Source: an uncultured Ignavibacteria bacterium (lineage in GTDB: Bacteria; Bacteroidota; Ignavibacteria; Ch128b). Taken from it: a DNA stretch of 64,000 nucleotides. Positions 1 to 64,000 of the stretch are shown here, in pieces. The position numbers and the translations under genes are program-made. The notes below the pieces were generated by a model. It was not told where the DNA came from. It saw nothing but the letters and a program-made list of their open reading frames with translations, and did not search any database. Within the stretch, counting starts at the first letter, position 1; every line of letters starts with the position of its first letter. The stretch is taken from the NCBI GenBank assembly GCA_937944105.1, contig CALDZP010000034.1, positions 38,262 through 102,261 of the forward strand. Direction: 5' to 3'.

Positions 1-124
1 ACGCCACTGAAACCTTCCCATCCCGATTAAGATCGGAACAGTGGCATTTATCAATGGCTATACGCACTCACAGTTGCGGGGCAGTACCGGATTTTCACCG
101 GTTTCCCTTTTAACCAAGTGGACC
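1..124 (-). ncRNA. Cobalamin (B12) riboswitch; may extend slightly past the window edge; regulated gene is off-window to the left
   Basis: The reverse complement reads ...GGTTAAAAGGGAAACCGGTGAAAATCCGGTACTGCCCCGCAACTGTGAGTGCG...AAATGCCACTGTTCC...GGGATGGGAAGG...CAGTGG. It contains the conserved GGGAA, GGTGAAAATCC and GCnGCCCCGCAACUGUGA blocks, the B12-box GCCACUG, and P1 pairing CCACT/AGTGG. Confidence 0.8.
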
Positions 125-198
125 AGTAAAGTTTTCAATGAACTTAAACAAAGTTAATCAAATGATTATTCAAAAATCAAATTTTACTATTACTCAAA

Positions 199-1311
199 TT
201 AAATTAGTTTTAATTTCTTTTTAATTGATGGGCTGATAATATTGAAATAATAAGTGAGAGCTTCAGAAAACAAAATCATTAAAAACCACATTGCAATTAC
301 CCCAAGAACTGTTTCACCAACATTACATTTGTAACCTAAAAAGTCTTTTACTCCTCTGTTCCATGAACTCCCATATAAAAGCATCACGTGAACAACGTAA
401 ATCCACAGTGAATTTTTACTTGCATTGTATAAAAATTTTGGGATACGTTTTATATAAAGAGATAAAATAGAAAACAGGCTCCCAAAAATTAAAACTGTGC
501 CAAATCTTGCATAGAACAAAGCTGGACTTGTAGACCACAGTGTGCTCATATTAAAAAATATGATCTCCATGAAGTTAATTAAGAATGCTGATAGAATGAA
601 AATGATACCAATTTTTAATTGTACTTTTGTTAAGTGGATCATATTGCTGAGAAAATTTTTTCGCTGGAAATATATTCCAACGGCTCCGCCTAAAAACAAA
701 TAAGCTCCCCAGGGAAAAAGCGGAAAGAGAGAGCCGGTTCTCTGAGAAAACCATGAAGATATTTGAAGTGGGAAATGCTCTTCCCAATCCACAAGTGTTG
801 ATAACTGTCGACCAAGCACAAAAAGAATAGAAATTAATATTAAATATCTTGCTGCATCATATTTAAATTTTCTAGCAAGTATTTCCATAAAAAGAAAAAT
901 AATTAAACTTGCACCAATTAATTGTAAAATATCAATTGCATAAAATAGTTGAATCATTTGATATGTTACACTTTCCCAGTTGATAATAGTTGGAGTTGGT
1001 GATTTCATTAAGTAACCGATTACGATTAAAAGTAAAGCACGTTTAATAGTTTTGATCTTTATCTTTCTAAACTTTTCTTCTGAATCGGTTCTTCTGAATC
1101 TTACTCCGTAAATAAAACCTGATGCAAATAAAAATAGAGGAGCGGTTAAACCCCTGAAAAATAACCAGGTATTAAAACCTATCGAATCGGGTTTTCTAAA
1201 TTCGTTACTTAATAATACATCAACCGTATGTCCATGAACCATTAGAAAGATTGCGCAGAATCGCAGCAAATCAATATAAATTACTCTTTGTGACCTTAAA
1301 TCAGCTACCAT
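199..1311 (-). CDS. Polytopic membrane acyltransferase (acyltransferase-3 / DUF1624 HGSNAT-like)
   Basis: 370 aa, about 10 hydrophobic helices, N-terminal 'IDLLRFCAIFLMVHGH' motif typical of this family. Confidence 0.5.
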   Translation of the reverse strand: MVADLRSQRVIYIDLLRFCAIFLMVHGHTVDVLLSNEFRKPDSIGFNTWLFFRGLTAPLFLFASGFIYGVRFRRTDSEEKFRKIKIKTIKRALLLIVIGYLMKSPTPTIINWESVTYQMIQLFYAIDILQLIGASLIIFLFMEILARKFKYDAARYLILISILFVLGRQLSTLVDWEEHFPLQISSWFSQRTGSLFPLFPWGAYLFLGGAVGIYFQRKNFLSNMIHLTKVQLKIGIIFILSAFLINFMEIIFFNMSTLWSTSPALFYARFGTVLIFGSLFSILSLYIKRIPKFLYNASKNSLWIYVVHVMLLYGSSWNRGVKDFLGYKCNVGETVLGVIAMWFLMILFSEALTYYFNIISPSIKKKLKLI

Positions 1312-1580
1312 CTATATATTAATCTCTAAGTAATTGTAAAAAGTTATCGAAAAAATTTGGTACATTATAATTAATATAATCTGAAGAATCTCCATTAATT
1401 ATTGTATTAAAACAAGTGAGTTTCTAATTGTATGTTGAATTTTTCAATAGATTATTTTTCTACATCATCAGTTTTCTATTCTATTATTTTTTGAGTGTTC
1501 TGAATTAATTAAATATTTTCAACGGAAGTAAAAAATAATATAAATGAATTTTCTTGTTAAATAATTAAAAGTCAGTTCAC

Positions 1581-1934
1581 TCATTTTTTAACTTTTTCCT
1601 CGATTTTCTCTCTCATTTTATTTATAGATTTTACTACAAGGAAAAGAGCGAATGCAATAATTAAAAAATTAATTAATGTATTAATGAAATTGCCATAAGC
1701 CCAAACAACAGCACCTGTTTGCCTTGCTTCCTCGAGAGAAGAAACAGGACCACCTTTAAGTGTTAAAAATAAATCTTTAAAGTCAACACCACCAATTAAG
1801 AAACCTAGTGGTGGCATAAGAATGTCATTAACAAGTGAGTTTACAACTGTTCCAAAGGCAGCTCCTAAAATTATTCCGACTGCCATATCAATCATGTTAC
1901 CTTTTAATGCGAATTTTTTGAATTCTTCTAACAT
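1581..1934 (-). CDS. mscL: Large-conductance mechanosensitive channel MscL
   Basis: 117 aa; 'FALKGNMIDMAVGIILGAAFGTVVNSLVNDILMPPLG' matches the MscL TM1/loop signature. Confidence 0.85.
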   Translation of the reverse strand: MLEEFKKFALKGNMIDMAVGIILGAAFGTVVNSLVNDILMPPLGFLIGGVDFKDLFLTLKGGPVSSLEEARQTGAVVWAYGNFINTLINFLIIAFALFLVVKSINKMREKIEEKVKK

Positions 1935-1999
1935 GTTTAATATCCAATATTAGTTTAAAATATTTTTTTAATTTGCTCTAAAATAAGGAATGTAAAAAA

Positions 2000-2275
2000 A
2001 TGAAGAAAATAATTTTAATTATTTCCTTTGTTGTTCTAACTTTTTTAATAACCGGATGTTTTCCAACTTATTCATCAGAAGGTGAATCTGTTTCTGGTTT
2101 CTTTAAAGGTGTATGGCATGGATGGATCGCTCCAATTTCACTTATTGCTGAGATTTTTGATTCAAACATTAGAATTTATGAACCAAATAATACAGGTTGG
2201 TGGTATGATTTTGGATTTTATATTGCCATAATTGCTGGATTTGGTGGGCTTGCTTTGAGAAGAAAAAAAGACTAA
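2000..2275 (+). CDS. Small lipoprotein/membrane protein, unknown function
   Basis: 91 aa; signal peptide with lipobox-like 'LITGCF'; C-terminal hydrophobic helix. Confidence 0.4.
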   Translation: MKKIILIISFVVLTFLITGCFPTYSSEGESVSGFFKGVWHGWIAPISLIAEIFDSNIRIYEPNNTGWWYDFGFYIAIIAGFGGLALRRKKD

Positions 2276-2442
2276 CATGCTTGAATTAATTAATATTAAC
2301 TTAATCAAAAAGTTTTTATAATGTCTTCAGTTATGTAAAAATAAACCAGTTATGTTGAAATAAATAAGTCTGTATTTTCACAAACACACATCTTAACATT
2401 AGATTTAGAATTAAGTTAATTTTGTAAAAAAATGGAGTATAA

Positions 2443-3546
2443 ATGAAAGTAAAAAGAATTGGAATTCTAACTGGTGGAGGAGATTGTCCTGGTCTTAATG
2501 CTGTAATAAGGGGAGTTACTAAGCCTGCAATTGAAATGGGAATGACTGTATTAGGAATTGAAGATGGTTTTGAAGGACTTGTTGAAGGGAAAATGCATGA
2601 ATTGACAAATCGAGATGTATCCGGAATCATCAATATTGGTGGGACAATTCTTGGTTCATCAAACAAGGGTGATCCGTTTCATTGGCCTGTGGATGATGGT
2701 GAGAAAATTGTTATAGAAAATAAATCTAAATTAGCCGTCAAAAATTACAAAGGTTGGGGTTTGGATTGTTTGATTGTTATCGGTGGAGATGGTTCGATGC
2801 ATATCTCATCACAATTAATGAAACTTGGTTTGAATATTGTCGGTGTTCCAAAAACCATTGATAATGATTTATATGGAACTGATTTAACTTTTGGTTATGA
2901 TTCTGCTGTTTTCGTTGCGACTGAGGCAATTGATCGATTACATACTACTGCATCTTCTCATCACCGTGTTATGGTGATCGAGGTTATGGGAAGATATGGT
3001 GGTTGGATTGCATTGGGTGCTGGGATAGCCGGTGGTGCCGATGTTATTCTTATCCCTGAAATTCCCTTTAAATGGGAAGATGTGGCAGAAAAAGTGATTG
3101 AAAGAAGTACAAAAGGGAAAAGATTTAGCATTGTCTGTGTAGCCGAAGGTGCAAAACCAATTGGTGGTCAGATTGTAATTCAAGAAAAAGATAAAAAGAG
3201 AACCGATCCAATTCGACTTGGTGGTATTGGACATCTTGTTGGTAAAAAAATTGAAGAGATGACAGGTCTAGAAACAAGAGTTACAATTTTAGGTCATTTA
3301 CAAAGAGGTGGTAGCCCTACTCCATTTGATAGAATTCTAGCAACAAGATTTGGCACGCATGCTATTGAAGTTGCTGCAAAAAAGAAGTTTGGTCAAATGG
3401 TTGCTTTGAAGGGTGACAAAATCACTTCGATTCCAATTAAAGATGCTATCAGAAAAAAGAAACTTGTGCCGGTTGACTGTCAGATGATCCGAACTGCCGT
3501 ACGTGTTGGAACTTCATTCGGGAATAATGAAATTACTGGATGGTAA
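2443..3546 (+). CDS. pfkA: 6-phosphofructokinase (PfkA/Pfp family)
   Basis: 'GILTGGGDCPGLNAVIRGV', 'GGDGS', 'PKTIDNDL', 'MGRYGG' motifs. Lys is at the position of E. coli Gly124 (PPi-like) but Gly is at position 104 (ATP-like). Confidence 0.85.
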   Translation: MKVKRIGILTGGGDCPGLNAVIRGVTKPAIEMGMTVLGIEDGFEGLVEGKMHELTNRDVSGIINIGGTILGSSNKGDPFHWPVDDGEKIVIENKSKLAVKNYKGWGLDCLIVIGGDGSMHISSQLMKLGLNIVGVPKTIDNDLYGTDLTFGYDSAVFVATEAIDRLHTTASSHHRVMVIEVMGRYGGWIALGAGIAGGADVILIPEIPFKWEDVAEKVIERSTKGKRFSIVCVAEGAKPIGGQIVIQEKDKKRTDPIRLGGIGHLVGKKIEEMTGLETRVTILGHLQRGGSPTPFDRILATRFGTHAIEVAAKKKFGQMVALKGDKITSIPIKDAIRKKKLVPVDCQMIRTAVRVGTSFGNNEITGW

Positions 3547-3551
3547 AATTT

Positions 3552-5495
3552 TTAATTTGAGCTTGTATTAAAAATCTCTTTTTCAATCTTTGAATATTGC
3601 TCGGAGAGGTTTGTCCATTCTTCTATATAACTGTCAATTTTCTGGGAGACCTCTTTGTATTCTTGATAAATATTTCTATCAGGAGATACTTTTTCTGGTT
3701 GTGTAAATAATATTTCAAGTTGTTTCTTTATGTTTTCTAAATTTGAGATTTCCTTCTCTATGTGATTAATTTTTTCTTTTAGATTTTTTGTTAGTAAATA
3801 AAATTTTTGCCTCTTTTCGGCTTCAATTCTCCTCTGTAATTTTCTTTCATTAAGATTTCTTTCAGATTCATTTTTAGAATTAATATTCGAATTATTTACT
3901 TTTTCTAATTCTTTTTTCTGAATAAAATCATTTAGATTACCCCAATAAACTTTTATAGTTTTATTTTTGACCTCGATAACTTTATTAACTATTGGATTAA
4001 TAAAATCAACATCGTGTGATACAATTACTATGGTTCCATTATAATCAATCAATGCATCCTGCAAAATTTTTTTTGACTGAATATCAAGATGATTGGTCGG
4101 TTCATCTAAAATTAAAAAGTTAGACTTCTTAAGAAGTATTTTCAATAAAACTAGTCTACTTTTTTCTCCCCCTGATAACACCTTAACTTTTTTAAAAACC
4201 TCATCACCATGAAATAGAAAGCAACCTAAAAATTTGCGAAGCTGTCCCTGAGTTTTTTCAGGATCAATGTGTTCAACAGTTTCAAGAACGGTTTTATCTA
4301 AATCAAGTTCCTCCGTTAAGTTTTGTGAATAATATCCGGTAATTACATTATGCCCAAATTTAATTTCTCCAGAAGTAATTGGTTCAGTTTGTGCTAAAAT
4401 TTTCGCGAGGGTACTTTTACCAGAACCGTTTAAGCCAATTACTGCAATCTTGTCGCCTCGATCTACCTGTAAATTTATATTTTTTAGAACTTCAAAGTTT
4501 TCATATGATTTTGAAACATTCTCAAGTTTTACAACAATTTTTCCAGAGGGTGGAACATTATTAAAATTAAAATTAATGACTTCAATATCATCTGGAATTT
4601 CCACAACTTCAATTTTTTCAAGCATTTTTATCCTACTCTGCACTTGCTTCGCCTTTGTAGCTTTATATCTAAACCTTTCAATAAATTTTTCTATATGTCG
4701 AATTTTTTTTTGTTGATTTTTAAATTCATTTAAAAGTTGACTTCGTTTCTTTTCCTGATAGTTATAAAAATCGCTGGCATTACCATCATAGAGAATTACT
4801 TTACCAAATGAGAAACCAAGTGTCTTTGTAGTTACGGAATTTAAAAAATGTGTGTCATGAGAAATAATTAGTAGAGCACCTTTAAATTTTTTTAGGTAGG
4901 ATATCAAAAATTCCTGAGAATCAAAGTCAAGATGATTTGTTGGCTCATCAAGCAGAAGTAAATCAGAATTTGCTAAAAGCAGTTTTGCAATTGCAATTCT
5001 TACTCGCCAACCTCCACTGAATTCAGATAATTTTCTTTTAAAATCTTCTTCTGAAAAACCTAATCCAATAAGGACCTTACTAATCTCTGCTTTATATAAT
5101 TCTGGATTTAATTGATGAAGTCTAGATTGAATTTGGCCAAGTTTTTCAAGAAGTGACTTATTTTGATTTGAATTTAACTCATTTAGAATTTCTTTTTCTT
5201 TTTTCTCTAAATTAAAAATTTCATGATTGGATTTATAAACTTCATCAAAAAGTATTTCATCACTCACTTCACTAATATAGTCTTGAGGCAAGTATCCAAT
5301 TTTTAATCTTTTTTGAAAGTTAATCGAACCATCTTCAGGTTCAATTTCACCAGCTAAAATTTTTATAAGTGTAGTTTTACCACAACCATTTGGTCCAACA
5401 ATTCCAATTTTATCAGATTGATTTATTTTGAAGGAAACGGAATGAAATAAATATTCACCGGATAATTGAATCGAAATATTTTCAACAGAAACCAT
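3552..5495 (-). CDS. ABC-F family ATPase (Uup/EttA-like, two ABC domains plus C-terminal coiled coil)
   Basis: 647 aa; two Walker A (GPNGCGKTT, GLNGSGKST), two LSGGxxxR signatures, no TM domain, charged coiled-coil C-terminal tail. Confidence 0.85.
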   Translation of the reverse strand: MVSVENISIQLSGEYLFHSVSFKINQSDKIGIVGPNGCGKTTLIKILAGEIEPEDGSINFQKRLKIGYLPQDYISEVSDEILFDEVYKSNHEIFNLEKKEKEILNELNSNQNKSLLEKLGQIQSRLHQLNPELYKAEISKVLIGLGFSEEDFKRKLSEFSGGWRVRIAIAKLLLANSDLLLLDEPTNHLDFDSQEFLISYLKKFKGALLIISHDTHFLNSVTTKTLGFSFGKVILYDGNASDFYNYQEKKRSQLLNEFKNQQKKIRHIEKFIERFRYKATKAKQVQSRIKMLEKIEVVEIPDDIEVINFNFNNVPPSGKIVVKLENVSKSYENFEVLKNINLQVDRGDKIAVIGLNGSGKSTLAKILAQTEPITSGEIKFGHNVITGYYSQNLTEELDLDKTVLETVEHIDPEKTQGQLRKFLGCFLFHGDEVFKKVKVLSGGEKSRLVLLKILLKKSNFLILDEPTNHLDIQSKKILQDALIDYNGTIVIVSHDVDFINPIVNKVIEVKNKTIKVYWGNLNDFIQKKELEKVNNSNINSKNESERNLNERKLQRRIEAEKRQKFYLLTKNLKEKINHIEKEISNLENIKKQLEILFTQPEKVSPDRNIYQEYKEVSQKIDSYIEEWTNLSEQYSKIEKEIFNTSSN

Positions 5496-5749
5496 TAATC
5501 AGATTGAGAATTCTTTTTTTCGTTGTTTTTTGCAAATTGGATAGATTCTTGAAGCGCACTTAAGAATTTTTCAAAATCCTCCTTATATAGAAAGATTTTA
5601 AATTTTTCAATATCTACTTCATTCCGTTTCTTTTCTGTAATTGTGATGTATAGTTCTGAAGTGTTTTTAGTTGGACGAACATCAAAAAAATATGTTCTTC
5701 TTCCGGCTTTTACCACTTTAGTAAAGATTTCTGGATTAAATTTATCCAC
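5495..5749 (-). CDS. DUF3276 (PUR-alpha-like) nucleic-acid-binding protein
   Basis: 84 aa; 'AGRRTYFFDVRPTKNTSELYITITEKKR' resembles the DUF3276 core; its stop overlaps the ABC-F start by 1 nt. Confidence 0.5.
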   Translation of the reverse strand: MDKFNPEIFTKVVKAGRRTYFFDVRPTKNTSELYITITEKKRNEVDIEKFKIFLYKEDFEKFLSALQESIQFAKNNEKKNSQSD

Positions 5750-5766
5750 CTTATTACCCTCATTTT

Positions 5767-7986
5767 TTATTTTCTGATAATAGCAACTTTACCAGTTGTT
5801 ATTTGTTCACCATCTTCACTAAATGCAACTATAAAATAAATTCCCGATGGTACTGGAATAGAATTTTTATCTTTTCCATCCCATACTGCAACTTTACCAC
5901 CTGGGGTTGAGAACTCGGTTACAAAATCTCCTGAAGTCGTTAAAATTTTAATTACTGAGTTTTTTACCAGTCCATCAATCACTAAATTAATATTTTGTGA
6001 ATTTTTTACAATTGCTGGATTTGGATAAATCTTAAGCTTATCAAAACTTTCCTTGGGTTTAACTGAAAATGAATTGAAACTTGCCATACCATAATCTGTC
6101 CCGATATAAACCGTTCCTGTGTTATTGTCAATCGCAATACTTTTTATATTGTCATCGGGTAAAGGTGAATTTTTAGTATTATATTGTGCAATTAAACTAC
6201 TTCCATCTGGATTTAAAACCCATACGCCTTTAGTTGTACCTACCCATTTATTATTTAATTGATCAACAGTTATACAATTAATGTATTGTGTTCTAAGAAT
6301 ATAAACACTGGAAATCCTTTCCGTCGGTTTTAATGGATTTGGAATTATATACATCCCCTGTATTGTACCAACCCAAATTTCATTTCTTAAATCAACGGCA
6401 ATACTTGTAGGAGTGTAACCTCCGAAATTATCTCGTGTTATTAAACCCCAATTTGAGGGCATTCTCTCAAATTCATTAAAATAAACTATACCTTCTACAG
6501 TTTGATATTGCCCAGCTTTCTCAAGAAGAATCCATTTAGTATCATTTTGATCAATTACTAGATCTTCTGTTACAACAAGCGAAGGGTTATACTCGTTTAC
6601 AAAAAATTCCCAAGTAGAATCCTTGCTTAATTTAATTAGACTTCTGTTGTCACTTGCTCTATAGTTTAAAAACCATATATTTCCCTTTGAATCTTCCGCC
6701 AGAGAACGAATAACAACAAAATTTGGATTTTCAATTACACCATTTAATCCATTTACATTAAAATGGCTAAATCTCACTAGCTGGGTGTCATTTGTAACTC
6801 TAATTAAACCATTTCCCCAACCGAGAGCCCAGACAGTATTGCCTGATGTTACTTTTACTCTGTGAATTGCATTTGTGCCCATTTCAGGAAATTCACTTGT
6901 AGTATAATTTTTCCAGCCATCTTTTGAAAGACGATAAAATCCTTTTAAGACAACATCTTTTCCAGAGGCAGCCCATACCTGTCCTTTTTCATCTACTGCT
7001 ATTGAAGGAAAGAAATTTGAATTTGGACCTGGCGGAGCAATTGTTTTTATGTTTGAATTGTCAATCACAATAATTCCATCATTCGATGCAATGAAAATTT
7101 TATTCCCATCAAAATCAATTTCTCTAAGTGAGTTTAAATAATTTTCATATATGATAGATATCTCAAAATTTCTATAGAGTGCAACAAAGTTATCGGTTAG
7201 AATAAATAACGAGTCGCCTTTAATTTTCAAATCGTTAATTCGTTTATTAAAAAACAAATCATTAAAGAATGGTTGAAATAAATTATTTTTAAAGACAGCT
7301 AAACCCTGTGAAGTACCTATATATATGGAATCATTAAATTTTGCAATTACATTTACAATATTTGAAGGTAATCCATGTTCAGTAGTGAAATTCCACCAGC
7401 TTTGAGGATCTAAATAATTTGTGAAAGAGGATTTTTGAACAGCAATTCCCTTCTCTGTTGCAACCCATAAAGTATCAAGTGGCAAAACATTATTTACTTT
7501 TGAATCTATTCCAAATGAACCAAGTTTTGTGTATGTATCTCCGAATGAAAGTGTATTTGCATCTATTATAGTTACACCAAAATCTGTGCATGCATAAATT
7601 TTACCTTTAGAATAAATCAATTTATTGATCTGTTTTTGGGTTTTCTCTGAAAGTGCGATTGTAAAAATTGTCTGGAATTCTTCTAATGATGGATTATAGA
7701 CCGAGATATAACCACTTTTACCACCAATCCATATTTTGCCAGTATTGTCTTTTTGGATCGATAAAATTGAAAGTTCTTTTAGACCATTTAATAGATTAAA
7801 CTGTTTATAATAATTTTGTTTTGATTTAAAGAATACACCTCCAGAAGTTCCAGCCCAAATTCCATCGCTTGTAATTGTGACCGTCTTTACATCAGACTGG
7901 TTTGTATAATTTTCCCACTTCCCAATTTGGGCATAGTTTAAAGAAAAAAATGCACTTATTATTAGAATACAAATAAGATTTTTCAT
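5767..7986 (-). CDS. Secreted beta-propeller (two-component-regulator-propeller repeats) protein with T9SS C-terminal sorting domain
   Basis: Signal peptide; repeated 'GG(V/L)...' propeller blades; C-terminal 'KIYPNPA...GIYFIVAF' T9SS CTD. Confidence 0.6.
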   Translation of the reverse strand: MKNLICILIISAFFSLNYAQIGKWENYTNQSDVKTVTITSDGIWAGTSGGVFFKSKQNYYKQFNLLNGLKELSILSIQKDNTGKIWIGGKSGYISVYNPSLEEFQTIFTIALSEKTQKQINKLIYSKGKIYACTDFGVTIIDANTLSFGDTYTKLGSFGIDSKVNNVLPLDTLWVATEKGIAVQKSSFTNYLDPQSWWNFTTEHGLPSNIVNVIAKFNDSIYIGTSQGLAVFKNNLFQPFFNDLFFNKRINDLKIKGDSLFILTDNFVALYRNFEISIIYENYLNSLREIDFDGNKIFIASNDGIIVIDNSNIKTIAPPGPNSNFFPSIAVDEKGQVWAASGKDVVLKGFYRLSKDGWKNYTTSEFPEMGTNAIHRVKVTSGNTVWALGWGNGLIRVTNDTQLVRFSHFNVNGLNGVIENPNFVVIRSLAEDSKGNIWFLNYRASDNRSLIKLSKDSTWEFFVNEYNPSLVVTEDLVIDQNDTKWILLEKAGQYQTVEGIVYFNEFERMPSNWGLITRDNFGGYTPTSIAVDLRNEIWVGTIQGMYIIPNPLKPTERISSVYILRTQYINCITVDQLNNKWVGTTKGVWVLNPDGSSLIAQYNTKNSPLPDDNIKSIAIDNNTGTVYIGTDYGMASFNSFSVKPKESFDKLKIYPNPAIVKNSQNINLVIDGLVKNSVIKILTTSGDFVTEFSTPGGKVAVWDGKDKNSIPVPSGIYFIVAFSEDGEQITTGKVAIIRK

Positions 7987-8023
7987 GTTCTTATTTCCTT
8001 AAAAATGGAGTAAGGCTGGCTCG

Positions 8024-8857
8024 CTATGATCCTCTTTTATGATTTGTATAATCAAAAATCTTTTGCATTTGATTTAAATATAATCCAAATTTCCCAAAAT
8101 TTGAATAATCATTTCTCGGTCCACCATGAAAGTCAGAACCTCCTGATTCAAGTAAGTTGTATTCAACACATAATTTATGTAAAAATTCTTGTCTGGATTT
8201 CTTAATTGTAGGATGATAGATTTCAATACCGTCAATTCCAGATTTAATAATTTCTTTTAATTTTCCATCAGAAAGATTATAAGGGTGAGCAAGAAAAGTT
8301 ATTCCGTTACAAGATTTAATTAATTCAATCACCTTGGCGGGTGATGTATGATGTTTTTTTTCGTATGCTTTTGAATTGTCACCTAAATATTTCTCAAATG
8401 CTTCATAATAAGTTGATACTATCTTCTTCTTGATCAAAGCAAAAGCTATATGTGGACGTGTAATTGGTTTACTTTCTGAAAATTGTATTACTTCTTCAAT
8501 TGAAAGGTTTATACCAAGTGTTTTTAATTTCTTTAAAATTCTTTCAGCTCTTTCCAATCGCTCAATTCGGAATTGTTGTAAATAATATATTAGGTCGGAA
8601 TTAGAAGTATCAATGAAATAACCAAGTAAGTGAATTTCCTGACCCTCAATCTCACTGCTTATTTCAACACCTGGTATATTTTGAATACCTCTGTCGAAGG
8701 CTATCTGATTAGCCAATTCAATTCCATCGATTGTATCGTGGTCAGTAAATGAAATGATTTTTAAATTTTTTGAGATGGCTTTATCAATTACAGCTTCAAC
8801 AGAATATCTGCCGTCAGAAAAAGTACTATGCAAATGTAAGTCAACTTCTATTTTCAA
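8024..8857 (-). CDS. PHP-domain metal-dependent phosphoesterase
   Basis: 'MKIEVDLHLHSTFSDGRYS' N-terminal His motif; downstream His/Asp motifs of the PHP family. Confidence 0.75.
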   Translation of the reverse strand: MKIEVDLHLHSTFSDGRYSVEAVIDKAISKNLKIISFTDHDTIDGIELANQIAFDRGIQNIPGVEISSEIEGQEIHLLGYFIDTSNSDLIYYLQQFRIERLERAERILKKLKTLGINLSIEEVIQFSESKPITRPHIAFALIKKKIVSTYYEAFEKYLGDNSKAYEKKHHTSPAKVIELIKSCNGITFLAHPYNLSDGKLKEIIKSGIDGIEIYHPTIKKSRQEFLHKLCVEYNLLESGGSDFHGGPRNDYSNFGKFGLYLNQMQKIFDYTNHKRGS

Positions 8858-9062
8858 ATTTTGTCCATTACTTTAATAAACAATTTATTGATTGTATTGT
8901 TAACTAACAATTTTTTGAAAAAAAGGTTTTAATTCAAGAAAAATTATTTTACTTTATCTTGTTTAAATAAAGAATTGCGTAATATTTCCGTGATAAATTT
9001 TTGCATTTTATTTTTAGATTAATCTCTTAATTTTGCATTCGAGAAAAATGTGAGTAGAGAAA

Positions 9063-9404
9063 TTGGAACAAAATCCAGAACAACATTTTATGCCTTGTAT
9101 GAATGAAAATTGTAATACCTTCCACCTTGTTAGTACGGAAGAGCTTGCGAAATTGAAAAATGATAATAATTCAATGGAAATACTATTATGTAATGCTTGC
9201 CGTTCAAGAAAAGATCATTACCATGTTTTACAGTGTCTGAGTTGTCGAACAATTATTGAATTTTTGCCAATTCTACCAGGTGAAACTCCAGATATTATTT
9301 ATGTTGAAAAGTGTTTGAGATGTGGTGGAACAATTGAGGACGAAATTTCATTTGTTAATTCCATGTATAAACATATTCACTTTAAATTGAGTATTCTGAA
9401 TTAA
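9063..9404 (+). CDS. Cys-rich double zinc-ribbon protein, unknown function; true start probably the ATG at 9090
   Basis: Cys pairs CMNENC, CNAC, CLSC, CLRC; the ORF-track start is TTG. Confidence 0.4.
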   Translation: MEQNPEQHFMPCMNENCNTFHLVSTEELAKLKNDNNSMEILLCNACRSRKDHYHVLQCLSCRTIIEFLPILPGETPDIIYVEKCLRCGGTIEDEISFVNSMYKHIHFKLSILN

Positions 9405-10213
9405 TCAATCTTTGATTTTGAATATTTAAAGTACTCACTTCTTTTCAATTCGTAAAATATAATTGATGCTGAAATCGCTAAATTGAGTGATTCAGCAGAA
9501 CCAGATGAGGGTATACTAACAAAATCATCACACATTTTTTTAATTTCATTAGAGATACCTTTTGATTCATTTCCAAATATTAAAATTGTTCTTTCTTTTA
9601 ATTCAAATTTTGCAATGTTTTTACCTTTAGTGGTAGTTCCCAAAAGTTTATAACCAGTTTGTTTAGCTTTATTTAAAAAATCATTTAAATCGACTTCATC
9701 AAATATGTTAATATGAAAAATTGATCCCATTGAAGCTCTAACAACTTTAGGATTTGTAATTTCTACACTGGTTCTACTTATAACAATACAATCCAAACCA
9801 AACCAATCGGCAGATCTTATTATTGTACCAAGATTTCCAGGATCACTAATATTTTCAAACACAGGGATTATAATTGGTAGTTTTGTGAATATATTTTCTA
9901 ATTCATATTTTTTCTTCTCAACAAGAGCTGCGATACCACTGGGGGATGTTTCGTTTGTAATTTTACTAAATTCTTTTTCACTTAATTCAAAACAAATAAT
10001 TTTCTTTGAGGCAAAATTATTTTTTAATTTATCAATGAGTTGAAGACCCTTGTTTGTAGCATAAATTTCTTTTGTTTCCCAATCGGAATTTAAAGCTTCA
10101 ATTAAAAGTTTTTCCGATTCTATTAAAAAATGATTACTTTCCTGTCGGTATTTTTTTTGTTTAAGTTTTGATATTTCTTTGAGGTGATTCGAGCTTATTT
10201 TTCTAATTATCAT
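9401..10213 (-). CDS. TrmH/SpoU-family RNA 2'-O-methyltransferase
   Basis: 'FENISDPGNLGTIIRSADWFG' and 'GSAESLNLAISASIIFYEL' SpoU motifs. Confidence 0.8.
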   Translation of the reverse strand: MIIRKISSNHLKEISKLKQKKYRQESNHFLIESEKLLIEALNSDWETKEIYATNKGLQLIDKLKNNFASKKIICFELSEKEFSKITNETSPSGIAALVEKKKYELENIFTKLPIIIPVFENISDPGNLGTIIRSADWFGLDCIVISRTSVEITNPKVVRASMGSIFHINIFDEVDLNDFLNKAKQTGYKLLGTTTKGKNIAKFELKERTILIFGNESKGISNEIKKMCDDFVSIPSSGSAESLNLAISASIIFYELKRSEYFKYSKSKID

Positions 10214-10248
10214 ATCTTTAAGAATTGGGGATTAGAATCTTATTATTT

Positions 10249-11751
10249 TCAGTCTTGCTTAATAAATTTGAAGATTTGTGTCTGGTATGGTTTCAAATCC
10301 AGATACAATCCATTATTTAACATTTCGTCTCCATCTCTTAAATATTCTTCGGAGCTTAATCTATCTTTGATTAAGAATCTTTTGCCAGCTAAATCGTAAC
10401 TTAAAATTTTTACTTTACATTGAGATTGATAGGGAGAAAGATTTATTACTACAAGATCTTTATTCATTTTATCGTCTTCATAAAGATAAATTATGAAATT
10501 GTAGAATGCTGGATTCCCTTCCCAGGCTGGAATTGGTTTTAAGATTTTAAAGTAGCCGTTCTTAATGGTAGAATTTTTAATGGATGAAAAAAGTAATTTA
10601 TAGAAATTAATCAACTCAGCGCTTTCTTGTTCTTTCTGAATTCTTCCTAATTGAAGTGCGTGATAAAATTTTCTACCTTCAATTTGTCCATCATAAATTA
10701 ATTTCATTGACGGTAAGGTATAAATTAAAGTGGCAACGGCTTTTAACTTTTCAATTTGAAATAGGTGTGCAGATCTTTGTTCATCATGATTTTCGATAAA
10801 TAAAAATCGCTTCTTCCGATATGAGAAAATTCTACTAATGTATTCATTTATAAAACCTATTGAATTTTCAAGAATCATATTATAAAGTTTTTTTTCATAA
10901 ACATAATCAAATCCTAAATCGAGCAAATCATTTTCTCTATCCCAGTAAACTTCAGCAATTAAAGTAAAATCAGGATTTTTATGTTTCAATTTTTTGATTG
11001 CTTCAAACCAGAATTCTTTTGCTAATGGAACATAATCATCGGGTAATGGATAATCTTTCCAATTTTCATAAAATATATCTGACAATAAAAGCATTGACAT
11101 ATCACATCGAAGCCCATCACATTTTTCCGATAACTTGAGTAGTTCTTTTATCATAAAATCACGAACTTTTTTTGAGCGATAGTCGAGTTGTAAAGTATCT
11201 TTCCAGACTGGGGAGTAAGGTTCTTTCCCATGAGCTAATAAATATTCCTTGCCTTTTATTTTTAATGAGATAAATTCGTTTGTTTTAGACTTGCTTAAGT
11301 TTTCTGATGCTTTAATAAAGAATTCAGGATGTTTTTTAACTACTGGACTATCAATTGCAAAATGATTTGGCACAAAATCCAGAATAATTTTTAGATCAAA
11401 TTTTTCAAGTAATAATTTTCTAAGTTTCTTATAAGATTCTTCTCCACCGAATTCTTTTGAAATTTTGTAGTTGGTAATTGCATAAGGTGAACCAATAACA
11501 TCTTCCACTTGCCAATCTGGTAATGATTCGAAATATCTTGTATGTAATTCTTTCATTGAGATAGAAATTTCTCTACTTACTTTGCTCGGTTCATAAATTC
11601 CTAAGATCCAGAGAAATTCAATTCCTAAATTTCTGAGATTTTCGAAAAAGTTGTTTGGGATATCGAAAAATGTTGGTTTATTTTTATTCGTTATGTTTAT
11701 TCTTCGAATGAATTCCCGAATATCAATTTGATATACTAATCTATGGTTCAT
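10249..11751 (-). CDS. GH13 alpha-amylase-family glycoside hydrolase
   Basis: GH13 regions I-IV: 'DFVPNHFA', 'GLRCDMSM', 'IAEVYWD', 'FIENHD'. Confidence 0.7.
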   Translation of the reverse strand: MNHRLVYQIDIREFIRRINITNKNKPTFFDIPNNFFENLRNLGIEFLWILGIYEPSKVSREISISMKELHTRYFESLPDWQVEDVIGSPYAITNYKISKEFGGEESYKKLRKLLLEKFDLKIILDFVPNHFAIDSPVVKKHPEFFIKASENLSKSKTNEFISLKIKGKEYLLAHGKEPYSPVWKDTLQLDYRSKKVRDFMIKELLKLSEKCDGLRCDMSMLLLSDIFYENWKDYPLPDDYVPLAKEFWFEAIKKLKHKNPDFTLIAEVYWDRENDLLDLGFDYVYEKKLYNMILENSIGFINEYISRIFSYRKKRFLFIENHDEQRSAHLFQIEKLKAVATLIYTLPSMKLIYDGQIEGRKFYHALQLGRIQKEQESAELINFYKLLFSSIKNSTIKNGYFKILKPIPAWEGNPAFYNFIIYLYEDDKMNKDLVVINLSPYQSQCKVKILSYDLAGKRFLIKDRLSSEEYLRDGDEMLNNGLYLDLKPYQTQIFKFIKQD

Positions 11752-11753
11752 AT

Positions 11754-13532
11754 TTAAATGGTGAAATATTTTGCTTCTGGATGATGAATAATAATTGCTG
11801 AAGTACTCTGTTCAGGTACCATTTGAAAACCATCTGTCAGTGTAACTCCAATTCTCTCAGGTCTTAAAAGTTTAAATAGTTTTGTCTGATCTTCAAGGTT
11901 AGGGCAAGCAGGATAACCAAAAGAGTATCTTGATCCACGATAACCCTGTTGAAAAAGTTTTTTAATATCCTTTGCATCTGCATAATCAATTTTTAGTTCT
12001 TCACGGATTTTTTTGTGCCAGTATTCTGCAAGTGCTTCGGCGGTTTCTACTGAAAGTCCATGAAAGAATAAATATTCAGAATACTGATTATTTGAGTAAA
12101 GATATTTAGAATATTCAGTTGCTTCATTTCCAACTGTTACAACATGAAAAGCAACAACATCAAATTTTCCACTTTCCACGGGCAAAACAAAATCTGAAAT
12201 ACATAAATTCTTTTTATCAACTTGTCTTGGAAAAGAAAAACGCACAAATTCTTCTAATTGAACTTTGGATAAATCTAAATCCCAGATGTCATATATTTTT
12301 TCATTATCCAAATTTTCAGGTTTATAAATTATTAAATCATTTTTGTCAGATTGTGCTGGGAAATATCCATAAACGACTTTTGGTTTGAGTAAATTATTTT
12401 CTTTTACTGTTCTCTTTAGTTTTTCATAAATAGGTAAGATTTTTTCTTCCACAAGTTTATTGTATTCTTCATCAGATATTTTTCTTTTTCTGAATTGCCA
12501 TTGACCTCTGAAGAGAGCTACTTCATTAATATATTTAAAGACTTCATCAAGTGGAATATCTTCAACAATTTTTACACCCCAGAATGGAGGTTGAGGGACT
12601 TCATCAAGTATGGATACACTTGATTTTTGAAAAGCTTTTTCTTCATCAAAGAATGCAAGTTTTGCATCACTACCAACGAGTGTATCAAGTATATCATCAT
12701 CAGTAATATCACTCTCAAGTTTTTTATCCTGTTTTATAAGTTCTTCTAAGTTATGTGACTTAATTTTTTCCATGAATTTTAATCCATCGAAAGCATCTTC
12801 GGCATATTCAACATATCCCTTATAAATTTTTTTCAGATCTTGTTCAACATATCTTCTTGTAAGAGCTGCGCCACCTAAAACTACAGGAATATGGAGTCCT
12901 TGTTCATTTAAGACTTCGAGGTTTTCTTTCATTATTAATGTTGATTTTACAAGTAAACCACTCATGCCAATTGCATCGGCATTTTGTTTTTCAAATTCTT
13001 CGATCATTTTTTCAACCGGACATTTTATTCCAAGATTATAAACAGTATAACCATTATTTGTTAGAATTATATCAACTAAATTCTTCCCTATGTCATGCAC
13101 GTCTCCTTTAACAGTTGCAAGAACAATTTTACCTTTAGATTCTCCCTGTTTCTTTTCCATAAATTTTTCAAGATAACCAACAGCTGATTTCATGACTTCG
13201 GCACTTTGCAAAACAAATGGAAGTTGCATCTGTCCGCTTCCGAAAAGTTCACCTACAATTTTCATCCCTTCCAGAAGTATTTTATTAATAATGTCTAAAG
13301 CTGAATATTTTTTAAGAGCTTCATCGAGATCTTCCTTTAATCCAATTTTTTCTCCATCTATAATTCTATTTTTTAATCTCTCCTCAACTGAAAGATCCTT
13401 TTTATTTGATTTCTCTTTGTCCTCTTCAGGTTTAGATGAATAATAGGCAATTAATTCCTGTAATGGATCGTAGACAACCTTTCTTTCTTTTTCTGCCATA
13501 ATTCTTGTGATTTTTGTTAATAATTTAAACAA
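11754..13532 (-). CDS. metH: Methionine synthase C-terminal half (B12-binding cap, B12-binding and AdoMet activation domains)
   Basis: 'GDVHDIGKN' (DxHxxG), 'MSGLL' (SxL), 'VVLGGAAL' (GG) cobalamin-binding motifs; activation-domain 'GYPACP' motif; 592 aa. Confidence 0.8.
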   Translation of the reverse strand: MFKLLTKITRIMAEKERKVVYDPLQELIAYYSSKPEEDKEKSNKKDLSVEERLKNRIIDGEKIGLKEDLDEALKKYSALDIINKILLEGMKIVGELFGSGQMQLPFVLQSAEVMKSAVGYLEKFMEKKQGESKGKIVLATVKGDVHDIGKNLVDIILTNNGYTVYNLGIKCPVEKMIEEFEKQNADAIGMSGLLVKSTLIMKENLEVLNEQGLHIPVVLGGAALTRRYVEQDLKKIYKGYVEYAEDAFDGLKFMEKIKSHNLEELIKQDKKLESDITDDDILDTLVGSDAKLAFFDEEKAFQKSSVSILDEVPQPPFWGVKIVEDIPLDEVFKYINEVALFRGQWQFRKRKISDEEYNKLVEEKILPIYEKLKRTVKENNLLKPKVVYGYFPAQSDKNDLIIYKPENLDNEKIYDIWDLDLSKVQLEEFVRFSFPRQVDKKNLCISDFVLPVESGKFDVVAFHVVTVGNEATEYSKYLYSNNQYSEYLFFHGLSVETAEALAEYWHKKIREELKIDYADAKDIKKLFQQGYRGSRYSFGYPACPNLEDQTKLFKLLRPERIGVTLTDGFQMVPEQSTSAIIIHHPEAKYFTI

Positions 13533-13866
13533 GGTTTGTGTGAAAATAAATTCATTTGAGAATTTATTTTTTTAATTTTCAGGATAAAAAAAGTTTTAAA
13601 TTGTTTCATCCATGAATAATAGTTTTTAACATTAAAACTGAAATCCTTTATTTCTTGATTTCATATTTTTTAATTCATTTCACTTTGAATTATATCGTTT
13701 ATAATTAAAAAATTTCAAAATTAAATACCCGAGAAATGTTTCTTATTGTTGTTAAGGATTAAAACCCAGGAGTCTTAAAATTTTGTTGTGTATTTTGAAA
13801 TAAGTTATAAAAAAAATTTTGATTACATGGTTTATTTAATTCTGAAAAATATTTAACTTATCTATT

Positions 13867-16089
13867 ATGAAACGAATTTTATTTTGGATTACAATATTTA
13901 TGCTTAAACTTTATTCTCAGAATAAAGATACTTCTATAATTTTTTCTGAAGTAATGTTTTATAATTCATCTTCTATTCCGAATGGAGAATTTATTGAATT
14001 ATTTAATACGAGCTACACTGATACAATTGATATTTTGGGTTGGAAAATTAAATATTATACTTCGGTGGCTGATCAAATAGTAGATGCTGGGCAGGGAACA
14101 AAAATTCTTCCTCGTCAATTTGCTGTAATTTTTGAGAATGATTATTCTGGTGGTTATTCAGTTCCATCCTCAGCGTTGATATTAAAAATAAGTGATAATG
14201 CTTTTGGTACATCGGGAATGGCAAATGGAACAGATAGAGATATTCATCTCATCAATGCAACTAATGATACAATATGGTCATATACATATTCAGCGAACAA
14301 TTCATCGGGATATTCTGATGAAAAAATAATTTTAATAGGAGACAATTCGCCTTCAAATTGGGCAAATTCTTTAATATTAAATGGAACTCCTGGCGGGCGT
14401 AATAGTGTCTCCCCGAAAGAATATGATATTGGGTTGGTTAGATTTAAAACAACTCCCTTATTTCCTGTATTGAATGACACAGTTCAAGTTGGTGTTTGGG
14501 TAAAAAATTTCGGGATTCGAGATGCTTCGAATTTCATTGTTACATTTAAATATGATTTTAATAATGATGGGATTTATGATTTATTTGTCACTTCAAATAC
14601 AATTAATTATCTAAAATCTGGAGATTCATTATTTATAATATCTGATTCATTGATTAAGGGTTTGAGCTCTGAGGTAAAGATTTTATCTGAATTAAACTTT
14701 ACTCTTGATGAAAATCATGTTAATGATACAATTTCATTGTTGATTAAACCTGGAGTTTCACCGGGTACGGTTTTAATTAGTGAAGTAATGTATGATCCAA
14801 GAACAGGTGAACCTGAATGGGTAGAAATCTACAATAAATCTGACTCAAAAGTAAATCTTAAAGGATGGAAAATTTCTGATGTTCTTGCAACTCCTACAAT
14901 TACAACGATCACAAATAATGATTTTTACATTGAACCAAAATCACTCCTTGTTTTAGCTTCGAATTTATCAATTAGAAATTTTTATGATACCATTTCATCT
15001 CCTTTATTGGTAGTTCCAATACCCACATTAAACAATGATAAAGATGGTGTTGTAATTTATGATGAAAGAGGGTTAATGATTGATTCACTTTTTTATTTTT
15101 CTCATTGGGGAATTAGTAAGCGTTCAATTGAAAGAATAAGTTATGATAGAGAAACAAACTTAAAAAGTAATTGGGCAGCTTCTGTCTCAGATAGTGGAGG
15201 AACACCCGGAAATTTTAATTCTGTGATGAATATTCAACCAGCAAATCCATCATCTATTGTAATTAATGAAATTATGTATGAACCGTTAACAGGATTTGCT
15301 GAATACATTGAAATTTATAATAACTCTCTAGATTCAATTAATCTGGCAGGATGGAAAATAGTCGAAGGTGGTGGTAAATCATTTTTGTTAAGCTCAAGAA
15401 CAAAATATCTTAAAGCAGGTGAATATTTTGTTATTTCTTCAGATTCATCAATTTTGTCTCTCTTTCCTTATCTTCATGAATCTTATTTTTCAAATAATTT
15501 AAAAATTTTTAATGCCCCAGATTTATCTTTATCTAATACTGGCGACATATTAGTTCTGCAAGATATTTTTGAAAATAATATTGATAGTGTAGCTTATCAA
15601 ACAAAATGGCATAATCCAGAAATCGATAATTCGAAAGGCAGATCACTCGAAAGGATAAATCCATCTCTTAATTCAAATGACAGCAGAAACTGGACAACTT
15701 CGGTAAATCCAGCAGGCGGAACCCCATTAATTCAAAATTCTGTTTATACTAAAAAAGTTTCTACCTCATCAAAAATTGAGATTTCTCCCAATCCGTTCTC
15801 ACCTGATAATGATGGCTTTGAAGATTTTACCATCATCTCGTATCAATTACCTATTGAGACATCCCAGATAAGGATCAGAATATTCGATAGTGTGGGAAGA
15901 CTCGTTAGAACATTAGCGGACAATGAGCCCTCTGCTTCTTCTGGTTCAATTATCTTTGATGGGCTTGATGATAATAAGCAACCTCTTAGAATTGGAATTT
16001 ACATTGTACTGCTTGAAGCTATAAATCAGCAAAATGGTGTAGTTGAGAAAATCAAACAACCTTTAGTAATTGCAAGAAAATTTAAATGA
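13867..16089 (+). CDS. Secreted lamin-tail-domain (LTD) x3 protein with FlgD-Ig/T9SS-like C-terminal domain
   Basis: Three LTD-like repeats ('SEVMYDP..EWVEIYN..GWKI'); C-terminal 'SPNPFSPDNDGFED...GIYIVLL'. Confidence 0.6.
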   Translation: MKRILFWITIFMLKLYSQNKDTSIIFSEVMFYNSSSIPNGEFIELFNTSYTDTIDILGWKIKYYTSVADQIVDAGQGTKILPRQFAVIFENDYSGGYSVPSSALILKISDNAFGTSGMANGTDRDIHLINATNDTIWSYTYSANNSSGYSDEKIILIGDNSPSNWANSLILNGTPGGRNSVSPKEYDIGLVRFKTTPLFPVLNDTVQVGVWVKNFGIRDASNFIVTFKYDFNNDGIYDLFVTSNTINYLKSGDSLFIISDSLIKGLSSEVKILSELNFTLDENHVNDTISLLIKPGVSPGTVLISEVMYDPRTGEPEWVEIYNKSDSKVNLKGWKISDVLATPTITTITNNDFYIEPKSLLVLASNLSIRNFYDTISSPLLVVPIPTLNNDKDGVVIYDERGLMIDSLFYFSHWGISKRSIERISYDRETNLKSNWAASVSDSGGTPGNFNSVMNIQPANPSSIVINEIMYEPLTGFAEYIEIYNNSLDSINLAGWKIVEGGGKSFLLSSRTKYLKAGEYFVISSDSSILSLFPYLHESYFSNNLKIFNAPDLSLSNTGDILVLQDIFENNIDSVAYQTKWHNPEIDNSKGRSLERINPSLNSNDSRNWTTSVNPAGGTPLIQNSVYTKKVSTSSKIEISPNPFSPDNDGFEDFTIISYQLPIETSQIRIRIFDSVGRLVRTLADNEPSASSGSIIFDGLDDNKQPLRIGIYIVLLEAINQQNGVVEKIKQPLVIARKFK

Positions 16090-16264
16090 ATGTAAAATCA
16101 TAACGATTGAGAAAGTTATAAAAAAATACGATTTTACAAAAAAAGGAGGCTTTAAATAGTAATGGAAGAAAAAATTAGATTAAATCCTAACAGGGAATTT
16201 AAAGTTAAGTTGGTGCGTTATATTATTTTAACAATCTTGTTTGTAATTGCTGTAATTTTTTTGT

Positions 16265-17320
16265 TCAAGCTAATTTTTTCTTATACATTATAACATTTAT
16301 CATTTTATCACAGAAGTCGATTACTGTTTTTACTTCTATATCATTAATATTATTTGTTGGAGAACACAAGTAAAATTTATTTTTCCATAGAGGAGCCCAC
16401 TCATATTTAAGTTCCCTATTCCCAAGTGCAATTAAAATTGTATCAGTTAGTCCAGCAATATGCATAACTCCGGTATCATTTGAGATAAATAAATCACAAT
16501 AGTTAATTAGAGCTAATAATTTTTTAAAAGGCAAATTCTTTGCGTGATAGAAAGGAATTTTTAAGTCATTTAGCGATAAAACTAAATGTTTAGTAACATT
16601 TTCATCGTTCGGTCCAGAAGTTATGATAAAACTCGAATTATATTTTTTATACAAATACTTAATAACACTTAAAAAATTTTCCGTTTTCCAGATGTTTTGA
16701 AGCTTACCCGCCCCTGGATGAACTCCAATTAAAATATTTTGAGATTTATGATTTTCGTTGAAAATATTTTGAGTTTCATTTTTTTCATTTTCATTTAATC
16801 TTGGAAAAGATTCGAAAATTTCTTTGATGGTAATTTCACACCCAATTTGTTTTATCACCTCAAGATTTCTAAAGGTTTGATGAACCTTATTAGTTTTCCA
16901 ATAAAAATTTCTTTTAATATTTAACAAAAAGCTGAATTTATTTTTAAGATTATCGATACTTTCAACACCAACTCGATATTTAATATTTGAAAGATAGCTA
17001 ATTAATATTGAGGTAGTAGAAAATCGAATTGTTGATGGAATGATTGCAAGATCAAATTTAATTTTTCTTAATGTTTTGATAAGTTTAATTTGTTTTTTTA
17101 GTGAAGATCTGTCAAATGAAATTACATTATCAATGTAAGGATTTATTTCTTTGAATGGAATTTCATAGTTTGTTTTTGACGCAAGAAGAGTAATTTGAGA
17201 ACCCGGAAAATGTTTCTTTAAAGCATAAAACATAGGGATTGAAACAATTAAATCACCAATTTGATTATGTTTACGTATAATAAGTATTTTGTTAATATTT
17301 TTAAACTGAAGACTATTCAT
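16265..17320 (-). CDS. Glycosyltransferase family 9 (heptosyltransferase-like)
   Basis: 'ILIIRKHNQIGDLIVSIPMFYALKKHFP' N-terminal GT9 motif; C-terminal 'NDTGVMHIA'. Confidence 0.7.
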   Translation of the reverse strand: MNSLQFKNINKILIIRKHNQIGDLIVSIPMFYALKKHFPGSQITLLASKTNYEIPFKEINPYIDNVISFDRSSLKKQIKLIKTLRKIKFDLAIIPSTIRFSTTSILISYLSNIKYRVGVESIDNLKNKFSFLLNIKRNFYWKTNKVHQTFRNLEVIKQIGCEITIKEIFESFPRLNENEKNETQNIFNENHKSQNILIGVHPGAGKLQNIWKTENFLSVIKYLYKKYNSSFIITSGPNDENVTKHLVLSLNDLKIPFYHAKNLPFKKLLALINYCDLFISNDTGVMHIAGLTDTILIALGNRELKYEWAPLWKNKFYLCSPTNNINDIEVKTVIDFCDKMINVIMYKKKLA

Positions 17321-17330
17321 AAATTCTTAA

Positions 17331-18335
17331 TTGAATGCTTTTAAATATTTAAGTAATTTTGAAATAGTTTTTCGCAAAATAATGAACTTTTCATATAATG
17401 GGTTTAATATTTTAATGTCCAGATTTAATACAATAATTCATTTAATTTTAATTTTTAGCCTTACTTTTTGTTTTACTTCCTGTATAAAAGAAGTTTCTGA
17501 ACCAATTGAACCTACAGTTCTTAAGAAACTTAAGTTAATTCCGGAAAATCCTGTTAATATCATTTATCTTAATTTTAAAAACTTAAAGAAAACAAAATCA
17601 TGGCAAAATTTTTTTACTGAAGATTTAAATGTTCAAACTTCAGAAAGCAAAAATATCTTTGATTCTCTTGGGATCGATTTTAATAATGATATCGATGAAA
17701 TCATAATAGCGAGTCAATGGAACGACATTAATACTTATATAATTACTCTTAACAATACAAAGAATCTAAAACATAATAAATTAAAAGAGAGCGACTTTAA
17801 ATTCTACTTTATAGATGAAAAAATTCTTTTTATTACAAATGATGAGAAAAAACTTGAAAAAGTAATTCACAATGACTTTGAATCCAGTTTTATAAAAAAC
17901 CCTCTATTTAGAAGAATAATTAATTCAATTCAATATAAAGAACAATTCTGGTTTGTTACGAAAAATAATTCATTTTTTATTCACCTTTTAGAAAATGGGA
18001 ATTATGATGCTCAGAAACTTGAAAATTTATTTCGAACAATTCAATTCATCAATTTCTCATTGAGAATCGATAAAGATTTAAGCTTAAATTCTCACTGGGA
18101 ATGCATTGATACTTATAGAGCTAATCTTTTGAGGGGTGTTTTGGATGGACTGATTTCTGTTCTCGCATTGACAGAACCCAATGACCCATTTGCTCGAGAA
18201 TTAGCAAAAGCAAATATTTTTATTGAAAATAAAGCTGTAAATATTAGTTTAAAATTATCAAAAAATGAATTTGAAAAACTTCGTCAATCAACAATCGCAA
18301 ACAAATTGAAGAGAATAACCGGATATGAGCAATGA
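17331..18335 (+). CDS. Hypothetical lipoprotein (likely start at 17415)
   Basis: Internal Met followed by hydrophobic helix and 'FTSC' lipobox. Confidence 0.4.
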   Translation: MNAFKYLSNFEIVFRKIMNFSYNGFNILMSRFNTIIHLILIFSLTFCFTSCIKEVSEPIEPTVLKKLKLIPENPVNIIYLNFKNLKKTKSWQNFFTEDLNVQTSESKNIFDSLGIDFNNDIDEIIIASQWNDINTYIITLNNTKNLKHNKLKESDFKFYFIDEKILFITNDEKKLEKVIHNDFESSFIKNPLFRRIINSIQYKEQFWFVTKNNSFFIHLLENGNYDAQKLENLFRTIQFINFSLRIDKDLSLNSHWECIDTYRANLLRGVLDGLISVLALTEPNDPFARELAKANIFIENKAVNISLKLSKNEFEKLRQSTIANKLKRITGYEQ

Positions 18336-19269
18336 AGAAAAAAAATTAAAGCTTCAGGATTTGATAGATGAAATGCCACTTCCTCAGGTCGAATCTGAAA
18401 GAATCGAGACAGTTGGCATTATTGGTGGTGGCATTATGGGCTCAGGTATAGCACAAGCTGCCTCACAAGCAGGATTGGATGTAATAATTGTTGAAAAAGA
18501 TGAAATCAGCGCAGAAAAGAGTAAAAAAAGATTGAGCGAAAGTATGGATCAAGAGATTAGGCGCTGGGGTATGACCATCAGTGAGAAAAAGGCAATTATT
18601 CAGAGAATACGATGGACAACAGATATCAATGAAGTTAGCGAATGTGATATAATAATTGAAGCTGTAGATGAAGATCTAAAACTTAAACAAGAAATATTTA
18701 GAAAATTAGATGAAATTTGTCCTCCTGAAACAATTTTTGTTTCGAACACCTCCACACTCAGTCTTTCAAAAATTGCTGACGGAACATCACGAGGACATAA
18801 AACAATTGGAATGCATTTCCTGAATCCTGTCCCCAAAGTACCTGTTGTTGAAATTGTTCGTGGAATTGAAACTTCGGATGAAACTGCTAATATTGCTAAG
18901 TCATTTGCGAAGAAATTGGGTAAAACCCCTGTTGAAGTCTTTGAATATCCTGGTTTTATTACAACTCGTGTAATCGTGCCTTTTCTTAATGAAGCCATGC
19001 ATATTTTAATGGAAGGATTAGCAACAGCAGAAGGTATAGATACAGCAACCAAGCTTGGTTATAATCTTCCCATTGGTCCCCTTGAACTTGCAGATACGAT
19101 GGGACTCGATGAAATTCTGGCTTGGATGGAATCTCTCTGGCATGAATTGGGCGAACCTCGCTATCGTCCATGTCCATTACTTAGAAAATATGTGCGTGAA
19201 GGAAAGCTTGGTAAAAAATCAGGAGAAGGTTTCTTTAAATATGATGAACATGGTAGAAAAATAACTTAA
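18325..19269 (+). CDS. hbd: 3-hydroxyacyl-CoA / 3-hydroxybutyryl-CoA dehydrogenase
   Basis: 'VGIIGGGIMGSGIAQ' Rossmann motif; 3HCDH N- and C-domain conservation; about 30-aa N-terminal extension. Confidence 0.8.
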   Translation: MSNEEKKLKLQDLIDEMPLPQVESERIETVGIIGGGIMGSGIAQAASQAGLDVIIVEKDEISAEKSKKRLSESMDQEIRRWGMTISEKKAIIQRIRWTTDINEVSECDIIIEAVDEDLKLKQEIFRKLDEICPPETIFVSNTSTLSLSKIADGTSRGHKTIGMHFLNPVPKVPVVEIVRGIETSDETANIAKSFAKKLGKTPVEVFEYPGFITTRVIVPFLNEAMHILMEGLATAEGIDTATKLGYNLPIGPLELADTMGLDEILAWMESLWHELGEPRYRPCPLLRKYVREGKLGKKSGEGFFKYDEHGRKIT

Positions 19270-19286
19270 AATCAGAGGAAAAATTC

Positions 19287-20507
19287 ATGAAAGTTTTAGT
19301 TTTAAATTGTGGCAGTTCTTCAGTTAAATATCAATTTATTTCAACTGATGATAAAAAAGTTCTGGCTAAAGGATTAATTGAGAGAATTGGTTCCTCTGGG
19401 GCTATTCTTACTCATCAAAGATATGATGGGGATACAATTAAAATTACCGGTGAAATTTTAGATCACGATATTGCAATTGAATATGTCATAGCTGTTCTAT
19501 TGAGTAAAAATCATGGTGTTATAAAAGATAGAAGTGAAATTGAAGCTGTAGGTCATAGAGTAGTACATGGTGGGGAGGATTTTTCTGGCAGCGTTTTAAT
19601 CACAGATGCAGTTATTCAAACTTTACGTAATAACATTGAATTAGCGCCACTTCATAATCCACCAAATATTAAAGGTATTATAGCATGCCAGAAACATTTA
19701 CCCGGTATTCCTCAAGTTGGAGTTTTTGATACGGCTTTCCATCAAAAGATGCCACCAAAAGCTTATCTTTATGGAATACCATACATATTATACAAAAAAT
19801 ACAAAATCAGAAGATATGGTTTTCACGGGACCTCACATCTTTTTGTATCAAAAAGAGCTGCTCAATTAATGAATCAACCATATGAAAAATTAAAAATCAT
19901 AACATGTCATCTTGGGAATGGATGCAGTGTTGCAGCAATTGATGGTGGAATTTCTATCGATACATCTATGGGATTTACACCACTTGAAGGATTATTAATG
20001 GGAACAAGATGTGGTGATTTAGATCCTTCTATTCCGTTACATGTTATGGGCAAAGAAGAGTTAACTCTTGCAGAAGTAAATACTATGTTAAATAAACATA
20101 GTGGTTTAATGGGGATTTCTGGTGTGTCAAATGATATGAGAGAAATTATCAAAGCAATGAATGAGGGAAATGAAAGGGCAAAATTTGCATTTGAAGTTTT
20201 TTGCTATAAAATTAAAAAATATATAGGAGCTTATACAGCAGCTCTTGGTGGACTTGATGCTATAGTGTTTACAGGTGGTATTGGTGAAAATAGTTCAGAG
20301 GTGAGAAAGGAAGTTATTTCAAATCTTGAGTTCTTAGGAATTGAGCTTGATGAAGGGAAAAATAATCTAACAAATGGGGAGAGAATTATTTCAAAAGATA
20401 ACTCAAAAGTGAAAGTATTTGTAATTCCCACCAATGAAGAATTAGTGATAGCTCTTGATACAGCTCAGATTGTTAGTGAGAACCAGGTTTTAGTTAATAA
20501 GAATTGA
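19287..20507 (+). CDS. ackA: Acetate kinase
   Basis: 'MKVLVLNCGSSSVKYQ' N-terminal signature, 'GHRVVHGG', 'ITCHLGNG'. Confidence 0.9.
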   Translation: MKVLVLNCGSSSVKYQFISTDDKKVLAKGLIERIGSSGAILTHQRYDGDTIKITGEILDHDIAIEYVIAVLLSKNHGVIKDRSEIEAVGHRVVHGGEDFSGSVLITDAVIQTLRNNIELAPLHNPPNIKGIIACQKHLPGIPQVGVFDTAFHQKMPPKAYLYGIPYILYKKYKIRRYGFHGTSHLFVSKRAAQLMNQPYEKLKIITCHLGNGCSVAAIDGGISIDTSMGFTPLEGLLMGTRCGDLDPSIPLHVMGKEELTLAEVNTMLNKHSGLMGISGVSNDMREIIKAMNEGNERAKFAFEVFCYKIKKYIGAYTAALGGLDAIVFTGGIGENSSEVRKEVISNLEFLGIELDEGKNNLTNGERIISKDNSKVKVFVIPTNEELVIALDTAQIVSENQVLVNKN

Positions 20508-20537
20508 CATTGAAAAAAAAGTCATGAGTAGTTTTAT

Positions 20538-21128
20538 ATGAATCTTAATGATTTTTTATTGAGCTTTATACCTCTATTTGTTGCAATTGATATTATTGGA
20601 ACAGCTCCAATCTACCTGGCATTAACTGAACAATTTGAGAAGAAAGAAAGAAGAAAATTGGTTGTACAGGCAGTGATAACCGCTTTCATTCTTGCAATTG
20701 TTTTTATTGCTACTGGAAAAGTAATTCTTGATTTTATGGGAATAACGTTAAACGATTTTCGAATTGGTGGTGGATTGGTTCTTTTGATTCTTTCAATTAA
20801 TGATCTTGTTTTTGCCAGTGATGAGACACGAAAACCTAAAGGTACGATTGGAATTGTTCCGTTAGGAATACCATTAATTATGGGTCCCGCAGCATTAACG
20901 ACAATTCTCGTAATTCTTAACAATAATGGTATTATTCCTACTATGCTATCAGTATTTATAAATTTAGTTATTGTTTTTGTTGTTCTTTATTATGCAGAGA
21001 AGTTAGTTGATTTAATTGGAGAGTCAGGTTCAAAAGCGTTTGCTAAAGTTGCATCCTTATTCCTTGCAGCAATTGCTGTTATGATGATTAGGGTTGGTAT
21101 TACGGAAGTTATTAAAGAAATGCGTTGA
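20538..21128 (+). CDS. MarC-family (UPF0056) integral membrane protein
   Basis: 196 aa, 6 TM, 'FIPLFVAIDIIGTAPIYLALT' N-terminal motif. Confidence 0.7.
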   Translation: MNLNDFLLSFIPLFVAIDIIGTAPIYLALTEQFEKKERRKLVVQAVITAFILAIVFIATGKVILDFMGITLNDFRIGGGLVLLILSINDLVFASDETRKPKGTIGIVPLGIPLIMGPAALTTILVILNNNGIIPTMLSVFINLVIVFVVLYYAEKLVDLIGESGSKAFAKVASLFLAAIAVMMIRVGITEVIKEMR

Positions 21129-21129
21129 A

Positions 21130-21663
21130 TTATGGTCTCGTTTGGATATAACCTCTATATGGAGTTGAAGGTTGTATAGTAATAAAAGCCTTTGGATCAA
21201 TTTTCTCAACAATTTCTAAAAACTCTTTTTGCCTTTTTCGAGCAATTATTGAGACAATTATTGCTTGACCACCTGTTCCACCTTCTCCTGGAAGTATTGT
21301 AACTCCGAATTTCTTTTTTCTCAACTCGTCAGCAATCTCATCAGCAAAATGTAACGATACAATATAAATCTGGATAAATCCCAATCCGAATTTTTGTTCA
21401 AGTGTTATTCCGATGATATTACCCAAACCAAATCCTGTTGAGTAACCAAGTATATTCCATAAATTATCTATGTGAAGCATTATATGTCTTATTGCGAAAA
21501 TCCAAACTGTAACTTCAATAAAACCTAAAATCCCTGCGTAATATTTTCTGCCCTGTACTACCATAAGTGTTCGAATTGTGCTTATGGTAACATCTACAAT
21601 CCTCATGCACATAATCATTATTGCGCTAAGAAAAATTTCCATTTTAAAACCATTTTTTTTCAA
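21130..21663 (-). CDS. UPF0316/DUF2179 small membrane protein
   Basis: 177 aa; 3 TM plus C-terminal DUF2179-like 'GVTILPGEGGTGGQ...IVSII'. Confidence 0.5.
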   Translation of the reverse strand: MKKNGFKMEIFLSAIMIMCMRIVDVTISTIRTLMVVQGRKYYAGILGFIEVTVWIFAIRHIMLHIDNLWNILGYSTGFGLGNIIGITLEQKFGLGFIQIYIVSLHFADEIADELRKKKFGVTILPGEGGTGGQAIIVSIIARKRQKEFLEIVEKIDPKAFITIQPSTPYRGYIQTRP

Positions 21664-21804
21664 AAATAACCATTCGAGGATAAATGATTCTTATAAAACA
21701 GTCCATCTAATCTTGTAAGCAAAATACTACAAAAATTTTAATTAAAATCAATTGACATTAATAAAATTCATTTTTATGTTTATTATCATTTATTTTGTAA
21801 AAAT

Positions 21805-22290
21805 ATGGGTGAAAAGACTAGAGTATTTTCAGTAAAATTCTTTTTTAAGACAATGAATCTTATTTATTTTAGTTTTGTCGGTAGCGGCATTATCTTATGC
21901 CTCATCTCATTTTATTTATGGGGATTTGATATTAATATTAGAACAGAACTGTCTTTTGAAAAGCAACTTATTCTTGGGATCTTCGTAATTGTTTCGACAT
22001 TTTTATCTCAATTTATATACAGAAGAGCTATCAGAAGAATTAACGATAATGATCAAATAATTATAAAATTACAAAGTTATCAGGCTGCAGTGATTTACCG
22101 AATGAGTATTTTAGAATTCACTCTTGTTATTACTGTGTTATTTTTCATTTTTACAAAAATATGGTCATTTTTATTTATAAGTTTTGCTTTACTATTTTTA
22201 TTGTTTTTATGTAAACCAACCAAATATAGTTTATTTAAATTATTACCGTTATCAGAAGAAGAGAAAATATTGATAATTAATAATTCGTAA
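21805..22290 (+). CDS. Hypothetical membrane protein
   Basis: ORF with four hydrophobic segments; no recognisable motifs. Confidence 0.3.
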   Translation: MGEKTRVFSVKFFFKTMNLIYFSFVGSGIILCLISFYLWGFDINIRTELSFEKQLILGIFVIVSTFLSQFIYRRAIRRINDNDQIIIKLQSYQAAVIYRMSILEFTLVITVLFFIFTKIWSFLFISFALLFLLFLCKPTKYSLFKLLPLSEEEKILIINNS

Positions 22291-22815
22291 TTAAAAAATT
22301 TTCACGCTGACTTTTGGTATAGATTTAATTAAACTTTAGAATCTTATAATTAGATTAATTAATTTACTTATTGGGCTTTAATGACTTAACATATTAAATC
22401 TTAAATTTCACATTGAAGTGAATTGATGAATAATATAAAATTAAAATTGTTTCGATAATTTGATATAAAATTTTAATTCTTTTTTTCTTGATTAAGACTA
22501 AAACTCTATTTATGAAATATAATTTTGGAAATTTTACAGATGGATCAAGATTTTAAACTTGCAAAACTCTAAGCATATTTCAATGAATTGATGATTATTT
22601 TTTTAATTTTTTGGGGTTACATGTTTTATTCATTATACTGGAATAGAGGTACTTAAATAAATATTTTTTTAAGGTAGAAAATTCACAGGACACTTCTTAA
22701 ATTATAGAAATTCAAAACAAAATTTCAGAAACTATATAGATTATCTTTATAATTTATTAAAACAGATTTCATTATAGAACTTGGAGTAGATTATTCATCT
22801 TTCTATTTTATTATT

Positions 22816-23658
22816 ATGAAACAAACTATTTATTTCATTAATAACGATTTTGTAGAAAAAGATAAAGCAGTAATTCCAGTTAATGATATTGGTTTGCTTA
22901 GAGCTTATGCAGTATTCGATTACTTAAAAACTTACTTCGGCAAGCCTTTTCATCTAATTGACCATATTGAACGATTATTCAAATCCGCTGAGTTTATTGG
23001 TCTAAAAATACCAAAGAATAAATTGGAAATTAAAGATATTGTGATTGAATTGATTCGCATTAATAAATTTCCTGAATCGAGTGTGAGGATCATAGTTACA
23101 GGGGGGGACAGTCCTGATGGCAAGAAAAAAGGAGAGCCGAGATTAATCATTACGTGCGAACCAAGAAATGAATTAGATATCAAATTTTACGAAAAAGGAA
23201 TAAAAATAAAATCTGTTCACGATTATCGAGAAACACCACTTGCTAAAACCATAAATTACACACTGGCAATTAAATATCTAAATGATTTTATTCCAAAAGG
23301 ATTTTTCGAGGTTCTTTACATACATAATTCCAAAATAACTGAATGTACATCAAGTAATATCTTTTTCATCAAAGGGAAAAAATTAATAACCCCTAAAGAT
23401 GAAGTGTTGCCAGGAATAACAAGAAAAATAGTTTTAAACCTGGCTTCGAAATATTTTGATGTTGATGAAAGAGATATTTATTACCATGAAATTTATGACT
23501 TTGATGAATCATTTATTACTTCTACAGATAAAGAAGTGATGCCTGTAATTTCAATTGATGAGCATCTTTTTAATAAAGGTATAATTGGAGATAAAACAAA
23601 GCTCGTAATTAAATTATTTCGAGATTACATTGAATCTAAAGTATGGATGGATTTCTAA
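22816..23658 (+). CDS. Class IV aminotransferase (BCAT / aminodeoxychorismate lyase-like)
   Basis: 'LRAYAVFDYLKTY', 'ECTSSNIFFIKGKKLITP', 'LPGITRKIVL' fold-type IV motifs. Confidence 0.65.
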   Translation: MKQTIYFINNDFVEKDKAVIPVNDIGLLRAYAVFDYLKTYFGKPFHLIDHIERLFKSAEFIGLKIPKNKLEIKDIVIELIRINKFPESSVRIIVTGGDSPDGKKKGEPRLIITCEPRNELDIKFYEKGIKIKSVHDYRETPLAKTINYTLAIKYLNDFIPKGFFEVLYIHNSKITECTSSNIFFIKGKKLITPKDEVLPGITRKIVLNLASKYFDVDERDIYYHEIYDFDESFITSTDKEVMPVISIDEHLFNKGIIGDKTKLVIKLFRDYIESKVWMDF

Positions 23659-23705
23659 TGTTATGAATGAACTTTTACTTTATGAGTTTATATTATTTCA
23701 TAGTT

Positions 23706-24578
23706 TTATACTTCAATTCCTAAACCTTCTCTAACTAAAATTCCTATTCCAAAAGTAATTGCAGTTACAACAAGATTTAATACTACCATTTCAAGAAATC
23801 TATGTTTAAATGATAAATCCTTGGCAACAGATATATAGTAATTGAAAATGAAGATTATGAAAATTGCAATACCTATAGTGATTGGTAAAGCAATAAAAGG
23901 ATTGGATAATAAAAGGTAAGGAAGAACAAGCAAAATAACAGTAATGATATAAGCCCCACCTGTATAAAAAGCAGATTTAAGATAGTTTTTGTTTTCCCCC
24001 TCGGCTTTTTCTGAAAGGTAATTTGATGCTGCCATTGAAAAAGACGCCGCAATTCCTGTTATTAATCCTGCTAATGCGATTATTTGCGTTTTTTGTATTG
24101 CAAAAGTCAAGCCCGCAAGTGCTCCAGTTAATTCAATTAATGCATCATTTAAACCAAGTACAATTGAACCTGCATATTTTAGTTTTTCCTCATCTAACAT
24201 ATCAATCAATGCATTTTCATGTGAATTCTCTTCTGCAAGAATTTTTTCTGCTTCTGGTAGTTTATCAACAATAGAAGAATAAAATCTTTCTGCTTTCTGC
24301 TCACCTTTTTCCATTAGTTTTATACTGAATGTTATACCAAATAAGCGAGCCATAAAGTTGTAGAAATAAACTTTGAATCTATTTGGCTTGACCTCTGTAT
24401 TTGTTAATTTTTTCCAGTAATTATAATGTGCTAATTCATCGTGTGCTATTTTACTTAAGACTTCAGAATTATTTTTATCTTTTACTATTCTCGAAAGATA
24501 GCTATAGACATAAAACTCAGTTATTTCATTTTTCTGAACGAATAATAATTGCTCTTTTAATTCTGAATCAATTGTCAT
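23706..24578 (-). CDS. VIT1/CCC1-family Fe/Mn transporter with N-terminal ferritin-like domain
   Basis: N-terminal 'AHDELAHYNYW' ferritin-like part; C-terminal 5 TM VIT1 region. Confidence 0.65.
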   Translation of the reverse strand: MTIDSELKEQLLFVQKNEITEFYVYSYLSRIVKDKNNSEVLSKIAHDELAHYNYWKKLTNTEVKPNRFKVYFYNFMARLFGITFSIKLMEKGEQKAERFYSSIVDKLPEAEKILAEENSHENALIDMLDEEKLKYAGSIVLGLNDALIELTGALAGLTFAIQKTQIIALAGLITGIAASFSMAASNYLSEKAEGENKNYLKSAFYTGGAYIITVILLVLPYLLLSNPFIALPITIGIAIFIIFIFNYYISVAKDLSFKHRFLEMVVLNLVVTAITFGIGILVREGLGIEV

Positions 24579-24605
24579 TGTTATTCTCCTATATATTAAT
24601 GAATT

Positions 24606-25682
24606 TTAAGAGTTCTGAAAGCTTTGTTTTAATTTTTCACTTCTATCAGCAAGTTTTAATTGTTCAATTAATTCATCAAGATTACCATCAAGAATTTCTT
24701 GAAGGTTATATAGGGTTAATCCAATTCTATGATCTGTTACTCTATTTTGAGGGAAGTTGTAAGTTCTGATTTTATCGCTTCTATCGCCTTTCCTTACCAT
24801 CGATCTTCTTTGCTCAATTAATTCTTTGTTTTGTTCTTCCATTTGTAAATCATAAAGTCGAGCTCTCAAAACTTTCATTGCTTTTATTCTATTTTGAATT
24901 TGTGACCTTTCATCTTGACATTGCACGACAATACCAGTTGGAATATGTGTGATTCGTACAGCAGTTTCTACTTTGTTCACATTTTGACCACCTGCACCGC
25001 CACTTCTATAAATATCGATTCTTAAATCGTTGGGATTTATTTCTACCTCAATTTCTTCAGCTTCAGGAAGAACAACAACAGATGCTGCTGAAGTATGTAT
25101 TCTTCCACTCGATTCAGTTTTTGGTACACGTTGGACACGATGAACTCCACTTTCATATTTCATATTTCCATATGCACCGTTTCCTTGAATCATAAAAATT
25201 ACTTCTTTCAATCCACCTATGCCTGTGTCGTTTAAATCAATCAGATCAATTTTCCAACCTTTGTTTTCAGCATATCTTGAATACATTCTAAACAAATCAG
25301 CTGCAAAAAGGGCAGCTTCTTCACCACCAGTACCAGCACGAATTTCTACAATACAATTTTTTTGATCATTTGGATCTTTTGGAAGAAGCAACATCTTTAA
25401 TTCTTCTTCCAGCTTTTCTAGTTTAGGTTCAAGTTCTTCAAGCTCAATTTTAGCAAGTTCAGCTAATTCAGGGTCAAGTTTGGAGTAAATAATTTCTTTG
25501 TTGCCTTCAATATTTTTTTTCACTTCTTTGTATTTTTTATATGTATTAACTATTTCTTCCAGTTCGCTTCTTTCTTTTGTAAGCTTGATTAACTTTTGTT
25601 GATCTGAGACCACTTCAGGATTCATTAATTGCTGATTTATTTCTTCAAATCTTTTAACGATGTTTTCTAAGTTTTCGAACAT
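24606..25682 (-). CDS. prfA: Peptide chain release factor 1
   Basis: '[24 protein letters not shown]' (GGQ); 'PKT' tripeptide (PxT, RF1-specific); '[14 protein letters not shown]'. Confidence 0.9.
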
Positions 25683-25752
25683 AATTTTCTCTCTCCAGTT
25701 TCAAAAATAGAAAATATTGCTGGATTAAATAAATTCAAAAATAAGGAGTGTT

Positions 25753-26754
25753 TTAATTTTTTAGGTGTTTTATAATTCTTGCCAATGAAGGTGTTTTTGA
25801 AAAACTGATTAAAGTAAAATAAAATCTTATTTTAAGCTTATCATAAATGAAATAAAGAATTATCAGAATGATTAGTACTGGTATCAAGAAAAGAATAAAA
25901 AACATAATGGTATTTTGAATTTTAATACTACTTCCCCTTATAGGAAAAATGAATGATTGGACAAGATAAATTTTATAATTATCGTCAAACCATCTAAGAG
26001 GAGGTAACTCACTAAGTCTGAATGTTTCAATGTTTTTGATGAAATAAATATTATTGAAAAGAGAGTAGTAGGATATATAATACTCCTCAATAGGTGTTTC
26101 ATATTTTGTCTTATTTTCATGAATGACAGTAATCAAATTAGTCTTACCTGAGTGAATTAAATCATATAATTCATCTGATGATAGATAAATTGTATCGATT
26201 TTAAATGAGATATTAAATGTGGCATCTGAAATTATCCATTTCCCTCTTTTTTCATCCCATATTTCTATTGTAGAGTGTCTATCAAATGAATCAAAAATAG
26301 ATCTTGCAATAGTTATATATCTTACTTTGAAATCATATAAATGTAAAATATATCCATATAATCTTGCAATTTCCCCACAAAGTAATGGTTTGTTTGATTT
26401 TAAGTGATAGTATAATTTGTCTGGATATCTTGAGAACAAGTACTCTCCATTTTTTTTCAGTCCTTGATTCAAAAGTTTTTCCCTTATGAAAGCAGCAGTC
26501 TCAATTGTATGTTCTGGAACCTGAGAAATCCCAAAATCTTTATTTATCATCGATTTAAAATATTCATTATACTTCTTGGGAAAATTAAATTCAGTATTAG
26601 AATCTATTAAAGTAAATTCATCTTGTTTGATTATGCTATAACGACTTAAGGTTATTATATTGTATTCTTTTGAAACAATTGAGAATAAAATTTCAAAAAG
26701 AATCAGGAAGAAAAGTATGTTTATTAGCAAAAGTTTTCTTTTTATTTCAATCAT
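25753..26754 (-). CDS. Transglutaminase-like cysteine protease domain membrane protein
   Basis: N-terminal TM; 'CGEIARLYGYIL...HSTIEIWD...WIISDAT' Cys-His-Asp arrangement. Confidence 0.55.
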   Translation of the reverse strand: MIEIKRKLLLINILFFLILFEILFSIVSKEYNIITLSRYSIIKQDEFTLIDSNTEFNFPKKYNEYFKSMINKDFGISQVPEHTIETAAFIREKLLNQGLKKNGEYLFSRYPDKLYYHLKSNKPLLCGEIARLYGYILHLYDFKVRYITIARSIFDSFDRHSTIEIWDEKRGKWIISDATFNISFKIDTIYLSSDELYDLIHSGKTNLITVIHENKTKYETPIEEYYISYYSLFNNIYFIKNIETFRLSELPPLRWFDDNYKIYLVQSFIFPIRGSSIKIQNTIMFFILFLIPVLIILIILYFIYDKLKIRFYFTLISFSKTPSLARIIKHLKN

Positions 26755-27032
26755 TTTTTAGCTTAGATACTTTTCTAGCATATAAGTTTAATTGTTTAAT
26801 AATATTTGCTAGATTCATACCAAAACAATATATGATTTAAAGCGATTAATTAAGTGATTTAATGAAATAATTTTAATGAATATGAAAAATATTCATGAAC
26901 TATGAATTTTTTTTGTAAGAGCTTTCAAAAGATCTTTTATGTTTAAATAAAATTTTATTATGTTATTTTTAGATGTTTAAAAATATTCGTATGAATTAAT
27001 TCAGGTTTAAATAAAATAATCAGTAGAAAAAA

Positions 27033-28850
27033 ATGAAAACATTTAATCAACTGCTGAAGGAAAAGGTATTAATATTTGACGGAGCTATGGGTACAAATCT
27101 TCAAGCTCAAAATCTTAGCTTTAATGATTTTGGTGGAAAGGAATATGAAGGTTGCAATGAATATTTAATCATTTCAAAACCTGACGCAGTAAAGAAAGTA
27201 CATCTGGATTTTCTTGAGGCTGGAGCTGATATAATTGAAACGAACACATTTGGTTCAAATGAAGTTGTGTTATCAGAATATAATTTACAAAATTTAGCAT
27301 ATGAGATCAGCTACAAGGCAGCAAAACTCGCAAAAGAACTGGCTTTAGATTTTTCATCGAATGAAAAACCAAGATTTGTTGCTGGTTCGATTGGTCCAGG
27401 GACAAAATTACCTTCATTAGGACACATATCATTTAAAGAACTCGAAAAATCATATTATCCTCAAATATCTGGGCTAGTTGATGGTGGCGCTGATATATTA
27501 TGTATCGAAACATGTCAGGATATGCTTCAAATTAAAGCTGCTCTCTCTGCTGCTATGAAAGTTTTTGATGAGAAAAAAACTAAACTACCAATTATTGTTT
27601 CAATTACAATTGAAACAACAGGAACAATGTTAATGGGAACTGATATTTCTGCAGCTTTAACAACTTTAGAACCTTATGAAATAATTGATGTTATAGGTAT
27701 GAACTGTGCCACTGGTCCAAAAGAGATGAGCGAAAATGTTCGTTACCTTTGTCAAAATTCGCCTAAACCTATTTTTGTGATGCCCAATGCAGGAATTCCA
27801 GAAAATGTTAATGGTAAAGCTTGCTATCATTTGAATCCTGATGAACTTGTTCACTGGTTGAGTCATTTTGTGAAAGATTTAGGTGTAAATATTGTTGGTG
27901 GCTGTTGTGGGACCACAAAAGAACATATAAAAAAATTAGTCGAAAATTTGTCAAATCTTAAACCAGCAGAAAGAAATTGGAGTTACCAACCTTCTGTATC
28001 CAGTAATTTTATCAGTCAATCTCTAAGAGTTGATCCAGCGCCTGTTTTAGTTGGTGAAAGATGTAATGCAAACGGTTCTAAACAATTTCGTGATTATTTA
28101 TTGAAAGATGATTATGAGGGAATGCTTCAAGTTGCAAAAGATCAAATTAAAGAGGGCGCACATATGATTGATGTTTGTGTTGCTTATGTTGGACGAGATG
28201 AAAAAAAAGATATGATTGAATTTGTTAAAAGATTAAATACTCAAGTTGTACTTCCTATTATGATCGATTCCACAGAATATGAAGTAATCGAAGCTGCTCT
28301 GGAAAATTATGCTGGTAGATGTGTAATTAATTCAATTAATTTGGAAGATGGAGAAGAAAGAACTTCAAAGGTTTTACCACTTGCGAAAAAGTTTGGTGCA
28401 GCGGTTATATGCTTAACAATTGATGAAGAAGGAATGGCAAAAACTGCTGAAAAAAAACTGGCTATTGCCAAAAGAATAAGAGATATAGCAGTAAAAAGAT
28501 TCGGTCTAAGGGAATCTGATTTAATTTTTGATCCATTAACATTCACTCTTGGCAGTGGAGATGAGGAATTTCGTAAAAGTGCAATTGAAACCCTTGAAGC
28601 AATAAAATTGATTAAAAAAGAAATTCCAAATTCCTTTACGATTCTTGGAATTAGTAATGTATCATTTGGTTTGAATCCTAAAGCAAGGCATGCTCTTAAT
28701 TCAGTCTTTCTATATTATGCAGTGCAGGCTGGACTTGATCTGGCAATAGTTCATGCGAGTAAAATCATGCCTCTTAACAAAATTGATGATCGTGGTAAAA
28801 AACTTTGCGAGGAATTAATTTTTGATAAGAGAATTTTTGAATATTCTTAG
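27033..28850 (+). CDS. metH: Methionine synthase N-terminal half (homocysteine-binding plus pterin/methyl-THF-binding domains)
   Basis: 'LIFDGAMGT' Hcy S-methyltransferase start, 'GGCCG'; pterin-binding TIM barrel 'VGERCNANGSKQF...MIDVC'; 605 aa; ends where the B12-cap would begin. Confidence 0.8.
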   Translation: MKTFNQLLKEKVLIFDGAMGTNLQAQNLSFNDFGGKEYEGCNEYLIISKPDAVKKVHLDFLEAGADIIETNTFGSNEVVLSEYNLQNLAYEISYKAAKLAKELALDFSSNEKPRFVAGSIGPGTKLPSLGHISFKELEKSYYPQISGLVDGGADILCIETCQDMLQIKAALSAAMKVFDEKKTKLPIIVSITIETTGTMLMGTDISAALTTLEPYEIIDVIGMNCATGPKEMSENVRYLCQNSPKPIFVMPNAGIPENVNGKACYHLNPDELVHWLSHFVKDLGVNIVGGCCGTTKEHIKKLVENLSNLKPAERNWSYQPSVSSNFISQSLRVDPAPVLVGERCNANGSKQFRDYLLKDDYEGMLQVAKDQIKEGAHMIDVCVAYVGRDEKKDMIEFVKRLNTQVVLPIMIDSTEYEVIEAALENYAGRCVINSINLEDGEERTSKVLPLAKKFGAAVICLTIDEEGMAKTAEKKLAIAKRIRDIAVKRFGLRESDLIFDPLTFTLGSGDEEFRKSAIETLEAIKLIKKEIPNSFTILGISNVSFGLNPKARHALNSVFLYYAVQAGLDLAIVHASKIMPLNKIDDRGKKLCEELIFDKRIFEYS

Positions 28851-28944
28851 TTTTGATTTCTAAATATTTTGAATGTATATCCGAAAATATTCTGGGATCG
28901 GGAGAGTATAATAATTATGGATTAATATATGTGAACTAAATTAA

Positions 28945-31900
28945 ATGAAAATTAATTTTAAAAAATCTATTGCTAAATTTTCGCAACTAAAAAAACTCCA
29001 CATCTTAGTCTTAATTATACCCATCCTTTCTTTTCAAATTAATTCGGTAAGATCTTTTACCACAAATGATGGATTAATTGATAATAGAATAATTGATATA
29101 AATCAAGATGTATACGGGCAACTTTGGGTTATAACCAGTAGTTCGATTTCGGTTTTCAATGGGAGTCACTGGAAAAATTTTAGCACTAAATTTCAACATA
29201 AAGATAACCCGTTTAATTCGTACCTTTTAAGTTATACTAAAATTCTAATAGATGAGAATAATAACAAATATTTTTTAAGCGATGATGGCAGAATATTTTT
29301 GATGGATAACAATGGGTTAAGAGAATTAGTCTCTCCTTTGCAATCGAAGGGGATTTTTTTCAACGATATTCAGCTTGTGAGTGAAGAAAGCAAACAAATC
29401 ATCTGGGCTACAACTGCGAATAAGGGACTTGCTTATTTTGATAATTTATGGTTTTCATTTGGTGTTGATGAAGGCTTAAATTCAAACAGAATTTTGGTAG
29501 CAAAGAGTAAAGGTGAATACTTATTTATAATTACTGACAGGGGACTTCAATTTTTAAAAAACAGAAAAGTAATATATTCATTTCCAACTCAAGATTTTTC
29601 AAAGTATAAAAATTTTTCTGTTGCGTTCGATATCCGCTCAAGAGTAAATGAAAAAATTCCTGCAATATGGATTCTGGCAGACAATCGCTTATTAAAATTT
29701 GAAAATGAGAAAATTTATGATCATACCATTAAATATTATAATCCTTATCGTGAAAATTATACTTTTATATACTCAAATGGAGGGAATAAATTATACCTGG
29801 GGAATAGTTATTTCATAAAGGTGATTAATATTGTTAACGGAGATATTCAAATTTTAAATAAAGAGATAGGAATACCAGGTTCACTGAAAATCTTATTTTC
29901 AGACAATGAAAAAAATTTATGGATTGGTACTGATCGTGGTTTAACTCGATTGAGCTTTACGGCTGTTTCAAGCTTTACAGATAAAGAAGGGTTAACTGAA
30001 TCTAAAATAATTTCATCAGCTAAGATTGGAACTGATTTTTATTTTGGTCATTCTAATGGTAAGTTAACAATTTTATCAAACTCAAAATTTTATAAACTAA
30101 ATTTTCAATCCCAAATAAATTATTATATCGAAAAACTTAAAGAAAGATCTTTTGATATAACTAAGATTATAGCTCAAAAGAATAAGATTATACTTAAAGT
30201 TGGTAACTGGGGTGTTTTTGAAGTCCTTTCAATGAATAGACTAAAACCAATTTTTATTGTGCGGGATGAAAGAGAGTTTATAAACGATTTATTATTTACT
30301 TCAGATCATAGCTTAATCTTGGTAGGAAATTTTATAAGGAATGGAGATAAAATTAATTTTTATTCAGTAAATACCAATTTGAATTTAATTGAAGAGGACG
30401 TTATAAAATCTTTTAGTTATAAAAAAATTTTTCAAACAAGAGATGAATCAATATGGTTTGTTACAGAGGATGCTAAAATTTTAAAGTTAGTTCGAGGTAG
30501 AATAGAAAAAATTGATCTAAACGGTATTATTTATTCTAAAATTAATTTGATACGTGAAGATAGGGGAAGCAATATTTTTATTGGGACCGATAATGGGTTC
30601 GTTATATTGATGAAAAATGGTGAAATGAAAAGTTATCTAAATAATGGTTCTGAAAATTTAAATTCTAGAATCGAAATATATTCTTTTTACTTTGATGATT
30701 TTAATAATGTCTGGTTAATGACAAATAAAGGTTTAAAGTTCTGGAATTGGAAAGAGTTCAAATTCTCCTCTGAATGGAGAAATATTCTACCTTATAGATA
30801 TAATGAAAATGCAATTGAAGAAAATGAGAGAAAAATTTTTATTTCTGCTGAGAATGGACTTTTTGTTTTACATTTTGATGAAGAGGAAATAAAAGATATT
30901 CAACCAAGACTTTACATCTCTGAAATAATTGCTGATGGAATTTCATATGATCCTCTCAATGAGATAAAATTAAATGAGTTAGAAAATTTAACATTTCGTT
31001 ACGATGCCGTTTTACTATCATCTAATAATAATATAGAATTTTCATTTAAATTAGATGGCTATGATTCCGATTGGTCGGCTCCAACTGTTGCGCGTGAGGT
31101 TAAATACATTAATCTTCCTGAAGGCAATTTTAAATTCCTTGTACGTGCCAGAACGAATTATTCTGATTGGACAATACCTATTTCAACAAACCTTATTAAA
31201 ATTAAAAAGCCGCTCTATAAGAAATATGAATACATATTAATATGTGTTTTATTTGCATTAGTTATTTTCTTGTTTTTACATTCAACAAGAAAAAGAAATA
31301 GAATTGCTGATAACAAGTTCAAAAATTTGCAGCAACAAATTCAAAATGTTGAGAAACAAAATAAACAACTCCGACAGGAGATCAGTAAGTCACTGGAAAT
31401 CTCAAAATCAAGAATGACTTTTCTGGCAGGTCTTTCACACGAATTAAGAACACCAATAAATTCAATCATTGGTTTTATTGATATTCTCCTTGATTCTACA
31501 TTAAATCTAACCGAAGAAGAACAAAAAAAATATTTGAGTTACATTAGTGTAAATAGTAGAAGGCTTTTAATTCTCATCAATGATATCATAGATCTTGCAA
31601 AAATTGATTCTGGGACTATATCTCTTGAATATTCAGAGGTTAATCTAAATGCAGAAGTAAGAGAAACCATTAATCTTTTTAGAGAGAAAATTAAACAGAA
31701 ACAACTTGATTTAATTTTAGAGCTTGATTCGGAATTAGAAAGTAAATTACTATATGTTGATAGAAATAGATTGCAGCAAATTATTTCGAACCTATTAACA
31801 AATGCAATTAAATTCACTGAAGAAGGATTTATTAAGGTTTCAACGAAATTTGAAAATGATAAATTTTTATTGGTTGTAGAAGACACTGGTATTGGAATTC

Positions 31901-32139
31901 CTGAAGGTGAGGTAGATTTTATTTTTGAAGAGTTCAGGAGATCTTCAAATGCGATAAGGAAATCAATTGAAGGGACTGGACTTGGACTCTCAATTACTAA
32001 AAGACTCGTTGAAATGATGAGAGGCGAGATTAAAGTAGAAAGTCAGGAAGAACTAGGCACAAAGTTTACAGTTATTTTCCCGCAGAATAAAGAATATACC
32101 AATAAAATTGGCAAAGAATTAAGAACGAACTTAAATTAA
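28945..32139 (+). CDS. Sensor histidine kinase with periplasmic beta-propeller/Y_Y_Y sensor region (no receiver domain)
   Basis: Propeller repeats, TM helix around aa 765, HisKA 'LAGLSHELRTPIN', HATPase 'DTGIGIP...GTGLGLSI'. Confidence 0.75.
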   Translation: MKINFKKSIAKFSQLKKLHILVLIIPILSFQINSVRSFTTNDGLIDNRIIDINQDVYGQLWVITSSSISVFNGSHWKNFSTKFQHKDNPFNSYLLSYTKILIDENNNKYFLSDDGRIFLMDNNGLRELVSPLQSKGIFFNDIQLVSEESKQIIWATTANKGLAYFDNLWFSFGVDEGLNSNRILVAKSKGEYLFIITDRGLQFLKNRKVIYSFPTQDFSKYKNFSVAFDIRSRVNEKIPAIWILADNRLLKFENEKIYDHTIKYYNPYRENYTFIYSNGGNKLYLGNSYFIKVINIVNGDIQILNKEIGIPGSLKILFSDNEKNLWIGTDRGLTRLSFTAVSSFTDKEGLTESKIISSAKIGTDFYFGHSNGKLTILSNSKFYKLNFQSQINYYIEKLKERSFDITKIIAQKNKIILKVGNWGVFEVLSMNRLKPIFIVRDEREFINDLLFTSDHSLILVGNFIRNGDKINFYSVNTNLNLIEEDVIKSFSYKKIFQTRDESIWFVTEDAKILKLVRGRIEKIDLNGIIYSKINLIREDRGSNIFIGTDNGFVILMKNGEMKSYLNNGSENLNSRIEIYSFYFDDFNNVWLMTNKGLKFWNWKEFKFSSEWRNILPYRYNENAIEENERKIFISAENGLFVLHFDEEEIKDIQPRLYISEIIADGISYDPLNEIKLNELENLTFRYDAVLLSSNNNIEFSFKLDGYDSDWSAPTVAREVKYINLPEGNFKFLVRARTNYSDWTIPISTNLIKIKKPLYKKYEYILICVLFALVIFLFLHSTRKRNRIADNKFKNLQQQIQNVEKQNKQLRQEISKSLEISKSRMTFLAGLSHELRTPINSIIGFIDILLDSTLNLTEEEQKKYLSYISVNSRRLLILINDIIDLAKIDSGTISLEYSEVNLNAEVRETINLFREKIKQKQLDLILELDSELESKLLYVDRNRLQQIISNLLTNAIKFTEEGFIKVSTKFENDKFLLVVEDTGIGIPEGEVDFIFEEFRRSSNAIRKSIEGTGLGLSITKRLVEMMRGEIKVESQEELGTKFTVIFPQNKEYTNKIGKELRTNLN

Positions 32140-32203
32140 ATTGAATTAATTTTTTAATGTATTTATAAAAGCTAAATTGATTTTTTAGGGGCGGGGACTT
32201 TAA

Positions 32204-33244
32204 TTAAAACAATTTTTCAGTATCCCATAAAGCACCACTCAATAAATCAGCTTTATTTATTTTTAAAACTTTCAATGCCAGTTCAGTAGTTTCTCTTCCT
32301 CGAGGTGTCCTCTTTAAAAATCCTTGTTGAATAAGAAATGGTTCATAAACTTCTTCAATGGTACCTGGATCTTCATTAACAGAAACAGCAATGGTATTTA
32401 GACCCACTGGTCCACCTTTGTATTTTAAAACAATAGTTCGAAGAATTTCTTTATCCATGTCATCCAGGCCAAATTCATCTACGTCGAGATTTCTCAATGC
32501 TTTCTGAGCAATTTCAAGGTTAATTTTATTTAGATTTTCTACATCTGCGAAATCTCTCGTTCTCTTTAAGAGTCTATTTGCAATTCTTGGTGTTCCTCGG
32601 GACCTTCGAGCAATTTCAAACGCAGCATCATCATCTATTTCGATTTGTAAAATTTTTGCTGATCTTTTAACAATTTGATGCAAATCTTCTGCAGTGTAGT
32701 AATCTAATCGAGAATTAATTCCAAATCGATCTCTAAGAGGTGAAGTTAAAAGTCCTGCTCTTGTTGTAGCACCAATTAATGTATATTTGGGAAGTTTAAT
32801 TTGAACAGTTCGAGCATTTGGTCCTGAGTCAATCATAATATCAATCTTAAAGTCTTCCATTGCAGAATAAAGGTATTCCTCAACAACTGGACTTAGTCGA
32901 TGGATTTCATCTATAAAAAGCACTGAATTTTCCTCAAGATTAGTAAGAATTCCCGCCAGATCTCCTGGTTTTTCCAGAACAGGTCCTGAGGTAATTTTAA
33001 TTTTCACTCCAAGCTCATTTGCAATTATATGTGCAAGGGTTGTTTTACCAAGTCCTGGTGGCCCAGTTAAGAGAACGTGATCGAGTGATTCTTTTCTAAT
33101 TAACGCTGCGCTAATGAAGACCTTTAAATTATCCACGATTTTTTTTTGACCAACAAACTCTTCAAAAGATAGGGGCCTTAAATTTTTTTCAAGTTCAATA
33201 TCTTCATTAAATCTGACAGGAGTTGTTGTTTTTGTTTTTCTCAT
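32204..33244 (-). CDS. ruvB: Holliday junction branch-migration helicase RuvB
   Basis: '[22 protein letters not shown]', 'LFIDEIHRL', sensor 2 and C-terminal winged helix. Confidence 0.9.
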
Positions 33245-33361
33245 AGAGTCTTTTAAAGTAATTTTGTTTCGATTATTTGTAAACTTAATGAAGGCTAAAT
33301 TGCATTCAAAACTTTAATTTACTTGATTAAAAGAGTAATTTTTTTTGAAATGTAAAAAAAT

Positions 33362-33904
33362 TTAATCTTCTTTAATAAGATAAATATTATTGTCTTCAAT
33401 TTTGTAAAGAAGTGGAGCAACCATAACTTTGGGATATCTTAATCTTAATCTTTTTGCTTCACTCAAAAGAAAATCAATTTCATTTCCTATTTCAAACAAT
33501 GGTGCAAAATGCATAAAATGTTCTTCAGCCCATTCTTTGCTCCATCCAGCATTTTCAATAAGACCATTGATGAATGCATCTTTTTTAGAGAATAAATTAA
33601 CCATACCACAATTATTGTGCCCAATTAAAGCAATATATTTTACCTTTCCGATTGCAATTGCATAGGAAACTTTGAACTCGCTATAACGAAGGTTGGCTCC
33701 ACCTGTTCGAATAATATAAGCAAAGTTTTCAGGAATTCTTAATTGCTTTCGATTATCCATACACATTCCAATTAATAATTGAGCTTTATCGAATTTATCA
33801 AATTCGAGTCTAAGGTTGTGATATTCAAGAAGTTTACCAATTGGTGTATCTAAATATTCTGAAAAAATTTTTTCTCTTGAATCGACTTTAATAAGTCTGT
33901 GCAT
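33362..33904 (-). CDS. Beta-carbonic-anhydrase-like protein (divergent)
   Basis: 'CMDNR' (compare CxDxR) and 'GHNNCGM' (HxxCG) zinc-ligand motifs; 180 aa. Confidence 0.45.
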   Translation of the reverse strand: MHRLIKVDSREKIFSEYLDTPIGKLLEYHNLRLEFDKFDKAQLLIGMCMDNRKQLRIPENFAYIIRTGGANLRYSEFKVSYAIAIGKVKYIALIGHNNCGMVNLFSKKDAFINGLIENAGWSKEWAEEHFMHFAPLFEIGNEIDFLLSEAKRLRLRYPKVMVAPLLYKIEDNNIYLIKED

Positions 33905-34037
33905 TTTTTTTACCTCTTTATTTTTGTAAATCTATAAAAAATGTTCTAAACTTATTTGTTTTTTTTAGTTTCAATGTTTATGTTTCTTAGGTTATATAAT
34001 ATTAACTAATTAAAAAACTTTAATACGGGGAGGTGAC

Positions 34038-35534
34038 ATGTTTTTCAATTGTTTAAAAAATTTTTTACAAATTTTAGTTCTCTTTTTACTTTTTTCTTTG
34101 AAATTATATTCTCAAGTGGGTTCAGAATTCCCAATTGAAGTAGGACCAGATTCTTGTTTTGCAACAGGGTATGCTCAAGATGATGTGAAGTATGCAATCG
34201 TAATGAGAAGAGAAAAAGGATTAAGTGGTGCTGATATTGTAGTTCAATTCCATTCGAAGGCAGATCATTCATTAATTGGCACCCCAATAAAAGTTGGTTC
34301 AACGGTTGTTCCAGTAAATTTGTTTGATGAAGCTATACCCCAGATTGCTTTCGATGGGATGCGTTATCTTATAGTGTGGAGTGATATTATGAATGGTGGG
34401 ATTAAATACCGATTTATTAATTCTCAGACATTTGAGTTAAGTCAACTTTATTCTGATTCAACTCTTTCTGTAGTGCTTAGTGGAAATTGTTTACACTTTA
34501 ATTCAAATACCAATAGATATCTTCTTGTATCGGGGATTAATAGTCAATCAGGTATTTATCTTATTTATAATTTCATAACCACGACAGGAAATATTTCAAG
34601 TTCAAGTCAATTAGTCAATTTTCCAACCAGAAAAGATATAAGTCTTTCTTATGCATTGGGAAAATATTTAATATGTTTTGTTAAAAAAGATCCACTATAT
34701 TCTGACCATGATGTTTATGGACAGTTACTTGATGAAAATGGTACTCTTGTAGGTTCACCTTTTGCTATTGATATTAATCAGTATCCAAGTGATAATCCAA
34801 TTTTTGTTACTTTTGATGGTAAATATTTTGTTTGTTTTTTCCCTGATGAGGAACCAACAGGATGGAAACTTTATGCTAAAAGAATTGCACCAAATGGTTC
34901 CGTCTGGCATAACCGATATTTAATCTCCGATGATTTTTCACTATTACCCTTTGCTTCTATAGGAAATGGAAAAATGCTCGTAACATGGATTAAATTACCA
35001 ATTACTGGTATTGGATATATGAAAGGTAGATTTTTTAATACCAACCTTGATGGAATTGGAAGCGAATTTGTAATTTTTTATCCATTTAACATCAAATTTC
35101 CTTTAAGTAATACATCTGTATTTTCAGGTGAAAAATATTTTTGTTACACTACTCTTGCTAAAATTGTAATTGGTCCAGATTCATCAATTTATCCTATAGA
35201 TGGTGATATTTATGGAACAACAGTTCTGGATCCTACACTTATAGAAAAAGATGAAAGTAATCCTAATTTATGCATATTATATCAAAATTATCCCAATCCA
35301 TTTAATCCATTGACAAAAATTAAATTTTATATAAAAGAAGATGGTTTTACTACCTTAAAACTGCTCAATTTAATCTCAGAAGAAATATGTACTATCGTTT
35401 CTGATTATTTATCAGCTGGTGATTATGAATTCACTCTGAATCCATCTGAGTTTGGTTTAAATAGCGGAATTTATTTTGCACAATTAACTTCAGGACGATA
35501 TAAGGCAACAATAAAGTTAGTATATCTAAAGTAA
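34038..35534 (+). CDS. Secreted hypothetical protein with T9SS C-terminal sorting domain
   Basis: Signal peptide; C-terminal 'LYQNYPNPFNP...GIYFAQL'. Confidence 0.5.
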   Translation: MFFNCLKNFLQILVLFLLFSLKLYSQVGSEFPIEVGPDSCFATGYAQDDVKYAIVMRREKGLSGADIVVQFHSKADHSLIGTPIKVGSTVVPVNLFDEAIPQIAFDGMRYLIVWSDIMNGGIKYRFINSQTFELSQLYSDSTLSVVLSGNCLHFNSNTNRYLLVSGINSQSGIYLIYNFITTTGNISSSSQLVNFPTRKDISLSYALGKYLICFVKKDPLYSDHDVYGQLLDENGTLVGSPFAIDINQYPSDNPIFVTFDGKYFVCFFPDEEPTGWKLYAKRIAPNGSVWHNRYLISDDFSLLPFASIGNGKMLVTWIKLPITGIGYMKGRFFNTNLDGIGSEFVIFYPFNIKFPLSNTSVFSGEKYFCYTTLAKIVIGPDSSIYPIDGDIYGTTVLDPTLIEKDESNPNLCILYQNYPNPFNPLTKIKFYIKEDGFTTLKLLNLISEEICTIVSDYLSAGDYEFTLNPSEFGLNSGIYFAQLTSGRYKATIKLVYLK

Positions 35535-35585
35535 TACTTAAATGTATTATAAGATTTATGCCTGCTGAAAGTAATAATAAGTCTT

Positions 35586-36437
35586 TCAGTAGGCTTTTTT
35601 ATTTTTTAATGCAAATACATTCATGTTTTGTCCGCTAAAAATTAAAGTTGCAGGAATCCTGATTAATTCTTTCATTTTTGAGTATCGAATATCACTTGCA
35701 ATGGTTGTATTAAAATTATTATGATTCTTATAAAAAAATTTCATCGGATTTAGAAAAGATTTTTGAATTTTAACTTTTCTGAACCCACAGCCATAAATTA
35801 AATTTTTGATTGATTTAGGTGAATAATGAAATAAATGATAAGGTAAACTCCAACCATTCCATTTATCTTTTTTTAAGTATCTATCAAGGCTCATCACATT
35901 CGGAAGAGAAAGCCATAAAATCCCATTTTCACTTAATAATTCCGAAGCCTTTAAAAGATTTCTATGTGGATCGGGTAAATGCTCAAATGAATGATAAAAG
36001 CAAATTAAATCAAACTTTTTATTAGAATCATAATCTTTTAAATCACCATTAAATAATTCAATACCAAATTTTTCTTTAGCGATTTTTGTACTATAATCAG
36101 AAATTTCTATTCCTTCGGCGTCTAATCCAAGTTCTCGAAAAGCTTTAACAAATAAACCAAAACCTGCTCCAACATCAAGAATAGATTGGACTGTACCAAA
36201 ATTATTTTTAATTATAGTGAGATAATATATGGCGGTATTTTTTATCTGTTCAAAGTTTAATTCCGATTCATAAAGATAATTTTCAAAATATTCTTGATCA
36301 TAAAAATTTTGAGATTTAATTAACTCATCAAAATTTTCCATAAAAATTACTTTACAACTCTTGCATTTAAACAGATTGTAACCATTAATTGTTTTGTAAA
36401 AAACTATTTTTTCAGACTTACAAATGTTGCATATCAT
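35586..36437 (-). CDS. Class I SAM-dependent methyltransferase with N-terminal zinc ribbon
   Basis: 'CNICKS...CKSCKV'; 'ILDVGAGFGLF' motif I. Confidence 0.65.
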   Translation of the reverse strand: MICNICKSEKIVFYKTINGYNLFKCKSCKVIFMENFDELIKSQNFYDQEYFENYLYESELNFEQIKNTAIYYLTIIKNNFGTVQSILDVGAGFGLFVKAFRELGLDAEGIEISDYSTKIAKEKFGIELFNGDLKDYDSNKKFDLICFYHSFEHLPDPHRNLLKASELLSENGILWLSLPNVMSLDRYLKKDKWNGWSLPYHLFHYSPKSIKNLIYGCGFRKVKIQKSFLNPMKFFYKNHNNFNTTIASDIRYSKMKELIRIPATLIFSGQNMNVFALKNKKAY

Positions 36438-36447
36438 TTTAATTAGT

Positions 36448-37476
36448 TTAAGTTTCTAAATCTCGTTTCCCTTGAACAAATTCTTCAGCAATTCTTACAT
36501 CGTGAGGACTTCCGATAAATAGAGGAACTCGTTGATGTAATTCTTTCGGCTCAATATCTAAAATTCTCTGGTAGCCATCCGAAGCTTTACCACCTGCTTG
36601 TTCTACAATGAATGCAAGTGGATTGCATTCGTACATTAATCGAAGTTTACCATTTGGATTTTTCTTGTCTCGTGGATACATAAAAATGCCACCATAAATT
36701 AAATTTCGGTGAAAATCTGCTACAAGAGAACCAACGTATCTTGCTGAATAAGGGCGGCCTGTTTCTTTGTCATGCTGTTGCAAATACTTAATATATTTTT
36801 TTAAACCTTCATCCCAGTAAAGATAGTTTCCCTCATTGATGGAATAAATTTTACCTTTAGTTGGTATTCTAATATTGTCATGACTTAGAAGAAATTCGCC
36901 AACTGCGGGATCAAGTGTAAAGCCATAGACCCCATTACCAGTAGTATAAACAAGAATAGTGCTTGAACCATAAACAATGTAACCTGCCGCAACTTGTTCA
37001 CTTCCTTTTTGGAGACAATCTTCTATTGTTCCTGGTCCGTTTCCTTTCGATTTTCGTCGATAGATTGAAAAGATAGTTCCAATGCTAACATTGACATCAA
37101 TATTAGATGAGCCATCAAGAGGATCGAATAATAAAACATATTTTCCAATTTTATTGCCCTGAGGAATGTGAATTAAATTTTCTTCCTCTTCGGAAGCCAT
37201 CACACACAAATGTCCCCCATGATTCATTGCATTGATTAAAACATCATGAGCAAAAACATCTAATTTTTTAACTTCCTCACCATGAATATTTTTAGTTCCA
37301 GTAAAACCAAGAATATCAACAAGTCCAGCTTTGTTTACTTCAAGAGAAATTATCTTTGCTGCAAGAGCAAGATCTGAAAGTAGATCGGATAGTTCTCCCG
37401 TTGCTTCGGGGTGTTTTCTTTCATTTTCGATAATGTGTCTTTCTAATGTCAAAAAACGTTTAGGAATATTTTCCAT
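36448..37476 (-). CDS. fbp: Fructose-1,6-bisphosphatase class 1
   Basis: Full-length match to the FBPase class 1 pattern ('[10 protein letters not shown]', '[11 protein letters not shown]'). Confidence 0.85.
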
Positions 37477-37658
37477 ATTTACGATTCTCCATTATTGTTT
37501 TGATTATAAATGAAATATATTAAAACTTTCTGTTGCTGGAGATGTAAAAATTTTGGAATGATAGCAGGAAAGAATGATATAATGATATGCAGAAAAAAGA
37601 TACAAATTAAAAATTTTTTTAATTCGATGAAGATAAAGACCCTCCATAATAAATTAAG

Positions 37659-37732
37659 TACCCCCGAGAGGATTCGAACCTCCGACACGCGGTTTAGGAA
37701 ACCGCTGCTCTATCCTACTGAGCTACGGGGGC
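37659..37732 (-). tRNA. tRNA-Arg (anticodon CCT)
   Basis: The reverse complement GCCCCCGTAGCTCAGTAGGATAGAGCAGCGGTTTCCTAAACCGCGTGTCGGAGGTTCGAATCCTCTCGGGGGTA folds as a cloverleaf with anticodon stem GCGGT/ACCGC, loop TTCCTAA and T-loop GGTTCGAATCC. Confidence 0.85.
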
Positions 37733-37848
37733 AATTTTTATTATTGCATAAGCAATTTAAAAATTTCAGTTTTTATATAAAATAAAACTAACTTTGGAAC
37801 CATTATTCTTAAAACGTTTGTTATTTGCGAAAAAAAGGATTCTGATTT

Positions 37849-40134
37849 ATGAGTAGAATATATACATTATTTTTAATTGTAATTGTTTTGACTATTAATA
37901 GTTATTCCCAAATTAACACAGGTGAAATAAGAGGAAAGGTAATTGAAGCAAATAATAAACTTCCTATTCCTTTTGCAAATGTAATAGTTCTCGGAACAAA
38001 CATTGGTGCTTCAACTGATTTGCAAGGTAATTTTATTATTAAAAATGTTCCTGTAGGAATCTATCAAGTAAAAGCTTCGGTCATTGGTTATAATTCAGTT
38101 GTTAAAAGTGATGTTATGGTTAAATCTAATAAGATAACAGAAGTTGATTTTGAATTAGTTCAAAAGGTAATTGAAATTGATAATGTTGTTGTAAGAGCAG
38201 ATTATTTTGAAAAAAATTATTTAGAACCTGTAAGCGTTAGAAAATTTTCTCAAGAAGAAGTTAGAAGAAGTCCTGGTGGTTTCGAAGATGTTATTCGTGC
38301 CTTGAGTGTTTTGCCAGGAATAGCACAAGCAGATGCAGGTAGAAATGATCTAATTGTTCGTGGCGGTGCTCCTTCTGAAAATCTTTATGTAGTTGATGGT
38401 TTTGAAATACCAAATATAAATCATTTTGGTACTCAAGGTTCAACTGGTGGACCGATCAGTTTTATTAATCTCGATTTTGTTAAAGATGTTAGTTTTTCAA
38501 CTGGAGGATTTCCTGTTATTTATGGTGATAAAGTCTCTTCAACCTTAAATATAAATCTTCGAGAAGGTAATAATAGAAAATTTAATGGGAGAGGAACTCT
38601 TTCAGCTACTTTGTTTGGTTTTGATTTTGAAGGACCTGTTGTAAATGATAAACTATCAATGATTTTCTCAGCAAGAAGAAGTTATCTCGATTTTATCTTT
38701 AAAGCTGCAGGTTTTTCTTTTGTCCCTGAGTATTATGATATTTTAACAAAAGCTGATTATAAAATTGACAATAAAAATTCTGTGGGTTTTTTATTCATTA
38801 ATGCTATTGATAATGTAAAGTTTTTTAATGATAGTCCTGAAAAGAGAGTAAATAATTCAAGAATTCTTGGAAGTGATCAATTGCAATACGTATCCGGATT
38901 GAAATATCGTCGGTTATTTAGAGATGGATATATGGATTTGAAATTATACCGTAATTTCACTAAATATAATACGAGGCAAAGTGATTCATTACAGAATCCA
39001 ATATTTAAAAATATATCACTGGAAGAAGAAAATAATCTTCAGCTTGATGTAGTACATAAATTCTTCAAAAATCTTGAAATGAATTTTGGTATATCTTCTA
39101 AATTTATAGAATTCGATGCAGATATTTTATTCCCGAGTTTTGTTACATCACTAAAAGATACTTTACCCGATTTGAATTTAAACAAAAGTGAAAATTACTT
39201 TAAAGGGGCAACATATATTAATTTAAATTATCGAACATCAAATAAAATAATAACTAATTTTGGTTTGCGATTGGATTATTTTGATGCCATAAATAAAAAA
39301 TTTTATCTAAGTCCAAGATTTTCTGCTTCATATATTTTAAACGAATTTTTCTTTTTAAATTTTAGTGCGGGAATTTACAGACAATTTCCATCATACATAT
39401 GGCTTGTAGCCTATGATCAAAATAAAGATCTTAAAGCAATTAATGTAAACCAATTTGTACTAGGATTAGATTATTTATGGAGAGAAGATGCACAAATAAA
39501 AATCGAAGGATTTGTAAAAAATTATACTGATTATCCTGCAAGCTTAATAAGGCCATATTTAGTCCTAGCTAATACTGGTGCCGGTTTTTCAGGAAGTGAT
39601 GATAATTTCACTTCATTTGGCCTGGATCCATTGGTAAGTAAAGGTAAAGGCTTATCTCGAGGAGTTGAATTATCTGTCCAGAAGAAAATTTCGGAAATTC
39701 CCTGTTATGGAATTTTTAGTTTAACTTATTCCAAGTCAGACTTTTATGCACTTGATGGAATTAAGAGAAATAGTAATTACGATCAAAACTGGATAATTAA
39801 TTTAAGTGGTGGTTATAGATTTAATATGTACTGGGAAATTAGCACAAGATTTAGATTTTCTTCTGGTAGACCTTACACACCTTTTGATGATAATGGTATC
39901 CAGTACATATCAGAGGTAAATTCAAGAAGATTGAAATCAACACATTCTCTTGACATTCGCGTTGATAGAAGATGGTTATTGAAAAACTGGACTCTTATTA
40001 CATATATTGATATTCAAAATATATATAACAGGAGAAATTTAACCGGCATAAGATATGATAGAATTAAAGGTACAGTAGATGAGACTGCTTCAATAGGAAT
40101 TTTACCTTCAATAGGTATATTAGCTGAATTTTAA
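37849..40134 (+). CDS. TonB-dependent-receptor-like outer membrane protein with CarboxypepD_reg domain
   Basis: Signal peptide, CarbopepD_reg N-terminal, plug-like region, long beta-rich body ending in aromatic F. Confidence 0.6.
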   Translation: MSRIYTLFLIVIVLTINSYSQINTGEIRGKVIEANNKLPIPFANVIVLGTNIGASTDLQGNFIIKNVPVGIYQVKASVIGYNSVVKSDVMVKSNKITEVDFELVQKVIEIDNVVVRADYFEKNYLEPVSVRKFSQEEVRRSPGGFEDVIRALSVLPGIAQADAGRNDLIVRGGAPSENLYVVDGFEIPNINHFGTQGSTGGPISFINLDFVKDVSFSTGGFPVIYGDKVSSTLNINLREGNNRKFNGRGTLSATLFGFDFEGPVVNDKLSMIFSARRSYLDFIFKAAGFSFVPEYYDILTKADYKIDNKNSVGFLFINAIDNVKFFNDSPEKRVNNSRILGSDQLQYVSGLKYRRLFRDGYMDLKLYRNFTKYNTRQSDSLQNPIFKNISLEEENNLQLDVVHKFFKNLEMNFGISSKFIEFDADILFPSFVTSLKDTLPDLNLNKSENYFKGATYINLNYRTSNKIITNFGLRLDYFDAINKKFYLSPRFSASYILNEFFFLNFSAGIYRQFPSYIWLVAYDQNKDLKAINVNQFVLGLDYLWREDAQIKIEGFVKNYTDYPASLIRPYLVLANTGAGFSGSDDNFTSFGLDPLVSKGKGLSRGVELSVQKKISEIPCYGIFSLTYSKSDFYALDGIKRNSNYDQNWIINLSGGYRFNMYWEISTRFRFSSGRPYTPFDDNGIQYISEVNSRRLKSTHSLDIRVDRRWLLKNWTLITYIDIQNIYNRRNLTGIRYDRIKGTVDETASIGILPSIGILAEF

Positions 40135-40162
40135 GAATTTTATTGGGAGGTGATTTAGCAAA

Positions 40163-41638
40163 ATGAAAAATGTTGCAATAATTGGCGCTGGACTTGGAGG
40201 ATTAGCTACTGCCTTAAGGTTATCTCAGAATGGTTTTTCTGTGAAAGTAATTGAAAAAAATAACAAAGCTGGTGGAAGACTTAATCAATTAAAATTAGAT
40301 GGATTTACTTTTGATGTTGGTCCATCTTTTATGAGTATGACTTATGAATTGGACGAATTATTTTTTTACATCAATGAAAAGAATCCATTAGTTCTTGAAC
40401 CACTTGATCCCTTATACAATGTTTTTTTTGAAGGTAGAAAAAAACCATTCAAATTATGGAAAGATCTTGATAAACTTCAAAATGAATTTGCTGATGTCGA
40501 AAAGAATCTTGTTGAAAAGTTAGAAAATTTTCTAAATAATGCAAAAGAATTCTTTCATGATACAGAGTACAGAGTAGTTAAGCAAAATTTTGAAAATAAA
40601 TTGGATTATATACTAAAATTAAGTAAAGTACCTAAAAAACATATTCCTTATCTTTTCAAAACTGTTTGGAGCGAAGTTTCAAAGCATTTTGAAAGTAATG
40701 AGCTAAGAGTAATTTTTTCTCTGGTTGCATTTTTTTTAGGATCAACGCCATTCAAAACCCCAGCTATTTATACATTATTAAATTATACAGAGATGAGACA
40801 CAATGGTTATTGGAGAATTTCTGGAGGAATGTATCGACTTGTTGAAGTTATTCTGAATATTCTAAGACAACGTAAAATTGAATTTATTTTTAATACAGAA
40901 ATAGTAGGATACAAAGCGAATAAAAATAGAGTTGATTATCTAATAGATCAGAATGGAAATCATCATTATGCAGATTTGTTTGTTATAAATTCCGATGCAG
41001 CATTTTTTAGAGGCAAAGTCTTAGGACGAAAGAAATATTCTGAAAAAAATCTTAACAGAATGGATTGGACAATGGCGCCATTCACAGTTTATTTAGGTGT
41101 AAAAGGTAAAATAGAACAGTTAGAATTACATAATTATTTTCTTGGAAATGATTTCCAATCATATGCAAATAAAATTTTTACTTCCACACACAGCCCCAAT
41201 AAACCTTACTACTATGTTAATGTTTTAAGTAAATCTGAACCTGATTCGGCGCCGCCAGATTGTGAAAATATTTTTATACTCTGTCCAGTTCCTGATTTGA
41301 GATTTAAAAGTGATTGGTCTGATACTCAAGAATTTGCAGATAACATCATTGAAGATTTATCACGAAGAATTGATTTTGACATCAAATCAAATCTTAAAGT
41401 TATGAGAATCTATAATCCGATTGATTGGCAAAATATGTTTAATTTATACAAAGGTTCCGGTTTGGGATTGGCTCATGGAATTAATCAAGTGGGTGCTTTT
41501 CGTCCAAGTAATAAAGATGAAGAGTTTAGTAATTTGTATTATGTTGGTGCTTCTACAATTCCAGGAACAGGTTTGCCAATGGTTATAATTAGCTCAAAAC
41601 TCGTAACCGAAAGGATTCTGAATGATTCAACTTTATGA
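40163..41638 (+). CDS. crtI: Phytoene desaturase (CrtI family)
   Basis: 'VAIIGAGLGGLATALRL...GGR' FAD dinucleotide fold; C-terminal CrtI signature 'GASTIPGTGLPMV'. Confidence 0.75.
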   Translation: MKNVAIIGAGLGGLATALRLSQNGFSVKVIEKNNKAGGRLNQLKLDGFTFDVGPSFMSMTYELDELFFYINEKNPLVLEPLDPLYNVFFEGRKKPFKLWKDLDKLQNEFADVEKNLVEKLENFLNNAKEFFHDTEYRVVKQNFENKLDYILKLSKVPKKHIPYLFKTVWSEVSKHFESNELRVIFSLVAFFLGSTPFKTPAIYTLLNYTEMRHNGYWRISGGMYRLVEVILNILRQRKIEFIFNTEIVGYKANKNRVDYLIDQNGNHHYADLFVINSDAAFFRGKVLGRKKYSEKNLNRMDWTMAPFTVYLGVKGKIEQLELHNYFLGNDFQSYANKIFTSTHSPNKPYYYVNVLSKSEPDSAPPDCENIFILCPVPDLRFKSDWSDTQEFADNIIEDLSRRIDFDIKSNLKVMRIYNPIDWQNMFNLYKGSGLGLAHGINQVGAFRPSNKDEEFSNLYYVGASTIPGTGLPMVIISSKLVTERILNDSTL

Positions 41639-42464
41639 AAAAGTAAGTTTCGATACCAGTAAATTAGTTACAACAAAGTACTCAACTTCTTTTAGTCTTG
41701 GTATATTAACTCTGGATAAAAAATTAAGGAAACATATTTACGCAATTTATGGTCTAGTTAGAATTGCTGATGAAATTGTTGATACTTTCCATCATCTTGA
41801 TAAAAAGAAATTGCTAGACGAACTGAAAAATGAAACTTATAAATCCATTAGTAATAGATTCTCGTCTAACTTAGTTCTTAATTCATTCCAGATAACAGTC
41901 AATGAATATAAGATACCCAAAGAATTAATTGATGCATTTTTCCATTCAATGGAGATGGATACATATAAAAATAATTTTAGTCGAGAAGATTATGATAAAT
42001 ATGTTTATGGATCAGCGGAAGTAGTTGGCTTAATGTGTCTTAAAATTTTTGTTGATGGCGATGAAGATAAGTATAAAGAACTAAGAGAGTATGCTCGAGC
42101 ACTTGGTTCAGCTTTTCAGAAAGTAAATTTTCTTAGAGATATTGGTAGTGATTTAAATGATCGTCATAGGATTTACATTCCTGAAGTGCCAGAAGTTAGT
42201 GAAATAACAAATGAAGAAAAACAAAAACTAGTTCAGGAAACCGAAAGAGAATTTAGTTTAGCTCTTGAAGGAATTAAAAGGTTACCCAATTCTGCAAAGT
42301 TGGGTGTCTATTCTACTTACTTGTATTACTTGGCTTTGCTAAGAAAAATCAAGAAAAAGCAATTAGACTACTTATTAAGTAGAAGAGTAAGAGTTAATAA
42401 TTTTCACAAAATTTTACTTTTACTAAAAGCTTTTTTACAGGTTAAGGTTTTAAAATTAATATGA
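41622..42464 (+). CDS. crtB: Phytoene synthase
   Basis: 'YAIYGLVRIADEIVD' and 'YVYGSAEVVGLM', 'RDIGSDL' squalene/phytoene synthase motifs. Confidence 0.8.
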   Translation: MIQLYEKVSFDTSKLVTTKYSTSFSLGILTLDKKLRKHIYAIYGLVRIADEIVDTFHHLDKKKLLDELKNETYKSISNRFSSNLVLNSFQITVNEYKIPKELIDAFFHSMEMDTYKNNFSREDYDKYVYGSAEVVGLMCLKIFVDGDEDKYKELREYARALGSAFQKVNFLRDIGSDLNDRHRIYIPEVPEVSEITNEEKQKLVQETEREFSLALEGIKRLPNSAKLGVYSTYLYYLALLRKIKKKQLDYLLSRRVRVNNFHKILLLLKAFLQVKVLKLI

Positions 42465-42997
42465 TTTCAATTATTCTAATTTTTATTTTTCTTTTTAAGT
42501 CTTTTCCCGATTACAATTCCAGTGAAAAAGAATTGATCAGGCGTTTATTTTATTTTTCTATAGAGTCCAAAGATACTCTTAAAATTTTTGAAGATAAATT
42601 AAAAAAAATAGATAAAGAATTAGACTCCAACTTTAAAGATGCGTATTACGGAGCTTATCTAACTTTAGTAGCTAAACATTCAATAAATCCTTACACTAAG
42701 TACTTTAAATTAAAGGAAGGTTTAGAATTCTTAAATAAATCAATTAAAAATGATCCTGAAAAACTTGAGTTTAGATTCTTAAGATTATCTATACTAAATT
42801 ATGTGCCTTCTTTTTTAGGTTTTGACAATTTTTTTTATGAAGATTACAGACAAATAAAAAATCTAATAATAAAGAAAGATTATACCGAACTTGATAGAAA
42901 AATTCATAAAGGTATTCTTGAATTTTTGTTGCGAAGTCAAAAAATAAGTGAAGATGAAAAACATTTCTTAGGGAATATTTATAAAGACTTTAAATGA
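42461..42997 (+). CDS. Hypothetical protein embedded in carotenoid operon
   Basis: 178 aa; N-terminal hydrophobic segment; start and stop both overlap the flanking crt genes. Confidence 0.3.
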   Translation: MISIILIFIFLFKSFPDYNSSEKELIRRLFYFSIESKDTLKIFEDKLKKIDKELDSNFKDAYYGAYLTLVAKHSINPYTKYFKLKEGLEFLNKSIKNDPEKLEFRFLRLSILNYVPSFLGFDNFFYEDYRQIKNLIIKKDYTELDRKIHKGILEFLLRSQKISEDEKHFLGNIYKDFK

Positions 42998-43668
42998 CTG
43001 ATTATTCAATTATTCTTATCTCAACAATTATAATCCCGTTTATTTTTTCATTTGAGAAAAAAGTTAATTTTATTAGTAAAATAAAAACTGTTCTAAAGGT
43101 TATTTTTATTGTTTTTATTCCTTACATCATCTGGGATATTGTTTTTACAAATTACAGTGTTTGGGGATTTTCTGAGGAAAAAGTTTCCAGATTAAAGATT
43201 TTATCATTACCAATTGAAGAGCATTTATTTTTCTTTTGCATACCTTACACTTTAATTTTTATATATGAAGTTATTAATTTTTATTTAATTGATTCCAAGC
43301 TGAAATTTAATCACAATTTTGCTTTATTATTTGGTATTATCCTTCTAACAATTGCGATAATAACTTATCCAAAAGCATATACATCATTACAATTTTTAAT
43401 TACATCAATTTTGTCTTTTTATATTTGGCTAAAAAAGTTGGAGATATTTTTATCAAAAAATTTCTGGATTTTTATTATTGTCTCTTTCATTGGCTTTATT
43501 GTAATTAATTATTTCTTGACATCAATACCTATTGTTGTTTACAATAGTTCACAAATTCTTGGCATAAGAATTCTTACAATTCCAGTTGAGGATTTCTTTT
43601 ATCATTTCACTCTTACAACCGTTCTGATAATTTTGTATAAATCTTTTCATAGATTAAATGAAAAATAA
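42994..43668 (+). CDS. Lycopene cyclase domain protein (fused CrtYc/CrtYd type)
   Basis: 224 aa polytopic; two 'PxE(E/D)' motifs ('LPIEEHLFF', 'IPVEDFFYH') characteristic of the lycopene-cyclase domain. Confidence 0.6.
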   Translation: MTDYSIILISTIIIPFIFSFEKKVNFISKIKTVLKVIFIVFIPYIIWDIVFTNYSVWGFSEEKVSRLKILSLPIEEHLFFFCIPYTLIFIYEVINFYLIDSKLKFNHNFALLFGIILLTIAIITYPKAYTSLQFLITSILSFYIWLKKLEIFLSKNFWIFIIVSFIGFIVINYFLTSIPIVVYNSSQILGIRILTIPVEDFFYHFTLTTVLIILYKSFHRLNEK

Positions 43669-45133
43669 AATTATCATAATTGGTTCCGGATTTGGTGGAT
43701 TATCTGCTGCAATACATCTTGCTGCAAAAGGATATGAAGTTACTATCTTTGAAAAAAATAGTAAACTGGGTGGTAAAGCAGGTGAAATTGTTGAACAAGG
43801 TTTTCGTTTTGATACTGGACCGACTTTGTTGACTATGCCATTTGTTCTAGAAAATTTATTCAATGTAGGCAATTTTAATATTAATGATTTTATTTCGATC
43901 AAATCAAAAGATATTGTGACAAAATATTTTTTTAATGATGGTACAAATTTTTATCAATATTTTAATAGAGATAGACTTCTCTTAGAATTTGAAAAAGTTT
44001 GCCCAAATTCATCTGCTGAATTTATCAAGTTTATTAATTACTCAAAAAAAATTTATGATTTAACCGCCGAATTATTTTTATTTCAACCTTTTCTTGAAAT
44101 TAAAAATATTCTTCAACTGAAGAGCTTAAAGACATTATTTAAAATTAACCGAATTGATCCGTTTAGAACTGTTCATAATGCTAATAATGGTTTTTTTAAG
44201 GACAAAAAGTTTGTACAACTCTTTGATAGGTTTGCTACCTATAATGGTTCCAATCCATTCAAAGCACCAGCAACATTAAATATTATCCCATTTGTTGAAT
44301 TTGAATTTGGGGGTTACTTTGTTGAAGGAGGAATTTATAGAATTATTAATGCTCTTGAGAAGATAGCTCAAAAATTGGAAGTAAAAATTTATAAATCTTC
44401 AAATGTTGAGAAGATCTTGGTTAAAAATCAAAAGGTTGAAGGGATACTTATAGATGGAGAAAAATTTGACGCTCAAATTATAATTTCAAACTCCGATTTG
44501 TTCAATACCTACAAGTTATTGATTGGAGATGTGAAAAATTCTGAAGCTAATAAATATATAAAACAAGAGTTATCTACTTCGGCAATAATATTTTACTGGG
44601 GTGTAAGTACAAACTCTGAAAATTTAGAAATGGATAACATTCTTTTCTCAGAAGACTACCAGAAAGAATTTCATCAATTATTTGATCAGAAAGTTGTTCC
44701 AAACGATCCAACAATTCACATACATATATCGTCGAAAAAAAATTTTTTAGATGCTCCCAAAGGTTTTGAAAATTGGTATGTAATGATTAATGCACCTTCA
44801 ATTAATAAACAAAACTTTGATATTGAAGAAATAAGAGAAAGAGTTTTACAAAAGATCAAAAAAATGACTAAGATTGATTTAAGTAATAAAATTGTTTTTG
44901 AAAAATTTAAAACTCCATTAATGCTTGAAGAGGAAACATCAGGTTTATATGGCAGTCTTTATGGTCCCTCACACAACAGATTTTACTCAGCTTTTTTAAG
45001 ACAGAGAAATAAATCTTCTGTTATTGATGGTTTATATTTTTGTGGGGGGACTGTTCATCCTGGTGGGGGAATACCATTAGCAATTCTTTCGGGTAAAATT
45101 GTATCAGAAATTGTAGATAAGAACTTGAGATGA
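43658..45133 (+). CDS. CrtI-family carotenoid desaturase/ketolase paralog (CrtD- or CrtO-like)
   Basis: 'IIIIGSGFGGLSAAIHL...GGK' FAD fold; C-terminal 'GGTVHPGGGIPLA'. Confidence 0.65.
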   Translation: MKNKIIIIGSGFGGLSAAIHLAAKGYEVTIFEKNSKLGGKAGEIVEQGFRFDTGPTLLTMPFVLENLFNVGNFNINDFISIKSKDIVTKYFFNDGTNFYQYFNRDRLLLEFEKVCPNSSAEFIKFINYSKKIYDLTAELFLFQPFLEIKNILQLKSLKTLFKINRIDPFRTVHNANNGFFKDKKFVQLFDRFATYNGSNPFKAPATLNIIPFVEFEFGGYFVEGGIYRIINALEKIAQKLEVKIYKSSNVEKILVKNQKVEGILIDGEKFDAQIIISNSDLFNTYKLLIGDVKNSEANKYIKQELSTSAIIFYWGVSTNSENLEMDNILFSEDYQKEFHQLFDQKVVPNDPTIHIHISSKKNFLDAPKGFENWYVMINAPSINKQNFDIEEIRERVLQKIKKMTKIDLSNKIVFEKFKTPLMLEEETSGLYGSLYGPSHNRFYSAFLRQRNKSSVIDGLYFCGGTVHPGGGIPLAILSGKIVSEIVDKNLR

Positions 45134-45783
45134 TCGAAGCTAAACATAATGAGTTTTTTAGAAAAATTTTTAATGTTTATATCGATTGGCAACTGAAAAA
45201 ATATTTTAACAATTTCTATTTGATTGATGAATTGAATATTGAAGCTAAGGACGATTCATTATTAGTATTGCCTAATCATTTTTCATGGTGGGATGGTTTC
45301 TTCGTTGACTTGATTTACCGAAAATTATTTAGTGATTACAAATTATACATGATGGTGCTTGAAGAGACAATTAAAAAATTTTGGTTTTTCAATCATATTG
45401 GCGCTTTTACTATAAATCCAAAAAATCCAAAAGATATAAATAAATCTTTTAACTACGCTGCTAAGTTATTAAAAGGAACGAAAAATTTTGTTGTTATTTT
45501 TCCACAAGGGGAATTACACGCTTATTCGACTAAAGTAAACTTGAAAAAAGGAGTAATTGATTTGATTATTAACGGAAATTGTGAATCTAATCTACTTATG
45601 CTGGCAATGAAAATACTCTATTTAAATGAAAAAAAGCCTGATGTATTTTTTCATTGTAAATTTTCAAAAGCTTTTGATTACAGATTTGAAGGACAAAAAT
45701 TTGTTGATGATTTTAATGAAAATATCTTAAATCTCGAGACAAAAATTTCTGATCCAAATTATAAAAAAATTAAGTTATTATGA
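45130..45783 (+). CDS. LPLAT-family acyltransferase (CruD-like carotenoid glycoside acyltransferase candidate)
   Basis: 'PNHFSWWDG' (HxxxxD) and 'FPQGE' acyltransferase motifs; position in the operon. Confidence 0.55.
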   Translation: MIEAKHNEFFRKIFNVYIDWQLKKYFNNFYLIDELNIEAKDDSLLVLPNHFSWWDGFFVDLIYRKLFSDYKLYMMVLEETIKKFWFFNHIGAFTINPKNPKDINKSFNYAAKLLKGTKNFVVIFPQGELHAYSTKVNLKKGVIDLIINGNCESNLLMLAMKILYLNEKKPDVFFHCKFSKAFDYRFEGQKFVDDFNENILNLETKISDPNYKKIKLL

Positions 45784-46895
45784 TTGATTTTTTATTTTGT
45801 GCTCTTTTATCGTTAAACATTTTTTTTATATTAATTGTATTATTTAATTTTTTCTCGCCTTTAAATCTACAGGTTCCTAAGTCAACCAAGTTAAGCCTAG
45901 AAAAAAATATTTCTGTTTTAATTCCAGCAAGAAATGAAGAAGATAATATTAAAAATTGTCTTGAGGATGTTTTTAAGCAAGATCTTGAACATAAAGAAGT
46001 TATTTGTTTAGATGATGATTCTACAGATGACACCCTTAATGTTTTGTTGGATCTCAAAAAGAGATATGGAGAGTTAAGAATTATACAAGGTAAGGAGTTG
46101 CCTGATGGTTGGACAGGTAAAAATTGGGCTTGTTATCAACTGGCAGTAAATTCAACAGGAGATTTTTTGGTTTTTATTGATGCTGATGTTAGATTGAAAA
46201 AATTTGCAATAAAGTCAGCTATTTCATTGATGGAAAAATATGATATTAAAATGTTGTCAATATTTCCCACTCAAGTTATGAGAACAATTGGAGAATATCT
46301 GATAGTCCCATTGATGAATTGGTTTTTACTTACTTTTCTTCCTTTAATATTCGTTCGAAAAATTTCTCATTCTTCGTTTGTTGCTGCTAATGGCCAGTTT
46401 ATGATTTTTCGAAGAGATGCTTATTTCAAAATAGGAGGTCATCAGGCGGTTAAAAATAAAATCGTTGAAGATATGGAATTAGCCAGGTTAATGAAAAAAA
46501 ATAATTGTAGGATTATGACATTATTAGGAGGAGATTTAGTAACTGCAAGAATGTATAATAGCTTTTTAGATGGATTAAATGGTTTTTCAAAAAATTTTTT
46601 CTCAGGGTTCAATACCAGTTATTTTAAATTTTCATTCTTTCTGTTTTTCATTTTAATTGTTTTTTTAACACCGTTTTTGTTAGTGTTTATTGATGTAAAG
46701 TTTTTCATTGTAGTGGGATTGATTTTAATACAGAGAGTTTTGATTTCTAAAAAATCAAATCAGAACATTTTTATAAATCTGCTTTTATTACCTTTGCAAT
46801 TATTAATGGTCTTAGTTATTGGAATTAGATCAATGATTTTAACTAACAGAGGTGAATTAAATTGGAAAGGGAGAAATTTAAGTCACATAAAATAA
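45780..46895 (+). CDS. Family-2 glycosyltransferase (CruC-like carotenoid glycosyltransferase candidate)
   Basis: 'VLIPARNEEDNI', 'LDDDSTD' GT2 motifs; C-terminal TM helices. Confidence 0.65.
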   Translation: MIDFLFCALLSLNIFFILIVLFNFFSPLNLQVPKSTKLSLEKNISVLIPARNEEDNIKNCLEDVFKQDLEHKEVICLDDDSTDDTLNVLLDLKKRYGELRIIQGKELPDGWTGKNWACYQLAVNSTGDFLVFIDADVRLKKFAIKSAISLMEKYDIKMLSIFPTQVMRTIGEYLIVPLMNWFLLTFLPLIFVRKISHSSFVAANGQFMIFRRDAYFKIGGHQAVKNKIVEDMELARLMKKNNCRIMTLLGGDLVTARMYNSFLDGLNGFSKNFFSGFNTSYFKFSFFLFFILIVFLTPFLLVFIDVKFFIVVGLILIQRVLISKKSNQNIFINLLLLPLQLLMVLVIGIRSMILTNRGELNWKGRNLSHIK

Positions 46896-47503
46896 TTTTC
46901 TTAATATTGTTAATTTTATACTGTATTGGGATTGTACTTCATTTTATATCATCTTTTAATCATTATCTAAAATTCCTTAATCCAATTTTTTTAGTAACGG
47001 TTTTTTTAATTGTTACAGTTGATAAAAGTGTTGAAAAAAAATTTATAACTTGGGTAATTATGTCGTACTTAATTACATTGTCTATAGAAATACTTGGAGT
47101 TCATACTGGATTGATTTTTGGCAGTTACCAATATGGAAATAACCTTGGAGTAAAATTATCAGGGGTTCCGATAGTGATTGGATTAAATTGGATTACATTA
47201 CTCCTTGGGAGTATTGGATACGCTTCAATGGTAAAAACTTCTGTTTATTTAAAGAGTTTTATAAGTTCGATCTTAATGGTTGGATTTGATGGAATACTGG
47301 AATTAGTTGCATCAAAATTAAATTACTGGTTCTGGAGAGATGATATTATACCTTACCAGAATTTTATTGCCTGGTTTTTGATTTCATATATTCTGAGTTA
47401 TTTTTATTACGTATTGGTTCCTGGAAAAAACTTAATACTGGCAAAATATAATTATATCATTCAATTTCTCTTCTTTGTTATACTTTATATTTTTTTACAT
47501 TAA
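46862..47503 (+). CDS. Polytopic membrane protein, possible carotenoid-biosynthesis (CruF/Caroten_synth-like) protein
   Basis: 213 aa, 6-7 TM; last gene of the crt operon with overlapping start; family assignment from memory only. Confidence 0.35.
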   Translation: MEREKFKSHKIIFLILLILYCIGIVLHFISSFNHYLKFLNPIFLVTVFLIVTVDKSVEKKFITWVIMSYLITLSIEILGVHTGLIFGSYQYGNNLGVKLSGVPIVIGLNWITLLLGSIGYASMVKTSVYLKSFISSILMVGFDGILELVASKLNYWFWRDDIIPYQNFIAWFLISYILSYFYYVLVPGKNLILAKYNYIIQFLFFVILYIFLH

Positions 47504-48056
47504 TATTGTTTTTTGAAAAAACTCATAAAAACAACTTAATATTTTAAGAAATAAACACTTGTTTATTTCTAACCTTCGTTATTCTCGCCTTTATAGCCTT
47601 AACTTAATATTGAACATTCTTTTAAGTAAACTGATTTACAAATGCTAAATAAAGATATTTTTTAAATGTACAAAAGTTACAGCTAAGTAAAATAACTTAT
47701 GAATACCTTAAGTGTAATTTGACATTTATTTTTTATCCTTGAGTTTCTGTTACTTTCTCATAATGTATTTTATATTTATTGTAAGATTAAATTAACCACT
47801 GCTTAGATTCTTTCTTAATCAATTATCCGCGAAAAGAGAAACTCTAGATAATAGCATTTGGGTTATAATTTCCTTCAGCTGTCTAATATTAGCCAGTGCT
47901 TTTTAATAAAAACCTTCTTTTTTAGAGAAAAAAGAAGGCTTTACTTCTGGCACTTGGTTTGACTAATAAATTCTCAAATAGTTCATTTACAAAGATGAAT
48001 AAAAAAGTAATACTAAAATCACAAACATTTAATCACAAAACATAATGGAGGTTCAT

Positions 48057-48578
48057 ATGAAACGCTTAATTCTTTCACTAATTGTTCTTTCTTTTATTTC
48101 TTCTTTATCATATGCACAATCAAGTGCAAGTGCAACGGCAACCGTATTAGCTCAACTTAAGAAAGGACTTTCGGTTTCTCTCATTGGTGGAAATTTAAAT
48201 TTTGGTGAAATAATTCTGAATGGAAGTCCACAATCACCAACTATCGCTCCTTCTTCAGGTGCAAATTTCAGAGTAATCGGTCATCCAAATAAAAATATTA
48301 TGATTACTTTTAACAATGTGACTCTTGATAACAATGCTTGGGTAAGCAGCAATGGTGGAACAAATGGAACAATGGTATTTACTCCTGTTGTAAAGCATAC
48401 AGGATCGAACAGTTCTTATGATACCCCAACAGATGTTTTAAGCGGTAATTCTTATAATCTTGTAAATGTTTCAGGTGATGGTTATTTGTATTTATGGGTA
48501 GGTGGTTCACTCTCAATTGCTGCAAATCAACCTCATGGAGACTATACAGGAACATTTAGCATTACGGTTGCCTACTAA
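48057..48578 (+). CDS. Small secreted SCPU/CsuA-like (fimbrial-subunit-like) protein; stand-alone paralog of the 56.6-58.1 kb genes
   Basis: GGAGG 5 nt upstream of ATG 48057; signal peptide; shared motifs 'NFGEIIL', 'HTG.NS', 'LYLWVGGS', C-terminal 'GDYTGTFSITVAY'. Confidence 0.5.
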   Translation: MKRLILSLIVLSFISSLSYAQSSASATATVLAQLKKGLSVSLIGGNLNFGEIILNGSPQSPTIAPSSGANFRVIGHPNKNIMITFNNVTLDNNAWVSSNGGTNGTMVFTPVVKHTGSNSSYDTPTDVLSGNSYNLVNVSGDGYLYLWVGGSLSIAANQPHGDYTGTFSITVAY

Positions 48579-48598
48579 AAGTTTACTTTATTTCATAT

Positions 48599-48630
48599 GC
48601 CCCAGAATTTTCCTGGGGCTTTTTTATTTT
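48599..48630 (+). terminator. Rho-independent terminator
   Basis: GCCCCAG-aattttc-CTGGGGC hairpin followed by TTTTTTATTTTT. Confidence 0.7.
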
Positions 48631-48706
48631 TAATCTTTCAATCAATTTTTCATTCATTTTAAATTAAAATATTTTTTCGCTTTGTTAATTCTTTTATATT
48701 TGCTTT

Positions 48707-49261
48707 ATGAAAAAATTAAACCTCGGTTGTGGAAATAAAATACTTGATGGATACGTTAATCTTGATGTAGTTGATTATGGCGGTAATTTAATTCATGATT
48801 TAAATTCCTTCCCGTATCCTTTTGATGACAATACTTTCGATGAAATTCTTGCCAGCCATATTTTAGAACACCTTCAAAACTTTAACAAAGTAATCAATGA
48901 ATTATATAGAATTTCGAAACCAAACGCAATAATAAAAGTTTATGCACCTTTTTTCTTGAATACAAAATTCTTTGGAGATCCTGATCATAAAATTCCATTC
49001 TCAATTAGAACTTTTGATAATTACGAATTCATTGAAAATAAAAAATTGAAATTCTACGAGCGATGGAAATTGAATCATAGAACTAATTACCAAACAACAG
49101 CTAAATTCGAAATACTTGAAAAGAAATTTAATGTCTCCAATTTTGTTCCATTAAGATGGCTTAATTTTATTGTAAATTTAGAACCTGTCGTTTATGAGAG
49201 ATTTTTTGCTGGCATTCTATCACCCGAAGAAGTCATTTTTATACTAAGAGTCGTAAAATAA
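48707..49261 (+). CDS. Class I SAM-dependent methyltransferase
   Basis: 'LNLGCGNKILDGYVNLDV' motif I; 'ILASHILEHL' motif. Confidence 0.6.
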   Translation: MKKLNLGCGNKILDGYVNLDVVDYGGNLIHDLNSFPYPFDDNTFDEILASHILEHLQNFNKVINELYRISKPNAIIKVYAPFFLNTKFFGDPDHKIPFSIRTFDNYEFIENKKLKFYERWKLNHRTNYQTTAKFEILEKKFNVSNFVPLRWLNFIVNLEPVVYERFFAGILSPEEVIFILRVVK

Positions 49262-49289
49262 ATTTGCATCATATACTTGACTTTATTAT

Positions 49290-49500
49290 ACTCTTTTTGA
49301 TGTGAATGTTCTTTTCAATCGATGTGGATAAGTTGTGGAAATCGTTCCGCTGTGAAAAGTTTTCACATCAGGAATTTTAATCATAAAAGTTTTCCACATC
49401 AAATAATGTTAATTTCAAAACATTCTAAACCATAATTAATTGAATTACAATAACTTACGAAGATTATTTGATGTGGATAACTTGTGGATAATTTTTACTT
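49290..49500. other. Chromosomal replication origin (oriC) DnaA-box cluster
   Basis: Perfect TGTGGATAA (=TTATCCACA) at 49323-49331, 49472-49480 and 49483-49491; degenerate boxes TGTGGAAAT (49334), TTTTCCACA (49390), TTTTCACA and TGTGAATGT; AT-rich; directly upstream of dnaA. Confidence 0.7.
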
Positions 49501-49538
49501 AAACTTAAACTTTAAGTCATTCAACCAAGTTAAAATAA

Positions 49539-51047
49539 ATGGGTTTAAATATGAGTGTGGATAACTTACAAAATAAAAATAGTCAAAAAGTACTGATTAA
49601 AAACGATACAAAACAAAGAATTTTTAAAAATCCAGAGAAAGCAAAAGAAATTTGGAATTCTTTTATTGAGGTAATTAAGAAAAATATAAATGGTCTTTCT
49701 TTTAAAACTTGGTTCGAACCAATTGAACCAGTCGGTTTTGACAAAGATGAGTTAGTTATCAAAGTGCCAAATGATTTATCCTGGGATTATATTGAAGTGA
49801 ATTTTAATTCATTAATTAAAAAAGCTCTTTTAGCAGCATTGGGTGAAAATGGAAAGTTAACATATATATACGATACACAAAAAGATGAAACCTTAGAAAT
49901 AATTAAAGAAAATAAAGAATACTCCAAAGAAAAAATTAATAATGGTAATAACTCATGGTATCAGGGTGTAACTAAAAATATTAATTGGAACATTAATAGC
50001 TCAAAAGAGCAGGAGAATTTTGAAACAAATTTAAATGAGAAATTTACTTTTGATAATTTTATAAAAGGTGAAAGTAATCAATTTGCTCGTGCAGCAGCTT
50101 TTGCGGTAGCAAATTCACCTGGAGGGACTTCATTCAATCCTTTATTTATTTATGGAGGTGTTGGACTTGGAAAAACGCATCTTATTCAGGCAATTGGAAA
50201 TTATGTTGTGGAAAATAAAAAAGTTAAAAAAGTCTTGTATACTACTGCAGAGAAATTTACAACAGAATTTGTTGATTCAATAAAAAAAGGTAATACAAAT
50301 GAATTTACAGCGTTCTATCGAAAAGTTGATCTTTTAATTATAGATGATATTCAATTTTTATCAGGAAAGGAATCCACAACAGATACTTTCTTTCATATCT
50401 TTAATAGCCTTTATCAATTAGGTAAGCAAATTGTTCTTTCGTGTGATAAACCACCCAAGAGTTTATCGGGGATTGATGAAAGATTAATCTCAAGATTTCA
50501 ATGGGGCTTATCGGTTGATATTCAACCACCAGATTTTGAAACAAGGATAGCAATTCTTATCAAGAAGAGTGAGTCATTTAATCTTGATATTGATTTAAGT
50601 ATTCTCGAATACATTGCAGCAAACATAACAAATAATATTCGTGAACTTGAAGGCGCTTTGATAAAACTACTTGCAAAAGCATCTCTAGAGAACAGAGAAA
50701 TTACACTTGATCTTGCCAGAGAAATAGTAAAGTCTATTGCAACCGAAAAAAAGTCGACCCTTACAATTGATCAAATACAAAATATTGTGGCAGAATATTT
50801 TGGTTATTCCCCTGATGTTTTGATCTCTAAAACAAAGAAGAAAGAGTATGTTCTTGCGAGACAAATAGCTATGTATTTTGCAAAGAAATTTACAAATGCC
50901 TCTCTTAAAACTATCGGTTTGAACTTTGGTGGTCGTGATCATACAACTGTAATTCATGCGCTACAATGCATTGAAGAACAAATGAAAGATGATTCCTTTG
51001 TGGCTATGTTGAGTACAATTCAGGGAAAAATTGAATACAGAACTTGA
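49539..51047 (+). CDS. dnaA: Chromosomal replication initiator DnaA
   Basis: 'GGVGLGKTHLIQAIGN' Walker A, 'LIIDDIQFL', C-terminal DNA-binding 'VLARQIAMYFAKKFT...GGRDHTTVIHA'. Confidence 0.9.
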   Translation: MGLNMSVDNLQNKNSQKVLIKNDTKQRIFKNPEKAKEIWNSFIEVIKKNINGLSFKTWFEPIEPVGFDKDELVIKVPNDLSWDYIEVNFNSLIKKALLAALGENGKLTYIYDTQKDETLEIIKENKEYSKEKINNGNNSWYQGVTKNINWNINSSKEQENFETNLNEKFTFDNFIKGESNQFARAAAFAVANSPGGTSFNPLFIYGGVGLGKTHLIQAIGNYVVENKKVKKVLYTTAEKFTTEFVDSIKKGNTNEFTAFYRKVDLLIIDDIQFLSGKESTTDTFFHIFNSLYQLGKQIVLSCDKPPKSLSGIDERLISRFQWGLSVDIQPPDFETRIAILIKKSESFNLDIDLSILEYIAANITNNIRELEGALIKLLAKASLENREITLDLAREIVKSIATEKKSTLTIDQIQNIVAEYFGYSPDVLISKTKKKEYVLARQIAMYFAKKFTNASLKTIGLNFGGRDHTTVIHALQCIEEQMKDDSFVAMLSTIQGKIEYRT

Positions 51048-51979
51048 TAGAATTTGAATATATATCTTAAAATTGTAATAATTAGTAATCTCTGTACAAT
51101 AAAAACCTATTAATTAAATCTTTTATAAAATCGCATTGCAGTTGAATTCATAAAATTGATTAATTTGTTTAATAGAACATTAAATCTATTTTTTTAATTG
51201 ATTTTACTAATAAGTCAGGAGATTCAATTTAGTTGTAATCAAGGATGTGACGATTTATTTTGTTTTACAATTAAGGTAAGATTCACAGATTTTTCTAATT
51301 GCAATTTTAGAGGAATTCAAGAATGGCAAATCACATTTAGAAGTCTGTGGTTTAGTGTTAAAAAGTAAAGATTTGCTTAAAAATGCTCTGACTTTTTATT
51401 AAATTTATTCAGTGTTTTAGATACAATTTCTCGGGTCTACTTTAATTTTTTTGTTGGCTATCCTTAAAGTATTATTTAGTTAACCTGTCCCAATTTTTCG
51501 GGGTCATATTCTAATTTTTGATCTTAATCTAAATTTAACTTGCAAAATGTCCTGGCATCCATCAGCACCAGAATCCCGAATAAGATTTATTGTTATGCCT
51601 CCAGAATTTGCAATGAAAATTAATAGTAAATTTAAATTTTGAGCCTTGTGCTGAATATTTTTTGTCATTTTTTTGACTGTCAAGCTGAACTTGTTCCAGC
51701 ATTCTTCTTAGAACCCCGAAACATCCTGATATTCATAAGGACATGGTTTGTAATGAAACTTATTGGGCAGTCAATAAAAGTTTTATGCATTAAGTAATGA
51801 TATCGGTCTATTTATTTAAAATGTTCGACAAGAATTAGAAAATTCTAATTGTATCTCTCCATTAAAATTTACAAACTATTAAAACTCGATTCTTGAAAAA
51901 TTAATAAAATTTTTACAGAGAGTTTATTATTTCTTAACAATGCTACTTTAGATTGGCCTCAAAAATTGGAAGGTAAAAT

Positions 51980-54769
51980 ATGAATTTAAATGTAAAACCT
52001 ATCGTAAAAAGCTTTAATAAAACATATTTAATTTTGTTATTCTTTTTCTCATTAATGAATGTTTACTCTCAATCAAAAGGTTCAATTATTGGAACAGTTA
52101 GAGATGAGGTGACTGGTGAGCCGATTATAGGAGCAAATGTTCTCTTAGAAAATACAAGTTTTGGGGCAGCTTCCGATTTAAATGGTAAATTTCAGATTCG
52201 TGATGTTGAAGAGGGGCTTTATAACATTAAAATAAGTCATGTTGCCTATCAAACAAAAATTATAACAAATGTTGAAGTTAAATCAAAAGAGGTTACACAA
52301 CTTAATATAACACTTTCCAGTAATGTACTTGAAACACAAGAAATATTAGTTGAAACTAAATCGGATAAATCATATGAGAATGCTTTGTTGAATTTGCGAA
52401 AAAATTCTCAAAACATTTTAGATGGGATTAGTGCAGAACAAATTAGAAGAACCACAGATGGTCTAACCAGCGATATATTAAAAAGAATTACTGGATTAAC
52501 GATTAACGAAAATAAGTTTGTCAATATAAGGGGTACAAGTGAAAGGTATAATGTAACACAGTTAAACAATTCCAATATTACCAGCACCGAATCGGAGAAA
52601 AAAGCGTTTTCATTTGATTTACTTTCCGCTAATCTTCTGGAATATGCTAATGTTATTAAATCTTATACTCCTGATTTACCAGCAAATTTTGCAGGGGGTG
52701 TAGTTCAACTAAATACAATAAGTTTTCCTGAATATCTTAGAGCTTCGGCTGGTTATTCTACATCATATTCAGAGGGCACATCATTAAAAAGTTTTTCAAC
52801 ATACGAAAATGGAACAAACTTTTTTGGATTTGATAATGGTAGTAGAAAATTACCGGAAAACTTTCCTGATAATTTAAATAAATCAGGTTTAAATCGAGAT
52901 CAAATAAATGAATTAGCTAAAAGTTTAAAAAACATTTGGCAAACTAAGTCAGTTAAAGCACCATTAAATCAAAGCTTTTATTTTACAATTGGTGATGGTA
53001 CCAGATTGATTGGCAGTCAATTTGGATTTGTTACGGCCTTTAGCTATAAAAATGATCATAGAAATTCTTTCATTAATTTGAATGAATATGAATCTTCTGG
53101 TGAGAAAAGATTTGAATATGAAGGTATCAAGTCTTCAAAATCCGTAAACCTTGGAGGTTTATTAAATTTAAGCTATAAATTTAGCGATAATCATTTAATC
53201 TCATGGAGAAACCTTTATTCTCATAGCTCCGATGATGAAGTATCTTTATTACATGGATATCAATACACAGATGCGGGCAAGGAACAAAAGCAAACTGCTA
53301 TTAGATATACAGAACGAGATCTTTTATCGGCGCAAATATTTGGTGAACACTTCTTTCAAAATTTAAATGGATTAAGAGTTGATTGGCGATTTAGTTTAAG
53401 TAACTCCAGAAAGTTAGAACCAGATTATAGAAGAATATATTATGGTAGAGATATAGGTGACGACGGACCGTTCTATGCAGTTCTTGGTTTTCAACCAAAT
53501 CTTAAAAATGGTGGAAGGTTTTTCTCAAACCTTCATGATAAATCAAGGGGTTTAGCCGTAGATTTTAGAACCAATTTGTATTTATTGAGATTTAAGTTTG
53601 GTTTTTCTTATGATGTTACTAAAAGAGATTTTGCTTCTAGATTAATAAGCGTTATAATTAATGCTCCAGGAAATGGTTATACTGATTTTTCATTATTAAC
53701 ACTTCCCCTCGACAAAATTTTTGGTCCAGAGAATTTCAGAAAAAATGGATTTTCAATTGATGAATATCAGAATGGAACAAACAATTATTCTGCCTCTGAG
53801 GAGGTCATTTCATCATACTTAATGACGGAAATCCCTTTTCATTTTGTGAATAAAGAGATAAAAATTTTTGGTGGTTTCAGAATGGAGAACTCTTTACAGA
53901 AAATTAATTCAATGGATGTTAGTGGAGAAATTCCAATTTCGAATTACCTGAAAAAAATTGATTATTTACCTTCCATAAATTTTTTAATTAAACTTAATGA
54001 TTTTACCAATGTCAGATTTTCATACAGCCAGACTTTGAATCGCCCGGAACTTCGGGAGTTAGCACCTTTTGCTTATTTTGATTTTGCAACACAAACTTCT
54101 ATTCGTGGTAATCCAGATTTACAAAGATCATTTATCAAAAATTATGATTTAAGAATAGAAAGCCTTCCTGGTTTGGGTAAATTGATTTCTGCAAATGTTT
54201 TCTATAAAAGCATCTCTAATGCTATAGAAAAGGTTGTTGTTACTGGTAGTGCGCTTGGTTCTGAAAGAACTTTTATGAATGCTGATAAAGCCGAGGTTTA
54301 CGGTTTTGAACTTGAAGGTAGAATATCATTCGGTTTTATTTCAGATTATCTTGAAAATTTATCAATAAATGGAAACTATACAAGAATAAATTCTTTTGTT
54401 AATGTCAGAGGTACTGAGACAACTATCTCAAGGGAAAAAAGACCACTTCAAGGACAATCTCCATATGTTATCAATTTCGGGATTTATTTTGTAGAACCAA
54501 GTTTGGGTAGTTCCTTCACAGTCAATTATAATAAAATAGGAAAAAGAATTGTCGAAGTTGCGACAGCTTATCAGGACGATATAATTGAAAAACCAAGAGA
54601 TGTTATCGACATTAAAATATCTCAGACAGTATTGAAAGGATTTAGTCTAAGCTTAGGGATTAAAGATTTGTTAGCTCAGGATTACGCATTTGTACAAGGT
54701 GATTTGCCGGCAAGAATAATAAAAGCAAATACAACTTACTCATTAGGAATTAATTATAAACTAAACTAA
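51980..54769 (+). CDS. TonB-dependent receptor family outer membrane protein (CarboxypepD_reg N-terminal)
   Basis: Signal peptide, 'GSIIGTVRDEVTGEPIIGANV' CarbopepD_reg, plug-like region, long beta-barrel body. Confidence 0.65.
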   Translation: MNLNVKPIVKSFNKTYLILLFFFSLMNVYSQSKGSIIGTVRDEVTGEPIIGANVLLENTSFGAASDLNGKFQIRDVEEGLYNIKISHVAYQTKIITNVEVKSKEVTQLNITLSSNVLETQEILVETKSDKSYENALLNLRKNSQNILDGISAEQIRRTTDGLTSDILKRITGLTINENKFVNIRGTSERYNVTQLNNSNITSTESEKKAFSFDLLSANLLEYANVIKSYTPDLPANFAGGVVQLNTISFPEYLRASAGYSTSYSEGTSLKSFSTYENGTNFFGFDNGSRKLPENFPDNLNKSGLNRDQINELAKSLKNIWQTKSVKAPLNQSFYFTIGDGTRLIGSQFGFVTAFSYKNDHRNSFINLNEYESSGEKRFEYEGIKSSKSVNLGGLLNLSYKFSDNHLISWRNLYSHSSDDEVSLLHGYQYTDAGKEQKQTAIRYTERDLLSAQIFGEHFFQNLNGLRVDWRFSLSNSRKLEPDYRRIYYGRDIGDDGPFYAVLGFQPNLKNGGRFFSNLHDKSRGLAVDFRTNLYLLRFKFGFSYDVTKRDFASRLISVIINAPGNGYTDFSLLTLPLDKIFGPENFRKNGFSIDEYQNGTNNYSASEEVISSYLMTEIPFHFVNKEIKIFGGFRMENSLQKINSMDVSGEIPISNYLKKIDYLPSINFLIKLNDFTNVRFSYSQTLNRPELRELAPFAYFDFATQTSIRGNPDLQRSFIKNYDLRIESLPGLGKLISANVFYKSISNAIEKVVVTGSALGSERTFMNADKAEVYGFELEGRISFGFISDYLENLSINGNYTRINSFVNVRGTETTISREKRPLQGQSPYVINFGIYFVEPSLGSSFTVNYNKIGKRIVEVATAYQDDIIEKPRDVIDIKISQTVLKGFSLSLGIKDLLAQDYAFVQGDLPARIIKANTTYSLGINYKLN

Positions 54770-54791
54770 CACAATAAAGGAGTTAAATTTT

Positions 54792-56438
54792 ATGAAAAAT
54801 TTTAAAACATCACTTTTATCATTATTAATTTTATTCATTAGTCTACCTGTTCTAAATGTTTTTGCTCAATTAGCACCTGTAGATAGTATAATTCAAGGCA
54901 ACATAAATTCAAACGCTTATCTCTCAAGAACAAAAAAATATTTACTCCGTGGTTTTGTTAATGTAAATGAACCAGCAGTATTAACAATTGAACCGGGAAC
55001 TATTATTTACGGAGAAAAAGATTCTAAAGGTACTTTAATAATTAATCGTGGTGCAAAAATTATTGCAAATGGTACTAAGGAAAGTCCAATTGTTTTTACA
55101 AGTCAACAGCCTGTAGGGCAAAGAGGTCCTGGTGATTGGGGTGGAATAATTATAGCAGGAAAAGCAAGGATTAATGTTCCTGGAGGTACAGCTATAATCG
55201 AAGGAGGAACTGGAACAATTTATGGTGGTGGTGCTAATCCAGATGATAATGATAATAGTGGTATTCTTCGCTACGTTAGAATAGAATTCCCTGGAATTGC
55301 ATTTTTACCAGATAACGAAATTAATGGTTTAACACTTGGCGGAGTTGGGAAAGGAACAACTATTGAATATGTACAGGTAAGTTATTCAGGAGATGATTCT
55401 TTCGAATGGTTCGGTGGAAATGTTAATTGTCGTTATCTTGTGTCATTAAATGCTATAGATGACGATTTTGATATTGATTTTGGTTTTAGAGGAAATTTAC
55501 AATTTGGATTTGCTCTGAGAGATCCTAATTTGGCTGATATTAGTGGTTCAAACGGTTTTGAAACTGATAATGATGGAACTGGAACATATAACTCACCGAG
55601 AACTTTGCCAGTTATCTCAAATTTTACAGTAATAGGACCAATGAGTGATACATCTTTTACTGCATACAATCCAAACTTTAGACGAGGTGCTCACATTAGA
55701 AGAGCTGCTCAAACTTCAATCTATAATTCAATTGTAATGGGTTTCCCCGTTGGTTTGTTGCTTGATGGTTCTGCTGTTCGTTATGCGGCAGTGGGTGATA
55801 CTTTACAAATCAGAAATTCAATTTGGGCTGGGCTAAGAAAAAATAATGGAATAACAACAAATCAATCCGGTTTTAATGCTGAAGAGTGGTTTGATAATCC
55901 AACCTTTGGTAATCGTCGGTTTGTACAGTGCTCGCAAGTTGGTTTAATAGATCCTTTTAACTTGACTAACCCCAATCCTTTACCTTCAAGCAGTTCACCA
56001 GCAGTTAGTGGTGCAAGTTTTTCAAATCCTAGACTTTCTACATTTTTTACACAAACAACTTATGTTGGTGCTTTTAGTCCAACCGAACCAAGATGGGATG
56101 AAGGATGGACTAACTATAATCCACAATATACAAATTATGCAACCGGTGTAGATGAATATAATGTTTCAGTCAACTCATTTGAATTATTTCAAAATTATCC
56201 GAATCCATTTAACCCATCGACAAAAATTTCGTTTTCACTTCCTGAAAATGGTTTAACAACTTTAAAAATTTTCAATTCACTCGGTGAAGAAATTAAGACT
56301 CTGGTTAATGCTGAACTTGAAGCAGGAAAAATTTATACCGTTGAATTTAATGCTTCAGATTTATCCAGTGGAATTTACTTTGCAAAATTAAGTCAATCGA
56401 AGAACTTTAAAGTCATAAAGATGCTTTTGTCAAAATAA
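54792..56438 (+). CDS. Secreted Gly-rich beta-helix-like protein with T9SS C-terminal sorting domain
   Basis: Signal peptide; 'LFQNYPNPFNPSTKISF...GIYFAKL' CTD. Confidence 0.5.
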   Translation: MKNFKTSLLSLLILFISLPVLNVFAQLAPVDSIIQGNINSNAYLSRTKKYLLRGFVNVNEPAVLTIEPGTIIYGEKDSKGTLIINRGAKIIANGTKESPIVFTSQQPVGQRGPGDWGGIIIAGKARINVPGGTAIIEGGTGTIYGGGANPDDNDNSGILRYVRIEFPGIAFLPDNEINGLTLGGVGKGTTIEYVQVSYSGDDSFEWFGGNVNCRYLVSLNAIDDDFDIDFGFRGNLQFGFALRDPNLADISGSNGFETDNDGTGTYNSPRTLPVISNFTVIGPMSDTSFTAYNPNFRRGAHIRRAAQTSIYNSIVMGFPVGLLLDGSAVRYAAVGDTLQIRNSIWAGLRKNNGITTNQSGFNAEEWFDNPTFGNRRFVQCSQVGLIDPFNLTNPNPLPSSSSPAVSGASFSNPRLSTFFTQTTYVGAFSPTEPRWDEGWTNYNPQYTNYATGVDEYNVSVNSFELFQNYPNPFNPSTKISFSLPENGLTTLKIFNSLGEEIKTLVNAELEAGKIYTVEFNASDLSSGIYFAKLSQSKNFKVIKMLLSK

Positions 56439-56457
56439 TCTTAACTTGGTTGATATT

Positions 56458-56487
56458 ACCTGTATCTCCAGATATGGAGGTACAGGT
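56458..56487. other. 12-bp near-perfect hairpin between T9SS-cargo gene and fimbrial operon
   Basis: ACCTGTATCTCC-agatat-GGAGGTACAGGT (one G-U pair); no adjacent T-run. Confidence 0.4.
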
Positions 56488-56619
56488 AAACTTAATATTC
56501 AACATTTTTTATTTAGTAATTAATTACTTTGTTGCTGTAATTTAGATTAGCCATTTAATAATCCCAGACTTATTATTTATTATCATTCCTTTTTATTAAT
56601 TAATTTTTTAACTTTAATC

Positions 56620-57141
56620 ATGATTAGATTGATTAAACATACATTAATGTTTTTCCTAATGTATAACTTATGCATTGGACAACAGTATAACATTTCTGCA
56701 ACTGGACAGGTTAATATGATAAAACCACTTTCAATTACTTCGATTAACAGCACAATAAATTTTGGGGAAATTATCTTAAGTGGTTCTAATTTCATAAAAA
56801 GTCTGAGTCCATCGGAAGGAGCAATTTTTAAGATTGAGGGTCATCCAAATCGAAATGTAATAATTTCTTTTAACCCGGTGACTCTTTCCAATTCAGAATG
56901 GGTCGCTCAAAATGGTGGAACACTTGGTACGTTAAATTTTGAAGCAAATGTTGTTCATACTGGAGCGAATTCGTCTTATCAATCTCCTGTTTCTGTACAA
57001 AATGGAAATTCATATCAGCTTGTAAATTCGTCTGGTATAGGCATTTTGTATTTATGGGTTGGTGGTTCAATAAATATTCAAGCTAATCAGCCAGTAGGGG
57101 ATTACCAGGGAATATTCAGTATAATGGTATCTTATCAATGA
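56620..57141 (+). CDS. SCPU/CsuA-like fimbrial-subunit-like secreted protein (paralog 1 of operon)
   Basis: Signal peptide; 'INFGEIILSGS', 'HTGANSSY', 'LYLWVGGS', C-terminal 'GDYQGIFSIMVSY'; about 45% identical to the 48057 paralog. Confidence 0.5.
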   Translation: MIRLIKHTLMFFLMYNLCIGQQYNISATGQVNMIKPLSITSINSTINFGEIILSGSNFIKSLSPSEGAIFKIEGHPNRNVIISFNPVTLSNSEWVAQNGGTLGTLNFEANVVHTGANSSYQSPVSVQNGNSYQLVNSSGIGILYLWVGGSINIQANQPVGDYQGIFSIMVSYQ

Positions 57142-57650
57142 AAAAATATATTTTAATGATTTTATTTTTTCTTTTTTCAGTTGATTGTTGGAGTCAGACT
57201 AATGAAACAGCGAGCCTTAATATAAGAGCTTCGCTAAAGAGAGGGATCAGTGTTCTTAATCAAAATAACATTTTAAGTTTTGGGGAAATTATTTTGTCAG
57301 GTTCATCTTTTGAATTAAATAAATCACCTCAAGAAGGATTAAGATTTAAGATTTTTTCAGATCCAGCAAAACCTGTTATGATAAGTTATAGTAATGTTGA
57401 GTTAAATTTATCAACTAATTCTGGGAATTTGACAAATGATAATTTACTTTTTGTTCCGAAGGTTTATCATACTGGTGGTAATTCTGATTTTATAGATCCA
57501 GTTGAAGTATTTTCTGGAATTTATTATCAACCACAAAATCAATCTGGTGAAGGTATTTTAAATTTATGGATTGGAGGAACACTTAAAATAAGTCAGTCAA
57601 ATATTCAAGGTGATTATTCAGGCACACTTATAATAACAATTGCATATTAA
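57138..57650 (+). CDS. SCPU/CsuA-like fimbrial-subunit-like secreted protein (paralog 2)
   Basis: Signal peptide; 'SFGEIILSGS', 'YHTGGNS', 'LNLWIGGT', C-terminal 'GDYSGTLIITIAY'; 4-nt overlap with the upstream gene. Confidence 0.5.
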   Translation: MKKYILMILFFLFSVDCWSQTNETASLNIRASLKRGISVLNQNNILSFGEIILSGSSFELNKSPQEGLRFKIFSDPAKPVMISYSNVELNLSTNSGNLTNDNLLFVPKVYHTGGNSDFIDPVEVFSGIYYQPQNQSGEGILNLWIGGTLKISQSNIQGDYSGTLIITIAY

Positions 57651-58116
57651 AATGATGAAAATTCGATTTTATATTTATGTTATAGTTTTTATAATTCTTT
57701 CATATAGTTGTGGCTTCGGTCAATTAATTATTCAAAAAATTAATGATTTAGATTTTGGTGATGTATTTATTGGTTATTCTGCCACGGTGAGTGATCTTTC
57801 ACCAAATGCTGCAAAATTTTTAGTTTATCAAAATTCACAACCACGAGTGGATTTACTTGTTAAATTTACTTTACCTTCTCAACTCACTAATGGGCAAAAT
57901 TCAGTCTCAATAGATTTTAATAATTTTGCTTCATGGGCAAGAGATGATGTTCAGACTGGCAGAATTTACTTTAATCCATATTCTCCTGTATTAATTAAAA
58001 ATGTACGTAGAAATAGGTATCATTATATCTGGTTGGGAGGGACAATTATGAGTTCTTCTGATATCTTACCTGGTTTATATACAGGAACAATCATTCTAAC
58101 TGTAGAGGTATTGTAG
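57640..58116 (+). CDS. Divergent SCPU-like small secreted protein (paralog 3; minor subunit or adaptor candidate)
   Basis: Signal peptide; 'DFGDVFIG', 'IWLGGT', C-terminal 'GLYTGTIILTVEVL'. Confidence 0.4.
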   Translation: MHIKMMKIRFYIYVIVFIILSYSCGFGQLIIQKINDLDFGDVFIGYSATVSDLSPNAAKFLVYQNSQPRVDLLVKFTLPSQLTNGQNSVSIDFNNFASWARDDVQTGRIYFNPYSPVLIKNVRRNRYHYIWLGGTIMSSSDILPGLYTGTIILTVEVL

Positions 58117-58117
58117 T

Positions 58118-58948
58118 ATGAAAAGAAAAATAATTGTTTTAATTACTTTTTATTTTGTTAGTAATTTGTATTCTCAAATTTTAATTTCACCTTATATTGT
58201 TTACACAGATAATAAGAATAAAATAGGCAATTTTATCGTTCAAAATGAATCAGAAAATATCTATGAAATAAATGTAGGATTTCTTTTTGGTTATCCTGTA
58301 TCAGACTCAATAGGACAAATTTCAATGAAATATATTGAGAATGATTCATCTTATTCTTACTCAATAAATAATTTTATTAGAGCATTCCCTAAAAAATTTA
58401 TTCTTGAACCCAAGAAACGACAGATTGTTCGTTTAACAGTAAAAGCTCCAGATACACTTGCAAATGGAACTTACTGGACAAGAATAATTACCTCAGCGGT
58501 GCCTTATTCAGAACAGATAGATTCAATTTCGAGTGGCTTGACAGCAAAAATTAAATTTGTCTTGAATCAGGTAACGACTTGTATGTACCGAGTTAATCCA
58601 GCGGAAAGTGGACTAAAGGTTGAAAACCATGAAGTGAAATATGATTCGAACACAACTACTTTAGTATTAAATTTAAAAAGAGTTGGCAACTCACCTTTTA
58701 TTGGAAATCTTTTAATGAAAATCCTTGACGAAGAGGGTAATGTCATCAAAGAATTAATTGAGTATGTTCCAGTATATTTTGATCTTCAAAAAAGGTTTGT
58801 TTTTAATAATTCAGATTTCGAACCAAACAAAAGTTATATTATCCAAATAACCGCAAGTAATATCGAAAAAGAAGAAATTCCTGAAAGTACTTTAAAGGTA
58901 GTGGTAGTTCCTGAATTAAAGATCCCAATAGAAATTCCATTTAATTAA
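58118..58948 (+). CDS. Periplasmic fimbrial-chaperone-like (PapD/CsuC-like) protein
   Basis: Signal peptide; 'ISPYIVYTD...NFIVQNESENIYEINV' resembles the chaperone N-domain (RxIY...vxN) and 'FILEPKKRQIVRLTV' the PPlFrL block; about 270 aa, typical size. Confidence 0.45.
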   Translation: MKRKIIVLITFYFVSNLYSQILISPYIVYTDNKNKIGNFIVQNESENIYEINVGFLFGYPVSDSIGQISMKYIENDSSYSYSINNFIRAFPKKFILEPKKRQIVRLTVKAPDTLANGTYWTRIITSAVPYSEQIDSISSGLTAKIKFVLNQVTTCMYRVNPAESGLKVENHEVKYDSNTTTLVLNLKRVGNSPFIGNLLMKILDEEGNVIKELIEYVPVYFDLQKRFVFNNSDFEPNKSYIIQITASNIEKEEIPESTLKVVVVPELKIPIEIPFN

Positions 58949-58953
58949 AAGTT

Positions 58954-61900
58954 ATGTTCTGCTTGCTCTTAATATTTTTGAGTTTTTTGGACGTTTATAT
59001 TACCTCTGATTATCCTACTACAAATGTTTATACTTCAAACATTGAATTTTTCTATGCACGTAATTTCCAAGATGAAACTGAAATTGAAGTGATTAATAAT
59101 CTAAATCCGACGCTAAGATGGTTCAAAGTAAATGATGCTATTAAGTATTTAATAGTAATCAATGAATTTGAAGGAAATAATTTGAAATCAAAACCAGTAA
59201 TTATTCGTTACTTTGAGGTACAGGATACATTTTTTGTTATTCCATCTCTAATCCTTGAAGATGGGAAAATATATAGTTGGAATGTAAGGTCATTTAACGG
59301 AAAGCTATGGAGTAATTTTGGAAAAGAATTTTATTTTAAAGTATTCTTAAAAGATTCGAAAGCTCAATCTGATGATAAAACAATAAGTACAATTTCTCCT
59401 GGCAAACTGTCTCCAGAAATTGAATTAATAAACACCATTAACCCAGTATTTAAGTGGTTCAAAATTAAATCGGCAGATTATTATAATTTTATTCTTGAAA
59501 AAGAAGAAAAGCCGGGGAGTTACAAAAAAATTTTATCCTCAGAAAATTTTGGTACAATAAGTGATACTTTTCTTATTCTGCAGGGTAGTCTACTTAAACA
59601 GGGAAATTTATATCGATGGAGAGTTTGGTGTAAAAACAAATTCGGTTTGTTATTGAAATCAGATTATAGATACTTTAAAGTTTCTTTACCAAAAATTTTA
59701 GTTGTACCTGAACCGATTTACCCAGGATATTCTTCTGAAGGGAAAGAAATACTGGCTACCACAACTCCAACATTTATATGGGGGAAAAATCCTTCAGCAA
59801 GTTCTTATTCAGTTGCAATAAGTAAGAAAGATTCTGATGGGAAATACAGACTTATTTTTGACAGTGAAAAAAATTTTAAGATAATAGATACATTCTTCAT
59901 TTTACCTCCCAATATTATTGAGAATAATTCGGAATACAGGTGGAATCTAAAAGTGAATTTGAAAGATGGAAGAACTCTCTACTCAAAAAGATTATATTTC
60001 AAAGTGATTTTTGAAGAACAAAAAACATTGGAAAAGTTTATCCAGAATGAAAGCACTAAAAATGAATTGGAAGAATTTTCATTGAATATGGAATATGCTG
60101 GTATATTTAAAAATCTTGTTTCATCAATCTACCTTGATGAAAAAATATTTATTTCGCTTTCAGAATTTTTATCGAATCTGCAAATTCCATTTGAAAAAAA
60201 GGGAAAAAATATATTCACAGGTTACATTAATGATGATAAAAATAATTTTACAATTGATTTTACTCAAAACAGAATAAAAAAGCAGGGGATTGAATTAAAA
60301 ATCAATCCAGAAGATTTCATCGAATATAATGAAGATTATTTTGTATCAACTTCCTTTTGTGAAAAATTTTTACCTCTTAAATTAGAATTTGATTTTTCTA
60401 ATCTTACCTTAAGCGTTTTAAGTGAAGTAGTATTACCCGTTTATTCTAAATATATTATTGAACAAAGATTGACATCATTAAGAAAAAATGAAAAAGTAAA
60501 AACACTACCTCTTCTTTTCAATAGAGAAAGATATTTACTTAATGGTTTTATTTTAGATTACTCTTTATCTCAAACTTATGTAAAGCATCAAAGAAGCGGA
60601 TACTTTTACAGACTTGCCTTTGGTGGTGAGCTACTTTATGGGGATTTTTATTATTCTCGTCAGCAATTTTTCTCTCAGAATTTTAAAAGTAACGTTGAAG
60701 ATATTAATTGGAAATTTATTTTTAATCCGAACAAATATATTACTCAAATTTCACTCGGTGATAATTTTATTGATGCAATTAACATTTACACATATCGTGG
60801 ATTTATGTTGACAAATGAAGTCGTTGAACCACGAAAAAAAATTGGCAATTATATTTTTCAAGATAAAACAGATCCGAGCAGCTTAGTGGAGTTGTATATA
60901 AATAATGAGTTATATGATATAAAAAGATCAAATGAAAATGGTGATTTTTCATTTGAGATTCCATTGAATTACGGAATGTCCAACCTCGAATTAAGAATTC
61001 ATACATTAATGGGAGAAACAAAAAGTCTTCGAAGAGTTTTCCAGATTCCTTATGAATTTTTACCAGCAGGTATTTTCAATTATAAAACCACTGCTGGTGT
61101 AATAAAGTTTACAAATAAAAAATTTGCATACTCTGAATTTAGTTACGGTATTGCTGATTATTTTACTCTTGCTACAGGTGGAGAATTTATTTATGATTCT
61201 ACAAATAAATATCTAAACTACTTTGGAAAATCTTCTTTCAGAATTTTGCCTAATTTCTATTTAAACCTATTCTACTCACCAAAGATTTTTACAAAAATTC
61301 AAGGTTCATATATAGGATCTAATTTTACTTCTTATAGTTTCGAATATATTGACAATAAAAATCATAAATTTTATAACCCATCAAGAATTAATAAATCATA
61401 TAAAGGTAGCTTCTTTTTACCATTGAAACTCGAAAATAATGAGCTGGGATTTTATTTTAATCAAGAATATTTTAAGTCAGATTTCATCAAAAGATATAAT
61501 ATAAATGTCAATGCTTTTTATCTATACAAATGGTTGGCTTTCAATCTTGGAATTATAAATGAGAATCTTTACTCTAACATAAAAATAATTAGAAGAGAAA
61601 TAACAGGTGGAACTAACATTAATTTTAATACATTTACAAATAGTAACTCAATTTTGAATCGAAGTTATTTATCAATTCGTGCTAATTACAACCTTTTAGT
61701 AAAAGATTTTCAAAGTCTCTCTGTTTTCGCAGCCACAACATTTCTAAATAGTATTAGATTTCAAATAAGTTTTGAAAGATTATTTAAGATTAATGTTACT
61801 AATGTAAGTGTAAATTTATTTTTAGATCTTCCGCAAGCAAGATATTTCGTTAATTCAAATTTAAAAGATGTAATCAATCAACAAATAAGTGGATCGATTG

Positions 61901-62532
61901 GTTATAGTTCACAAATAAATCAACTATATCTTTACAGCGAACCACAAATTGGTCGCTCAGCAATTTATATTGAAGGCTTTGAAGATAGAAATATGAATGA
62001 AAAAAAAGATGGAAATGAGAACATTGTCAAAGATTTAAATTTCTCTATTAATTCTGCATCATATTCTAAAAATTTAAAAGATGGGAAGCTAATTTTAGGT
62101 TTGAATCAATATCAAGAATATAGTTTAAGAGTTATAGATTTTAGAATGAGTGAATTAAATTTATCTACTGAGTTTTCAGAATTTAAGCTCTTAACCGATG
62201 GAAATAGAATAAAAGTAATTAGATTACCTTTTTATGAAACTGGGGAAATTGGCGGATTGGTTCTTCGTAATATTAAGAATGAAGAGATCCCAGTTCGTAA
62301 TGTGAAAATTATAATTACGAATTTATCGACTCAAAAAGAATACATTATTAATACGTTCAGTGACGGTTCGTTTTATTTATACGGGTTAAGGAAAGGAAAA
62401 TATGTAATAAGAGTTGATGAGAATTATTTAAATCGTCATTCTTTGAAATCAAATCCTGAACAAATTGAACTTGAAATTGACCCAACAAAGAATCAACTAA
62501 TCTTTGAAGAATTAAAATTTACTCTGTATTAA
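58954..62532 (+). CDS. Outer-membrane usher-like protein, unusually large (1192 aa)
   Basis: 'VELYINNELYDIKRSNENGDFSFEIPLNYGMSNLELRIH...FQIPYE' aligns with the conserved usher block (VyvNg...GpF.i..lp..G.n.l.v...G....f.vP); beta-rich body; C-terminal beta-sandwich (CarbopepD_reg-like); three N-terminal W-rich repeats of about 100 aa. Confidence 0.5.
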   Translation: MFCLLLIFLSFLDVYITSDYPTTNVYTSNIEFFYARNFQDETEIEVINNLNPTLRWFKVNDAIKYLIVINEFEGNNLKSKPVIIRYFEVQDTFFVIPSLILEDGKIYSWNVRSFNGKLWSNFGKEFYFKVFLKDSKAQSDDKTISTISPGKLSPEIELINTINPVFKWFKIKSADYYNFILEKEEKPGSYKKILSSENFGTISDTFLILQGSLLKQGNLYRWRVWCKNKFGLLLKSDYRYFKVSLPKILVVPEPIYPGYSSEGKEILATTTPTFIWGKNPSASSYSVAISKKDSDGKYRLIFDSEKNFKIIDTFFILPPNIIENNSEYRWNLKVNLKDGRTLYSKRLYFKVIFEEQKTLEKFIQNESTKNELEEFSLNMEYAGIFKNLVSSIYLDEKIFISLSEFLSNLQIPFEKKGKNIFTGYINDDKNNFTIDFTQNRIKKQGIELKINPEDFIEYNEDYFVSTSFCEKFLPLKLEFDFSNLTLSVLSEVVLPVYSKYIIEQRLTSLRKNEKVKTLPLLFNRERYLLNGFILDYSLSQTYVKHQRSGYFYRLAFGGELLYGDFYYSRQQFFSQNFKSNVEDINWKFIFNPNKYITQISLGDNFIDAINIYTYRGFMLTNEVVEPRKKIGNYIFQDKTDPSSLVELYINNELYDIKRSNENGDFSFEIPLNYGMSNLELRIHTLMGETKSLRRVFQIPYEFLPAGIFNYKTTAGVIKFTNKKFAYSEFSYGIADYFTLATGGEFIYDSTNKYLNYFGKSSFRILPNFYLNLFYSPKIFTKIQGSYIGSNFTSYSFEYIDNKNHKFYNPSRINKSYKGSFFLPLKLENNELGFYFNQEYFKSDFIKRYNINVNAFYLYKWLAFNLGIINENLYSNIKIIRREITGGTNINFNTFTNSNSILNRSYLSIRANYNLLVKDFQSLSVFAATTFLNSIRFQISFERLFKINVTNVSVNLFLDLPQARYFVNSNLKDVINQQISGSIGYSSQINQLYLYSEPQIGRSAIYIEGFEDRNMNEKKDGNENIVKDLNFSINSASYSKNLKDGKLILGLNQYQEYSLRVIDFRMSELNLSTEFSEFKLLTDGNRIKVIRLPFYETGEIGGLVLRNIKNEEIPVRNVKIIITNLSTQKEYIINTFSDGSFYLYGLRKGKYVIRVDENYLNRHSLKSNPEQIELEIDPTKNQLIFEELKFTLY

Positions 62533-62612
62533 AATGAATTCATTTTGTTCGACATTCTATAAAAAATTTTTTGAATTGAAAAAGCACTATATCATTACTA
62601 ACTTGCAATGAT

Positions 62613-63146
62613 ATGAATAAAAATTCGAATAATAGTGTAATATTTTTTATCCCTGAAAATAAATTCCATGATCTTGAGTTTTTAATTACTAAATCAATTC
62701 TTGAAAAAAATAATATTAAAGTCTTTATTTCATCTGAGAGTAGAAATCTTTCCACTGGTCATTTTGGTTTACGAGTTAAACCAGATGTTTATCTTTATAA
62801 TATTCACCCTGAGAATTTTAAAGCAATTGTTTTAATTGGTGGAGCAGGCACGAGAAATTACTGGAAAAACGATTTACTAATTAAAGTCGTTAAAAACTTT
62901 CATTTTAAGAAAAAAATTGTTGCAGCTATTTGTAGTGCTGTTGGAATTTTAGCATCGGCAGAATTGTTAAAAGGGAAAAAAGTGACTTGTTATTCAAACG
63001 ATGTAGAAACAATTAAATCATCAGGCGCTTTAATAACTCAAAATCTAATTGAAGTAGATAATAATATTATCACCGCATCAGGACCAGAAGCAGCCGAACT
63101 TTTCGGTAAAGTTTTAAGTGAAATTATAAACAAGGAATTGAGGTAA
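62613..63146 (+). CDS. DJ-1/PfpI-family protein
   Basis: 'AAICSAVGILASAELLKGKKVTCY' nucleophile-elbow Cys; 'ITASGPEAA'. Confidence 0.7.
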   Translation: MNKNSNNSVIFFIPENKFHDLEFLITKSILEKNNIKVFISSESRNLSTGHFGLRVKPDVYLYNIHPENFKAIVLIGGAGTRNYWKNDLLIKVVKNFHFKKKIVAAICSAVGILASAELLKGKKVTCYSNDVETIKSSGALITQNLIEVDNNIITASGPEAAELFGKVLSEIINKELR

Positions 63147-63150
63147 AATT

Positions 63151-64000
63151 ATGATTGTTAGAAGAAAATCAAGGAAAGTTTTTGTTGGTGGTGTTCCAAT
63201 TGGTGGCGATTCACCAATTTCAGTTCAAACAATGACCAAAACTAAAACCAGTAATATTGAAGCAACAGTTCAGCAAATCAAAGAAGCTGAAGAAGCAGGA
63301 TGTGATATTATACGAGTAACTGTAAATGATAAAGAGGCGGCAGAAGCAATTAAAGAAATAGTTAAAAGGTCCAATATTCCAATTGTTGCGGATATCCATT
63401 TTAATCACATATTTGCTTTAAAAGCTATTGAAGCTGGTGTTGCTAAAGTAAGGATTAACCCAGGAAATATAGGTTCTGAAGAAAGAATTAAAGAAGTTCT
63501 GAGCAAAGCTAAAGAAAGAAAGATCCCAATTCGAATAGGTGTTAATTCTGGATCACTCGAAGAAGATATTTTAGAAAAACATGGTTACCCTACTGCAGAA
63601 GCCTTGTACGAAAGCGCAATGAAACATGTTCGTATTTGTGAAAAATATGGATTTGAAGATATTGTTATTTCAGTTAAGTCGACGAATGTAAGACTAATGA
63701 TTGAAGCATACAGAATGATTGCCGAAAGGACAGATTATCCCTTGCATCTTGGAGTTACAGAAGCTGGAACAACAAGAGTTGGAACAATAAAATCAGCAGT
63801 TGGGATTGGAACTCTTTTAGCTGAAGGAATTGGTGATACGATACGAGTTTCTCTTACAGACGATCCTGTGAAAGAAATTGAAGTTGGAAAAGAAATTTTG
63901 AGGTCTCTTGATCTGGCTTCAAGAAATGTTGAGATTATTGCTTGCCCAACTTGTGGAAGACTTGAAGTGGATTTATTTTCCATAACAAATAAACTTGAAA
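63151..64000 (+). CDS. ispG: 4-hydroxy-3-methylbut-2-enyl diphosphate synthase IspG/GcpE (3' end truncated by the window)
   Basis: GAGG RBS; translation 'MIVRRKSRKVFVGGVPIGGDSPISVQTMTKT...' matches the IspG N-terminus; absent from the ORF track because there is no stop in the window. Confidence 0.85.
   Translation, partial: MIVRRKSRKVFVGGVPIGGDSPISVQTMTKTKTSNIEATVQQIKEAEEAGCDIIRVTVNDKEAAEAIKEIVKRSNIPIVADIHFNHIFALKAIEAGVAKVRINPGNIGSEERIKEVLSKAKERKIPIRIGVNSGSLEEDILEKHGYPTAEALYESAMKHVRICEKYGFEDIVISVKSTNVRLMIEAYRMIAERTDYPLHLGVTEAGTTRVGTIKSAVGIGTLLAEGIGDTIRVSLTDDPVKEIEVGKEILRSLDLASRNVEIIACPTCGRLEVDLFSITNKLE

Follow-up and report, generated by a model that had tools for sequence, protein, structure and literature searches.

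A cobalamin riboswitch at the left edge of the window

The window, by which we mean the whole 64,000-nucleotide stretch of uncultured Ignavibacteria DNA that was analyzed, opens on a cobalamin riboswitch. The RNA is encoded on the minus strand, adjoins the end of a minus-strand acyltransferase gene, and is followed beyond the window edge by homologs of btuB and btuG. When the whole window was searched with cmscan, two Rfam elements exceeded the gathering score: one tRNA and one match to RF00174 (Cobalamin). The latter spans window positions 142 to 1 on the minus strand with 79.3 bits (E = 6.7e-18), far above the RF00174 gathering score of 31.5 bits. It covers model positions 1 to 145 of 189, and the 3' end of the RNA is cut by the window edge.

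DNA beyond the edge was taken from a near-identical public contig. The protein encoded by the acyltransferase open reading frame (ORF) is encoded identically on four public metagenome contigs, including a 247.8-kb ENA contig that we used with 10 kb per side (hereafter L001). Relative to the window, L001 is reverse-complemented, such that window position w corresponds to L001 11312 - w. Because only 36 of 11,311 positions differ between the two, we regard their sources as near-identical strains. None of these differences falls within window positions 1 to 369, and the leader is therefore identical where it can be read in both. For other window ORFs, exact-sequence contig look-ups returned no record (54792 to 56438 and 34038 to 35534) or short contigs only (40163 to 41638 and 51980 to 54769); window ORFs otherwise unresolved by look-up were scanned directly against Pfam.

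On L001, the full RF00174 element occupies positions 11170 to 11350 and matches the entire model (1 to 189) with 119.6 bits (E = 6.7e-30). An earlier, sequence-only reading of the window had placed a minus-strand cobalamin riboswitch at the left edge, downstream of the acyltransferase gene with its stop at 199, and these points held. It had also given the extent as 1 to 124. The placement at the edge stands, but the aptamer begins near position 142 and continues for about 39 nt past position 1 (L001 11312 to 11350). The features within the window are as follows.

Positions 1 to 142, minus strand: in-window part of the cobalamin aptamer (RF00174); the 3' strands of P3 and P1 lie off-window at L001 11312 to 11350
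Positions 2 to 67, minus strand: P6 and its peripheral extension (RNAalifold), reading GUGCG...CCAUUGA...GCC-ACUGUUCCGAUC/GAUCGGGAUGG...GGU...UCAGUGG...GU; the closing 3' strand UUGCAC extends past the window edge
Positions 19 to 13, minus strand: GGGAAGG block, read in the sequence
Positions 39 to 45, minus strand: B12 box core GCCACUG (Rfam alignment), invariant in eight leaders
Positions 82 to 68, minus strand: GCCCCGCAACUGUGA block, read in the sequence
Positions 75 to 83, minus strand: P5/L5, UG-CCCCG-CA (Rfam alignment), invariant in eight leaders
Positions 86 to 102, minus strand: P4 hairpin ACCGG-UGAAAAU-CCGGU (Rfam alignment and RNAalifold), which holds the GGUGAAAAUCC block
Positions 99 to 89, minus strand: GGUGAAAAUCC block, read in the sequence
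Positions 107 to 103, minus strand: GGGAA block, read in the sequence
Positions 114 to 121, minus strand: minimal P2 hairpin CC-ACUU-GG (Rfam alignment), which contains CCACU
Positions 122 to 131, minus strand: 5' strand of P1, CUUUACUGGU, paired with GCCAGUAAAG off-window at L001 11331 to 11340
Positions 149 to 157, minus strand: candidate promoter -7 element TTAACTTTG, 6 to 7 nt 5' of the conserved leader start
Positions 178 to 181, minus strand: candidate -33 element TTTG, located 21 nt 5' of the -7 candidate
Positions 199 to 1311, minus strand: acyltransferase ORF (Pfam Acyl_transf_3/HGSNAT_cat)
Positions 11754 to 13532, minus strand: MetH half with B12-binding_2, B12-binding, and Met_synt_B12 domains (domain search)
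Positions 27033 to 28850, plus strand: MetH half with S-methyl_trans and Pterin_bind domains (domain search)

Leaders for comparison came from two scans for BtuG homologs. Among species-representative genomes, the scan returned four loci, all in Ignavibacteria/Ignavibacteriaceae MAGs and with 75 to 82% identity. A metagenome scan returned six further close relatives, three of which had sufficient upstream sequence. A full-length RF00174 element (116 to 126 bits) lies directly 5' of btuB-btuG in all seven Ignavibacteria relatives with sufficient flank and, with L001 included, in eight of eight genomes. In the four genome loci (L007 to L010), tblastn showed a shared arrangement of MscL, acyltransferase, riboswitch, btuB, and btuG in this order. 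More distant BtuG-like matches (25 to 31% identity; L017 to L021) had no RF00174 element in the flanks that were present, mostly on short contigs.

The window itself shows a truncated copy only, as would be the case for a decayed, nonfunctional remnant or for a chance likeness at the edge of the sequence. However, the E value was already minute for the truncated element and fell by a further 12 orders of magnitude at full length. Furthermore, the element is kept with compensatory changes in eight genomes, whereas the flanking noncoding DNA is unconserved. We consider a remnant or chance resemblance extremely improbable, and this reading of the RF00174 match is effectively refuted.

Every hallmark block that had been listed from the sequence (GGGAA, GGUGAAAAUCC, GCCCCGCAACUGU, GCCACUG, and GGGAAGG) was found on the minus strand where it had been placed, and each is invariant in eight of eight leaders. 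Judging from these features, window positions 1 to 142 most likely represent three-quarters, counted from the 5' end, of a cobalamin riboswitch of class-I type (P6-extended). We take the peripheral extension of P6 to indicate a class-I (AdoCbl-type) architecture, which would make AdoCbl selectivity a prediction only.

One helix had to be reassigned. The sequence-only reading had described P1 as CCACU paired with AGUGG, a pairing that we ruled out: CCACU (121 to 117) belongs to the P2 hairpin, and AGUGG (8 to 4) closes the P6 extension with its partner CCAUU (56 to 52). Instead, CUUUACUGGU pairs with GCCAGUAAAG, so that the 3' strand of P1 lies outside the window. The Rfam alignment and RNAalifold agreed on this assignment, first with five and then with eight leaders, and in both sets RNAalifold recovered a compensatory A-U to G-C change among the relatives. 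At the P2 site, one relative (L010) reads CUU...AAG, so pairing is retained via altered bases. Two P4 pairs vary in a compensatory manner (C-G to G-C or U-A) when the eight leaders are compared. Across this small sample of eight related sequences, 14 of the 83 predicted pairs showed compensatory double changes, all of them in P1, P4, or the P6 arm and most of them in the P6 arm. These counts refer to the RNAalifold consensus. We used it in place of the Rfam consensus projected from the cmscan alignment onto the eight-leader alignment, which produced noncanonical pairs around P3 and P6 because Infernal had placed insertions there.

The leader probably has its own promoter. Promoters in Bacteroidota follow a consensus of TAnnTTTG at -7 and TTTG at -33. 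We presume that the TAnnTTTG box within TTAACTTTG (window 156 to 149) is a -7 element of this type, the consensus being one that comes from Bacteroides and may not fit Ignavibacteria. The first five leaders share an identical TTAAnTTTG motif amid unconserved neighboring sequence, and it is kept in seven of eight, with a shifted position in the eighth (L015). The candidate -33 element is a four-base motif only. It is because the conserved TTAAnTTTG and the upstream TTTG fit the Bacteroidota consensus that we favor a promoter of the leader's own. We found no terminator in the interval that separates the aptamer from the acyltransferase stop (window 199), and read-through from the upstream acyltransferase gene into the leader may occur.

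The btuB and btuG homologs beyond the edge

From the orientation of the RNA, it had been proposed that the switch points leftward to a regulated gene outside the window, most likely a B12 or corrinoid transporter, and that an ORF should lie within about 300 nt downstream on the minus strand. L001 bore out this proposal. The first ORF 3' of the riboswitch starts 104 nt past the end of the aptamer (ATG at L001 11454), and the sequences of the genes just downstream support their identification as btuB and btuG homologs. The order 3' of the aptamer is an expression platform, a 670-amino-acid (aa) TonB-dependent receptor, and a 349-aa DUF5074 protein. The ATG of btuG (L001 13467) immediately follows the stop of btuB (13466). 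A strong terminator with a 14-bp stem lies 3' of btuG at L001 14547 to 14578, followed by convergent genes. Based on this layout, the riboswitch very probably belongs to the 5' leader of a btuB-btuG operon of two genes just beyond the window. The predicted products are a TonB-dependent B12 transporter of the outer membrane (BtuB) and a surface lipoprotein that would act as a corrinoid-capturing lid (BtuG).

We looked for other corrinoid-related genes nearby. No btuFCD genes were found near the riboswitch, either in the window or in the 10 kb beyond it, and the same span held no cob/cbi genes, no second riboswitch, and, apart from the MetH halves described below and the btuB-btuG locus, nothing B12-related. 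A convergent ABC pair 3' of btuG was considered as a possible exporter-fold B12 importer (Rv1819c-like) and rejected. The two proteins match generic MsbA/SmdAB-type exporters, with scores below every equivalog cutoff. They are encoded on the opposite strand, past the strong terminator, and we saw no link to B12.

The 670-aa receptor matched both PF07715 (Plug) and PF00593 (22-strand barrel) above cutoff. When it was compared with all solved structures, the best relatives were BtuB3, BtuB1, and BtuB2 of Bacteroides thetaiotaomicron (8p98_A, 8p97_A, 8blw_A, and 8bmx_C; E = 1.6e-28 to 6e-27), with Escherichia coli BtuB far behind these chains (E = 1.5e-5). The PDB identities of the BtuB-BtuG chains were confirmed in the literature (PMC10404256; bioRxiv 10.1101/2024.02.16.580637). 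Scores for the E. coli-type BtuB equivalogs (NCBIfam TIGR01779 and NF007926) were 54.3 versus a cutoff of 599.7 bits and 33.9 versus 836 bits. Because these values fall so far under the cutoffs, the enterobacterial equivalog label does not suit the receptor. On its sequence relationships, it should be called a Bacteroides-type BtuB homolog, that is, a presumptive functional analog and distant homolog of enterobacterial BtuB.

The 349-aa protein matched PF16819 (DUF5074) over residues 33 to 338 with 66.2 bits (cutoff, 27.2). Its best solved relatives are the BtuG partner chains of BtuB-BtuG complexes together with isolated BtuG structures (8blw_B, E = 1.3e-24; 8ptd/8ptf, 2.5e-24; 8p97_B, 6e-19; 8bmx_D, 1e-18), with further matches to 3dsm, 8bai, 8baz, 8okv, and 8puj. 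Chains of the seven-bladed propellers BtuG1, BtuG2, and BtuG3 aligned over residues ~30 to 347, the full length of the protein, with E values from 1e-24 to 4e-16. The protein carries a lipoprotein signal, MKAKNLIIIFVLSVLFYS-C19-SKDNS, in which the signal ends in LFYS-C and C19 aligns with the lipidated Cys32 of BtuG2. In five BtuG homologs, residues S18, C19, S20, K21, and N23 are invariant. A literature search for DUF5074 found the term in just two papers, both unrelated.

The corrin-binding surface is partly preserved. The polar corrin-contact motifs NEG, GD.A(N/Q)SM, and SPR of blades 1 to 3 are retained. Relative to BtuG2, Glu55/Gly56 correspond to E40/G41, Ser131 to S118, and the adjacent Arg to R120, while Gln93 is N78, Gln219 is N202, and Tyr316 is Y298; Phe60 of BtuG1 aligns with Y43. 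Pocket residues Trp149, Trp194, Ser195, Tyr239, and Trp272 of BtuG2 are replaced in the homolog, in an alignment that is unreliable for the C-terminal blades. Pocket residues also vary among BtuG1, BtuG2, and BtuG3 themselves (bioRxiv 10.1101/2024.02.16.580637). Because several aromatic BtuG2 pocket residues are missing, we do no more than infer, from homology and context, that the homolog would bind B12.

Given these substitutions, the TonB-dependent receptor and its beta-propeller partner might import something other than a corrinoid, such as another metallo-tetrapyrrole or a metal complex, or the DUF5074 protein might be a generic YncE-like propeller. The low standing of the receptor against the BtuB equivalog cutoffs would fit such a view, as would weak matches of the DUF5074 protein to YncE, PQQ-associated, and hydrazine-synthase propellers. 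Yet the top relatives of both proteins are chains of BtuB-BtuG complexes, and the gap in E value to the families that come next amounts to ~20 orders of magnitude. The corrin-contact motifs remain in place, and bona fide BtuG proteins differ in their pocket residues too. Furthermore, btuB and btuG are tightly coupled and stand behind a B12 sensor in eight of eight genomes. We judge a noncorrinoid function to be very unlikely. As for the RNA, its sequence and surroundings give us high confidence in both its identity as a B12 riboswitch and its target, the btuB-btuG leader.

The expression platform and its predicted mechanism

Between the aptamer and btuB, the leader contains three hairpins.

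L001 11344 to 11376: P13 hairpin, GAAAC..UU..CCUUC / loop GAGGGAAAG / GAAGGUUUC, with a bulge on the 5' side
L001 11377 to 11396: spacer hairpin B, in which the sole variation is A-U to G-U and C-G to U-G
L001 11397 to 11422: intrinsic terminator with the 11-bp stem AAAACCUCUUC-ACUC-GAAGAGGUUUU, followed by the U-tract UUUUGUUUU

The terminator combines an 11-bp stem that includes four G-C pairs, an ACUC loop, and a U-tract, and the whole element spans L001 11397 to 11432. It ends 30 nt 5' of the btuB ATG. The register of P13 is ambiguous: the bulge is 2 nt, or 6 nt in the alternative register, and RNAfold favors a register in which part of the L13 GGG is buried.

Two sets of pairings compete within this platform. 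We folded transcripts with 3' ends at L001 11404 to 11412, where the 5' strand of the terminator has been transcribed and its 3' strand is still absent. At these lengths, the minimum free energy structure is no longer P13 plus hairpin B (-17.9 kcal/mol) but an antiterminator (-22.5 kcal/mol), in which the P13 3' strand AGGUUU (11370 to 11375) pairs with the terminator 5' strand AAACCU (11398 to 11403), stacked on hairpin B. For the whole platform, the terminator fold and an alternative that pairs the two P13 strands with the two terminator strands are near-isoenergetic (-34.4 versus -34.7 kcal/mol). The aptamer and P13 also have complementary loops, since L5 (CCCCG, window 81 to 77) and L13 (GAGGGAAAG) could form three contiguous G-C pairs. 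The sole substitution in L13 is an A to G change in two relatives (L011 and L015), which then read GGGG and allow four pairs with L5; both loops are otherwise invariant.

Conservation is uneven along the leader. Among the eight sequences, 31 of 33 columns are invariant in the terminator, as are 26 of 33 in P13 and 105 of 163 in the aptamer. Invariant columns number 8 of 21 in hairpin B and 5 of 28 between the terminator and the start codon. Invariance of P13 and the terminator in excess of the aptamer's is what one would expect if each base served two alternative pairings. It could instead stem from the close kinship of the sampled genomes. Since the platform helices are invariant, covariation lends no support to P13, the antiterminator, or the kissing loop, and the platform was still invariant after three usable metagenome leaders had been added.

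We infer ligand binding, the kissing loop, and the direction and mode of regulation at this locus as follows. With a corrinoid bound, L5 (CCCC, window 81 to 78) would kiss the G-rich L13 and lock P13. Once P13 is locked, the 11-bp terminator would form, and transcription would stop 30 nt short of the btuB start codon. If corrinoids are scarce, P13 would be unlocked, and AGGUUU would pair with AAACCU on the spacer hairpin, giving the antiterminator. RNA polymerase would then read through to btuB-btuG, leading to more outer-membrane B12 capture. In the terms used for the Priestia megaterium metE riboswitch (PMC10327014), the predicted OFF direction follows from the P13 3' strand pairing with the terminator 5' strand rather than sharing its sequence. 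In this model the RNA is a B12-responsive OFF switch that works by kissing-loop-controlled transcription attenuation, a reading that we consider likely and to which we would give, roughly, the larger part of the total probability.

A genuine btuB-btuG riboswitch might also act mainly on translation initiation, with no regulatory role for the U-tract hairpin. Precedents exist: cobamide riboswitches of B. thetaiotaomicron have been described as translation repressors in a review (PMC13616437), and an RBS hairpin is controlled by the kissing-loop/P13 modules of E. coli btuB and of env8 (PMC10327014). Here, however, the ATG (L001 11454) and the preceding 30 nt take part in no predicted aptamer or P13 helix, and the start-codon region lies outside all predicted alternative helices. 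That region is rich in A, lacks a Shine-Dalgarno sequence, and shows little conservation, in contrast to the hairpin and U-tract, which are nearly invariant and have canonical intrinsic-terminator geometry. Furthermore, a P13 3' strand complementary to the terminator 5' strand corresponds to a repressing transcriptional design (PMC10327014). We prefer transcription attenuation over translational control because the start-codon region is A-rich and unconserved, stays out of the predicted alternative pairings, and lacks a Shine-Dalgarno sequence, and we regard regulation mainly at translation initiation as improbable.

Corrinoid use and comparison with known systems

The sequence-only reading had pointed to B12-dependent MetH halves in the window and had gone on to suggest an organism tuned to exogenous corrinoids. 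Both halves exist, on opposite strands, with the domains listed above. Judged from the window and the 10 kb beyond it, the broader suggestion is reasonable. Exogenous corrinoid use is supported because the organism encodes at least one B12-dependent enzyme along with an outer-membrane uptake module that is predicted to be B12-repressed.

To our knowledge, BtuG-type surface corrinoid capture has been studied in gut Bacteroides only. Its presence, with a riboswitch, in environmental Ignavibacteria bearing a split MetH fits corrinoid scavenging beyond the gut. From 313 gut genomes, BtuG was described as confined to Bacteroidetes (PMC6143338). In the NCBI taxonomy, Ignavibacteria form their own phylum, Ignavibacteriota, within the Bacteroidota/Chlorobiota group, and searching the literature for BtuG in combination with Ignavibacteria yielded no papers. 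We lean slightly toward the view that the BtuB-BtuG "pedal-bin" also works in free-living Ignavibacteriota, as a minimal two-gene module gated by a cobalamin riboswitch with a virtually invariant bistable platform. If so, the locus would be a natural model, and a compact one, of how corrinoids switch transcription and of the ancestral core of lipoprotein-assisted vitamin uptake. In practical terms, the left edge of the window can be annotated as the predicted B12-repressed leader of an off-window btuB-btuG operon, with the helix assignment corrected.

Much of what lies here is already known from other bacteria. The leaders of B12 transport operons are the commonest context of RF00174, and a riboswitch before btuB is classic. 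Within its family, the RNA scores high and is unremarkable. It shares the four-way junction core, the B12 box, the C-rich L5, the P6 extension, and the position in the leader of a B12 transport operon; it differs in that P2 is a mini-hairpin of only 2 to 3 bp and is otherwise ordinary. The sequence of riboswitch, btuB, and btuG is likewise the standard arrangement in Bacteroides, so that we are dealing with a textbook arrangement in a new lineage that leaves current understanding unchanged. What is slightly new is a BtuG outside Bacteroidetes in an operon cut to a two-gene core, along with a predicted transcription-termination mode in which the bistable platform is very strongly conserved.

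The closest counterparts in gene content are the three btuBG loci of B. thetaiotaomicron, which are repressed by B12 through riboswitches (PMC6143338, PMC10404256). There, too, a B12 riboswitch lies 5' of adjoining btuB and btuG genes (PMC6143338, PMC10404256), BtuB is of the Bacteroides type, and BtuG is a DUF5074 beta-propeller lipoprotein whose lipidation cysteine is followed by a charged segment resembling an export signal. In contrast, the module described here consists of two genes, in an operon without btuFCD, btuH, btuJ, btuK, or a BtuH fusion. Its host is a low-GC environmental member of the Ignavibacteria rather than a gut member of the Bacteroidota, and its predicted mode is transcription termination.

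Another comparison is with the E. coli btuB leader, in which a cobalamin riboswitch also represses the gene for an outer-membrane B12 receptor and also uses an L5-L13 kissing loop. That leader, however, acts on an RBS hairpin at the level of translation and controls btuB alone, and the E. coli receptor is only distantly related to the 670-aa protein.

In mechanism, the nearest likeness is to the corrinoid riboswitch of Priestia megaterium metE, a repressing switch in which a ligand-dependent L5-L13 kissing loop stabilizes a bulged P13, an architecture established by compensatory mutagenesis (PMC10327014). The leader described here resembles it in a candidate L5-L13 kissing loop, in a P13 weakened by an internal loop or bulge, and in having P13 separated from the terminator by a structured spacer, which caps the antiterminator. 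In both RNAs, the 3' side of P13 is complementary to the terminator's 5' side, and P13 and the terminator are able to coexist, which makes for a repressing design. The two differ in phylum and in the gene controlled, metE there and a transporter gene here. They also differ in the kissing interaction, with five contiguous pairs in P. megaterium versus three to four G-C pairs in the present leader, whose mechanism is a prediction. The very strongly conserved platform is a clean candidate on which to examine the kissing-loop/antiterminator model outside Firmicutes.

Conservation of the riboswitch leader

The window differs from L001, a near-identical public ENA contig in reverse complement, at 36 of 11,311 aligned positions (recorded for window 370-10143), none of which falls in the cobalamin riboswitch (RF00174) or its candidate promoter. 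The window is therefore a very close strain of, or an alternative assembly to, the public contig, which supplies the off-window flank.

L001 11344-11432, expression platform, off-window: P13 and terminator blocks, nearly invariant across eight genomes

When the riboswitch leaders of these eight genomes were aligned, 26 of the 33 columns in the predicted P13 hairpin and 31/33 in the terminator were invariant, against 105 of 163 in the aptamer. Sequence flanking the leader was unconserved in the same alignment. Such near-invariance of P13 and the terminator is consistent with dual-pairing constraints, and it leaves no covariation there as a test of pairing.

Divergence of btuB and its neighbors

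Compared with the loci of four relatives (L007-L010; Ignavibacteria/Ignavibacteriaceae metagenome-assembled genomes), BtuB (L001 11454-13466) retained 46 to 61% amino acid identity. It was far more diverged than its neighbors: BtuG (75 to 82%), the acyltransferase (81 to 87%), ABC (89%), and MscL (85 to 90%). On the basis of these sequence comparisons, the difference suggests accelerated evolution of BtuB, a surface-exposed receptor. Just past btuG lies a pair of exporter genes.

L001 14586-18130, minus strand: two MsbA/SmdAB-like half-transporter ABC exporter genes, convergent with btuG

A terminator with a 14-bp stem (L001 14547-14578) separates btuG from this pair, and the tail-to-tail layout is kept in two of the relatives (L007 and L008). 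We found no evidence of a B12 connection for the exporter pair.

A distant BtuG-like protein (28% identity) is encoded on metagenome contig Ga0310786_10006091, with no RF00174 match in the 4 kb upstream of its gene. Either the operon is larger and its riboswitch is located beyond that stretch, or this paralogue is under different regulation.

Other genes in the window

Methionine synthase (MetH) is encoded as two separate proteins on opposite strands, about 13.5 kb apart.

Window 11754-13532, minus strand: MetH part 1 (581/592 aa), with cap, B12-binding, and reactivation domains
Window 27033-28850, plus strand: MetH part 2 (605 aa), with homocysteine (S-methyl_trans) and pterin-binding domains

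The Rfam scan of the window placed no riboswitch upstream of either of two further receptors, and its sole match besides RF00174 was a tRNA.

Window 37659-37732, minus strand: tRNA gene (RF00005, 65.9 bits)
Window 37849-40134 and 51980-54769, plus strand: two TonB-dependent receptors, CarboxypepD_reg-type

The gene after the second receptor encodes a T9SS-sorted protein (Por_Secre_tail). A plus-strand carotenoid biosynthesis cluster (window ~40163-47503) contains two phytoene-desaturase-like amino oxidases, SQS_PSY, and a lycopene cyclase domain, together with an acyltransferase, a GT2 glycosyltransferase, and Caroten_synth. Three small DUF4402 proteins are also encoded on the plus strand (window 48045-48578 and 56620-62532), in a region shared with the ORFs that follow them (158, 276, and 1192 aa), which lack Pfam matches; together these genes could possibly form a fimbria or usher-like surface-structure cluster. 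Finally, dnaA (window 49539-51047, plus strand; DnaA_N, Bac_DnaA, and Bac_DnaA_C domains) lies in the window and cumulative GC skew increases across it, so the chromosomal origin may be close by.

What the first reader, a model, noticed from the sequence alone, without database searches (positions are those of the whole stretch)
11754..28850. Cobalamin-dependent methionine synthase encoded as two separate halves 13.5 kb apart on opposite strands
27033-28850 (+) encodes only the homocysteine-binding and pterin-binding barrels (605 aa). 11754-13532 (-) encodes only the B12-cap, B12-binding (DxHxxG/SxL/GG) and AdoMet-activation ('GYPACP') modules (592 aa). The sum (1197 aa) matches a full-length MetH (about 1227 aa in E. 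coli). The break point falls exactly at the Pterin/B12-cap linker. Known non-canonical arrangements usually detach only the activation domain, so a substrate-half/cofactor-half split on opposite strands is unusual. The C-terminal half is also tightly coupled, by a 2-nt spacer, to a downstream GH13 amylase-family gene, which is an odd operon partner.
Basis: partly seen in the sequence, partly recalled or inferred. Interest (0 to 1): 0.7.

Follow-up and report, generated by a model that had tools for sequence, protein, structure and literature searches.

The report
Naturally two-piece B12 methionine synthase
This Ignavibacteria-like genome encodes its vitamin-B12-dependent methionine synthase as two separate, well-conserved proteins from unlinked genes, a cut point I did not find described in the papers I could search, and it suggests the enzyme's B12-carrying half can work without being covalently tied to the substrate-binding half.

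Summary
ORF 27033-28850 (+, 605 aa) holds only the homocysteine and folate barrels of MetH. ORF 11754-13499 (-, 581 aa; the 592-aa TTG form is an ORF-caller extension) holds only the cap, B12-binding and AdoMet-activation modules. Together they tile full-length MetH with no gap or loss. All catalytic motifs checked are intact, and both halves give dN/dS of about 0.05.

It is neither an assembly artefact nor a fresh break. The homologue lists hold about 118 N-half clusters and about 100 C-half clusters, mostly unnamed metagenome proteins; those that carry a name are Ignavibacteria, Kapabacteria and Bacteroidota, and one lies on a contig labelled CLD3. One sub-clade has the two genes adjacent on one strand. 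The window's clade has them dispersed, and the divergent arrangement about 13.5 kb apart is kept in relatives.

The cut lies about 20 residues upstream of the flexible Fol-Cap linker. The closest fused relatives have a 9-residue insertion there, which AlphaFold2 predicts as a beta-hairpin. The tail of the N-half and the head of the C-half match its two strands. I infer that this split hairpin, plus the invariant YDPL helix on the C-half, anchors the halves non-covalently.

Published natural MetH splits fall at other places. I class this as a new variant of a known kind, of moderate interest.

The parts
27033..28850 (+). metH N-half gene (605 aa): Hcy barrel plus folate (pterin) barrel
   Evidence: Pfam S-methyl_trans and Pterin_bind. 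TIGR02082 positions 2-611. Aligns to 8g3h residues 43-631. Zn motifs NCATGP and GGCCGT present. dN/dS 0.051.
27069..27947 (+). Homocysteine-binding barrel (res 13-305), with Cys225 and Cys291/292
28053..28754 (+). Folate/pterin-binding barrel (res 341-574)
28833..28847 (+). N-half C-terminal tail I-F-E-Y-S. It corresponds to the conserved x-aromatic-Glu motif, the inferred first strand of a split beta-hairpin.
   Evidence: About 100 of the 112 split N-halves where the motif could be located carry [KRVI][FYW]E here. The motif matches strand K266-E268 of the predicted hairpin in the fused relative P0183.
11754..13499 (-). metH C-half gene (581 aa from the ATG at 13499; the ORF caller extends it to a TTG at 13532): cap, B12-binding and AdoMet-activation domains
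   Evidence: Pfam. TIGR02082 positions 611-1182. Aligns to 8g3h residues 630-1177. Homologues are mostly 581 aa and start MAEKE.... dN/dS 0.051.
13434..13499 (-). C-half head (res 1-22): K7-V8-V9-Y10, the inferred second hairpin strand, plus the helix D11-S22 (YDPLQELIAYYSS). This is the inferred anchor that docks on the N-half.
   Evidence: Y10, D11, P12 and L13 are invariant, and K7, E15, L16, Y19 and Y20 are at least 90% conserved, in 63 split C-halves. Helix pLDDT is about 62 in the C-half modelled alone and about 85 when the Fol domain is present. The helix aligns to the last Fol-domain helix of Thermus MetH, which precedes Linker II.
13389..13433 (-). Retained flexible Fol-Cap linker (res 23-37, KPEEDKEKSNKK...)
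   Evidence: Aligns to the disordered Linker II, Lys649-Asp657, of T. thermophilus MetH. pLDDT below 50 for res 23-33.
13167..13388 (-). B12 cap (four-helix bundle). It includes QMQLPFVLQ, the residues that contact the Fol domain in the resting state.
12780..13133 (-). B12-binding Rossmann domain with DVHDIG, SGL and GGA
11757..12551 (-). AdoMet reactivation domain with RYSFGYPACP
10249..11751 (-). GH13-like gene, 2 nt downstream of the C-half stop. A conserved operon partner with no evident functional link.
9401..10213 (-). SpoU-family RNA methyltransferase gene, third member of the conserved C-half/GH13/SpoU block
13500..27032 (.). 13.5-kb segment between the divergently oriented halves (LTD/T9SS protein, GT9, 3HCDH, ackA, MarC, aminotransferase IV, VIT1, prfA, hypothetical). 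One inversion with breakpoints in 13500-13866 and 28851-28944 would place the two halves head-to-tail.
   Evidence: Gene order. The same order occurs in relatives L001/L003, L007, L008 and L010. The inversion is a geometric inference only.

Best explanation
The two ORFs are the two subunits of one functional cobalamin-dependent methionine synthase.

- The N-subunit (Hcy and Fol barrels) carries both methyl-transfer active sites.
- The C-subunit (Cap, Cob and Act) is a B12 carrier with its own AdoMet-dependent reactivation module.
- Catalysis would run as in fused MetH. The Cob domain picks up a methyl group at the Fol barrel, delivers it to homocysteine at the Hcy barrel, and returns to its own Act domain for repair.
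- The Cob-Fol and Cob-Hcy encounters would therefore be intermolecular.

Shown:
- complementarity of the two proteins
- intact motifs
- purifying selection on both halves
- conservation of the split across a large clade
- both adjacent and dispersed gene layouts

Inferred:
- The halves are held together by a structural element that the cut divides. In the nearest fused relatives a 9-residue insertion after the last-but-one Fol-domain helix is predicted to form a beta-hairpin. The cut lies in its turn.
- The N-half tail (x-aromatic-Glu) and the C-half head ((K/R)K-V-V) would then pair as two strands.
- The invariant YDPL helix, which in fused MetH is the last Fol-domain helix, would dock on the N-half.
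- The native flexible linker after that helix would still tether the Cap, Cob and Act domains.

Origin (inferred): an extended-linker fused gene gave two adjacent genes, as still seen in one sub-clade. These were later dispersed. In the window's lineage the layout is consistent with a single inversion.
For: Complementary tiling of MetH. The summed TIGR02082 score is 1368 bits against a cutoff of 1011, while each half alone is below the cutoff.

Motifs intact.

dN/dS is 0.051 for both halves, against 0.03 for prfA and 0.13-0.18 for the neighbouring LTD and GH13 genes.

Extent of the split: 118 of 120 top N-half hits are 602-639 aa stand-alone proteins, and about 100 of 120 top C-half hits are 556-583 aa stand-alone proteins, down to about 60% identity.

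Both halves sit on the same contig in independent assemblies, and their identities to the window fall in parallel (88/85, 87/83, 85/82%).

Adjacent collinear N and C genes, with spacers of 34 and 98 nt, occur in another sub-clade.

Junction comparison:
- canonical fused FDER-TSD-YDPL
- extended fused FDER-KFE-GEGENR-KVV-YDPL
- split N ...FDKR-IFE-YS* and split C MAEKER-KVV-YDPL

AlphaFold2:
- In the fused relative P0183 the insertion forms strands 266-268 and 275-278 at pLDDT 85-91, the YDPL helix has pLDDT about 85, and a disordered linker follows at 292-302.
- In the isolated C-half the same helix has pLDDT about 62, its head about 47, and the linker below 50.

The head helix is invariant among split C-halves.

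The Cap-Fol resting-state contact residues reported for T. filiformis MetH (Q717 and F720; P611) are conserved.

A cobalamin riboswitch followed by a TonB-dependent receptor lies about 10 kb from the C-half, so corrinoid uptake is encoded nearby.
Against: - There is no experimental evidence that these two proteins associate or turn over.
- No shared regulatory motif or riboswitch lies upstream of the two genes. They are in different transcription units, so stoichiometric co-expression is not evident.
- The anchor model rests on monomer AlphaFold2 confidence values and on conservation. No complex was modelled and no coordinates were inspected.
- The rest of the genome could not be searched for metE or a full-length metH.
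- From memory (Goulding, Postigo and Matthews 1997, not retrievable here): the separated E. coli halves, cut about 27 residues further downstream, transfer methyl groups efficiently to free cobalamin. Efficient turnover in trans was not the reported outcome.
- The NJ tree does not give a clean single origin.
Confidence: 0.8

Rival explanations
1. The two proteins do not form one enzyme. The N-half would work with free cobalamin or with another corrinoid protein. The C-half would be a general self-reactivating corrinoid carrier that serves other methyltransferases, as MtgC does in Rhodobacterales, where one corrinoid protein serves both methionine synthesis and glycine betaine demethylation.
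For: The genes are unlinked and show no common upstream motif. The C-half also gives sub-cutoff matches to MtaC/MtbC/MtgC-type corrinoid proteins. Sharing of a corrinoid subunit is documented in another split system. Stand-alone Cap+Cob+Act proteins recur in an unrelated lineage, Vampirovibrionales.
Against: Both halves score far higher to MetH than to any other family (750 and 618 bits, against 255 bits or less and 142 bits or less). They are adjacent genes in a sister sub-clade. Their tail and head are conserved and match the two sides of one structural element in fused relatives. The Act domain is specific to MetH reactivation. No MT1-type methyltransferase gene is in the window. This rival is not exclusive: the C-half could serve MetH and something else.
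Confidence: 0.1
2. The halves are redundant remnants. A full-length metH, or metE alone, elsewhere in the genome does the work, and these are decaying or neo-functionalised paralogous fragments.
For: Only 64 kb of the genome, plus flanks, could be inspected. Fused MetH genes exist in other Ignavibacteriota lineages at about 60% identity.
Against: dN/dS is about 0.05 on both halves, with every catalytic motif kept. Over a hundred 90%-identity clusters of each half, down to about 60% identity, imply long-term maintenance. The fused forms found come from other genomes. None was seen on contigs that carry split halves.
Confidence: 0.06
3. Origin rival: in the window's lineage the gene was broken directly by the inversion, with one breakpoint inside the linker codons. 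It was not first split in place and later separated.
For: The two halves are divergently oriented, so one inversion of about 13.5-15 kb rejoins them head-to-tail. The N-half keeps its upstream neighbours (hypothetical gene, prfA, VIT1) in a 79%-identical relative, and the C-half keeps its downstream neighbours (GH13, SpoU) down to 67% identity. That pattern is expected if each half carried along its own outer flank.
Against: A sub-clade with adjacent, collinear, separately framed N and C genes exists, which is the simpler intermediate. There are no inverted repeats or mobile elements at the junctions. More distant split genomes have other layouts, so the split predates this arrangement. Any opposite-strand layout is compatible with one inversion, so the geometry is weak evidence.
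Confidence: 0.2
4. Artefact: mis-assembly, a frameshift, or a sequencing error created an apparent split.
For: The window comes from a metagenome-assembled contig.
Against: The same split, with the same termini, appears in many independent assemblies from NCBI, ENA, JGI and Logan. The halves are 13.5 kb apart with 12 conserved genes in between. Each has its own start and stop codon.
Confidence: 0.01

Closest known systems
Canonical single-chain MetH (E. coli MetH; Thermus MetH structures 8G3H and 8SSC; human MTR)
   Same: All five modules are present in the same order, with the same catalytic and cofactor motifs. Identity to Thermus MetH is about 50-60% over the whole length. The 'N-half / C-half' modularity described for human MTR and the resting-state Cap-Fol contact residues are conserved.
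   Different: There are two polypeptides from unlinked genes, and each falls below the TIGR02082 cutoff. The chain break lies about 20 residues before the flexible Linker II, inside the C-terminal helical element of the Fol domain.
Engineered E. coli fragments MetH(2-649) and MetH(649-1227) (Matthews and Ludwig laboratories; PDB 1K7Y and 3BUL for the C-half)
   Same: The module content of the two pieces is the same: Hcy+Fol, and Cap+Cob+Act.
   Different: The laboratory cut is in the flexible linker. It aligns to C-half residue 28 or thereabouts, so the YDPL helix stays with the N-fragment. The natural cut leaves that helix, plus an extra beta-strand, on the C-half. I propose this is what lets the natural halves stay together. 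Statements about the biochemistry of the E. coli fragments are from memory, not from a paper read here.
Published natural two-part MetH splits (GapMind): Burkholderia phytofirmans BPHYT_RS02310 + RS02305 (Hcy | Fol-Cap-Cob-Act) and Bacteroides thetaiotaomicron BT0180 + BT0249 (Hcy-Fol-Cap-Cob | Act)
   Same: These are genuine, lineage-conserved gene fissions of MetH at module boundaries. The B. thetaiotaomicron pair is also unlinked.
   Different: The cut point differs. Here the split separates both substrate barrels from the whole cofactor and reactivation half, so every catalytic methyl transfer becomes intermolecular. I found no description of this split type in the searchable literature.
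Three-part methionine synthase of Phaeobacter and Ruegeria (MtgC/MtgD/MtgE with RamA-like reactivation)
   Same: The corrinoid carrier is a separate protein from the methyltransferase modules.
   Different: Those subunits are reported not to derive directly from classical MetH. They lack the Act domain and use a RamA-like activator. Here both halves are orthologous to classical MetH and the Act domain is retained.
Split MetE of archaea (PF1268/PF1269)
   Same: A methionine synthase fissioned into two conserved subunits, which are usually adjacent and occasionally unlinked.
   Different: It is an unrelated, cobalamin-independent enzyme family.

Membership tests
Cobalamin-dependent methionine synthase MetH (EC 2.1.1.13; TIGR02082) | Hcy-binding barrel (PF02574) with the Zn-ligand cysteines | tested here: met
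   PF02574 at 1.9e-84. NCATGP (Cys225) and GGCCGT (Cys291/292) are present.
Cobalamin-dependent methionine synthase MetH (EC 2.1.1.13; TIGR02082) | Pterin/folate-binding barrel (PF00809) | tested here: met
   PF00809 at 1.6e-48. GERCNANGS is present. Aligns to the Fol domains of 5VON and 8G3H.
Cobalamin-dependent methionine synthase MetH (EC 2.1.1.13; TIGR02082) | Cap plus Rossmann B12 domain with DxHxxG...SxL...GG | tested here: met
   PF02607 and PF02310. DVHDIG, SGL and GGA are present.
Cobalamin-dependent methionine synthase MetH (EC 2.1.1.13; TIGR02082) | AdoMet reactivation domain (PF02965) | tested here: met
   PF02965 at 2.3e-45. RYSFGYPACP is present. Aligns to the end of 8G3H and 3BUL.
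Cobalamin-dependent methionine synthase MetH (EC 2.1.1.13; TIGR02082) | All modules on one polypeptide that scores above the equivalog cutoff | tested here: not met
   The halves score 750.1 and 618.2 bits against a cutoff of 1010.85. They cover profile positions 2-611 and 611-1182.
Cobalamin-dependent methionine synthase MetH (EC 2.1.1.13; TIGR02082) | CH3-H4folate:homocysteine methyl transfer via enzyme-bound cobalamin | not testable with these tools
   This needs an enzyme assay or genetic complementation.
Natural split MetH as defined by GapMind (two proteins with non-overlapping alignments to one characterised MetH, conserved in related genomes) | Two non-overlapping pieces that together cover MetH | tested here: met
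Natural split MetH as defined by GapMind (two proteins with non-overlapping alignments to one characterised MetH, conserved in related genomes) | The same split is present in related genomes | tested here: met
Natural split MetH as defined by GapMind (two proteins with non-overlapping alignments to one characterised MetH, conserved in related genomes) | The cut point is one of the two published ones (after the Hcy barrel, or before the Act domain) | tested here: not met
   The cut is between Fol and Cap.
Methyl-H4folate:corrinoid/iron-sulfur protein methyltransferase system (MeTr/AcsE with a separate corrinoid protein) | A stand-alone pterin-binding methyltransferase scoring above the family cutoff, with no Hcy barrel | tested here: not met
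   NF005719 scores 179 bits against a cutoff of 259, and NF040758 scores 92.5 against 370. The protein carries a full Hcy barrel.
Methanogen-type or MtgC-type stand-alone corrinoid proteins | A protein of about 200-260 aa with cap and Rossmann domains only, scoring above the family cutoff | tested here: not met
   All such models score below their cutoffs (142 bits or less). The protein also carries the MetH Act domain.

The most novel reading that the evidence does not exclude
This would be a natural heterodimeric MetH whose chain break lies inside the C-terminal element of the Fol domain. The halves would be held together by a beta-hairpin split at its turn, plus a donated helix. If so, the covalent Fol-Cap connection is dispensable for the large domain movements of MetH. 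Hairpin insertion would have pre-adapted the enzyme for fission, possibly several times. The B12, cap and reactivation half would be a dissociable carrier that could in principle exchange between partners.
Probability: 0.35. Interest if true: 0.6.

Novelty: new variant of a known kind. Interest (0 to 1): 0.45.

Why it matters
MetH is a textbook case of an enzyme that must swing one cofactor domain between three active sites. How the linkers orchestrate this is still debated.

A natural, strongly conserved version in which the substrate platform and the cofactor half are separate proteins would help in three ways:
- It offers a ready-made system to ask whether the covalent tether matters.
- It could be used to trap inter-domain complexes for structural work.
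- It lets one study whether the B12 module can be shared between partners.

There is also a practical consequence. Each half scores below the curated metH cutoff, and the sources name them 'homocysteine S-methyltransferase family protein' and 'B12-binding domain-containing protein'. Tools that do not join split proteins may therefore score genomes of this clade as lacking methionine synthase or as not needing B12.

Tried and rejected
1. Recent IS-mediated or recombinase-mediated inversion. The repeat search shows no inverted repeats above the AT-rich background at the junctions, and I saw no transposase or recombinase among the neighbouring genes annotated. The split is also old.

2. Split intein or trans-splicing. 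Together the halves have no extra length relative to fused MetH: 605 + 581 aa, against 1150-1190 aa for fused relatives.

3. Junction duplication. tblastn suggested a 6-residue overlap of the N-tail and the C-head on fused relatives. Inspection showed that these are the two arms of an inserted linker, not a duplication.

4. Common riboswitch or regulatory motif upstream of both halves. None was found by Rfam at E up to 10 or by a shared k-mer search across relatives. The sigma-70 and terminator scan was no better than shuffles.

5. Synteny test of the inversion model in fused relatives. The fused loci (L014-L017, L030) share none of the window's flanking genes, so the test was uninformative.

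6. Single-origin test. A bootstrapped NJ tree of the C-part was not decisive. The window's clade of 76 split sequences has support 62, a second split clade of 22 has support 99, and fused lineages are interleaved at support 57-77. No ML software was available.

7. The 50%-representative search was dominated by fragments and gave little on architecture frequencies. It did reveal the Vampirovibrionales stand-alone C-half.

8. Literature searches for this split type or for MetH in Ignavibacteria found nothing specific.

Full report
**1. Observation**

The window is AT-rich (about 30% G+C). It carries Bacteroidota/Ignavibacteria-type genes such as T9SS C-terminal sorting domains and a Y_Y_Y hybrid kinase.

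ORF 27033-28850 (+) encodes 605 aa with Pfam S-methyl_trans (13-305) and Pterin_bind (341-574). ORF 11754-13532 (-) encodes B12-binding_2, B12-binding and Met_synt_B12.

- NCBIfam TIGR02082 (metH, 1182 positions) matches positions 2-611 with the first ORF (750 bits) and 611-1182 with the second (618 bits). Each is below the 1010.85-bit cutoff.
- Against full-length Thermus filiformis MetH (8g3h) the halves align to residues 43-631 and 630-1177.
- The Zn-ligand motifs, GERxNxxGS, DxHxxG/SxL/GG and RxxxGYPACP are all present.
- The C-half stop and the GH13 start are separated by 2 nt, TAA-AT-ATG.

One correction is needed. Nearly all homologues of the C-half start at the ATG at 13499 (581 aa, MAEKE...). 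The 592-aa TTG form is an ORF-caller extension.

**2. Not an artefact and not a private oddity**

- Of the 120 best hits to the N-half, 118 are stand-alone proteins of 602-639 aa, down to 63% identity.
- Of the 120 best hits to the C-half, about 100 are stand-alone proteins of 556-583 aa, down to about 60% identity.
Source names, where given, are Ignavibacteria, Ignavibacterium, Ignavibacteriales, Candidatus Kapabacteria and Bacteroidota. One contig is labelled phylum CLD3.

In GCA_017880035.1 (88% and 85% identical) the two genes lie on one 1.48-Mb contig, divergently oriented and about 13.5 kb apart, with the same genes in between. The same upstream synteny of the C-half holds in three further species-level genomes with at least 80% identity. 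The window's own two proteins occur together on 192-kb and 248-kb contigs of two assemblies.

dN/dS against the 88% relative is 0.051 for both halves. This compares with prfA at 0.032, GH13 at 0.18 and LTD at 0.13. dS is near saturation, so the values are approximate.

**3. Layouts in the wider clade**

- The C-half/GH13/SpoU block is kept down to 67% identity (L012).
- The hypothetical/prfA/VIT1 block upstream of the N-half is kept at 79% identity.
- More distant split genomes have other contexts, and no partner half lies within the 6-10 kb of flank examined. One N-half lies next to ahcY on the CLD3 contig, one C-half stands alone on a 3.6-Mb contig, and P0200 is a third such case.
- In a well-supported sub-clade (C-halves of 562-566 aa) the N and C genes are adjacent on one strand. 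They are separated by 34 or 98 nt, in different frames, with stops in all frames.

Fused full-length MetH (1150-1190 aa, about 60% identical to both halves) exists in other Ignavibacteriota and Bacteroidota genomes. A stand-alone Cap+Cob+Act protein of 560 aa (38% identity) is also conserved in Vampirovibrionales, again with no N-half within 8 kb. The same kind of cut has therefore probably arisen more than once.

**4. Anatomy of the cut**

Three junction types are seen:

| Type | Description | Junction sequence |
|---|---|---|
| A | canonical fused | ...LIFDER-TSD-YDPLxELxxYY... (3 residues between the two helices) |
| B | fused with a 9-residue insertion | ...FDER-KFE-GEGENR-K(V/C)V-(Y/F)DPL... 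(L014, P0183, P0193 and others, named Ignavibacteriae/Ignavibacteriales) |
| S | split N-half | ends ...FD(E/K)R-x-[FYW]-E plus 2-6 residues |
| S | split C-half | starts M plus 3-8 residues, then (K/R)K(V/L)(V/I)-YDPL |

The window reads ...FDKR-IFE-YS* and MAEKER-KVV-YDPL. The tail and the head of the split proteins are thus the two arms of the type-B insertion. About 100 of the 112 N-tails where the motif could be located keep the aromatic-Glu motif. In an alignment of 63 split C-halves, Y10, D11, P12 and L13 are invariant, and K7, E15, L16, Y19 and Y20 are at least 90% conserved.

**5. Position relative to solved structures**

The 8SSC construct is a 35-residue N-terminal truncation, so chain index plus 35 gives the author numbering (His761 is index 726). 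The disordered Fol-Cap Linker II (Lys649-Asp657) aligns to C-half residues 24-31 (PEEDKEKS). The classical E. coli fragment boundary at 649 falls in the same stretch (3bul alignment).

The natural cut is about 20 residues upstream of this. The C-half therefore carries the helix that precedes Linker II in fused MetH. [quoted passage not shown]

AlphaFold2 on the type-B relative P0183 (Fol domain plus C-half, 841 aa) predicts the following:
- The insertion forms a beta-hairpin, with strands K266-E268 and K275-Y278 at pLDDT 85-91.
- The YDPL helix (280-293) has pLDDT about 85.
- The next 11 residues are disordered.

AlphaFold2 on the window's C-half alone predicts the same helix (12-22) at only about 62, the head at about 47, and residues 23-33 below 50.

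These are confidence values from monomer models. No coordinates or complexes could be inspected.

**6. Mechanism**

Shown: the two proteins are the complementary, intact and selected halves of MetH.

Inferred: they form a non-covalent enzyme. I propose the following:
- The N-tail strand and the C-head strand pair with each other, and the YDPL helix docks on the Fol domain of the N-half.
- The native flexible linker (C-half residues 23-37) then still tethers Cap, Cob and Act to the substrate platform.
- The catalytic cycle runs as in fused MetH.

Two points support an interface in trans. The Cap-Fol contacts of the T. filiformis resting state (Q717 and F720 with P611) are conserved (QMQLPFVLQ and KIMPLN). 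[quoted passage not shown]

A cobalamin riboswitch at window 1-142 (-) precedes a TonB-dependent receptor and a DUF5074 gene just outside the window. This fits a corrinoid-scavenging organism that uses a B12-dependent synthase.

**7. Origin**

The simplest path has three steps:
- A canonical fused gene (type A) gained the hairpin insertion (type B).
- It was then cut in the hairpin turn, giving adjacent genes.
- The genes were later dispersed.

In the window one inversion, with breakpoints in 13500-13866 and 28851-28944, would restore head-to-tail adjacency. Any opposite-strand layout allows this, however, and no repeats mark the junctions.

A bootstrapped NJ tree of the C-part does not resolve the number of fissions or whether type B could be a re-fusion:
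- The window's clade holds 76 split sequences, with support 62.
- A second split clade holds 22 sequences, with support 99.
- Fused lineages of types A and B are interleaved between them, at support 57-77.

**8. Comparison with what is known**

Published natural MetH splits are:
- Hcy | rest (Burkholderia and others)
- rest | Act (Bacteroides thetaiotaomicron, unlinked genes)
- the three-part Phaeobacter/Ruegeria system with a RamA-like activator

I found no description of an Hcy+Fol | Cap+Cob+Act natural split, nor of MetH in Ignavibacteria, in the searchable literature. The closest analogue is the laboratory pair E. coli MetH(2-649) and MetH(649-1227), which is cut about 27 residues further downstream.

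GapMind's generic joining of non-overlapping pieces would probably recognise this pair, so the concept is not new. The cut point, the unlinked layout and the proposed anchor are new.

**9. Neighbouring GH13 gene**

The GH13-like gene is a distant alpha-amylase-family member: Pfam 5e-15, and best PDB hit 4GKL at 3e-14 over 65 residues. It is conserved directly downstream of the C-half, together with a SpoU methyltransferase, throughout the window's clade. I see no functional link and treat it as operon hitch-hiking. This remains unexplained.

**10. Verdict**

- Novelty: new variant of a known kind.
- Interest is moderate at 0.45. It would be higher if the two-chain enzyme and the split-hairpin anchor are confirmed experimentally.

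Noticed in passing
window 1-142 (-), continuing left of the window; L038 11454-14516: A cobalamin riboswitch (Rfam RF00174, 79 bits, cut by the window edge) precedes a 670-aa TonB-dependent receptor and a DUF5074 protein just outside the window. This looks like a B12-regulated corrinoid uptake locus, about 10 kb from the C-half.
   Followed up: partly
window 49539-51047 (+): A dnaA gene (DnaA_N, Bac_DnaA and Bac_DnaA_C domains). The window probably lies next to the replication origin, and cumulative GC skew rises across most of the window.
   Followed up: no
window 40163-47503 (+): A carotenoid cluster: two amine-oxidase-type desaturases, phytoene synthase, lycopene cyclase, an acyltransferase, a GT2 glycosyltransferase and a Caroten_synth protein. 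This would suggest a glycosylated or acylated carotenoid in a non-phototroph.
   Followed up: no
window 10249-11751 (-) and 9401-10213 (-): A divergent GH13-like gene sits 2 nt after the C-half stop, followed by a SpoU RNA methyltransferase. The three-gene block is conserved down to 67% identity of the C-half. The reason for the linkage is unknown.
   Followed up: partly
window 13500-13532 (-): The ORF caller's TTG start adds 11 residues (LFKLLTKITRI). Four cluster members of 90% or higher identity are also called at 592 aa. More distant homologues are 581 aa and start at the ATG at 13499.
   Followed up: yes
L014 1-3615; proteins P0183, P0193, P0199, P0201, P0202, P0207, P0208, P0220, P0237: A group of fused MetH proteins has a 9-residue insertion (KFE-GEGENR-KVV) between the last two Fol-domain helices. 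AlphaFold2 predicts it as a beta-hairpin. It could be either the precursor of the split or a re-fusion product.
   Followed up: partly
L042 8001-9683 (protein P0294; MCE2931235.1): Vampirovibrionales carry a conserved stand-alone Cap+Cob+Act protein of 560 aa (38% identity) without the YDPL motif, and no N-half lies within 8 kb. This looks like an independent instance of the same kind of split.
   Followed up: partly
protein P0191 (789 aa, JGI): A C-half-type sequence whose precomputed Pfam hits also include PF12867 and PF08020. This may be a different fusion partner, or a gene-call artefact.
   Followed up: no
L032 8531-11818: On a contig labelled phylum CLD3 the stand-alone N-half lies directly downstream of S-adenosylhomocysteine hydrolase (ahcY). 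That is a methyl-cycle context which the window lacks.
   Followed up: no
window 58954-62532 (+), 34038-35534 (+) and 25753-26754 (-): Large ORFs of 1192, 498 and 333 aa have no Pfam match. The 333-aa ORF is the conserved divergent neighbour of the N-half. Its counterpart in a 79% relative gives a weak Transglut_core hit.
   Followed up: no
window 13867-16089 (+): A 740-aa protein with three lamin-tail domains and a CHU_C T9SS sorting domain is the divergent neighbour of the C-half. It is conserved in relatives with at least 80% identity.
   Followed up: no

Follow-up and report, generated by a model that had tools for sequence, protein, structure and literature searches.

A predicted operon for a monocyclic carotenoid glycoside ester in an uncultured Ignavibacteria bacterium contains a gene for an undescribed family of putatively exported proteins

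The green sulfur bacteria have a non-phototrophic sister group, the Ignavibacteria. Within this class, the carotenoid gene set and pigments of Ignavibacterium album (I. album) were published in 2012 (Liu et al., PMC3362086). The pigments are 1'-OH-torulene and its derivatives, with elution profiles that suggest glycosides and glycoside fatty-acyl esters, and the organism has crtW and makes deoxyflexixanthin (PMC3362086). In Rhodothermus marinus and Salinibacter ruber, the salinixanthin pathway runs through CrtB, CrtI and a lycopene monocyclase step, with CruF, CruC and CruD acting on the psi-end of the gamma-carotene backbone; in R. marinus these last three enzymes lead to gamma-carotenoid acyl glucosides (PMC7414004). 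Chlorobaculum tepidum makes OH-gamma-carotene and OH-chlorobactene glucoside laurates, a 1'-hydroxy monocyclic carotenoid being glycosylated and then acylated, and its CrtC, CruC and CruD yield OH-gamma-carotene glucoside laurate (PMC6166724). The flavobacterial myxol and saproxanthin clusters (Nonlabens spongiae and Flavobacterium sp. P99-3) follow a crtI-crtB...crtD-cruF-cyclase logic, and the Nonlabens cluster, listed as MerR, crtI, crtB, crtZ, crtD, cruF, crtY and crtA-OH, gives myxol in E. coli.

The window analyzed here is a 64-kb stretch of DNA from an uncultured Ignavibacteria bacterium. Nine ORFs, all on the + strand, lie between positions 37849 and 47503: a gene for a TonB-dependent receptor-type outer-membrane protein, followed by eight carotenoid (crt) genes. 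A sequence-only reading of this DNA, in which eight crt genes with overlapping start and stop codons were described behind a co-oriented outer-membrane protein gene, was borne out: the coordinates match, and overlaps of 4 to 34 nt link the crt genes. The overlaps from crtI through cruF are, in order, 17, 4, 4, 11, 4, 4 and 34 nt; the last, between the glycosyltransferase gene and cruF, was also called in the related locus L001. The same eight genes were found in identical order in L001, L010 and L094, with protein identities of 43 to 81%, while in L011 the order is identical up to crtD, where the contig ends. In these four assemblies the receptor gene also heads the crt genes. A further locus, L093, has all eight genes as well, plus crtW. 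Four other assemblies thus repeat the nine-gene arrangement with this level of protein identity, which is far beyond chance. The eight genes at positions 40163 to 47503 are likely to form a single operon with translational coupling, the product of which would be a monocyclic carotenoid glycoside fatty-acid ester, within the full explanation given below, which includes the readings of the receptor and of the 178-aa protein (X178).

As the gene set and pigments of I. album have been available since 2012, this is an ordinary operon of an already known kind, and its novelty was overestimated in the sequence-only reading. The window and I. album share the class of organism and the gene set; however, I. 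album has crtW and deoxyflexixanthin, whereas a ketolase was not found in the window, and no X178-type gene is mentioned in the I. album paper (PMC3362086). A cruF-crtB fusion, a CrtO ketolase, 2'-hydroxylation and a division into two operons are particular to R. marinus, in which a "hypothetical gene 10" comes after cruF-crtB and no 3',4'-desaturase is assigned, whereas the window has a clear CrtD. Unlike the window, green sulfur bacteria use the hydratase CrtC rather than CruF, have CruA/CruB-type cyclases and carry scattered genes. The flavobacterial clusters share the product type, a monocyclic 1'-hydroxy-3',4'-didehydro carotenoid, but add CrtZ and CrtA-OH hydroxylases, lack a glycosyltransferase and an acyltransferase, and have no X178 gene named.

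The product of crtI (40163 to 41638) belongs to the CrtI phytoene desaturase family (phytoene to lycopene). It scored 370.8 bits against NCBIfam model TIGR02734 (crtI_fam; cut-off, 238.1), matched NAD_binding_8 and Amino_oxidase (Pfam/NCBIfam), in line with an N-terminal FAD-binding Rossmann motif, and gave 191.9 bits against Pantoea CrtI (4DGK). In all related clusters crtI is the first gene ahead of crtB. The crtB product (41622 to 42464) matched Pfam PF00494 (SQS_PSY) with 158.7 bits and fell under every CrtB, HpnC and HpnD equivalog cut-off, the top score being HpnD at 104 of 278.6 bits; it was assigned as phytoene synthase because the gene stands after crtI in approximately 55 related crt loci, the products of which are 43 to 69% identical to it. 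The crtYcd gene (42994 to 43668) encodes a fused heterodimer-type lycopene beta-cyclase with two cyclase domains in one polypeptide, at residues 3 to 91 and 127 to 218. Both PF18916 (Lycopene_cyc; 100.8 bits in Pfam) and TIGR03462 (94.9 bits; NCBIfam cut-off, 39.4) matched in two stretches. For the second CrtI paralog (43658 to 45133), CrtD and a CrtO-like enzyme had both been suggested, and only CrtD stood. Its best NCBIfam model was NF042421 (CrtD; 448.8 bits, narrowly missing the curated cut-off of 500), and it scored 385.6 bits against the solved gamma-carotene desaturase 4REP versus 191.6 bits against CrtI 4DGK, so that it falls clearly in the CrtD-type clade and is predicted to be the 1'-hydroxy-gamma-carotene 3',4'-desaturase acting on the psi-end. 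A CrtO identity was rejected, as NF045689 gave 54.8 bits (cut-off, 1000) and covered residues 4 to 306 only.

The remaining three genes are predicted to tailor the psi-end. The ORF at 46862 to 47503, which has a TTG start and had been described as encoding a polytopic membrane protein to be checked with Caroten_synth and CruF models, is assigned by profile to the CruF family of carotenoid 1',2'-hydratases: it scored 95.3 bits against Pfam PF04240 (Caroten_synth; cut-off, 25) and remained under the cut-offs of the CruF equivalogs (61.9 of 154.7, 36 of 400 and 33 of 300). Elsewhere, cruF stands next to crtD (L005) or after a crtD-acyltransferase-GT2 run (L015, L091 and L093). The LPLAT-family acyltransferase (45130 to 45783) matched PF01553 with 40.9 bits (Pfam cut-off, 23). 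In every case its homologs (36 to 63% identity) are located after crtD or crtYcd and ahead of GT2-cruF, and all four of the contexts examined were inside crt clusters. The GT2 glycosyltransferase (45780 to 46895) matched Pfam PF00535 with 78.3 bits; the identity of the cyanobacterial CruG was rejected for it, the model score being 126 of 600. From gene context and the published annotation in a relative, GT2 is considered to be CruC-like, acting on the carotenoid 1'-OH, and LPLAT to be CruD-like, acylating the sugar of the carotenoid glycoside. The acyltransferase-GT2-cruF trio is kept in seven loci (L001, L010, L015, L091, L092, L093 and L094), six of them with crtD, that span Ignavibacteria-type clusters, Pedobacter and another Bacteroidota MAG; it adjoins crtD in Pedobacter cryophilus and in L015. 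The suggestion of a glycosylated, acylated carotenoid that parallels the CruC/CruD/CruF pathways is supported by this trio.

We infer the following order of reactions. CrtB would join two GGPP to give phytoene, GGPP being made elsewhere, as no crtE was found in the 64-kb window. Phytoene would be desaturated to lycopene by CrtI, one end of which would be closed by the fused CrtYcd cyclase to give gamma-carotene. CruF would then hydrate the open psi-end to 1'-hydroxy-gamma-carotene, and CrtD would introduce the 3',4' double bond of 1'-hydroxytorulene. The 1'-OH would be glycosylated by GT2 and the sugar then esterified with a fatty acid by LPLAT. The predicted product is a monocyclic 1'-hydroxytorulene glycoside fatty-acid ester, and it is predicted to be non-keto because there is no ketolase or ring hydroxylase nearby.

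Two alternatives to this product were considered. It is rather unlikely that a CrtW or CrtO ketolase gene lying outside the window gives a 4-keto carotenoid, namely a glycoside ester of the deoxyflexixanthin type known from I. album. I. album itself has crtW and makes deoxyflexixanthin, and a CrtW-like FA_desaturase gene terminates the L093 and L091 clusters right after cruF, with a fragment in L092. However, FA_desaturase (CrtW), FA_hydroxylase (CrtZ) and CrtO were absent among window ORFs of at least 100 aa, and tblastn of the window with three CrtW queries taken from related clusters, two of them proteins and one a fragment, returned nothing better than E = 1.8. No crtW remnant was found in the 540-nt noncoding spacer after cruF, the syntenic loci L001 and L094 pass directly from cruF to a DUF4402 gene, and the second CrtI paralog is of the CrtD type. 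The "possibly keto" part of the sequence-only reading was thus not sustained. It is very improbable that GT2 and LPLAT act on a different lipid (hopanoid-like, glycolipid or phospholipid), so that the product would be free 1'-hydroxytorulene. The top specific NCBIfam match of GT2 is the hopene-associated HpnB (136 bits, ahead of CruG) and LPLAT matched generic acyltransferase models only, but both scores are far under the cut-offs (379 and 103). Moreover, both genes overlap their neighbors by 4 nt within the operon and travel with cruF in all seven trio-bearing loci, and the annotation of both in the I. album cluster comes from the authors who had defined CruC and CruD. The non-keto 1'-hydroxytorulene glycoside ester remains the preferred product.

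The sole new item of the locus, which was listed as an unknown ORF and then passed over in the sequence-only reading, is X178 (42461 to 42997), a predicted exported, TPR-like protein of 178 aa. It had no Pfam or NCBIfam match at E < 0.01, eight paralogs had none at E < 0.1 apart from noise, and a profile search of PDB sequences gave nothing at E < 1. A Sec-type, cleavable-looking signal peptide was predicted, and the AF2 model (pLDDT, 87.5) is all-helical, with eight helices and generic TPR-like fold similarity only. Judged from these predictions and from its gene neighborhoods, X178 represents a large family, so far undescribed, of exported proteins that are encoded in pigment clusters for carotenoids and flexirubins. 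The family comprises approximately 3,470 cluster representatives, and neither Pfam nor NCBIfam has a model for it. Its gene directly follows crtB in 51 of 80 genome loci. We infer a periplasmic location and propose, from gene context, the predicted signal peptide and the generic fold, that X178 is a pigment-handling accessory protein. It would be dispensable for the pathway chemistry and would most likely hold, dock or pass on the hydrophobic polyene pigment, and it can be likened to small exported helical or carrier proteins for hydrophobic ligands such as the haemophore HusA of P. gingivalis and LolA2/LolB2 of flexirubin loci.

The gene upstream of the operon (37849 to 40134; 761 aa) encodes a predicted TonB-dependent receptor with a signal peptide, a CarboxypepD_reg-like domain, a Plug, a barrel and a C-terminal Phe (ending in LAEF). 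In Pfam, it scored 69 bits against CarbopepD_reg_2 and 37.6 bits against Plug (cut-off, 23.9); PF00593 was absent at E < 0.01 and is recorded for most of the listed orthologs that are 60 to 80% identical. The SusC/RagA subfamily was rejected, as TIGR04056 gave 37.1 bits against 368 in the N-terminal part only and the next gene is crtI rather than a SusD-like gene. A match to TAnnTTTG, which we take to be the Bacteroidota-type -7 promoter consensus, lies 60 nt before the receptor ATG (TAACTTTG, 37789..37796, + strand) and might drive the receptor gene and, through read-through, the crt genes; with 0.84 matches to the motif per kb of the window, this is weak promoter evidence. Downstream, a terminator-like hairpin with an 11-bp stem (47913..47938, + strand) in the spacer after cruF possibly marks the transcript end, and it is a weak candidate because only three pairs of the stem are G-C and the T tract is not continuous.

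Two further readings concern these flanking and accessory functions. X178 could be an accessory or regulatory subunit of CrtYcd that affects mono- versus bicyclization or enzyme stability, rather than a pigment carrier. Three loci (L021, L064 and L068) encode both in one ORF of approximately 386 aa, consisting of CrtYcd (residues ~19 to 226), a hydrophobic segment and the X178 domain; CrtYcd is within 10 kb in 44 of the 51 crtB-linked loci; and the Nonlabens cluster, with no such gene named, makes myxol in E. coli. Nevertheless, this reading is unlikely, since the tightest linkage of the X178 gene is to crtB, five clusters have X178 with no cyclase within 10 kb, and the same invariant residues are kept in copies from flexirubin clusters, DUF5686-adjacent loci and cyclase-less Sphingobacterium loci. 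The cleavable-looking signal peptide is also more in keeping with a soluble periplasmic protein than with a polytopic enzyme's subunit, and pigment handling remains the preferred role. In five loci, X178-family copies adjoin or lie one to a few genes from DUF5686 proteins, which are of outer-membrane type and carry a CarbopepD_reg domain, and this observation also favors the second reading, in which the receptor has a function in the system, for example as an outer-membrane partner that takes over or displays the pigment or as an importer of a precursor or signal, and is coregulated with the crt genes. The receptor gene is separated from crtI by 28 nt on the same strand, the gap contains a GGGAGG Shine-Dalgarno sequence, no terminator hairpin was found between the two genes, and no + strand TAnnTTTG match occurs in the ~900 nt that precede crtI (39256 to 40163), the next one upstream being at 39255; the receptor gene is probably cotranscribed with the operon. 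The adjacency is also kept in L001, L010, L011 and L094. However, these four assemblies share the entire 20-kb gene order with the window, and the adjacency is thus inherited rather than independently selected. Orthologs lie away from crt genes in two Melioribacter MAGs (73 and 69%) and in I. album JCM 16511 (67%, at an unrelated locus), and the L092 and L093 crt clusters lack the gene. Among approximately 60 loci with a crt cluster, five from Bacteroidota (L007, L041, L045, L056 and L085) have a receptor homolog within 10 kb, which is not above a rough expectation of ~20% in a phylum whose genomes each encode dozens of these receptors. A functional role for this TonB-like protein, which was described as heading the operon in the sequence-only reading, is accordingly distinctly unlikely. 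By these comparisons, the receptor appears to be a physical neighbor rather than a constituent conserved within the pigment system, adjacent only in the fully syntenic clade of the window. It is probably an outer-membrane protein of housekeeping type that is conserved in Ignavibacteria and stands ahead of the operon in this lineage only. In L041, a MerR/B12 regulator gene separates the receptor homolog from crtI.

The nine plus-strand ORFs that a sequence-only reading had placed between positions 37849 and 47503 were recovered at exactly those coordinates in an ORF listing of the window, which has a G+C content of 29%; on the opposite strand, this interval has just two short ORFs, of 82 and 95 aa, both nested within genes. 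The first ORF (37849-40134) encodes a TonB-dependent receptor-type protein with a signal peptide, CarbopepD_reg_2 and Plug domains, and a C-terminal Phe. A 28-nt gap holding a GGGAGG ribosome-binding site separates it from eight ORFs that overlap successively by 17, 4, 4, 11, 4, 4, and 34 nt: crtI (40163-41638; crtI_fam, 370.8 bits, exceeding the cut-off), crtB (41622-42464; SQS_PSY), a 178-aa ORF assigned to no family, termed X178 (42461-42997), a fused crtYcd with two lycopene-cyclase domains (42994-43668), a second crtI-family gene (43658-45133), genes for a CruD-like LPLAT acyltransferase (45130-45783) and a CruC-like GT2 glycosyltransferase (45780-46895), and cruF of the Caroten_synth/CruF family (46862-47503). 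Upstream of the block lie tRNA-Arg(CCT) (37658-37732, minus strand) and a divergent fructose-1,6-bisphosphatase gene; a 91-aa ORF opposite the tRNA (37510-37785, plus strand) has no family match and almost certainly does not represent a gene. Downstream, a 540-nt noncoding spacer separates the operon from a DUF4402 gene, after which come a methyltransferase gene and dnaA. This AT-rich spacer (47504-48044) contains no ORF and no Rfam match, and its only terminator-like hairpin, at 47913-47938, is weak. A sigma-70 promoter scan was dropped as uninformative at this G+C content, as 56 sites were found against 65 expected.

The two CrtI-family paralogs of the operon share 26% identity. The first is as close to the solved CrtI (4DGK, 191.9 bits) as to the solved gamma-carotene desaturase (4REP, 191.4 bits), while the second scores 385.6 bits against 4REP versus 191.6 bits against CrtI, and its best model is CrtD (NF042421, 448.8 bits against a cut-off of 500). 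With the CrtO model it reaches only 54.8 of the 1,000 bits required. Of the two identities that had been offered for this gene, CrtD is therefore retained and CrtO discarded. The GT2 protein scores far under the cut-offs of the CruG (cyanobacterial) and HpnB (hopanoid) models.

The nine-gene arrangement recurs in two close relatives (loci L001 and L094) inside a fully syntenic block of approximately 20 kb that runs from histidine kinase, RuvB, and fructose-1,6-bisphosphatase genes to those for DUF4402, methyltransferase, and DnaA. The order of receptor and crt genes is also kept in L010 and in L011, the latter stopping at crtD. More distant clusters retain crt genes outside this flanking context: L093 carries crtI-crtB-X178-crtYcd-crtD-acyltransferase-GT2-cruF-crtW, L092 has the same order without crtD and with only a fragment of crtW, Pedobacter cryophilus has crtD-acyltransferase-GT2-cruF-lytB-crtW, and L015 has crtD-acyltransferase-GT2-cruF-crtI-crtB-X178, with crtYcd further on. 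The acyltransferase, GT2, and CruF genes thus co-occur across lineages, accompanied by crtD except in L092, and this joint travel is the main evidence that the acyltransferase and GT2 act on a carotenoid. The earlier proposal that the operon makes a carotenoid glycoside ester is supported. In L093, a 174-aa protein encoded divergently from the crt operon (3355-3879, minus strand), carrying a signal peptide and ending in GYAW, resembles a small outer membrane beta-barrel.

The predicted route would lead from gamma-carotene through 1'-hydroxy-gamma-carotene and 1'-hydroxytorulene to a glycoside and its acyl ester. As both CruF and CrtD require an open psi-end, the cyclase must leave one end uncyclized, and since the window showed no polyprenyl synthase, the supply of GGPP must be encoded elsewhere. 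A keto product had also been considered. Among window ORFs of at least 100 aa, there are no FA_desaturase (CrtW), FA_hydroxylase (CrtZ), or CrtO-type genes; a tblastn search of the window with two CrtW proteins (from L093 and L091) and the CrtW fragment of L092 gave a best E value of 1.8, with no trace of crtW, intact or degraded, at any position, including the spacer after cruF, which is the site of crtW in relatives. L001 and L094 likewise lack crtW after cruF. A ketolase elsewhere in the genome could possibly yield a keto product, but the window lends this no support, given the negative ketolase search and the identity of the second paralog as CrtD; the operon suggests a ketolase-free variant of the glycoside-ester route.

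This type of pathway is already known, with the Ignavibacterium album precedent dating from 2012: its pigments are 1'-OH-torulene and deoxyflexixanthin, and the complexity of their elution was put down to glycosides and glycoside fatty-acyl esters (Liu et al., PMC3362086). No I. album proteins were returned in homolog searches with X178 and the acyltransferase. The same logic of glycosylation and acylation is established in Chlorobaculum tepidum, where CrtC, CruC, and CruD yield OH-gamma-carotene glucoside laurate (PMC6166724), and in Rhodothermus marinus, where gamma-carotenoids are the substrates of CruF, CruC, and CruD (PMC7414004). In terms of pathway, little is added beyond the extension of the I. 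album/Rhodothermus/Salinibacter glycoside-ester route to another uncultured Ignavibacteria lineage.

The upstream receptor is among the best conserved proteins of the region, and its orthologs in the syntenic loci L001, L010, L011, and L094, all adjacent to crt genes, share 76 to 79% identity with it. Orthologs without adjacent crt genes are found in a Melioribacter MAG (L095; 73% identity, with a GDSL lipase gene after it), in Melioribacter sp. (L090; 69%, flanked by unrelated genes), and in I. album JCM 16511 (L089; 67%, with a hybrid kinase gene on one side and a toxin-antitoxin pair on the other), and in L092 and L093 the crt clusters begin at their own divergent intergenic regions, without a receptor gene. 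The adjacency is thus a gene-order trait of one lineage, and the description of the operon as headed by an outer membrane protein finds no support as a functional claim. Receptor homologs were located within 10 kb of the crt cluster in five Bacteroidota loci (L007, L041, L045, L056, and L085) of the approximately 60 with a crt cluster in a survey of homolog neighborhoods; in L041 a MerR/B12 regulator gene stands between the homolog and crtI. Bacteroidota genomes encode dozens of such receptors each, and roughly 20% of 20-kb windows were estimated to carry a homolog by chance; enrichment was rejected, as the observed number is at or below this rough expectation. The 28-nt gap, the lack of any hairpin found between the receptor gene and crtI, and the placement of Bacteroidota-type -7 motifs, with a single one near the block start (37789) and none within the 900 nt that precede crtI, point weakly to co-transcription of the receptor with the crt genes, which is plausible and implies no shared function.

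What is new here is X178, a member of a very large family that occupies the core of carotenoid operons in Bacteroidota and Ignavibacteria, is omitted from published pathway schemes, and has no Pfam or NCBIfam model. X178 itself had no match in Pfam, NCBIfam, or PDB sequences. A 26-homolog profile retrieved 3,470 cluster representatives (clustering at 50% identity) with an E value of ≤0.001, of which 2,639 reached ≤1e-10. The family motifs NPYTK, E-x-R-F-x-R-L-S, P-x-F-L-G-Y, and E-D contain invariant polar and aromatic residues. A short hydrophobic N-terminal segment was present in 168 of 176 members, with Lys or Arg ahead of it in 147, and many members have AXA-like cleavage sites and lack a lipobox Cys, a nearby Cys occurring in 22 of the 176. 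Judged by inspection rather than with a dedicated predictor, the N terminus is a putative Sec signal peptide. A 273-aa metagenomic protein (P0053) joins approximately the first 110 residues of CrtI, including the FAD-binding motif, to an X178 domain lacking the signal peptide; this single sequence looks like a deletion or assembly artifact and was not used as evidence. The R. marinus carotenoid operon has a "hypothetical protein" gene (gene 10) after its cruF-crtB fusion (PMC7414004), at the same position as X178.

The gene context of X178 was surveyed in 80 loci of named genomes and MAGs; these had been ordered by their resemblance to the window X178, so that the set is biased toward the carotenoid type. 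In 51 loci it lies directly after crtB on the same strand, 44 of these having CrtYcd within 10 kb; five crtB-X178 loci lack any cyclase over that distance, with no CrtY-type enzyme near them either. Three loci (L021, L064, and L068, the last two nearly identical) encode CrtYcd, an Arg-preceded hydrophobic segment, and the X178 domain in one ORF of approximately 386 aa, and three more have CrtYcd downstream of an X178 gene that borders the contig edge. One locus (L038) has X178 directly after a CarbopepD_reg and DUF5686 gene; approximately 8 kb away stands a lone CrtD-like gene. The remaining 22 have no crt gene within approximately 10 kb. Four of these are inside flexirubin loci, recognized by DarB, DarG, DarH, and FlxY (583, 177, 450, and 713 bits against cut-offs of 550, 170, 300, and 520, respectively), and four are close to a gene for an approximately 800-aa CarbopepD_reg and DUF5686 protein (immediately behind it in L058, at a distance of one gene in L061 and L087, and of a few genes in L077). 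Another thirteen, all from Sphingobacterium, represent a second or third copy, with a DUF5362 membrane-protein gene on one side and DUF2807/guaA on the other; one locus, L062, is left out of this breakdown. The invariant residues are retained across all these contexts.

The outer membrane is the presumed location of flexirubins. To our knowledge, the placement of hydrophobic pigments in the envelope of nonphototrophic Gram-negative bacteria is poorly understood. Together with the predicted export and the fold, the gene contexts led us to propose, tentatively, that X178 is an exported handler of polyene pigments on the periplasmic side, whether carrier, dock, or chaperone. It may, with similar reservation, found an undescribed, Sec-exported, TPR-like Bacteroidota-Ignavibacteria family devoted to membrane polyene pigments, binding them in the periplasm and passing them toward the outer membrane. 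X178 would bind carotenoids, and its paralogs flexirubins, at the periplasmic face and hand them over from the inner membrane synthesis machinery, tethered in some lineages to the CrtYcd cyclase; the receiving partners may be CarbopepD_reg-domain outer membrane proteins, such as the DUF5686 proteins or the receptor ahead of the window operon. A less probable reading, our second choice, is an accessory of the cyclase; the CrtYcd-X178 fusions speak for it, and the paralogs in cyclase-free contexts weaken it. The remaining probability falls to a part in a regulon for light stress, with no connection to pigment, or to something else.

For the chemistry itself X178 is dispensable, since in Nonlabens the published cluster lists no X178-type gene and myxol was obtained in Escherichia coli from enzymes alone (PMC11855829). 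For flexirubin loci, dedicated periplasmic carriers, LolA2 and LolB2, have already been proposed (PMC11885536). The X178 family links carotenoid with flexirubin loci and offers a concrete, genetically testable candidate for the envelope placement of hydrophobic pigments; if the proposal is true, X178 would rank as the first factor dedicated to carotenoid trafficking in nonphototrophic bacteria.

A gene for a MerR and B12-binding (LitR/CarH-like) regulator often precedes Bacteroidota crtI-crtB-X178 operons (L003/L012, 7190-13578; L041, 3156-4040; L008, 6901-7629); none adjoins the window operon. The L003 operon also has an ECF sigma factor gene ahead of it and a photolyase gene inside, which suggests light induction.

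Sequence identical to the window has been deposited under "Candidatus Omnitrophota/Omnitrophica bacterium" (L009, JAMWCA010000163.1; also the NCBI names of the homologous protein P0001). This label was rejected because the close relatives are all Ignavibacteria, Ignavibacterium, or Melioribacter and type IX secretion sorting domains occur in the neighborhood; the record is likely a misbinned or mislabeled MAG, and the window is assigned to an Ignavibacteriota genome. Several other X178-carrying bins, among them ones labeled Bifidobacteriaceae, Limnobacter, and Gemmatimonadaceae, have Bacteroidota-type gene content and also look mislabeled. The window contains several DUF4402 genes, one right after the crt operon, retained as a single gene after cruF in L001 and L094, and two further on in tandem, followed by 158-, 276-, and 1,192-aa ORFs without a Pfam match (plus-strand ORFs of the region: 48045-48578, 56620-57141, 57138-57650, 57640-58116, 58118-58948, and 58954-62532); these and the adjoining ORFs may form a surface-fiber or pilus-type assembly cluster. 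A cobalamin riboswitch aptamer (RF00174, 79.3 bits) at 1-142 on the minus strand is cut by the window edge, its target gene lying outside. Methionine synthase is apparently split into two genes approximately 13 kb apart on opposite strands (27033-28850, plus; 11754-13532, minus), one half with homocysteine S-methyltransferase and pterin-binding domains and the other with B12-binding and activation domains.

Follow-up and report, generated by a model that had tools for sequence, protein, structure and literature searches.

A detached DUF4402 pilin-like gene near dnaA in an Ignavibacteria bacterium: a putative, separately controlled major subunit of a divergent chaperone-usher pilus

The stand-alone gene D1, its paralogs, and their family

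This study analyzed a 64-kb stretch of DNA from an uncultured Ignavibacteria bacterium, hereafter called the window, which carries four paralogous pilin-like genes. Three of them (D2, D3, and D4) form an operon with genes for a PapD-like chaperone and an usher homolog, and the fourth (D1) stands alone (Table 1). The reading frame of D1 spans positions 48045–48578 on the forward strand and gives a protein of 173 aa when read from the ATG at 48057. This ATG is the likely start codon, because the GGAGG lies 5 nt upstream of it and because the in-frame ATG at 48045, which is an unlikely start, overlaps the ribosome-binding site. The base composition of the window is AT-rich, at about 27–33% G+C when calculated over 4-kb intervals.

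Table 1. Features of the D1 transcription unit and of the pilin operon, in window coordinates
Feature	Coordinates	Strand	Remarks
Conserved upstream block AATTTCCTTCAGCTGTCTAATATTAGCCAGT with perfect palindrome CTAATATTAG (47883–47892)	47867–47897	+	Candidate site for an activator or bending protein (putative function)
AT-rich inverted repeat, 15-nt arms, 93% complementary, 4-nt loop	47909–47942	+	5 nt upstream of the -24 element
Sigma-54-like promoter TGGCACTTGGTTTGA: -24 TGGCAC, -12 TTGA, 5-nt spacer	47948–47962	+	
Shine-Dalgarno sequence GGAGG	48047–48051	+	5 nt before the start codon
D1, DUF4402 pilin-like protein	48057–48578	+	173 aa
Intrinsic terminator, GCCCCAG-loop-CTGGGGC plus T-run	48599–48630	+	7-bp stem
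D2, DUF4402 pilin with N-terminal extension	56620–57141	+	Probable ortholog of operon position 2
D3, DUF4402 pilin with N-terminal extension	57138–57650	+	Position 3
D4, divergent DUF4402-like pilin without the 16-residue N-terminal extension	57640–58116	+	Candidate tip subunit
PapD-like periplasmic chaperone	58118–58948	+	276 aa
Divergent outer-membrane usher homolog	58954–62532	+	1192 aa

The D1 protein begins with a signal peptide (residues 1–20, cleaved between SYA and Q), followed by an N-terminal extension (residues 21–37) in which conserved residues alternate (A24-A26-A28-V30-A32-L34), and it ends in GDYTGTFSITVAY; a lipobox cysteine is absent. The best structural matches of the pilin model were solved pilins, and the modeled fold was the same as that of CsuA/B, so that D1 is predicted to be a Sec-exported protein with a pilin-type Ig fold. 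A protein identical to D1 is present in NCBI, ENA, and Logan contigs, where near relatives are labeled Ignavibacterium or Ignavibacteria.

Pairwise comparison of the paralogs by BLASTP gave identities to D1 of 52% for D2 (E = 1e-57), 41% for D3 (E = 4e-41), and 27% for D4 (E = 3e-07), and the motif GDYxGxxxxxVxY at the C-terminus was common to D1 and the window paralogs. D2 is therefore the nearest relative of D1 in the window, as had been proposed in the original prediction from the letters alone.

The same prediction had called these proteins SCPU-like, a label that did not hold. D1 matched the Pfam family DUF4402 (PF14352) with 44.4 bits against a gathering threshold of 25.2 (E = 3.2e-11), and this family was matched by all four window paralogs and by 44 of 44 aligned relatives. 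SCPU (PF05229) gave no match at E ≤ 1 in the four window paralogs and none at E ≤ 10 in the 44 relatives, and the positive control, CsuA/B (sequence from PDB 7zl4), matched it at 3.8e-22. Alignment of the DUF4402 profile with CsuA/B and CupE1 by hhalign reached a probability of 4% and covered only the last 17 residues (NQxHGDYTGTFxxTVAY in DUF4402, pkaqGdYkDTllvTVnF in CsuA/B and CupE1). Membership in SCPU by sequence was rejected on these grounds, and the shared C-terminal motif was presumably the source of the earlier label. Concerning the extent of the family, a profile of the D1-type relatives and window paralogs (A2) matched 2,911 clusters (50% identity, E ≤ 1e-3). Searches against PDB chain sequences, run with the pilin sequence and its profile, with the chaperone, and with the usher profile, returned no pilin, chaperone, or usher match, and no mention of DUF4402, PF14352, or IPR025514 was found in the literature searched.

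Expression signals around D1

The sigma-54 promoter consensus is TGGCAC-N5-TTGC. The element upstream of D1 has the canonical GG element and spacing, and in most orthologs the -12 element has A or T in place of the C; it is for this reason that we term the promoter only sigma-54-like. The pattern TGGCAY-N5-TTGM has a single match in the 64 kb, counting both strands, namely the one listed in Table 1, and CTGGCA(C/T)-N5-TTG(A/T) is invariant in six aligned orthologous upstream regions, in which the sequence around it is divergent. Across genomes, the motif was found about 55–100 nt before the start codon of the first pilin gene (gene 1) in 17 loci, stand-alone and operon-linked alike, and relaxed versions occur in three loci (L003, L010, and L020); other matches in the flanks of Ignavibacteria-type loci numbered four (roughly 1 Mb, both strands counted). 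Ahead of the window operon (56436–56630) no sigma-54-like motif was found, and only a conserved hairpin is present there.

Further upstream of D1, a short block is conserved in the window and in loci L001, L005, L007, and L008, and partly in L009, and the intergenic DNA surrounding it is poorly conserved. Its palindrome CTAATATTAG lies about 55 nt upstream of the sigma-54-like motif, and an A/T palindrome occupies the place equivalent to that of the AT-rich inverted repeat in orthologous loci. RpoN-box, GAFTGA, and Walker-A motifs, as markers of rpoN and of an enhancer-binding protein, were absent from the window and from loci L001–L030. A scan of 47400–49600 for sigma-70 promoters gave sites no more numerous than in shuffled sequence, and the long region upstream of D1 had no Rfam match at E ≤ 1.

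On the translational side, all six aligned orthologous upstream regions keep the GGAGG unchanged, and a full GGAGG at 4–10 nt from the start codon precedes only two gene starts in the window, D1 included; for D2, no Shine-Dalgarno sequence was recognizable. Downstream of the gene, the terminator stem has 7 bp with 6 G-C pairs (48599–48619) and is followed by TTTTTTATTT; its folding energy is -14.2 kcal/mol (z = -3.3), and 0 of 200 shuffled sequences were as stable. These data confirm the earlier description of a stand-alone fourth paralog with a ribosome-binding site and a terminator of its own.

Equivalent terminators were identified 3' of the stand-alone gene 1 in L001 and L005–L008, as well as in the space separating genes 1 and 2 of linked operons (L003, L004, L009, L010, L014, L018, L026, and L028). 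As the promoter motif and the terminator accompany gene 1 whether it is linked or unlinked, the promoter–gene–terminator module is probably ancestral, and such a module would have allowed gene 1 to move with its expression kept. Three features had been missed by the earlier reading of the sequence: the conserved sigma-54-like promoter, the presence of the terminator also in operon-linked genes, and the origin of D1 as a displaced first gene.

That reading had also raised the possibility that D1 serves as an alternative or phase-variable major subunit in place of the first gene of the window operon. The status of D1 as the nearest paralog of D2 and its separate expression signals would fit such a role. 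A scan of 47300–48800 for repeats and inverted repeats, however, detected short AT-rich chance matches only, with no tandem or simple-sequence tracts, no credible flanking inverted repeats, and no invertible element, in agreement with the absence of repeat tracts and promoter inversion noted earlier by eye. Together with the orthology and the stable arrangement described below, this makes an alternative or phase-variable subunit very unlikely.

D1 as a probable displaced first gene of a pilin operon

A genome scan with a 22-sequence DUF4402 alignment as the query yielded 62 loci, which were annotated with pilin, chaperone, and usher HMMs. At these loci, between one and four DUF4402 pilin genes form an array beside a chaperone gene and usually an usher homolog as well, and the hosts include Ignavibacteria, Melioribacteraceae, Bacteroidota, Balneolaceae, Geothrix/Holophagaceae, Armatimonadota, and many Alphaproteobacteria. 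The order in Ignavibacteria and Melioribacteraceae is pilins, chaperone, and usher, and Geothrix has one more pilin gene 3' of the usher. Many Ignavibacteria have four-pilin operons (L003, L009, L012, L014, L015, L026, and L027), a number that the window reaches with three operon genes and one stand-alone gene.

Comparison with these operons places D1 at their first position. Gene 1 of L009 and gene 1 of L010 are 70% and 77% identical to D1, respectively, versus 47–51% to D2, and gene 2 of these loci is 53–57% identical to D2, with their last gene matching D4. A neighbor-joining tree shows four positional clades, in which D1 and its stand-alone orthologs are nested among operon-linked gene 1s, with bootstraps of 12–64%. 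Best hits and tree topology, the latter with weak bootstraps, thus point to D1 as the ortholog of gene 1 in the four-pilin operons and to D2 as the probable ancestral gene 2. From this positional orthology it follows that D1 would be no spare copy of the first gene of the window operon but the first gene of the ancestral operon, and that D1 and D2 would be distinct components and not alternatives; indeed, the two positional groups coexist in the four-pilin operons of relatives, which argues against the alternative-subunit role considered above.

The best match of D1 in the window, D2 with 52% identity, might by itself suggest that D1 is a recent redundant duplicate of this operon gene. Across genomes, however, D1 orthologs are 70–88% identical, and D1 and D2 are only 47–54% identical throughout, so that the split between D1 and D2 appears to predate the Ignavibacteria sampled. 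With D1-type genes at position 1 and D2-type genes at position 2 of the same operons, a recent duplication was rejected on the cross-genome identities and is highly improbable.

Within the Ignavibacterium clade sampled, the new place of D1 beside dnaA is stable. D1, a methyltransferase gene, and dnaA are kept together in L001 and L005–L008; in L001 and L005–L007, the ortholog (82–88% identity) lies between a carotenoid gene cluster and the methyltransferase–dnaA pair, and L008 lacks the carotenoid block and retains the D1–methyltransferase–dnaA order. In L005, the operon is found 8.3 kb downstream of D1, as in the window. In assembly GCA_013177855.1, D1 is on contig 1 (2.65 Mb) and the operon is on contig 2, within a block comprising a TonB receptor, a T9SS protein, D2, D3, D4, the chaperone, the usher, and DJ-1, and D1 is thus truly unlinked from the operon in this genome. 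Altogether, the separated arrangement is stable across at least six genomes, a further point against an alternative or phase-variable subunit, and each genome with a stand-alone D1 in which both could be checked (the window, L005, and GCA_013177855.1) also carries an operon with positions 2–4 only.

D1 is the best-conserved component of the pilus system. Its identity between genomes is 82–88%, and the corresponding values are 59% for D2, 50% for D3, 51–66% for D4, 67% for the chaperone, and 51% for the usher. Between the window and GCA_013177855.1, D1 is 82% and D4 51% identical, the values just given for D2, D3, the chaperone, and the usher refer to this pair, and the D1 neighbors DnaA and the methyltransferase are 76% and 89% identical. 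All four perfect DnaA boxes of the window (4/4) are located at 49323–49564, about 0.7 kb downstream of the D1 terminator. An origin-proximal gene dosage may add to D1 expression; GC skew across the window marked no origin.

The separation and the conservation of D1 also bear on the possibility that D1 is surface-exposed or secreted but independent of the operon's chaperone and usher, either as a self-assembling fiber or coat or as a periplasmic Ig-like protein, its pilin homology being merely ancestral. D1 is unlinked from the operon, even by contig in GCA_013177855.1; it has a sigma-54-like promoter of its own, a motif not found ahead of the operon; and it is far better conserved than the assembly proteins. 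Its fold matches include CanX, a cannula protein described as polymerizing without a chaperone (PMC12518558), and in L010, the three pilin genes are followed by about 9 kb of DNA in which neither a chaperone nor an usher gene occurs. Yet the operon with positions 2–4 only co-occurs with D1 in the window, in L005, and in GCA_013177855.1, the D1 ortholog heads the chaperone-usher operon in relatives, and D1 shares a donor-strand-like extension and the C-terminal aromatic motif with D2 and D3. We therefore consider an independent role of D1 rather unlikely.

The same data help to weigh a role of D1 as a separately regulated minor subunit, such as a PapH- or FimI-like terminator or anchor or an adaptor, which would set the fiber length and leave D2 or D3 as the major subunit. 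It would be sensible for a subunit that determines length to be controlled independently, and D2 resembles D1 both in sequence (52% identity) and in having an N-terminal extension. Against this stand the operon position 1 of the D1 type, a ribosome-binding site that is the strongest of the system, and a terminator right after the gene, a layout like that of E. coli fimA; in addition, the conservation of D1 is the highest among all components, and D2 lacks a recognizable Shine-Dalgarno sequence. A minor-subunit role is thus quite improbable.

A probable divergent chaperone-usher system and its relation to known pili

Concerning the assembly machinery, the 1192-aa protein was not matched by the Pfam Usher model. 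A profile of 21 members of its family (A6) was aligned by hhalign with a profile of seven classical ushers drawn from E. coli K-12 and plasmids (FimD, MrkC, HtrE, PefC, FedC, FaeD, and a Pantoea usher), which resulted in a probability of 98.5% (E = 2.8e-15) over 586 columns, with the homology spanning the barrel, plug, and C-terminal domains; with FimD as the only partner, it was 52%. These alignments indicate that the protein is probably a remote usher homolog. It also has an N-terminal repeat region specific to its lineage and, at the C-terminus, a transthyretin-like domain. The chaperone has the two-domain PapD-like fold (YadV, FimC, PapD), and hhalign of the pilin profile with FimA and of the chaperone profile with FimC was negative.

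The pilins themselves follow a regular pattern. In every operon examined, the pilins at positions 1–3 have a 15–17-residue extension after the signal peptide, which in the D1 type is a conserved alternating A-x-A-x-A-x-V-x-A-x-L, and the last pilin gene has no N-terminal extension. This appears to be the classical signature of donor-strand polymerization in which the tip subunit can do without a donor strand, and D4 is the candidate tip subunit. Taken together, the extension pattern, the usher homology, and the folds support a chaperone-usher system that is too divergent for routine annotation.

Based on this evidence, we propose, with a probability of roughly 0.65, that D1 is the separately controlled major pilin of a very divergent chaperone-usher pilus, encoded by a displaced first operon gene that forms a self-contained transcription unit. 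The proposal draws on homology, folds, gene order, orthology, and the conserved promoter-like, ribosome-binding, and terminator elements, from which we infer sigma-54 dependence, the major-subunit role, donor-strand exchange, and expression itself. It is close to the original prediction of an unlinked, strongly expressed major subunit, which is now the best-supported reading, as the folds of the chaperone and the pilin and the homology of the usher add weight to it; its unlinked state is directly seen and its strong expression is presumed.

The transcription unit would comprise the sigma-54-like promoter, a leader of about 85 nt as estimated from the motif position, the GGAGG, the coding sequence, and the terminator, and an enhancer-binding activator would drive high-level transcription of D1 alone. 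The D1 product would cross the inner membrane via Sec and then be capped by the chaperone. At the usher, D1 would be polymerized by donor-strand exchange via its 16-residue N-terminal extension and added onto a short tip made of D4, which has no extension, D3, and D2. Polymerization onto this tip would make D1 the bulk of the fiber, that is, its shaft.

In a wider sense, DUF4402 pilins with a PapD-like chaperone and usher that evade Pfam may constitute an undescribed and phylogenetically broad branch of chaperone-usher systems, in which Ignavibacterium has split off a sigma-54-driven major pilin gene and parked it beside dnaA and a cluster of DnaA boxes. We hold this broader reading tentatively, at slightly less than even odds; a DUF4402-based branch is undescribed in the literature searched. 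If it is true, the branch spans Ignavibacteriota, Bacteroidota, Balneolaceae, Acidobacteriota, Armatimonadota, and Alphaproteobacteria, and subunit supply would be controlled, and possibly boosted by dosage, independently of the machinery. It would also assign a function to the uncharacterized Pfam family DUF4402 and extend chaperone-usher pili to Ignavibacteriota and other non-proteobacterial phyla, in which standard domain models miss the chaperone and usher.

As the components are divergent homologs of a well-understood machine, no new principle is involved. Rather, the locus would provide a natural case of a putative major pilin gene uncoupled from its assembly operon, and it allows tests of the way in which the supply of subunits is adjusted to the machinery and of whether such fibers are under sigma-54 control outside Proteobacteria. 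The detached first pilin gene with its sigma-54-like promoter is useful for studies of pilus regulation and also for annotation, because genes labeled 'hypothetical' in the vicinity of dnaA probably encode pilus subunits in these genomes.

Compared with known systems, D1 recalls the type V pili of Bacteroidota (Porphyromonas FimA and Mfa1), which are likewise fibers of the FCB superphylum with Ig-like pilins and strand exchange, the last being presumed here. Type V pilins are lipoprotein precursors that mature by proteolysis, without a PapD-like chaperone or an usher. Lacking a lipobox cysteine and having a chaperone and an usher homolog as partners, D1 is not a member of the type V group.

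In terms of regulation, pilin and flagellin genes can be sigma-54-dependent, an example being the type IV pilin gene pilA of Pseudomonas and Myxococcus. D1 resembles such genes in encoding a putative fiber subunit from a monocistronic unit with a candidate -24/-12 promoter and a strong terminator, apart from the assembly genes. It differs from pilA in that its system is chaperone-usher and not type IV, that its -12 element is TTGA/T and not TTGC, and that its sigma-54 dependence is putative. Control of the cell exterior by sigma-54 is a subject of PMC3162934.

Among chaperone-usher systems, the archaic (sigma) pili, such as Csu of Acinetobacter baumannii (CsuA/B-CsuA-CsuB-CsuC-CsuD-CsuE) and CupE of Pseudomonas aeruginosa, have SCPU pilins, whereas the pilins here are DUF4402 proteins. 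Unlike Csu and CupE, the present system has no gene for a two-domain tip adhesin after the usher, its tip candidate being a single-domain pilin without an extension; its usher is missed by the Pfam Usher model and has a transthyretin-like domain at the C-terminus; its putative major pilin gene lies apart from the operon; and its hosts are Ignavibacteriota and others and not Proteobacteria only.

With respect to the classical pili of E. coli (type 1 Fim and P pili), the unlinked pilin gene is again a difference. No sequence similarity to FimA or FimC of type 1 pili is detectable, and transcription of fim depends on a sigma-70 switch that inverts, in contrast to the fixed sigma-54-like promoter of D1, for which no invertible element was found. 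There are also points in common: as in E. coli fim, where the annotated FimR2 sRNA lies between fimA and fimI, a structured terminator-like element follows the first gene, and as in type 1 and P pili, the usher is homologous across the barrel, plug, and C-terminal domains, the chaperone has a two-domain PapD-like fold, and the candidate tip subunit carries no donor strand.

Surroundings of the stand-alone pilin gene

The 64-kb window contains four perfect DnaA boxes (TTATCCACA). They are grouped in one cluster, which lies between the methyltransferase gene and the first codons of dnaA, ~0.7 kb from the terminator of the stand-alone DUF4402 pilin gene D1. This cluster is probably oriC or a dnaA control region; no switch in GC skew was found at its position. 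Between dnaA and a TonB-dependent receptor gene we also observed a 932-nt stretch carrying no ORF of at least 60 aa on either strand; this stretch may represent a further candidate for an origin or an unwinding region.

The intergenic region upstream of D1 is ~550 nt long in the window, compared with 230–290 nt at the orthologous stand-alone genes L001 and L005, and no ORF, Rfam match or conserved block was found in the additional ~250 nt (47504–47760). Further upstream, a ~10-kb block containing tRNA-Arg-CCT, a TonB receptor and a carotenoid biosynthesis cluster separates the gene at 36448–37476 from D1. In an Ignavibacterium album MAG (L008, 9317–9988) this block is absent between the orthologue of that gene and the pilin gene; the difference is an indel adjoining a tRNA gene.

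Coordinates of features in the window
Feature	Position	Strand	Remarks
Cobalamin riboswitch	1–142	−	Rfam RF00174, 79 bits; incomplete at window edge
~10-kb block	37658–47503		
D1 upstream region	47504–48044		
DnaA-box cluster	49323–49564		
ORF-free stretch	51048–51979		
Hairpin	56456–56489		12–15 bp, no T-run; equivalent positions in loci L005 and L067; sequence conserved in three genomes
Last pilin gene	57640–58116		
Usher N-terminal addition	58954–60093		

DUF4402 genes in other genomes

A second clade of stand-alone DUF4402 genes (L021–L025, L029), with 40–43% identity to D1, is an older clade. [quoted passage not shown] Next come a small ORF and a gene for a 7TM-HD receptor instead of a chaperone and usher; this three-pilin array is either what remains of an operon or a problem of MAG assembly.

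The pilin operon and its products

The hairpin upstream of the first operon gene (56620) is located immediately 3' of the stop codon of a gene for a T9SS-sorted beta-helix protein, and may be an attenuator, a processing site or a protein-binding site.

The usher homologue has ~380 additional N-terminal residues, including three ~110-aa repeats with a weak DUF928-like match, and this addition is missing in the ~880–930-aa homologues of other phyla. The last pilin gene differs from the others in lacking their 16-residue N-terminal extension, in the window as in every operon examined among L003–L028; this is a tip-subunit signature and supports donor-strand assembly.
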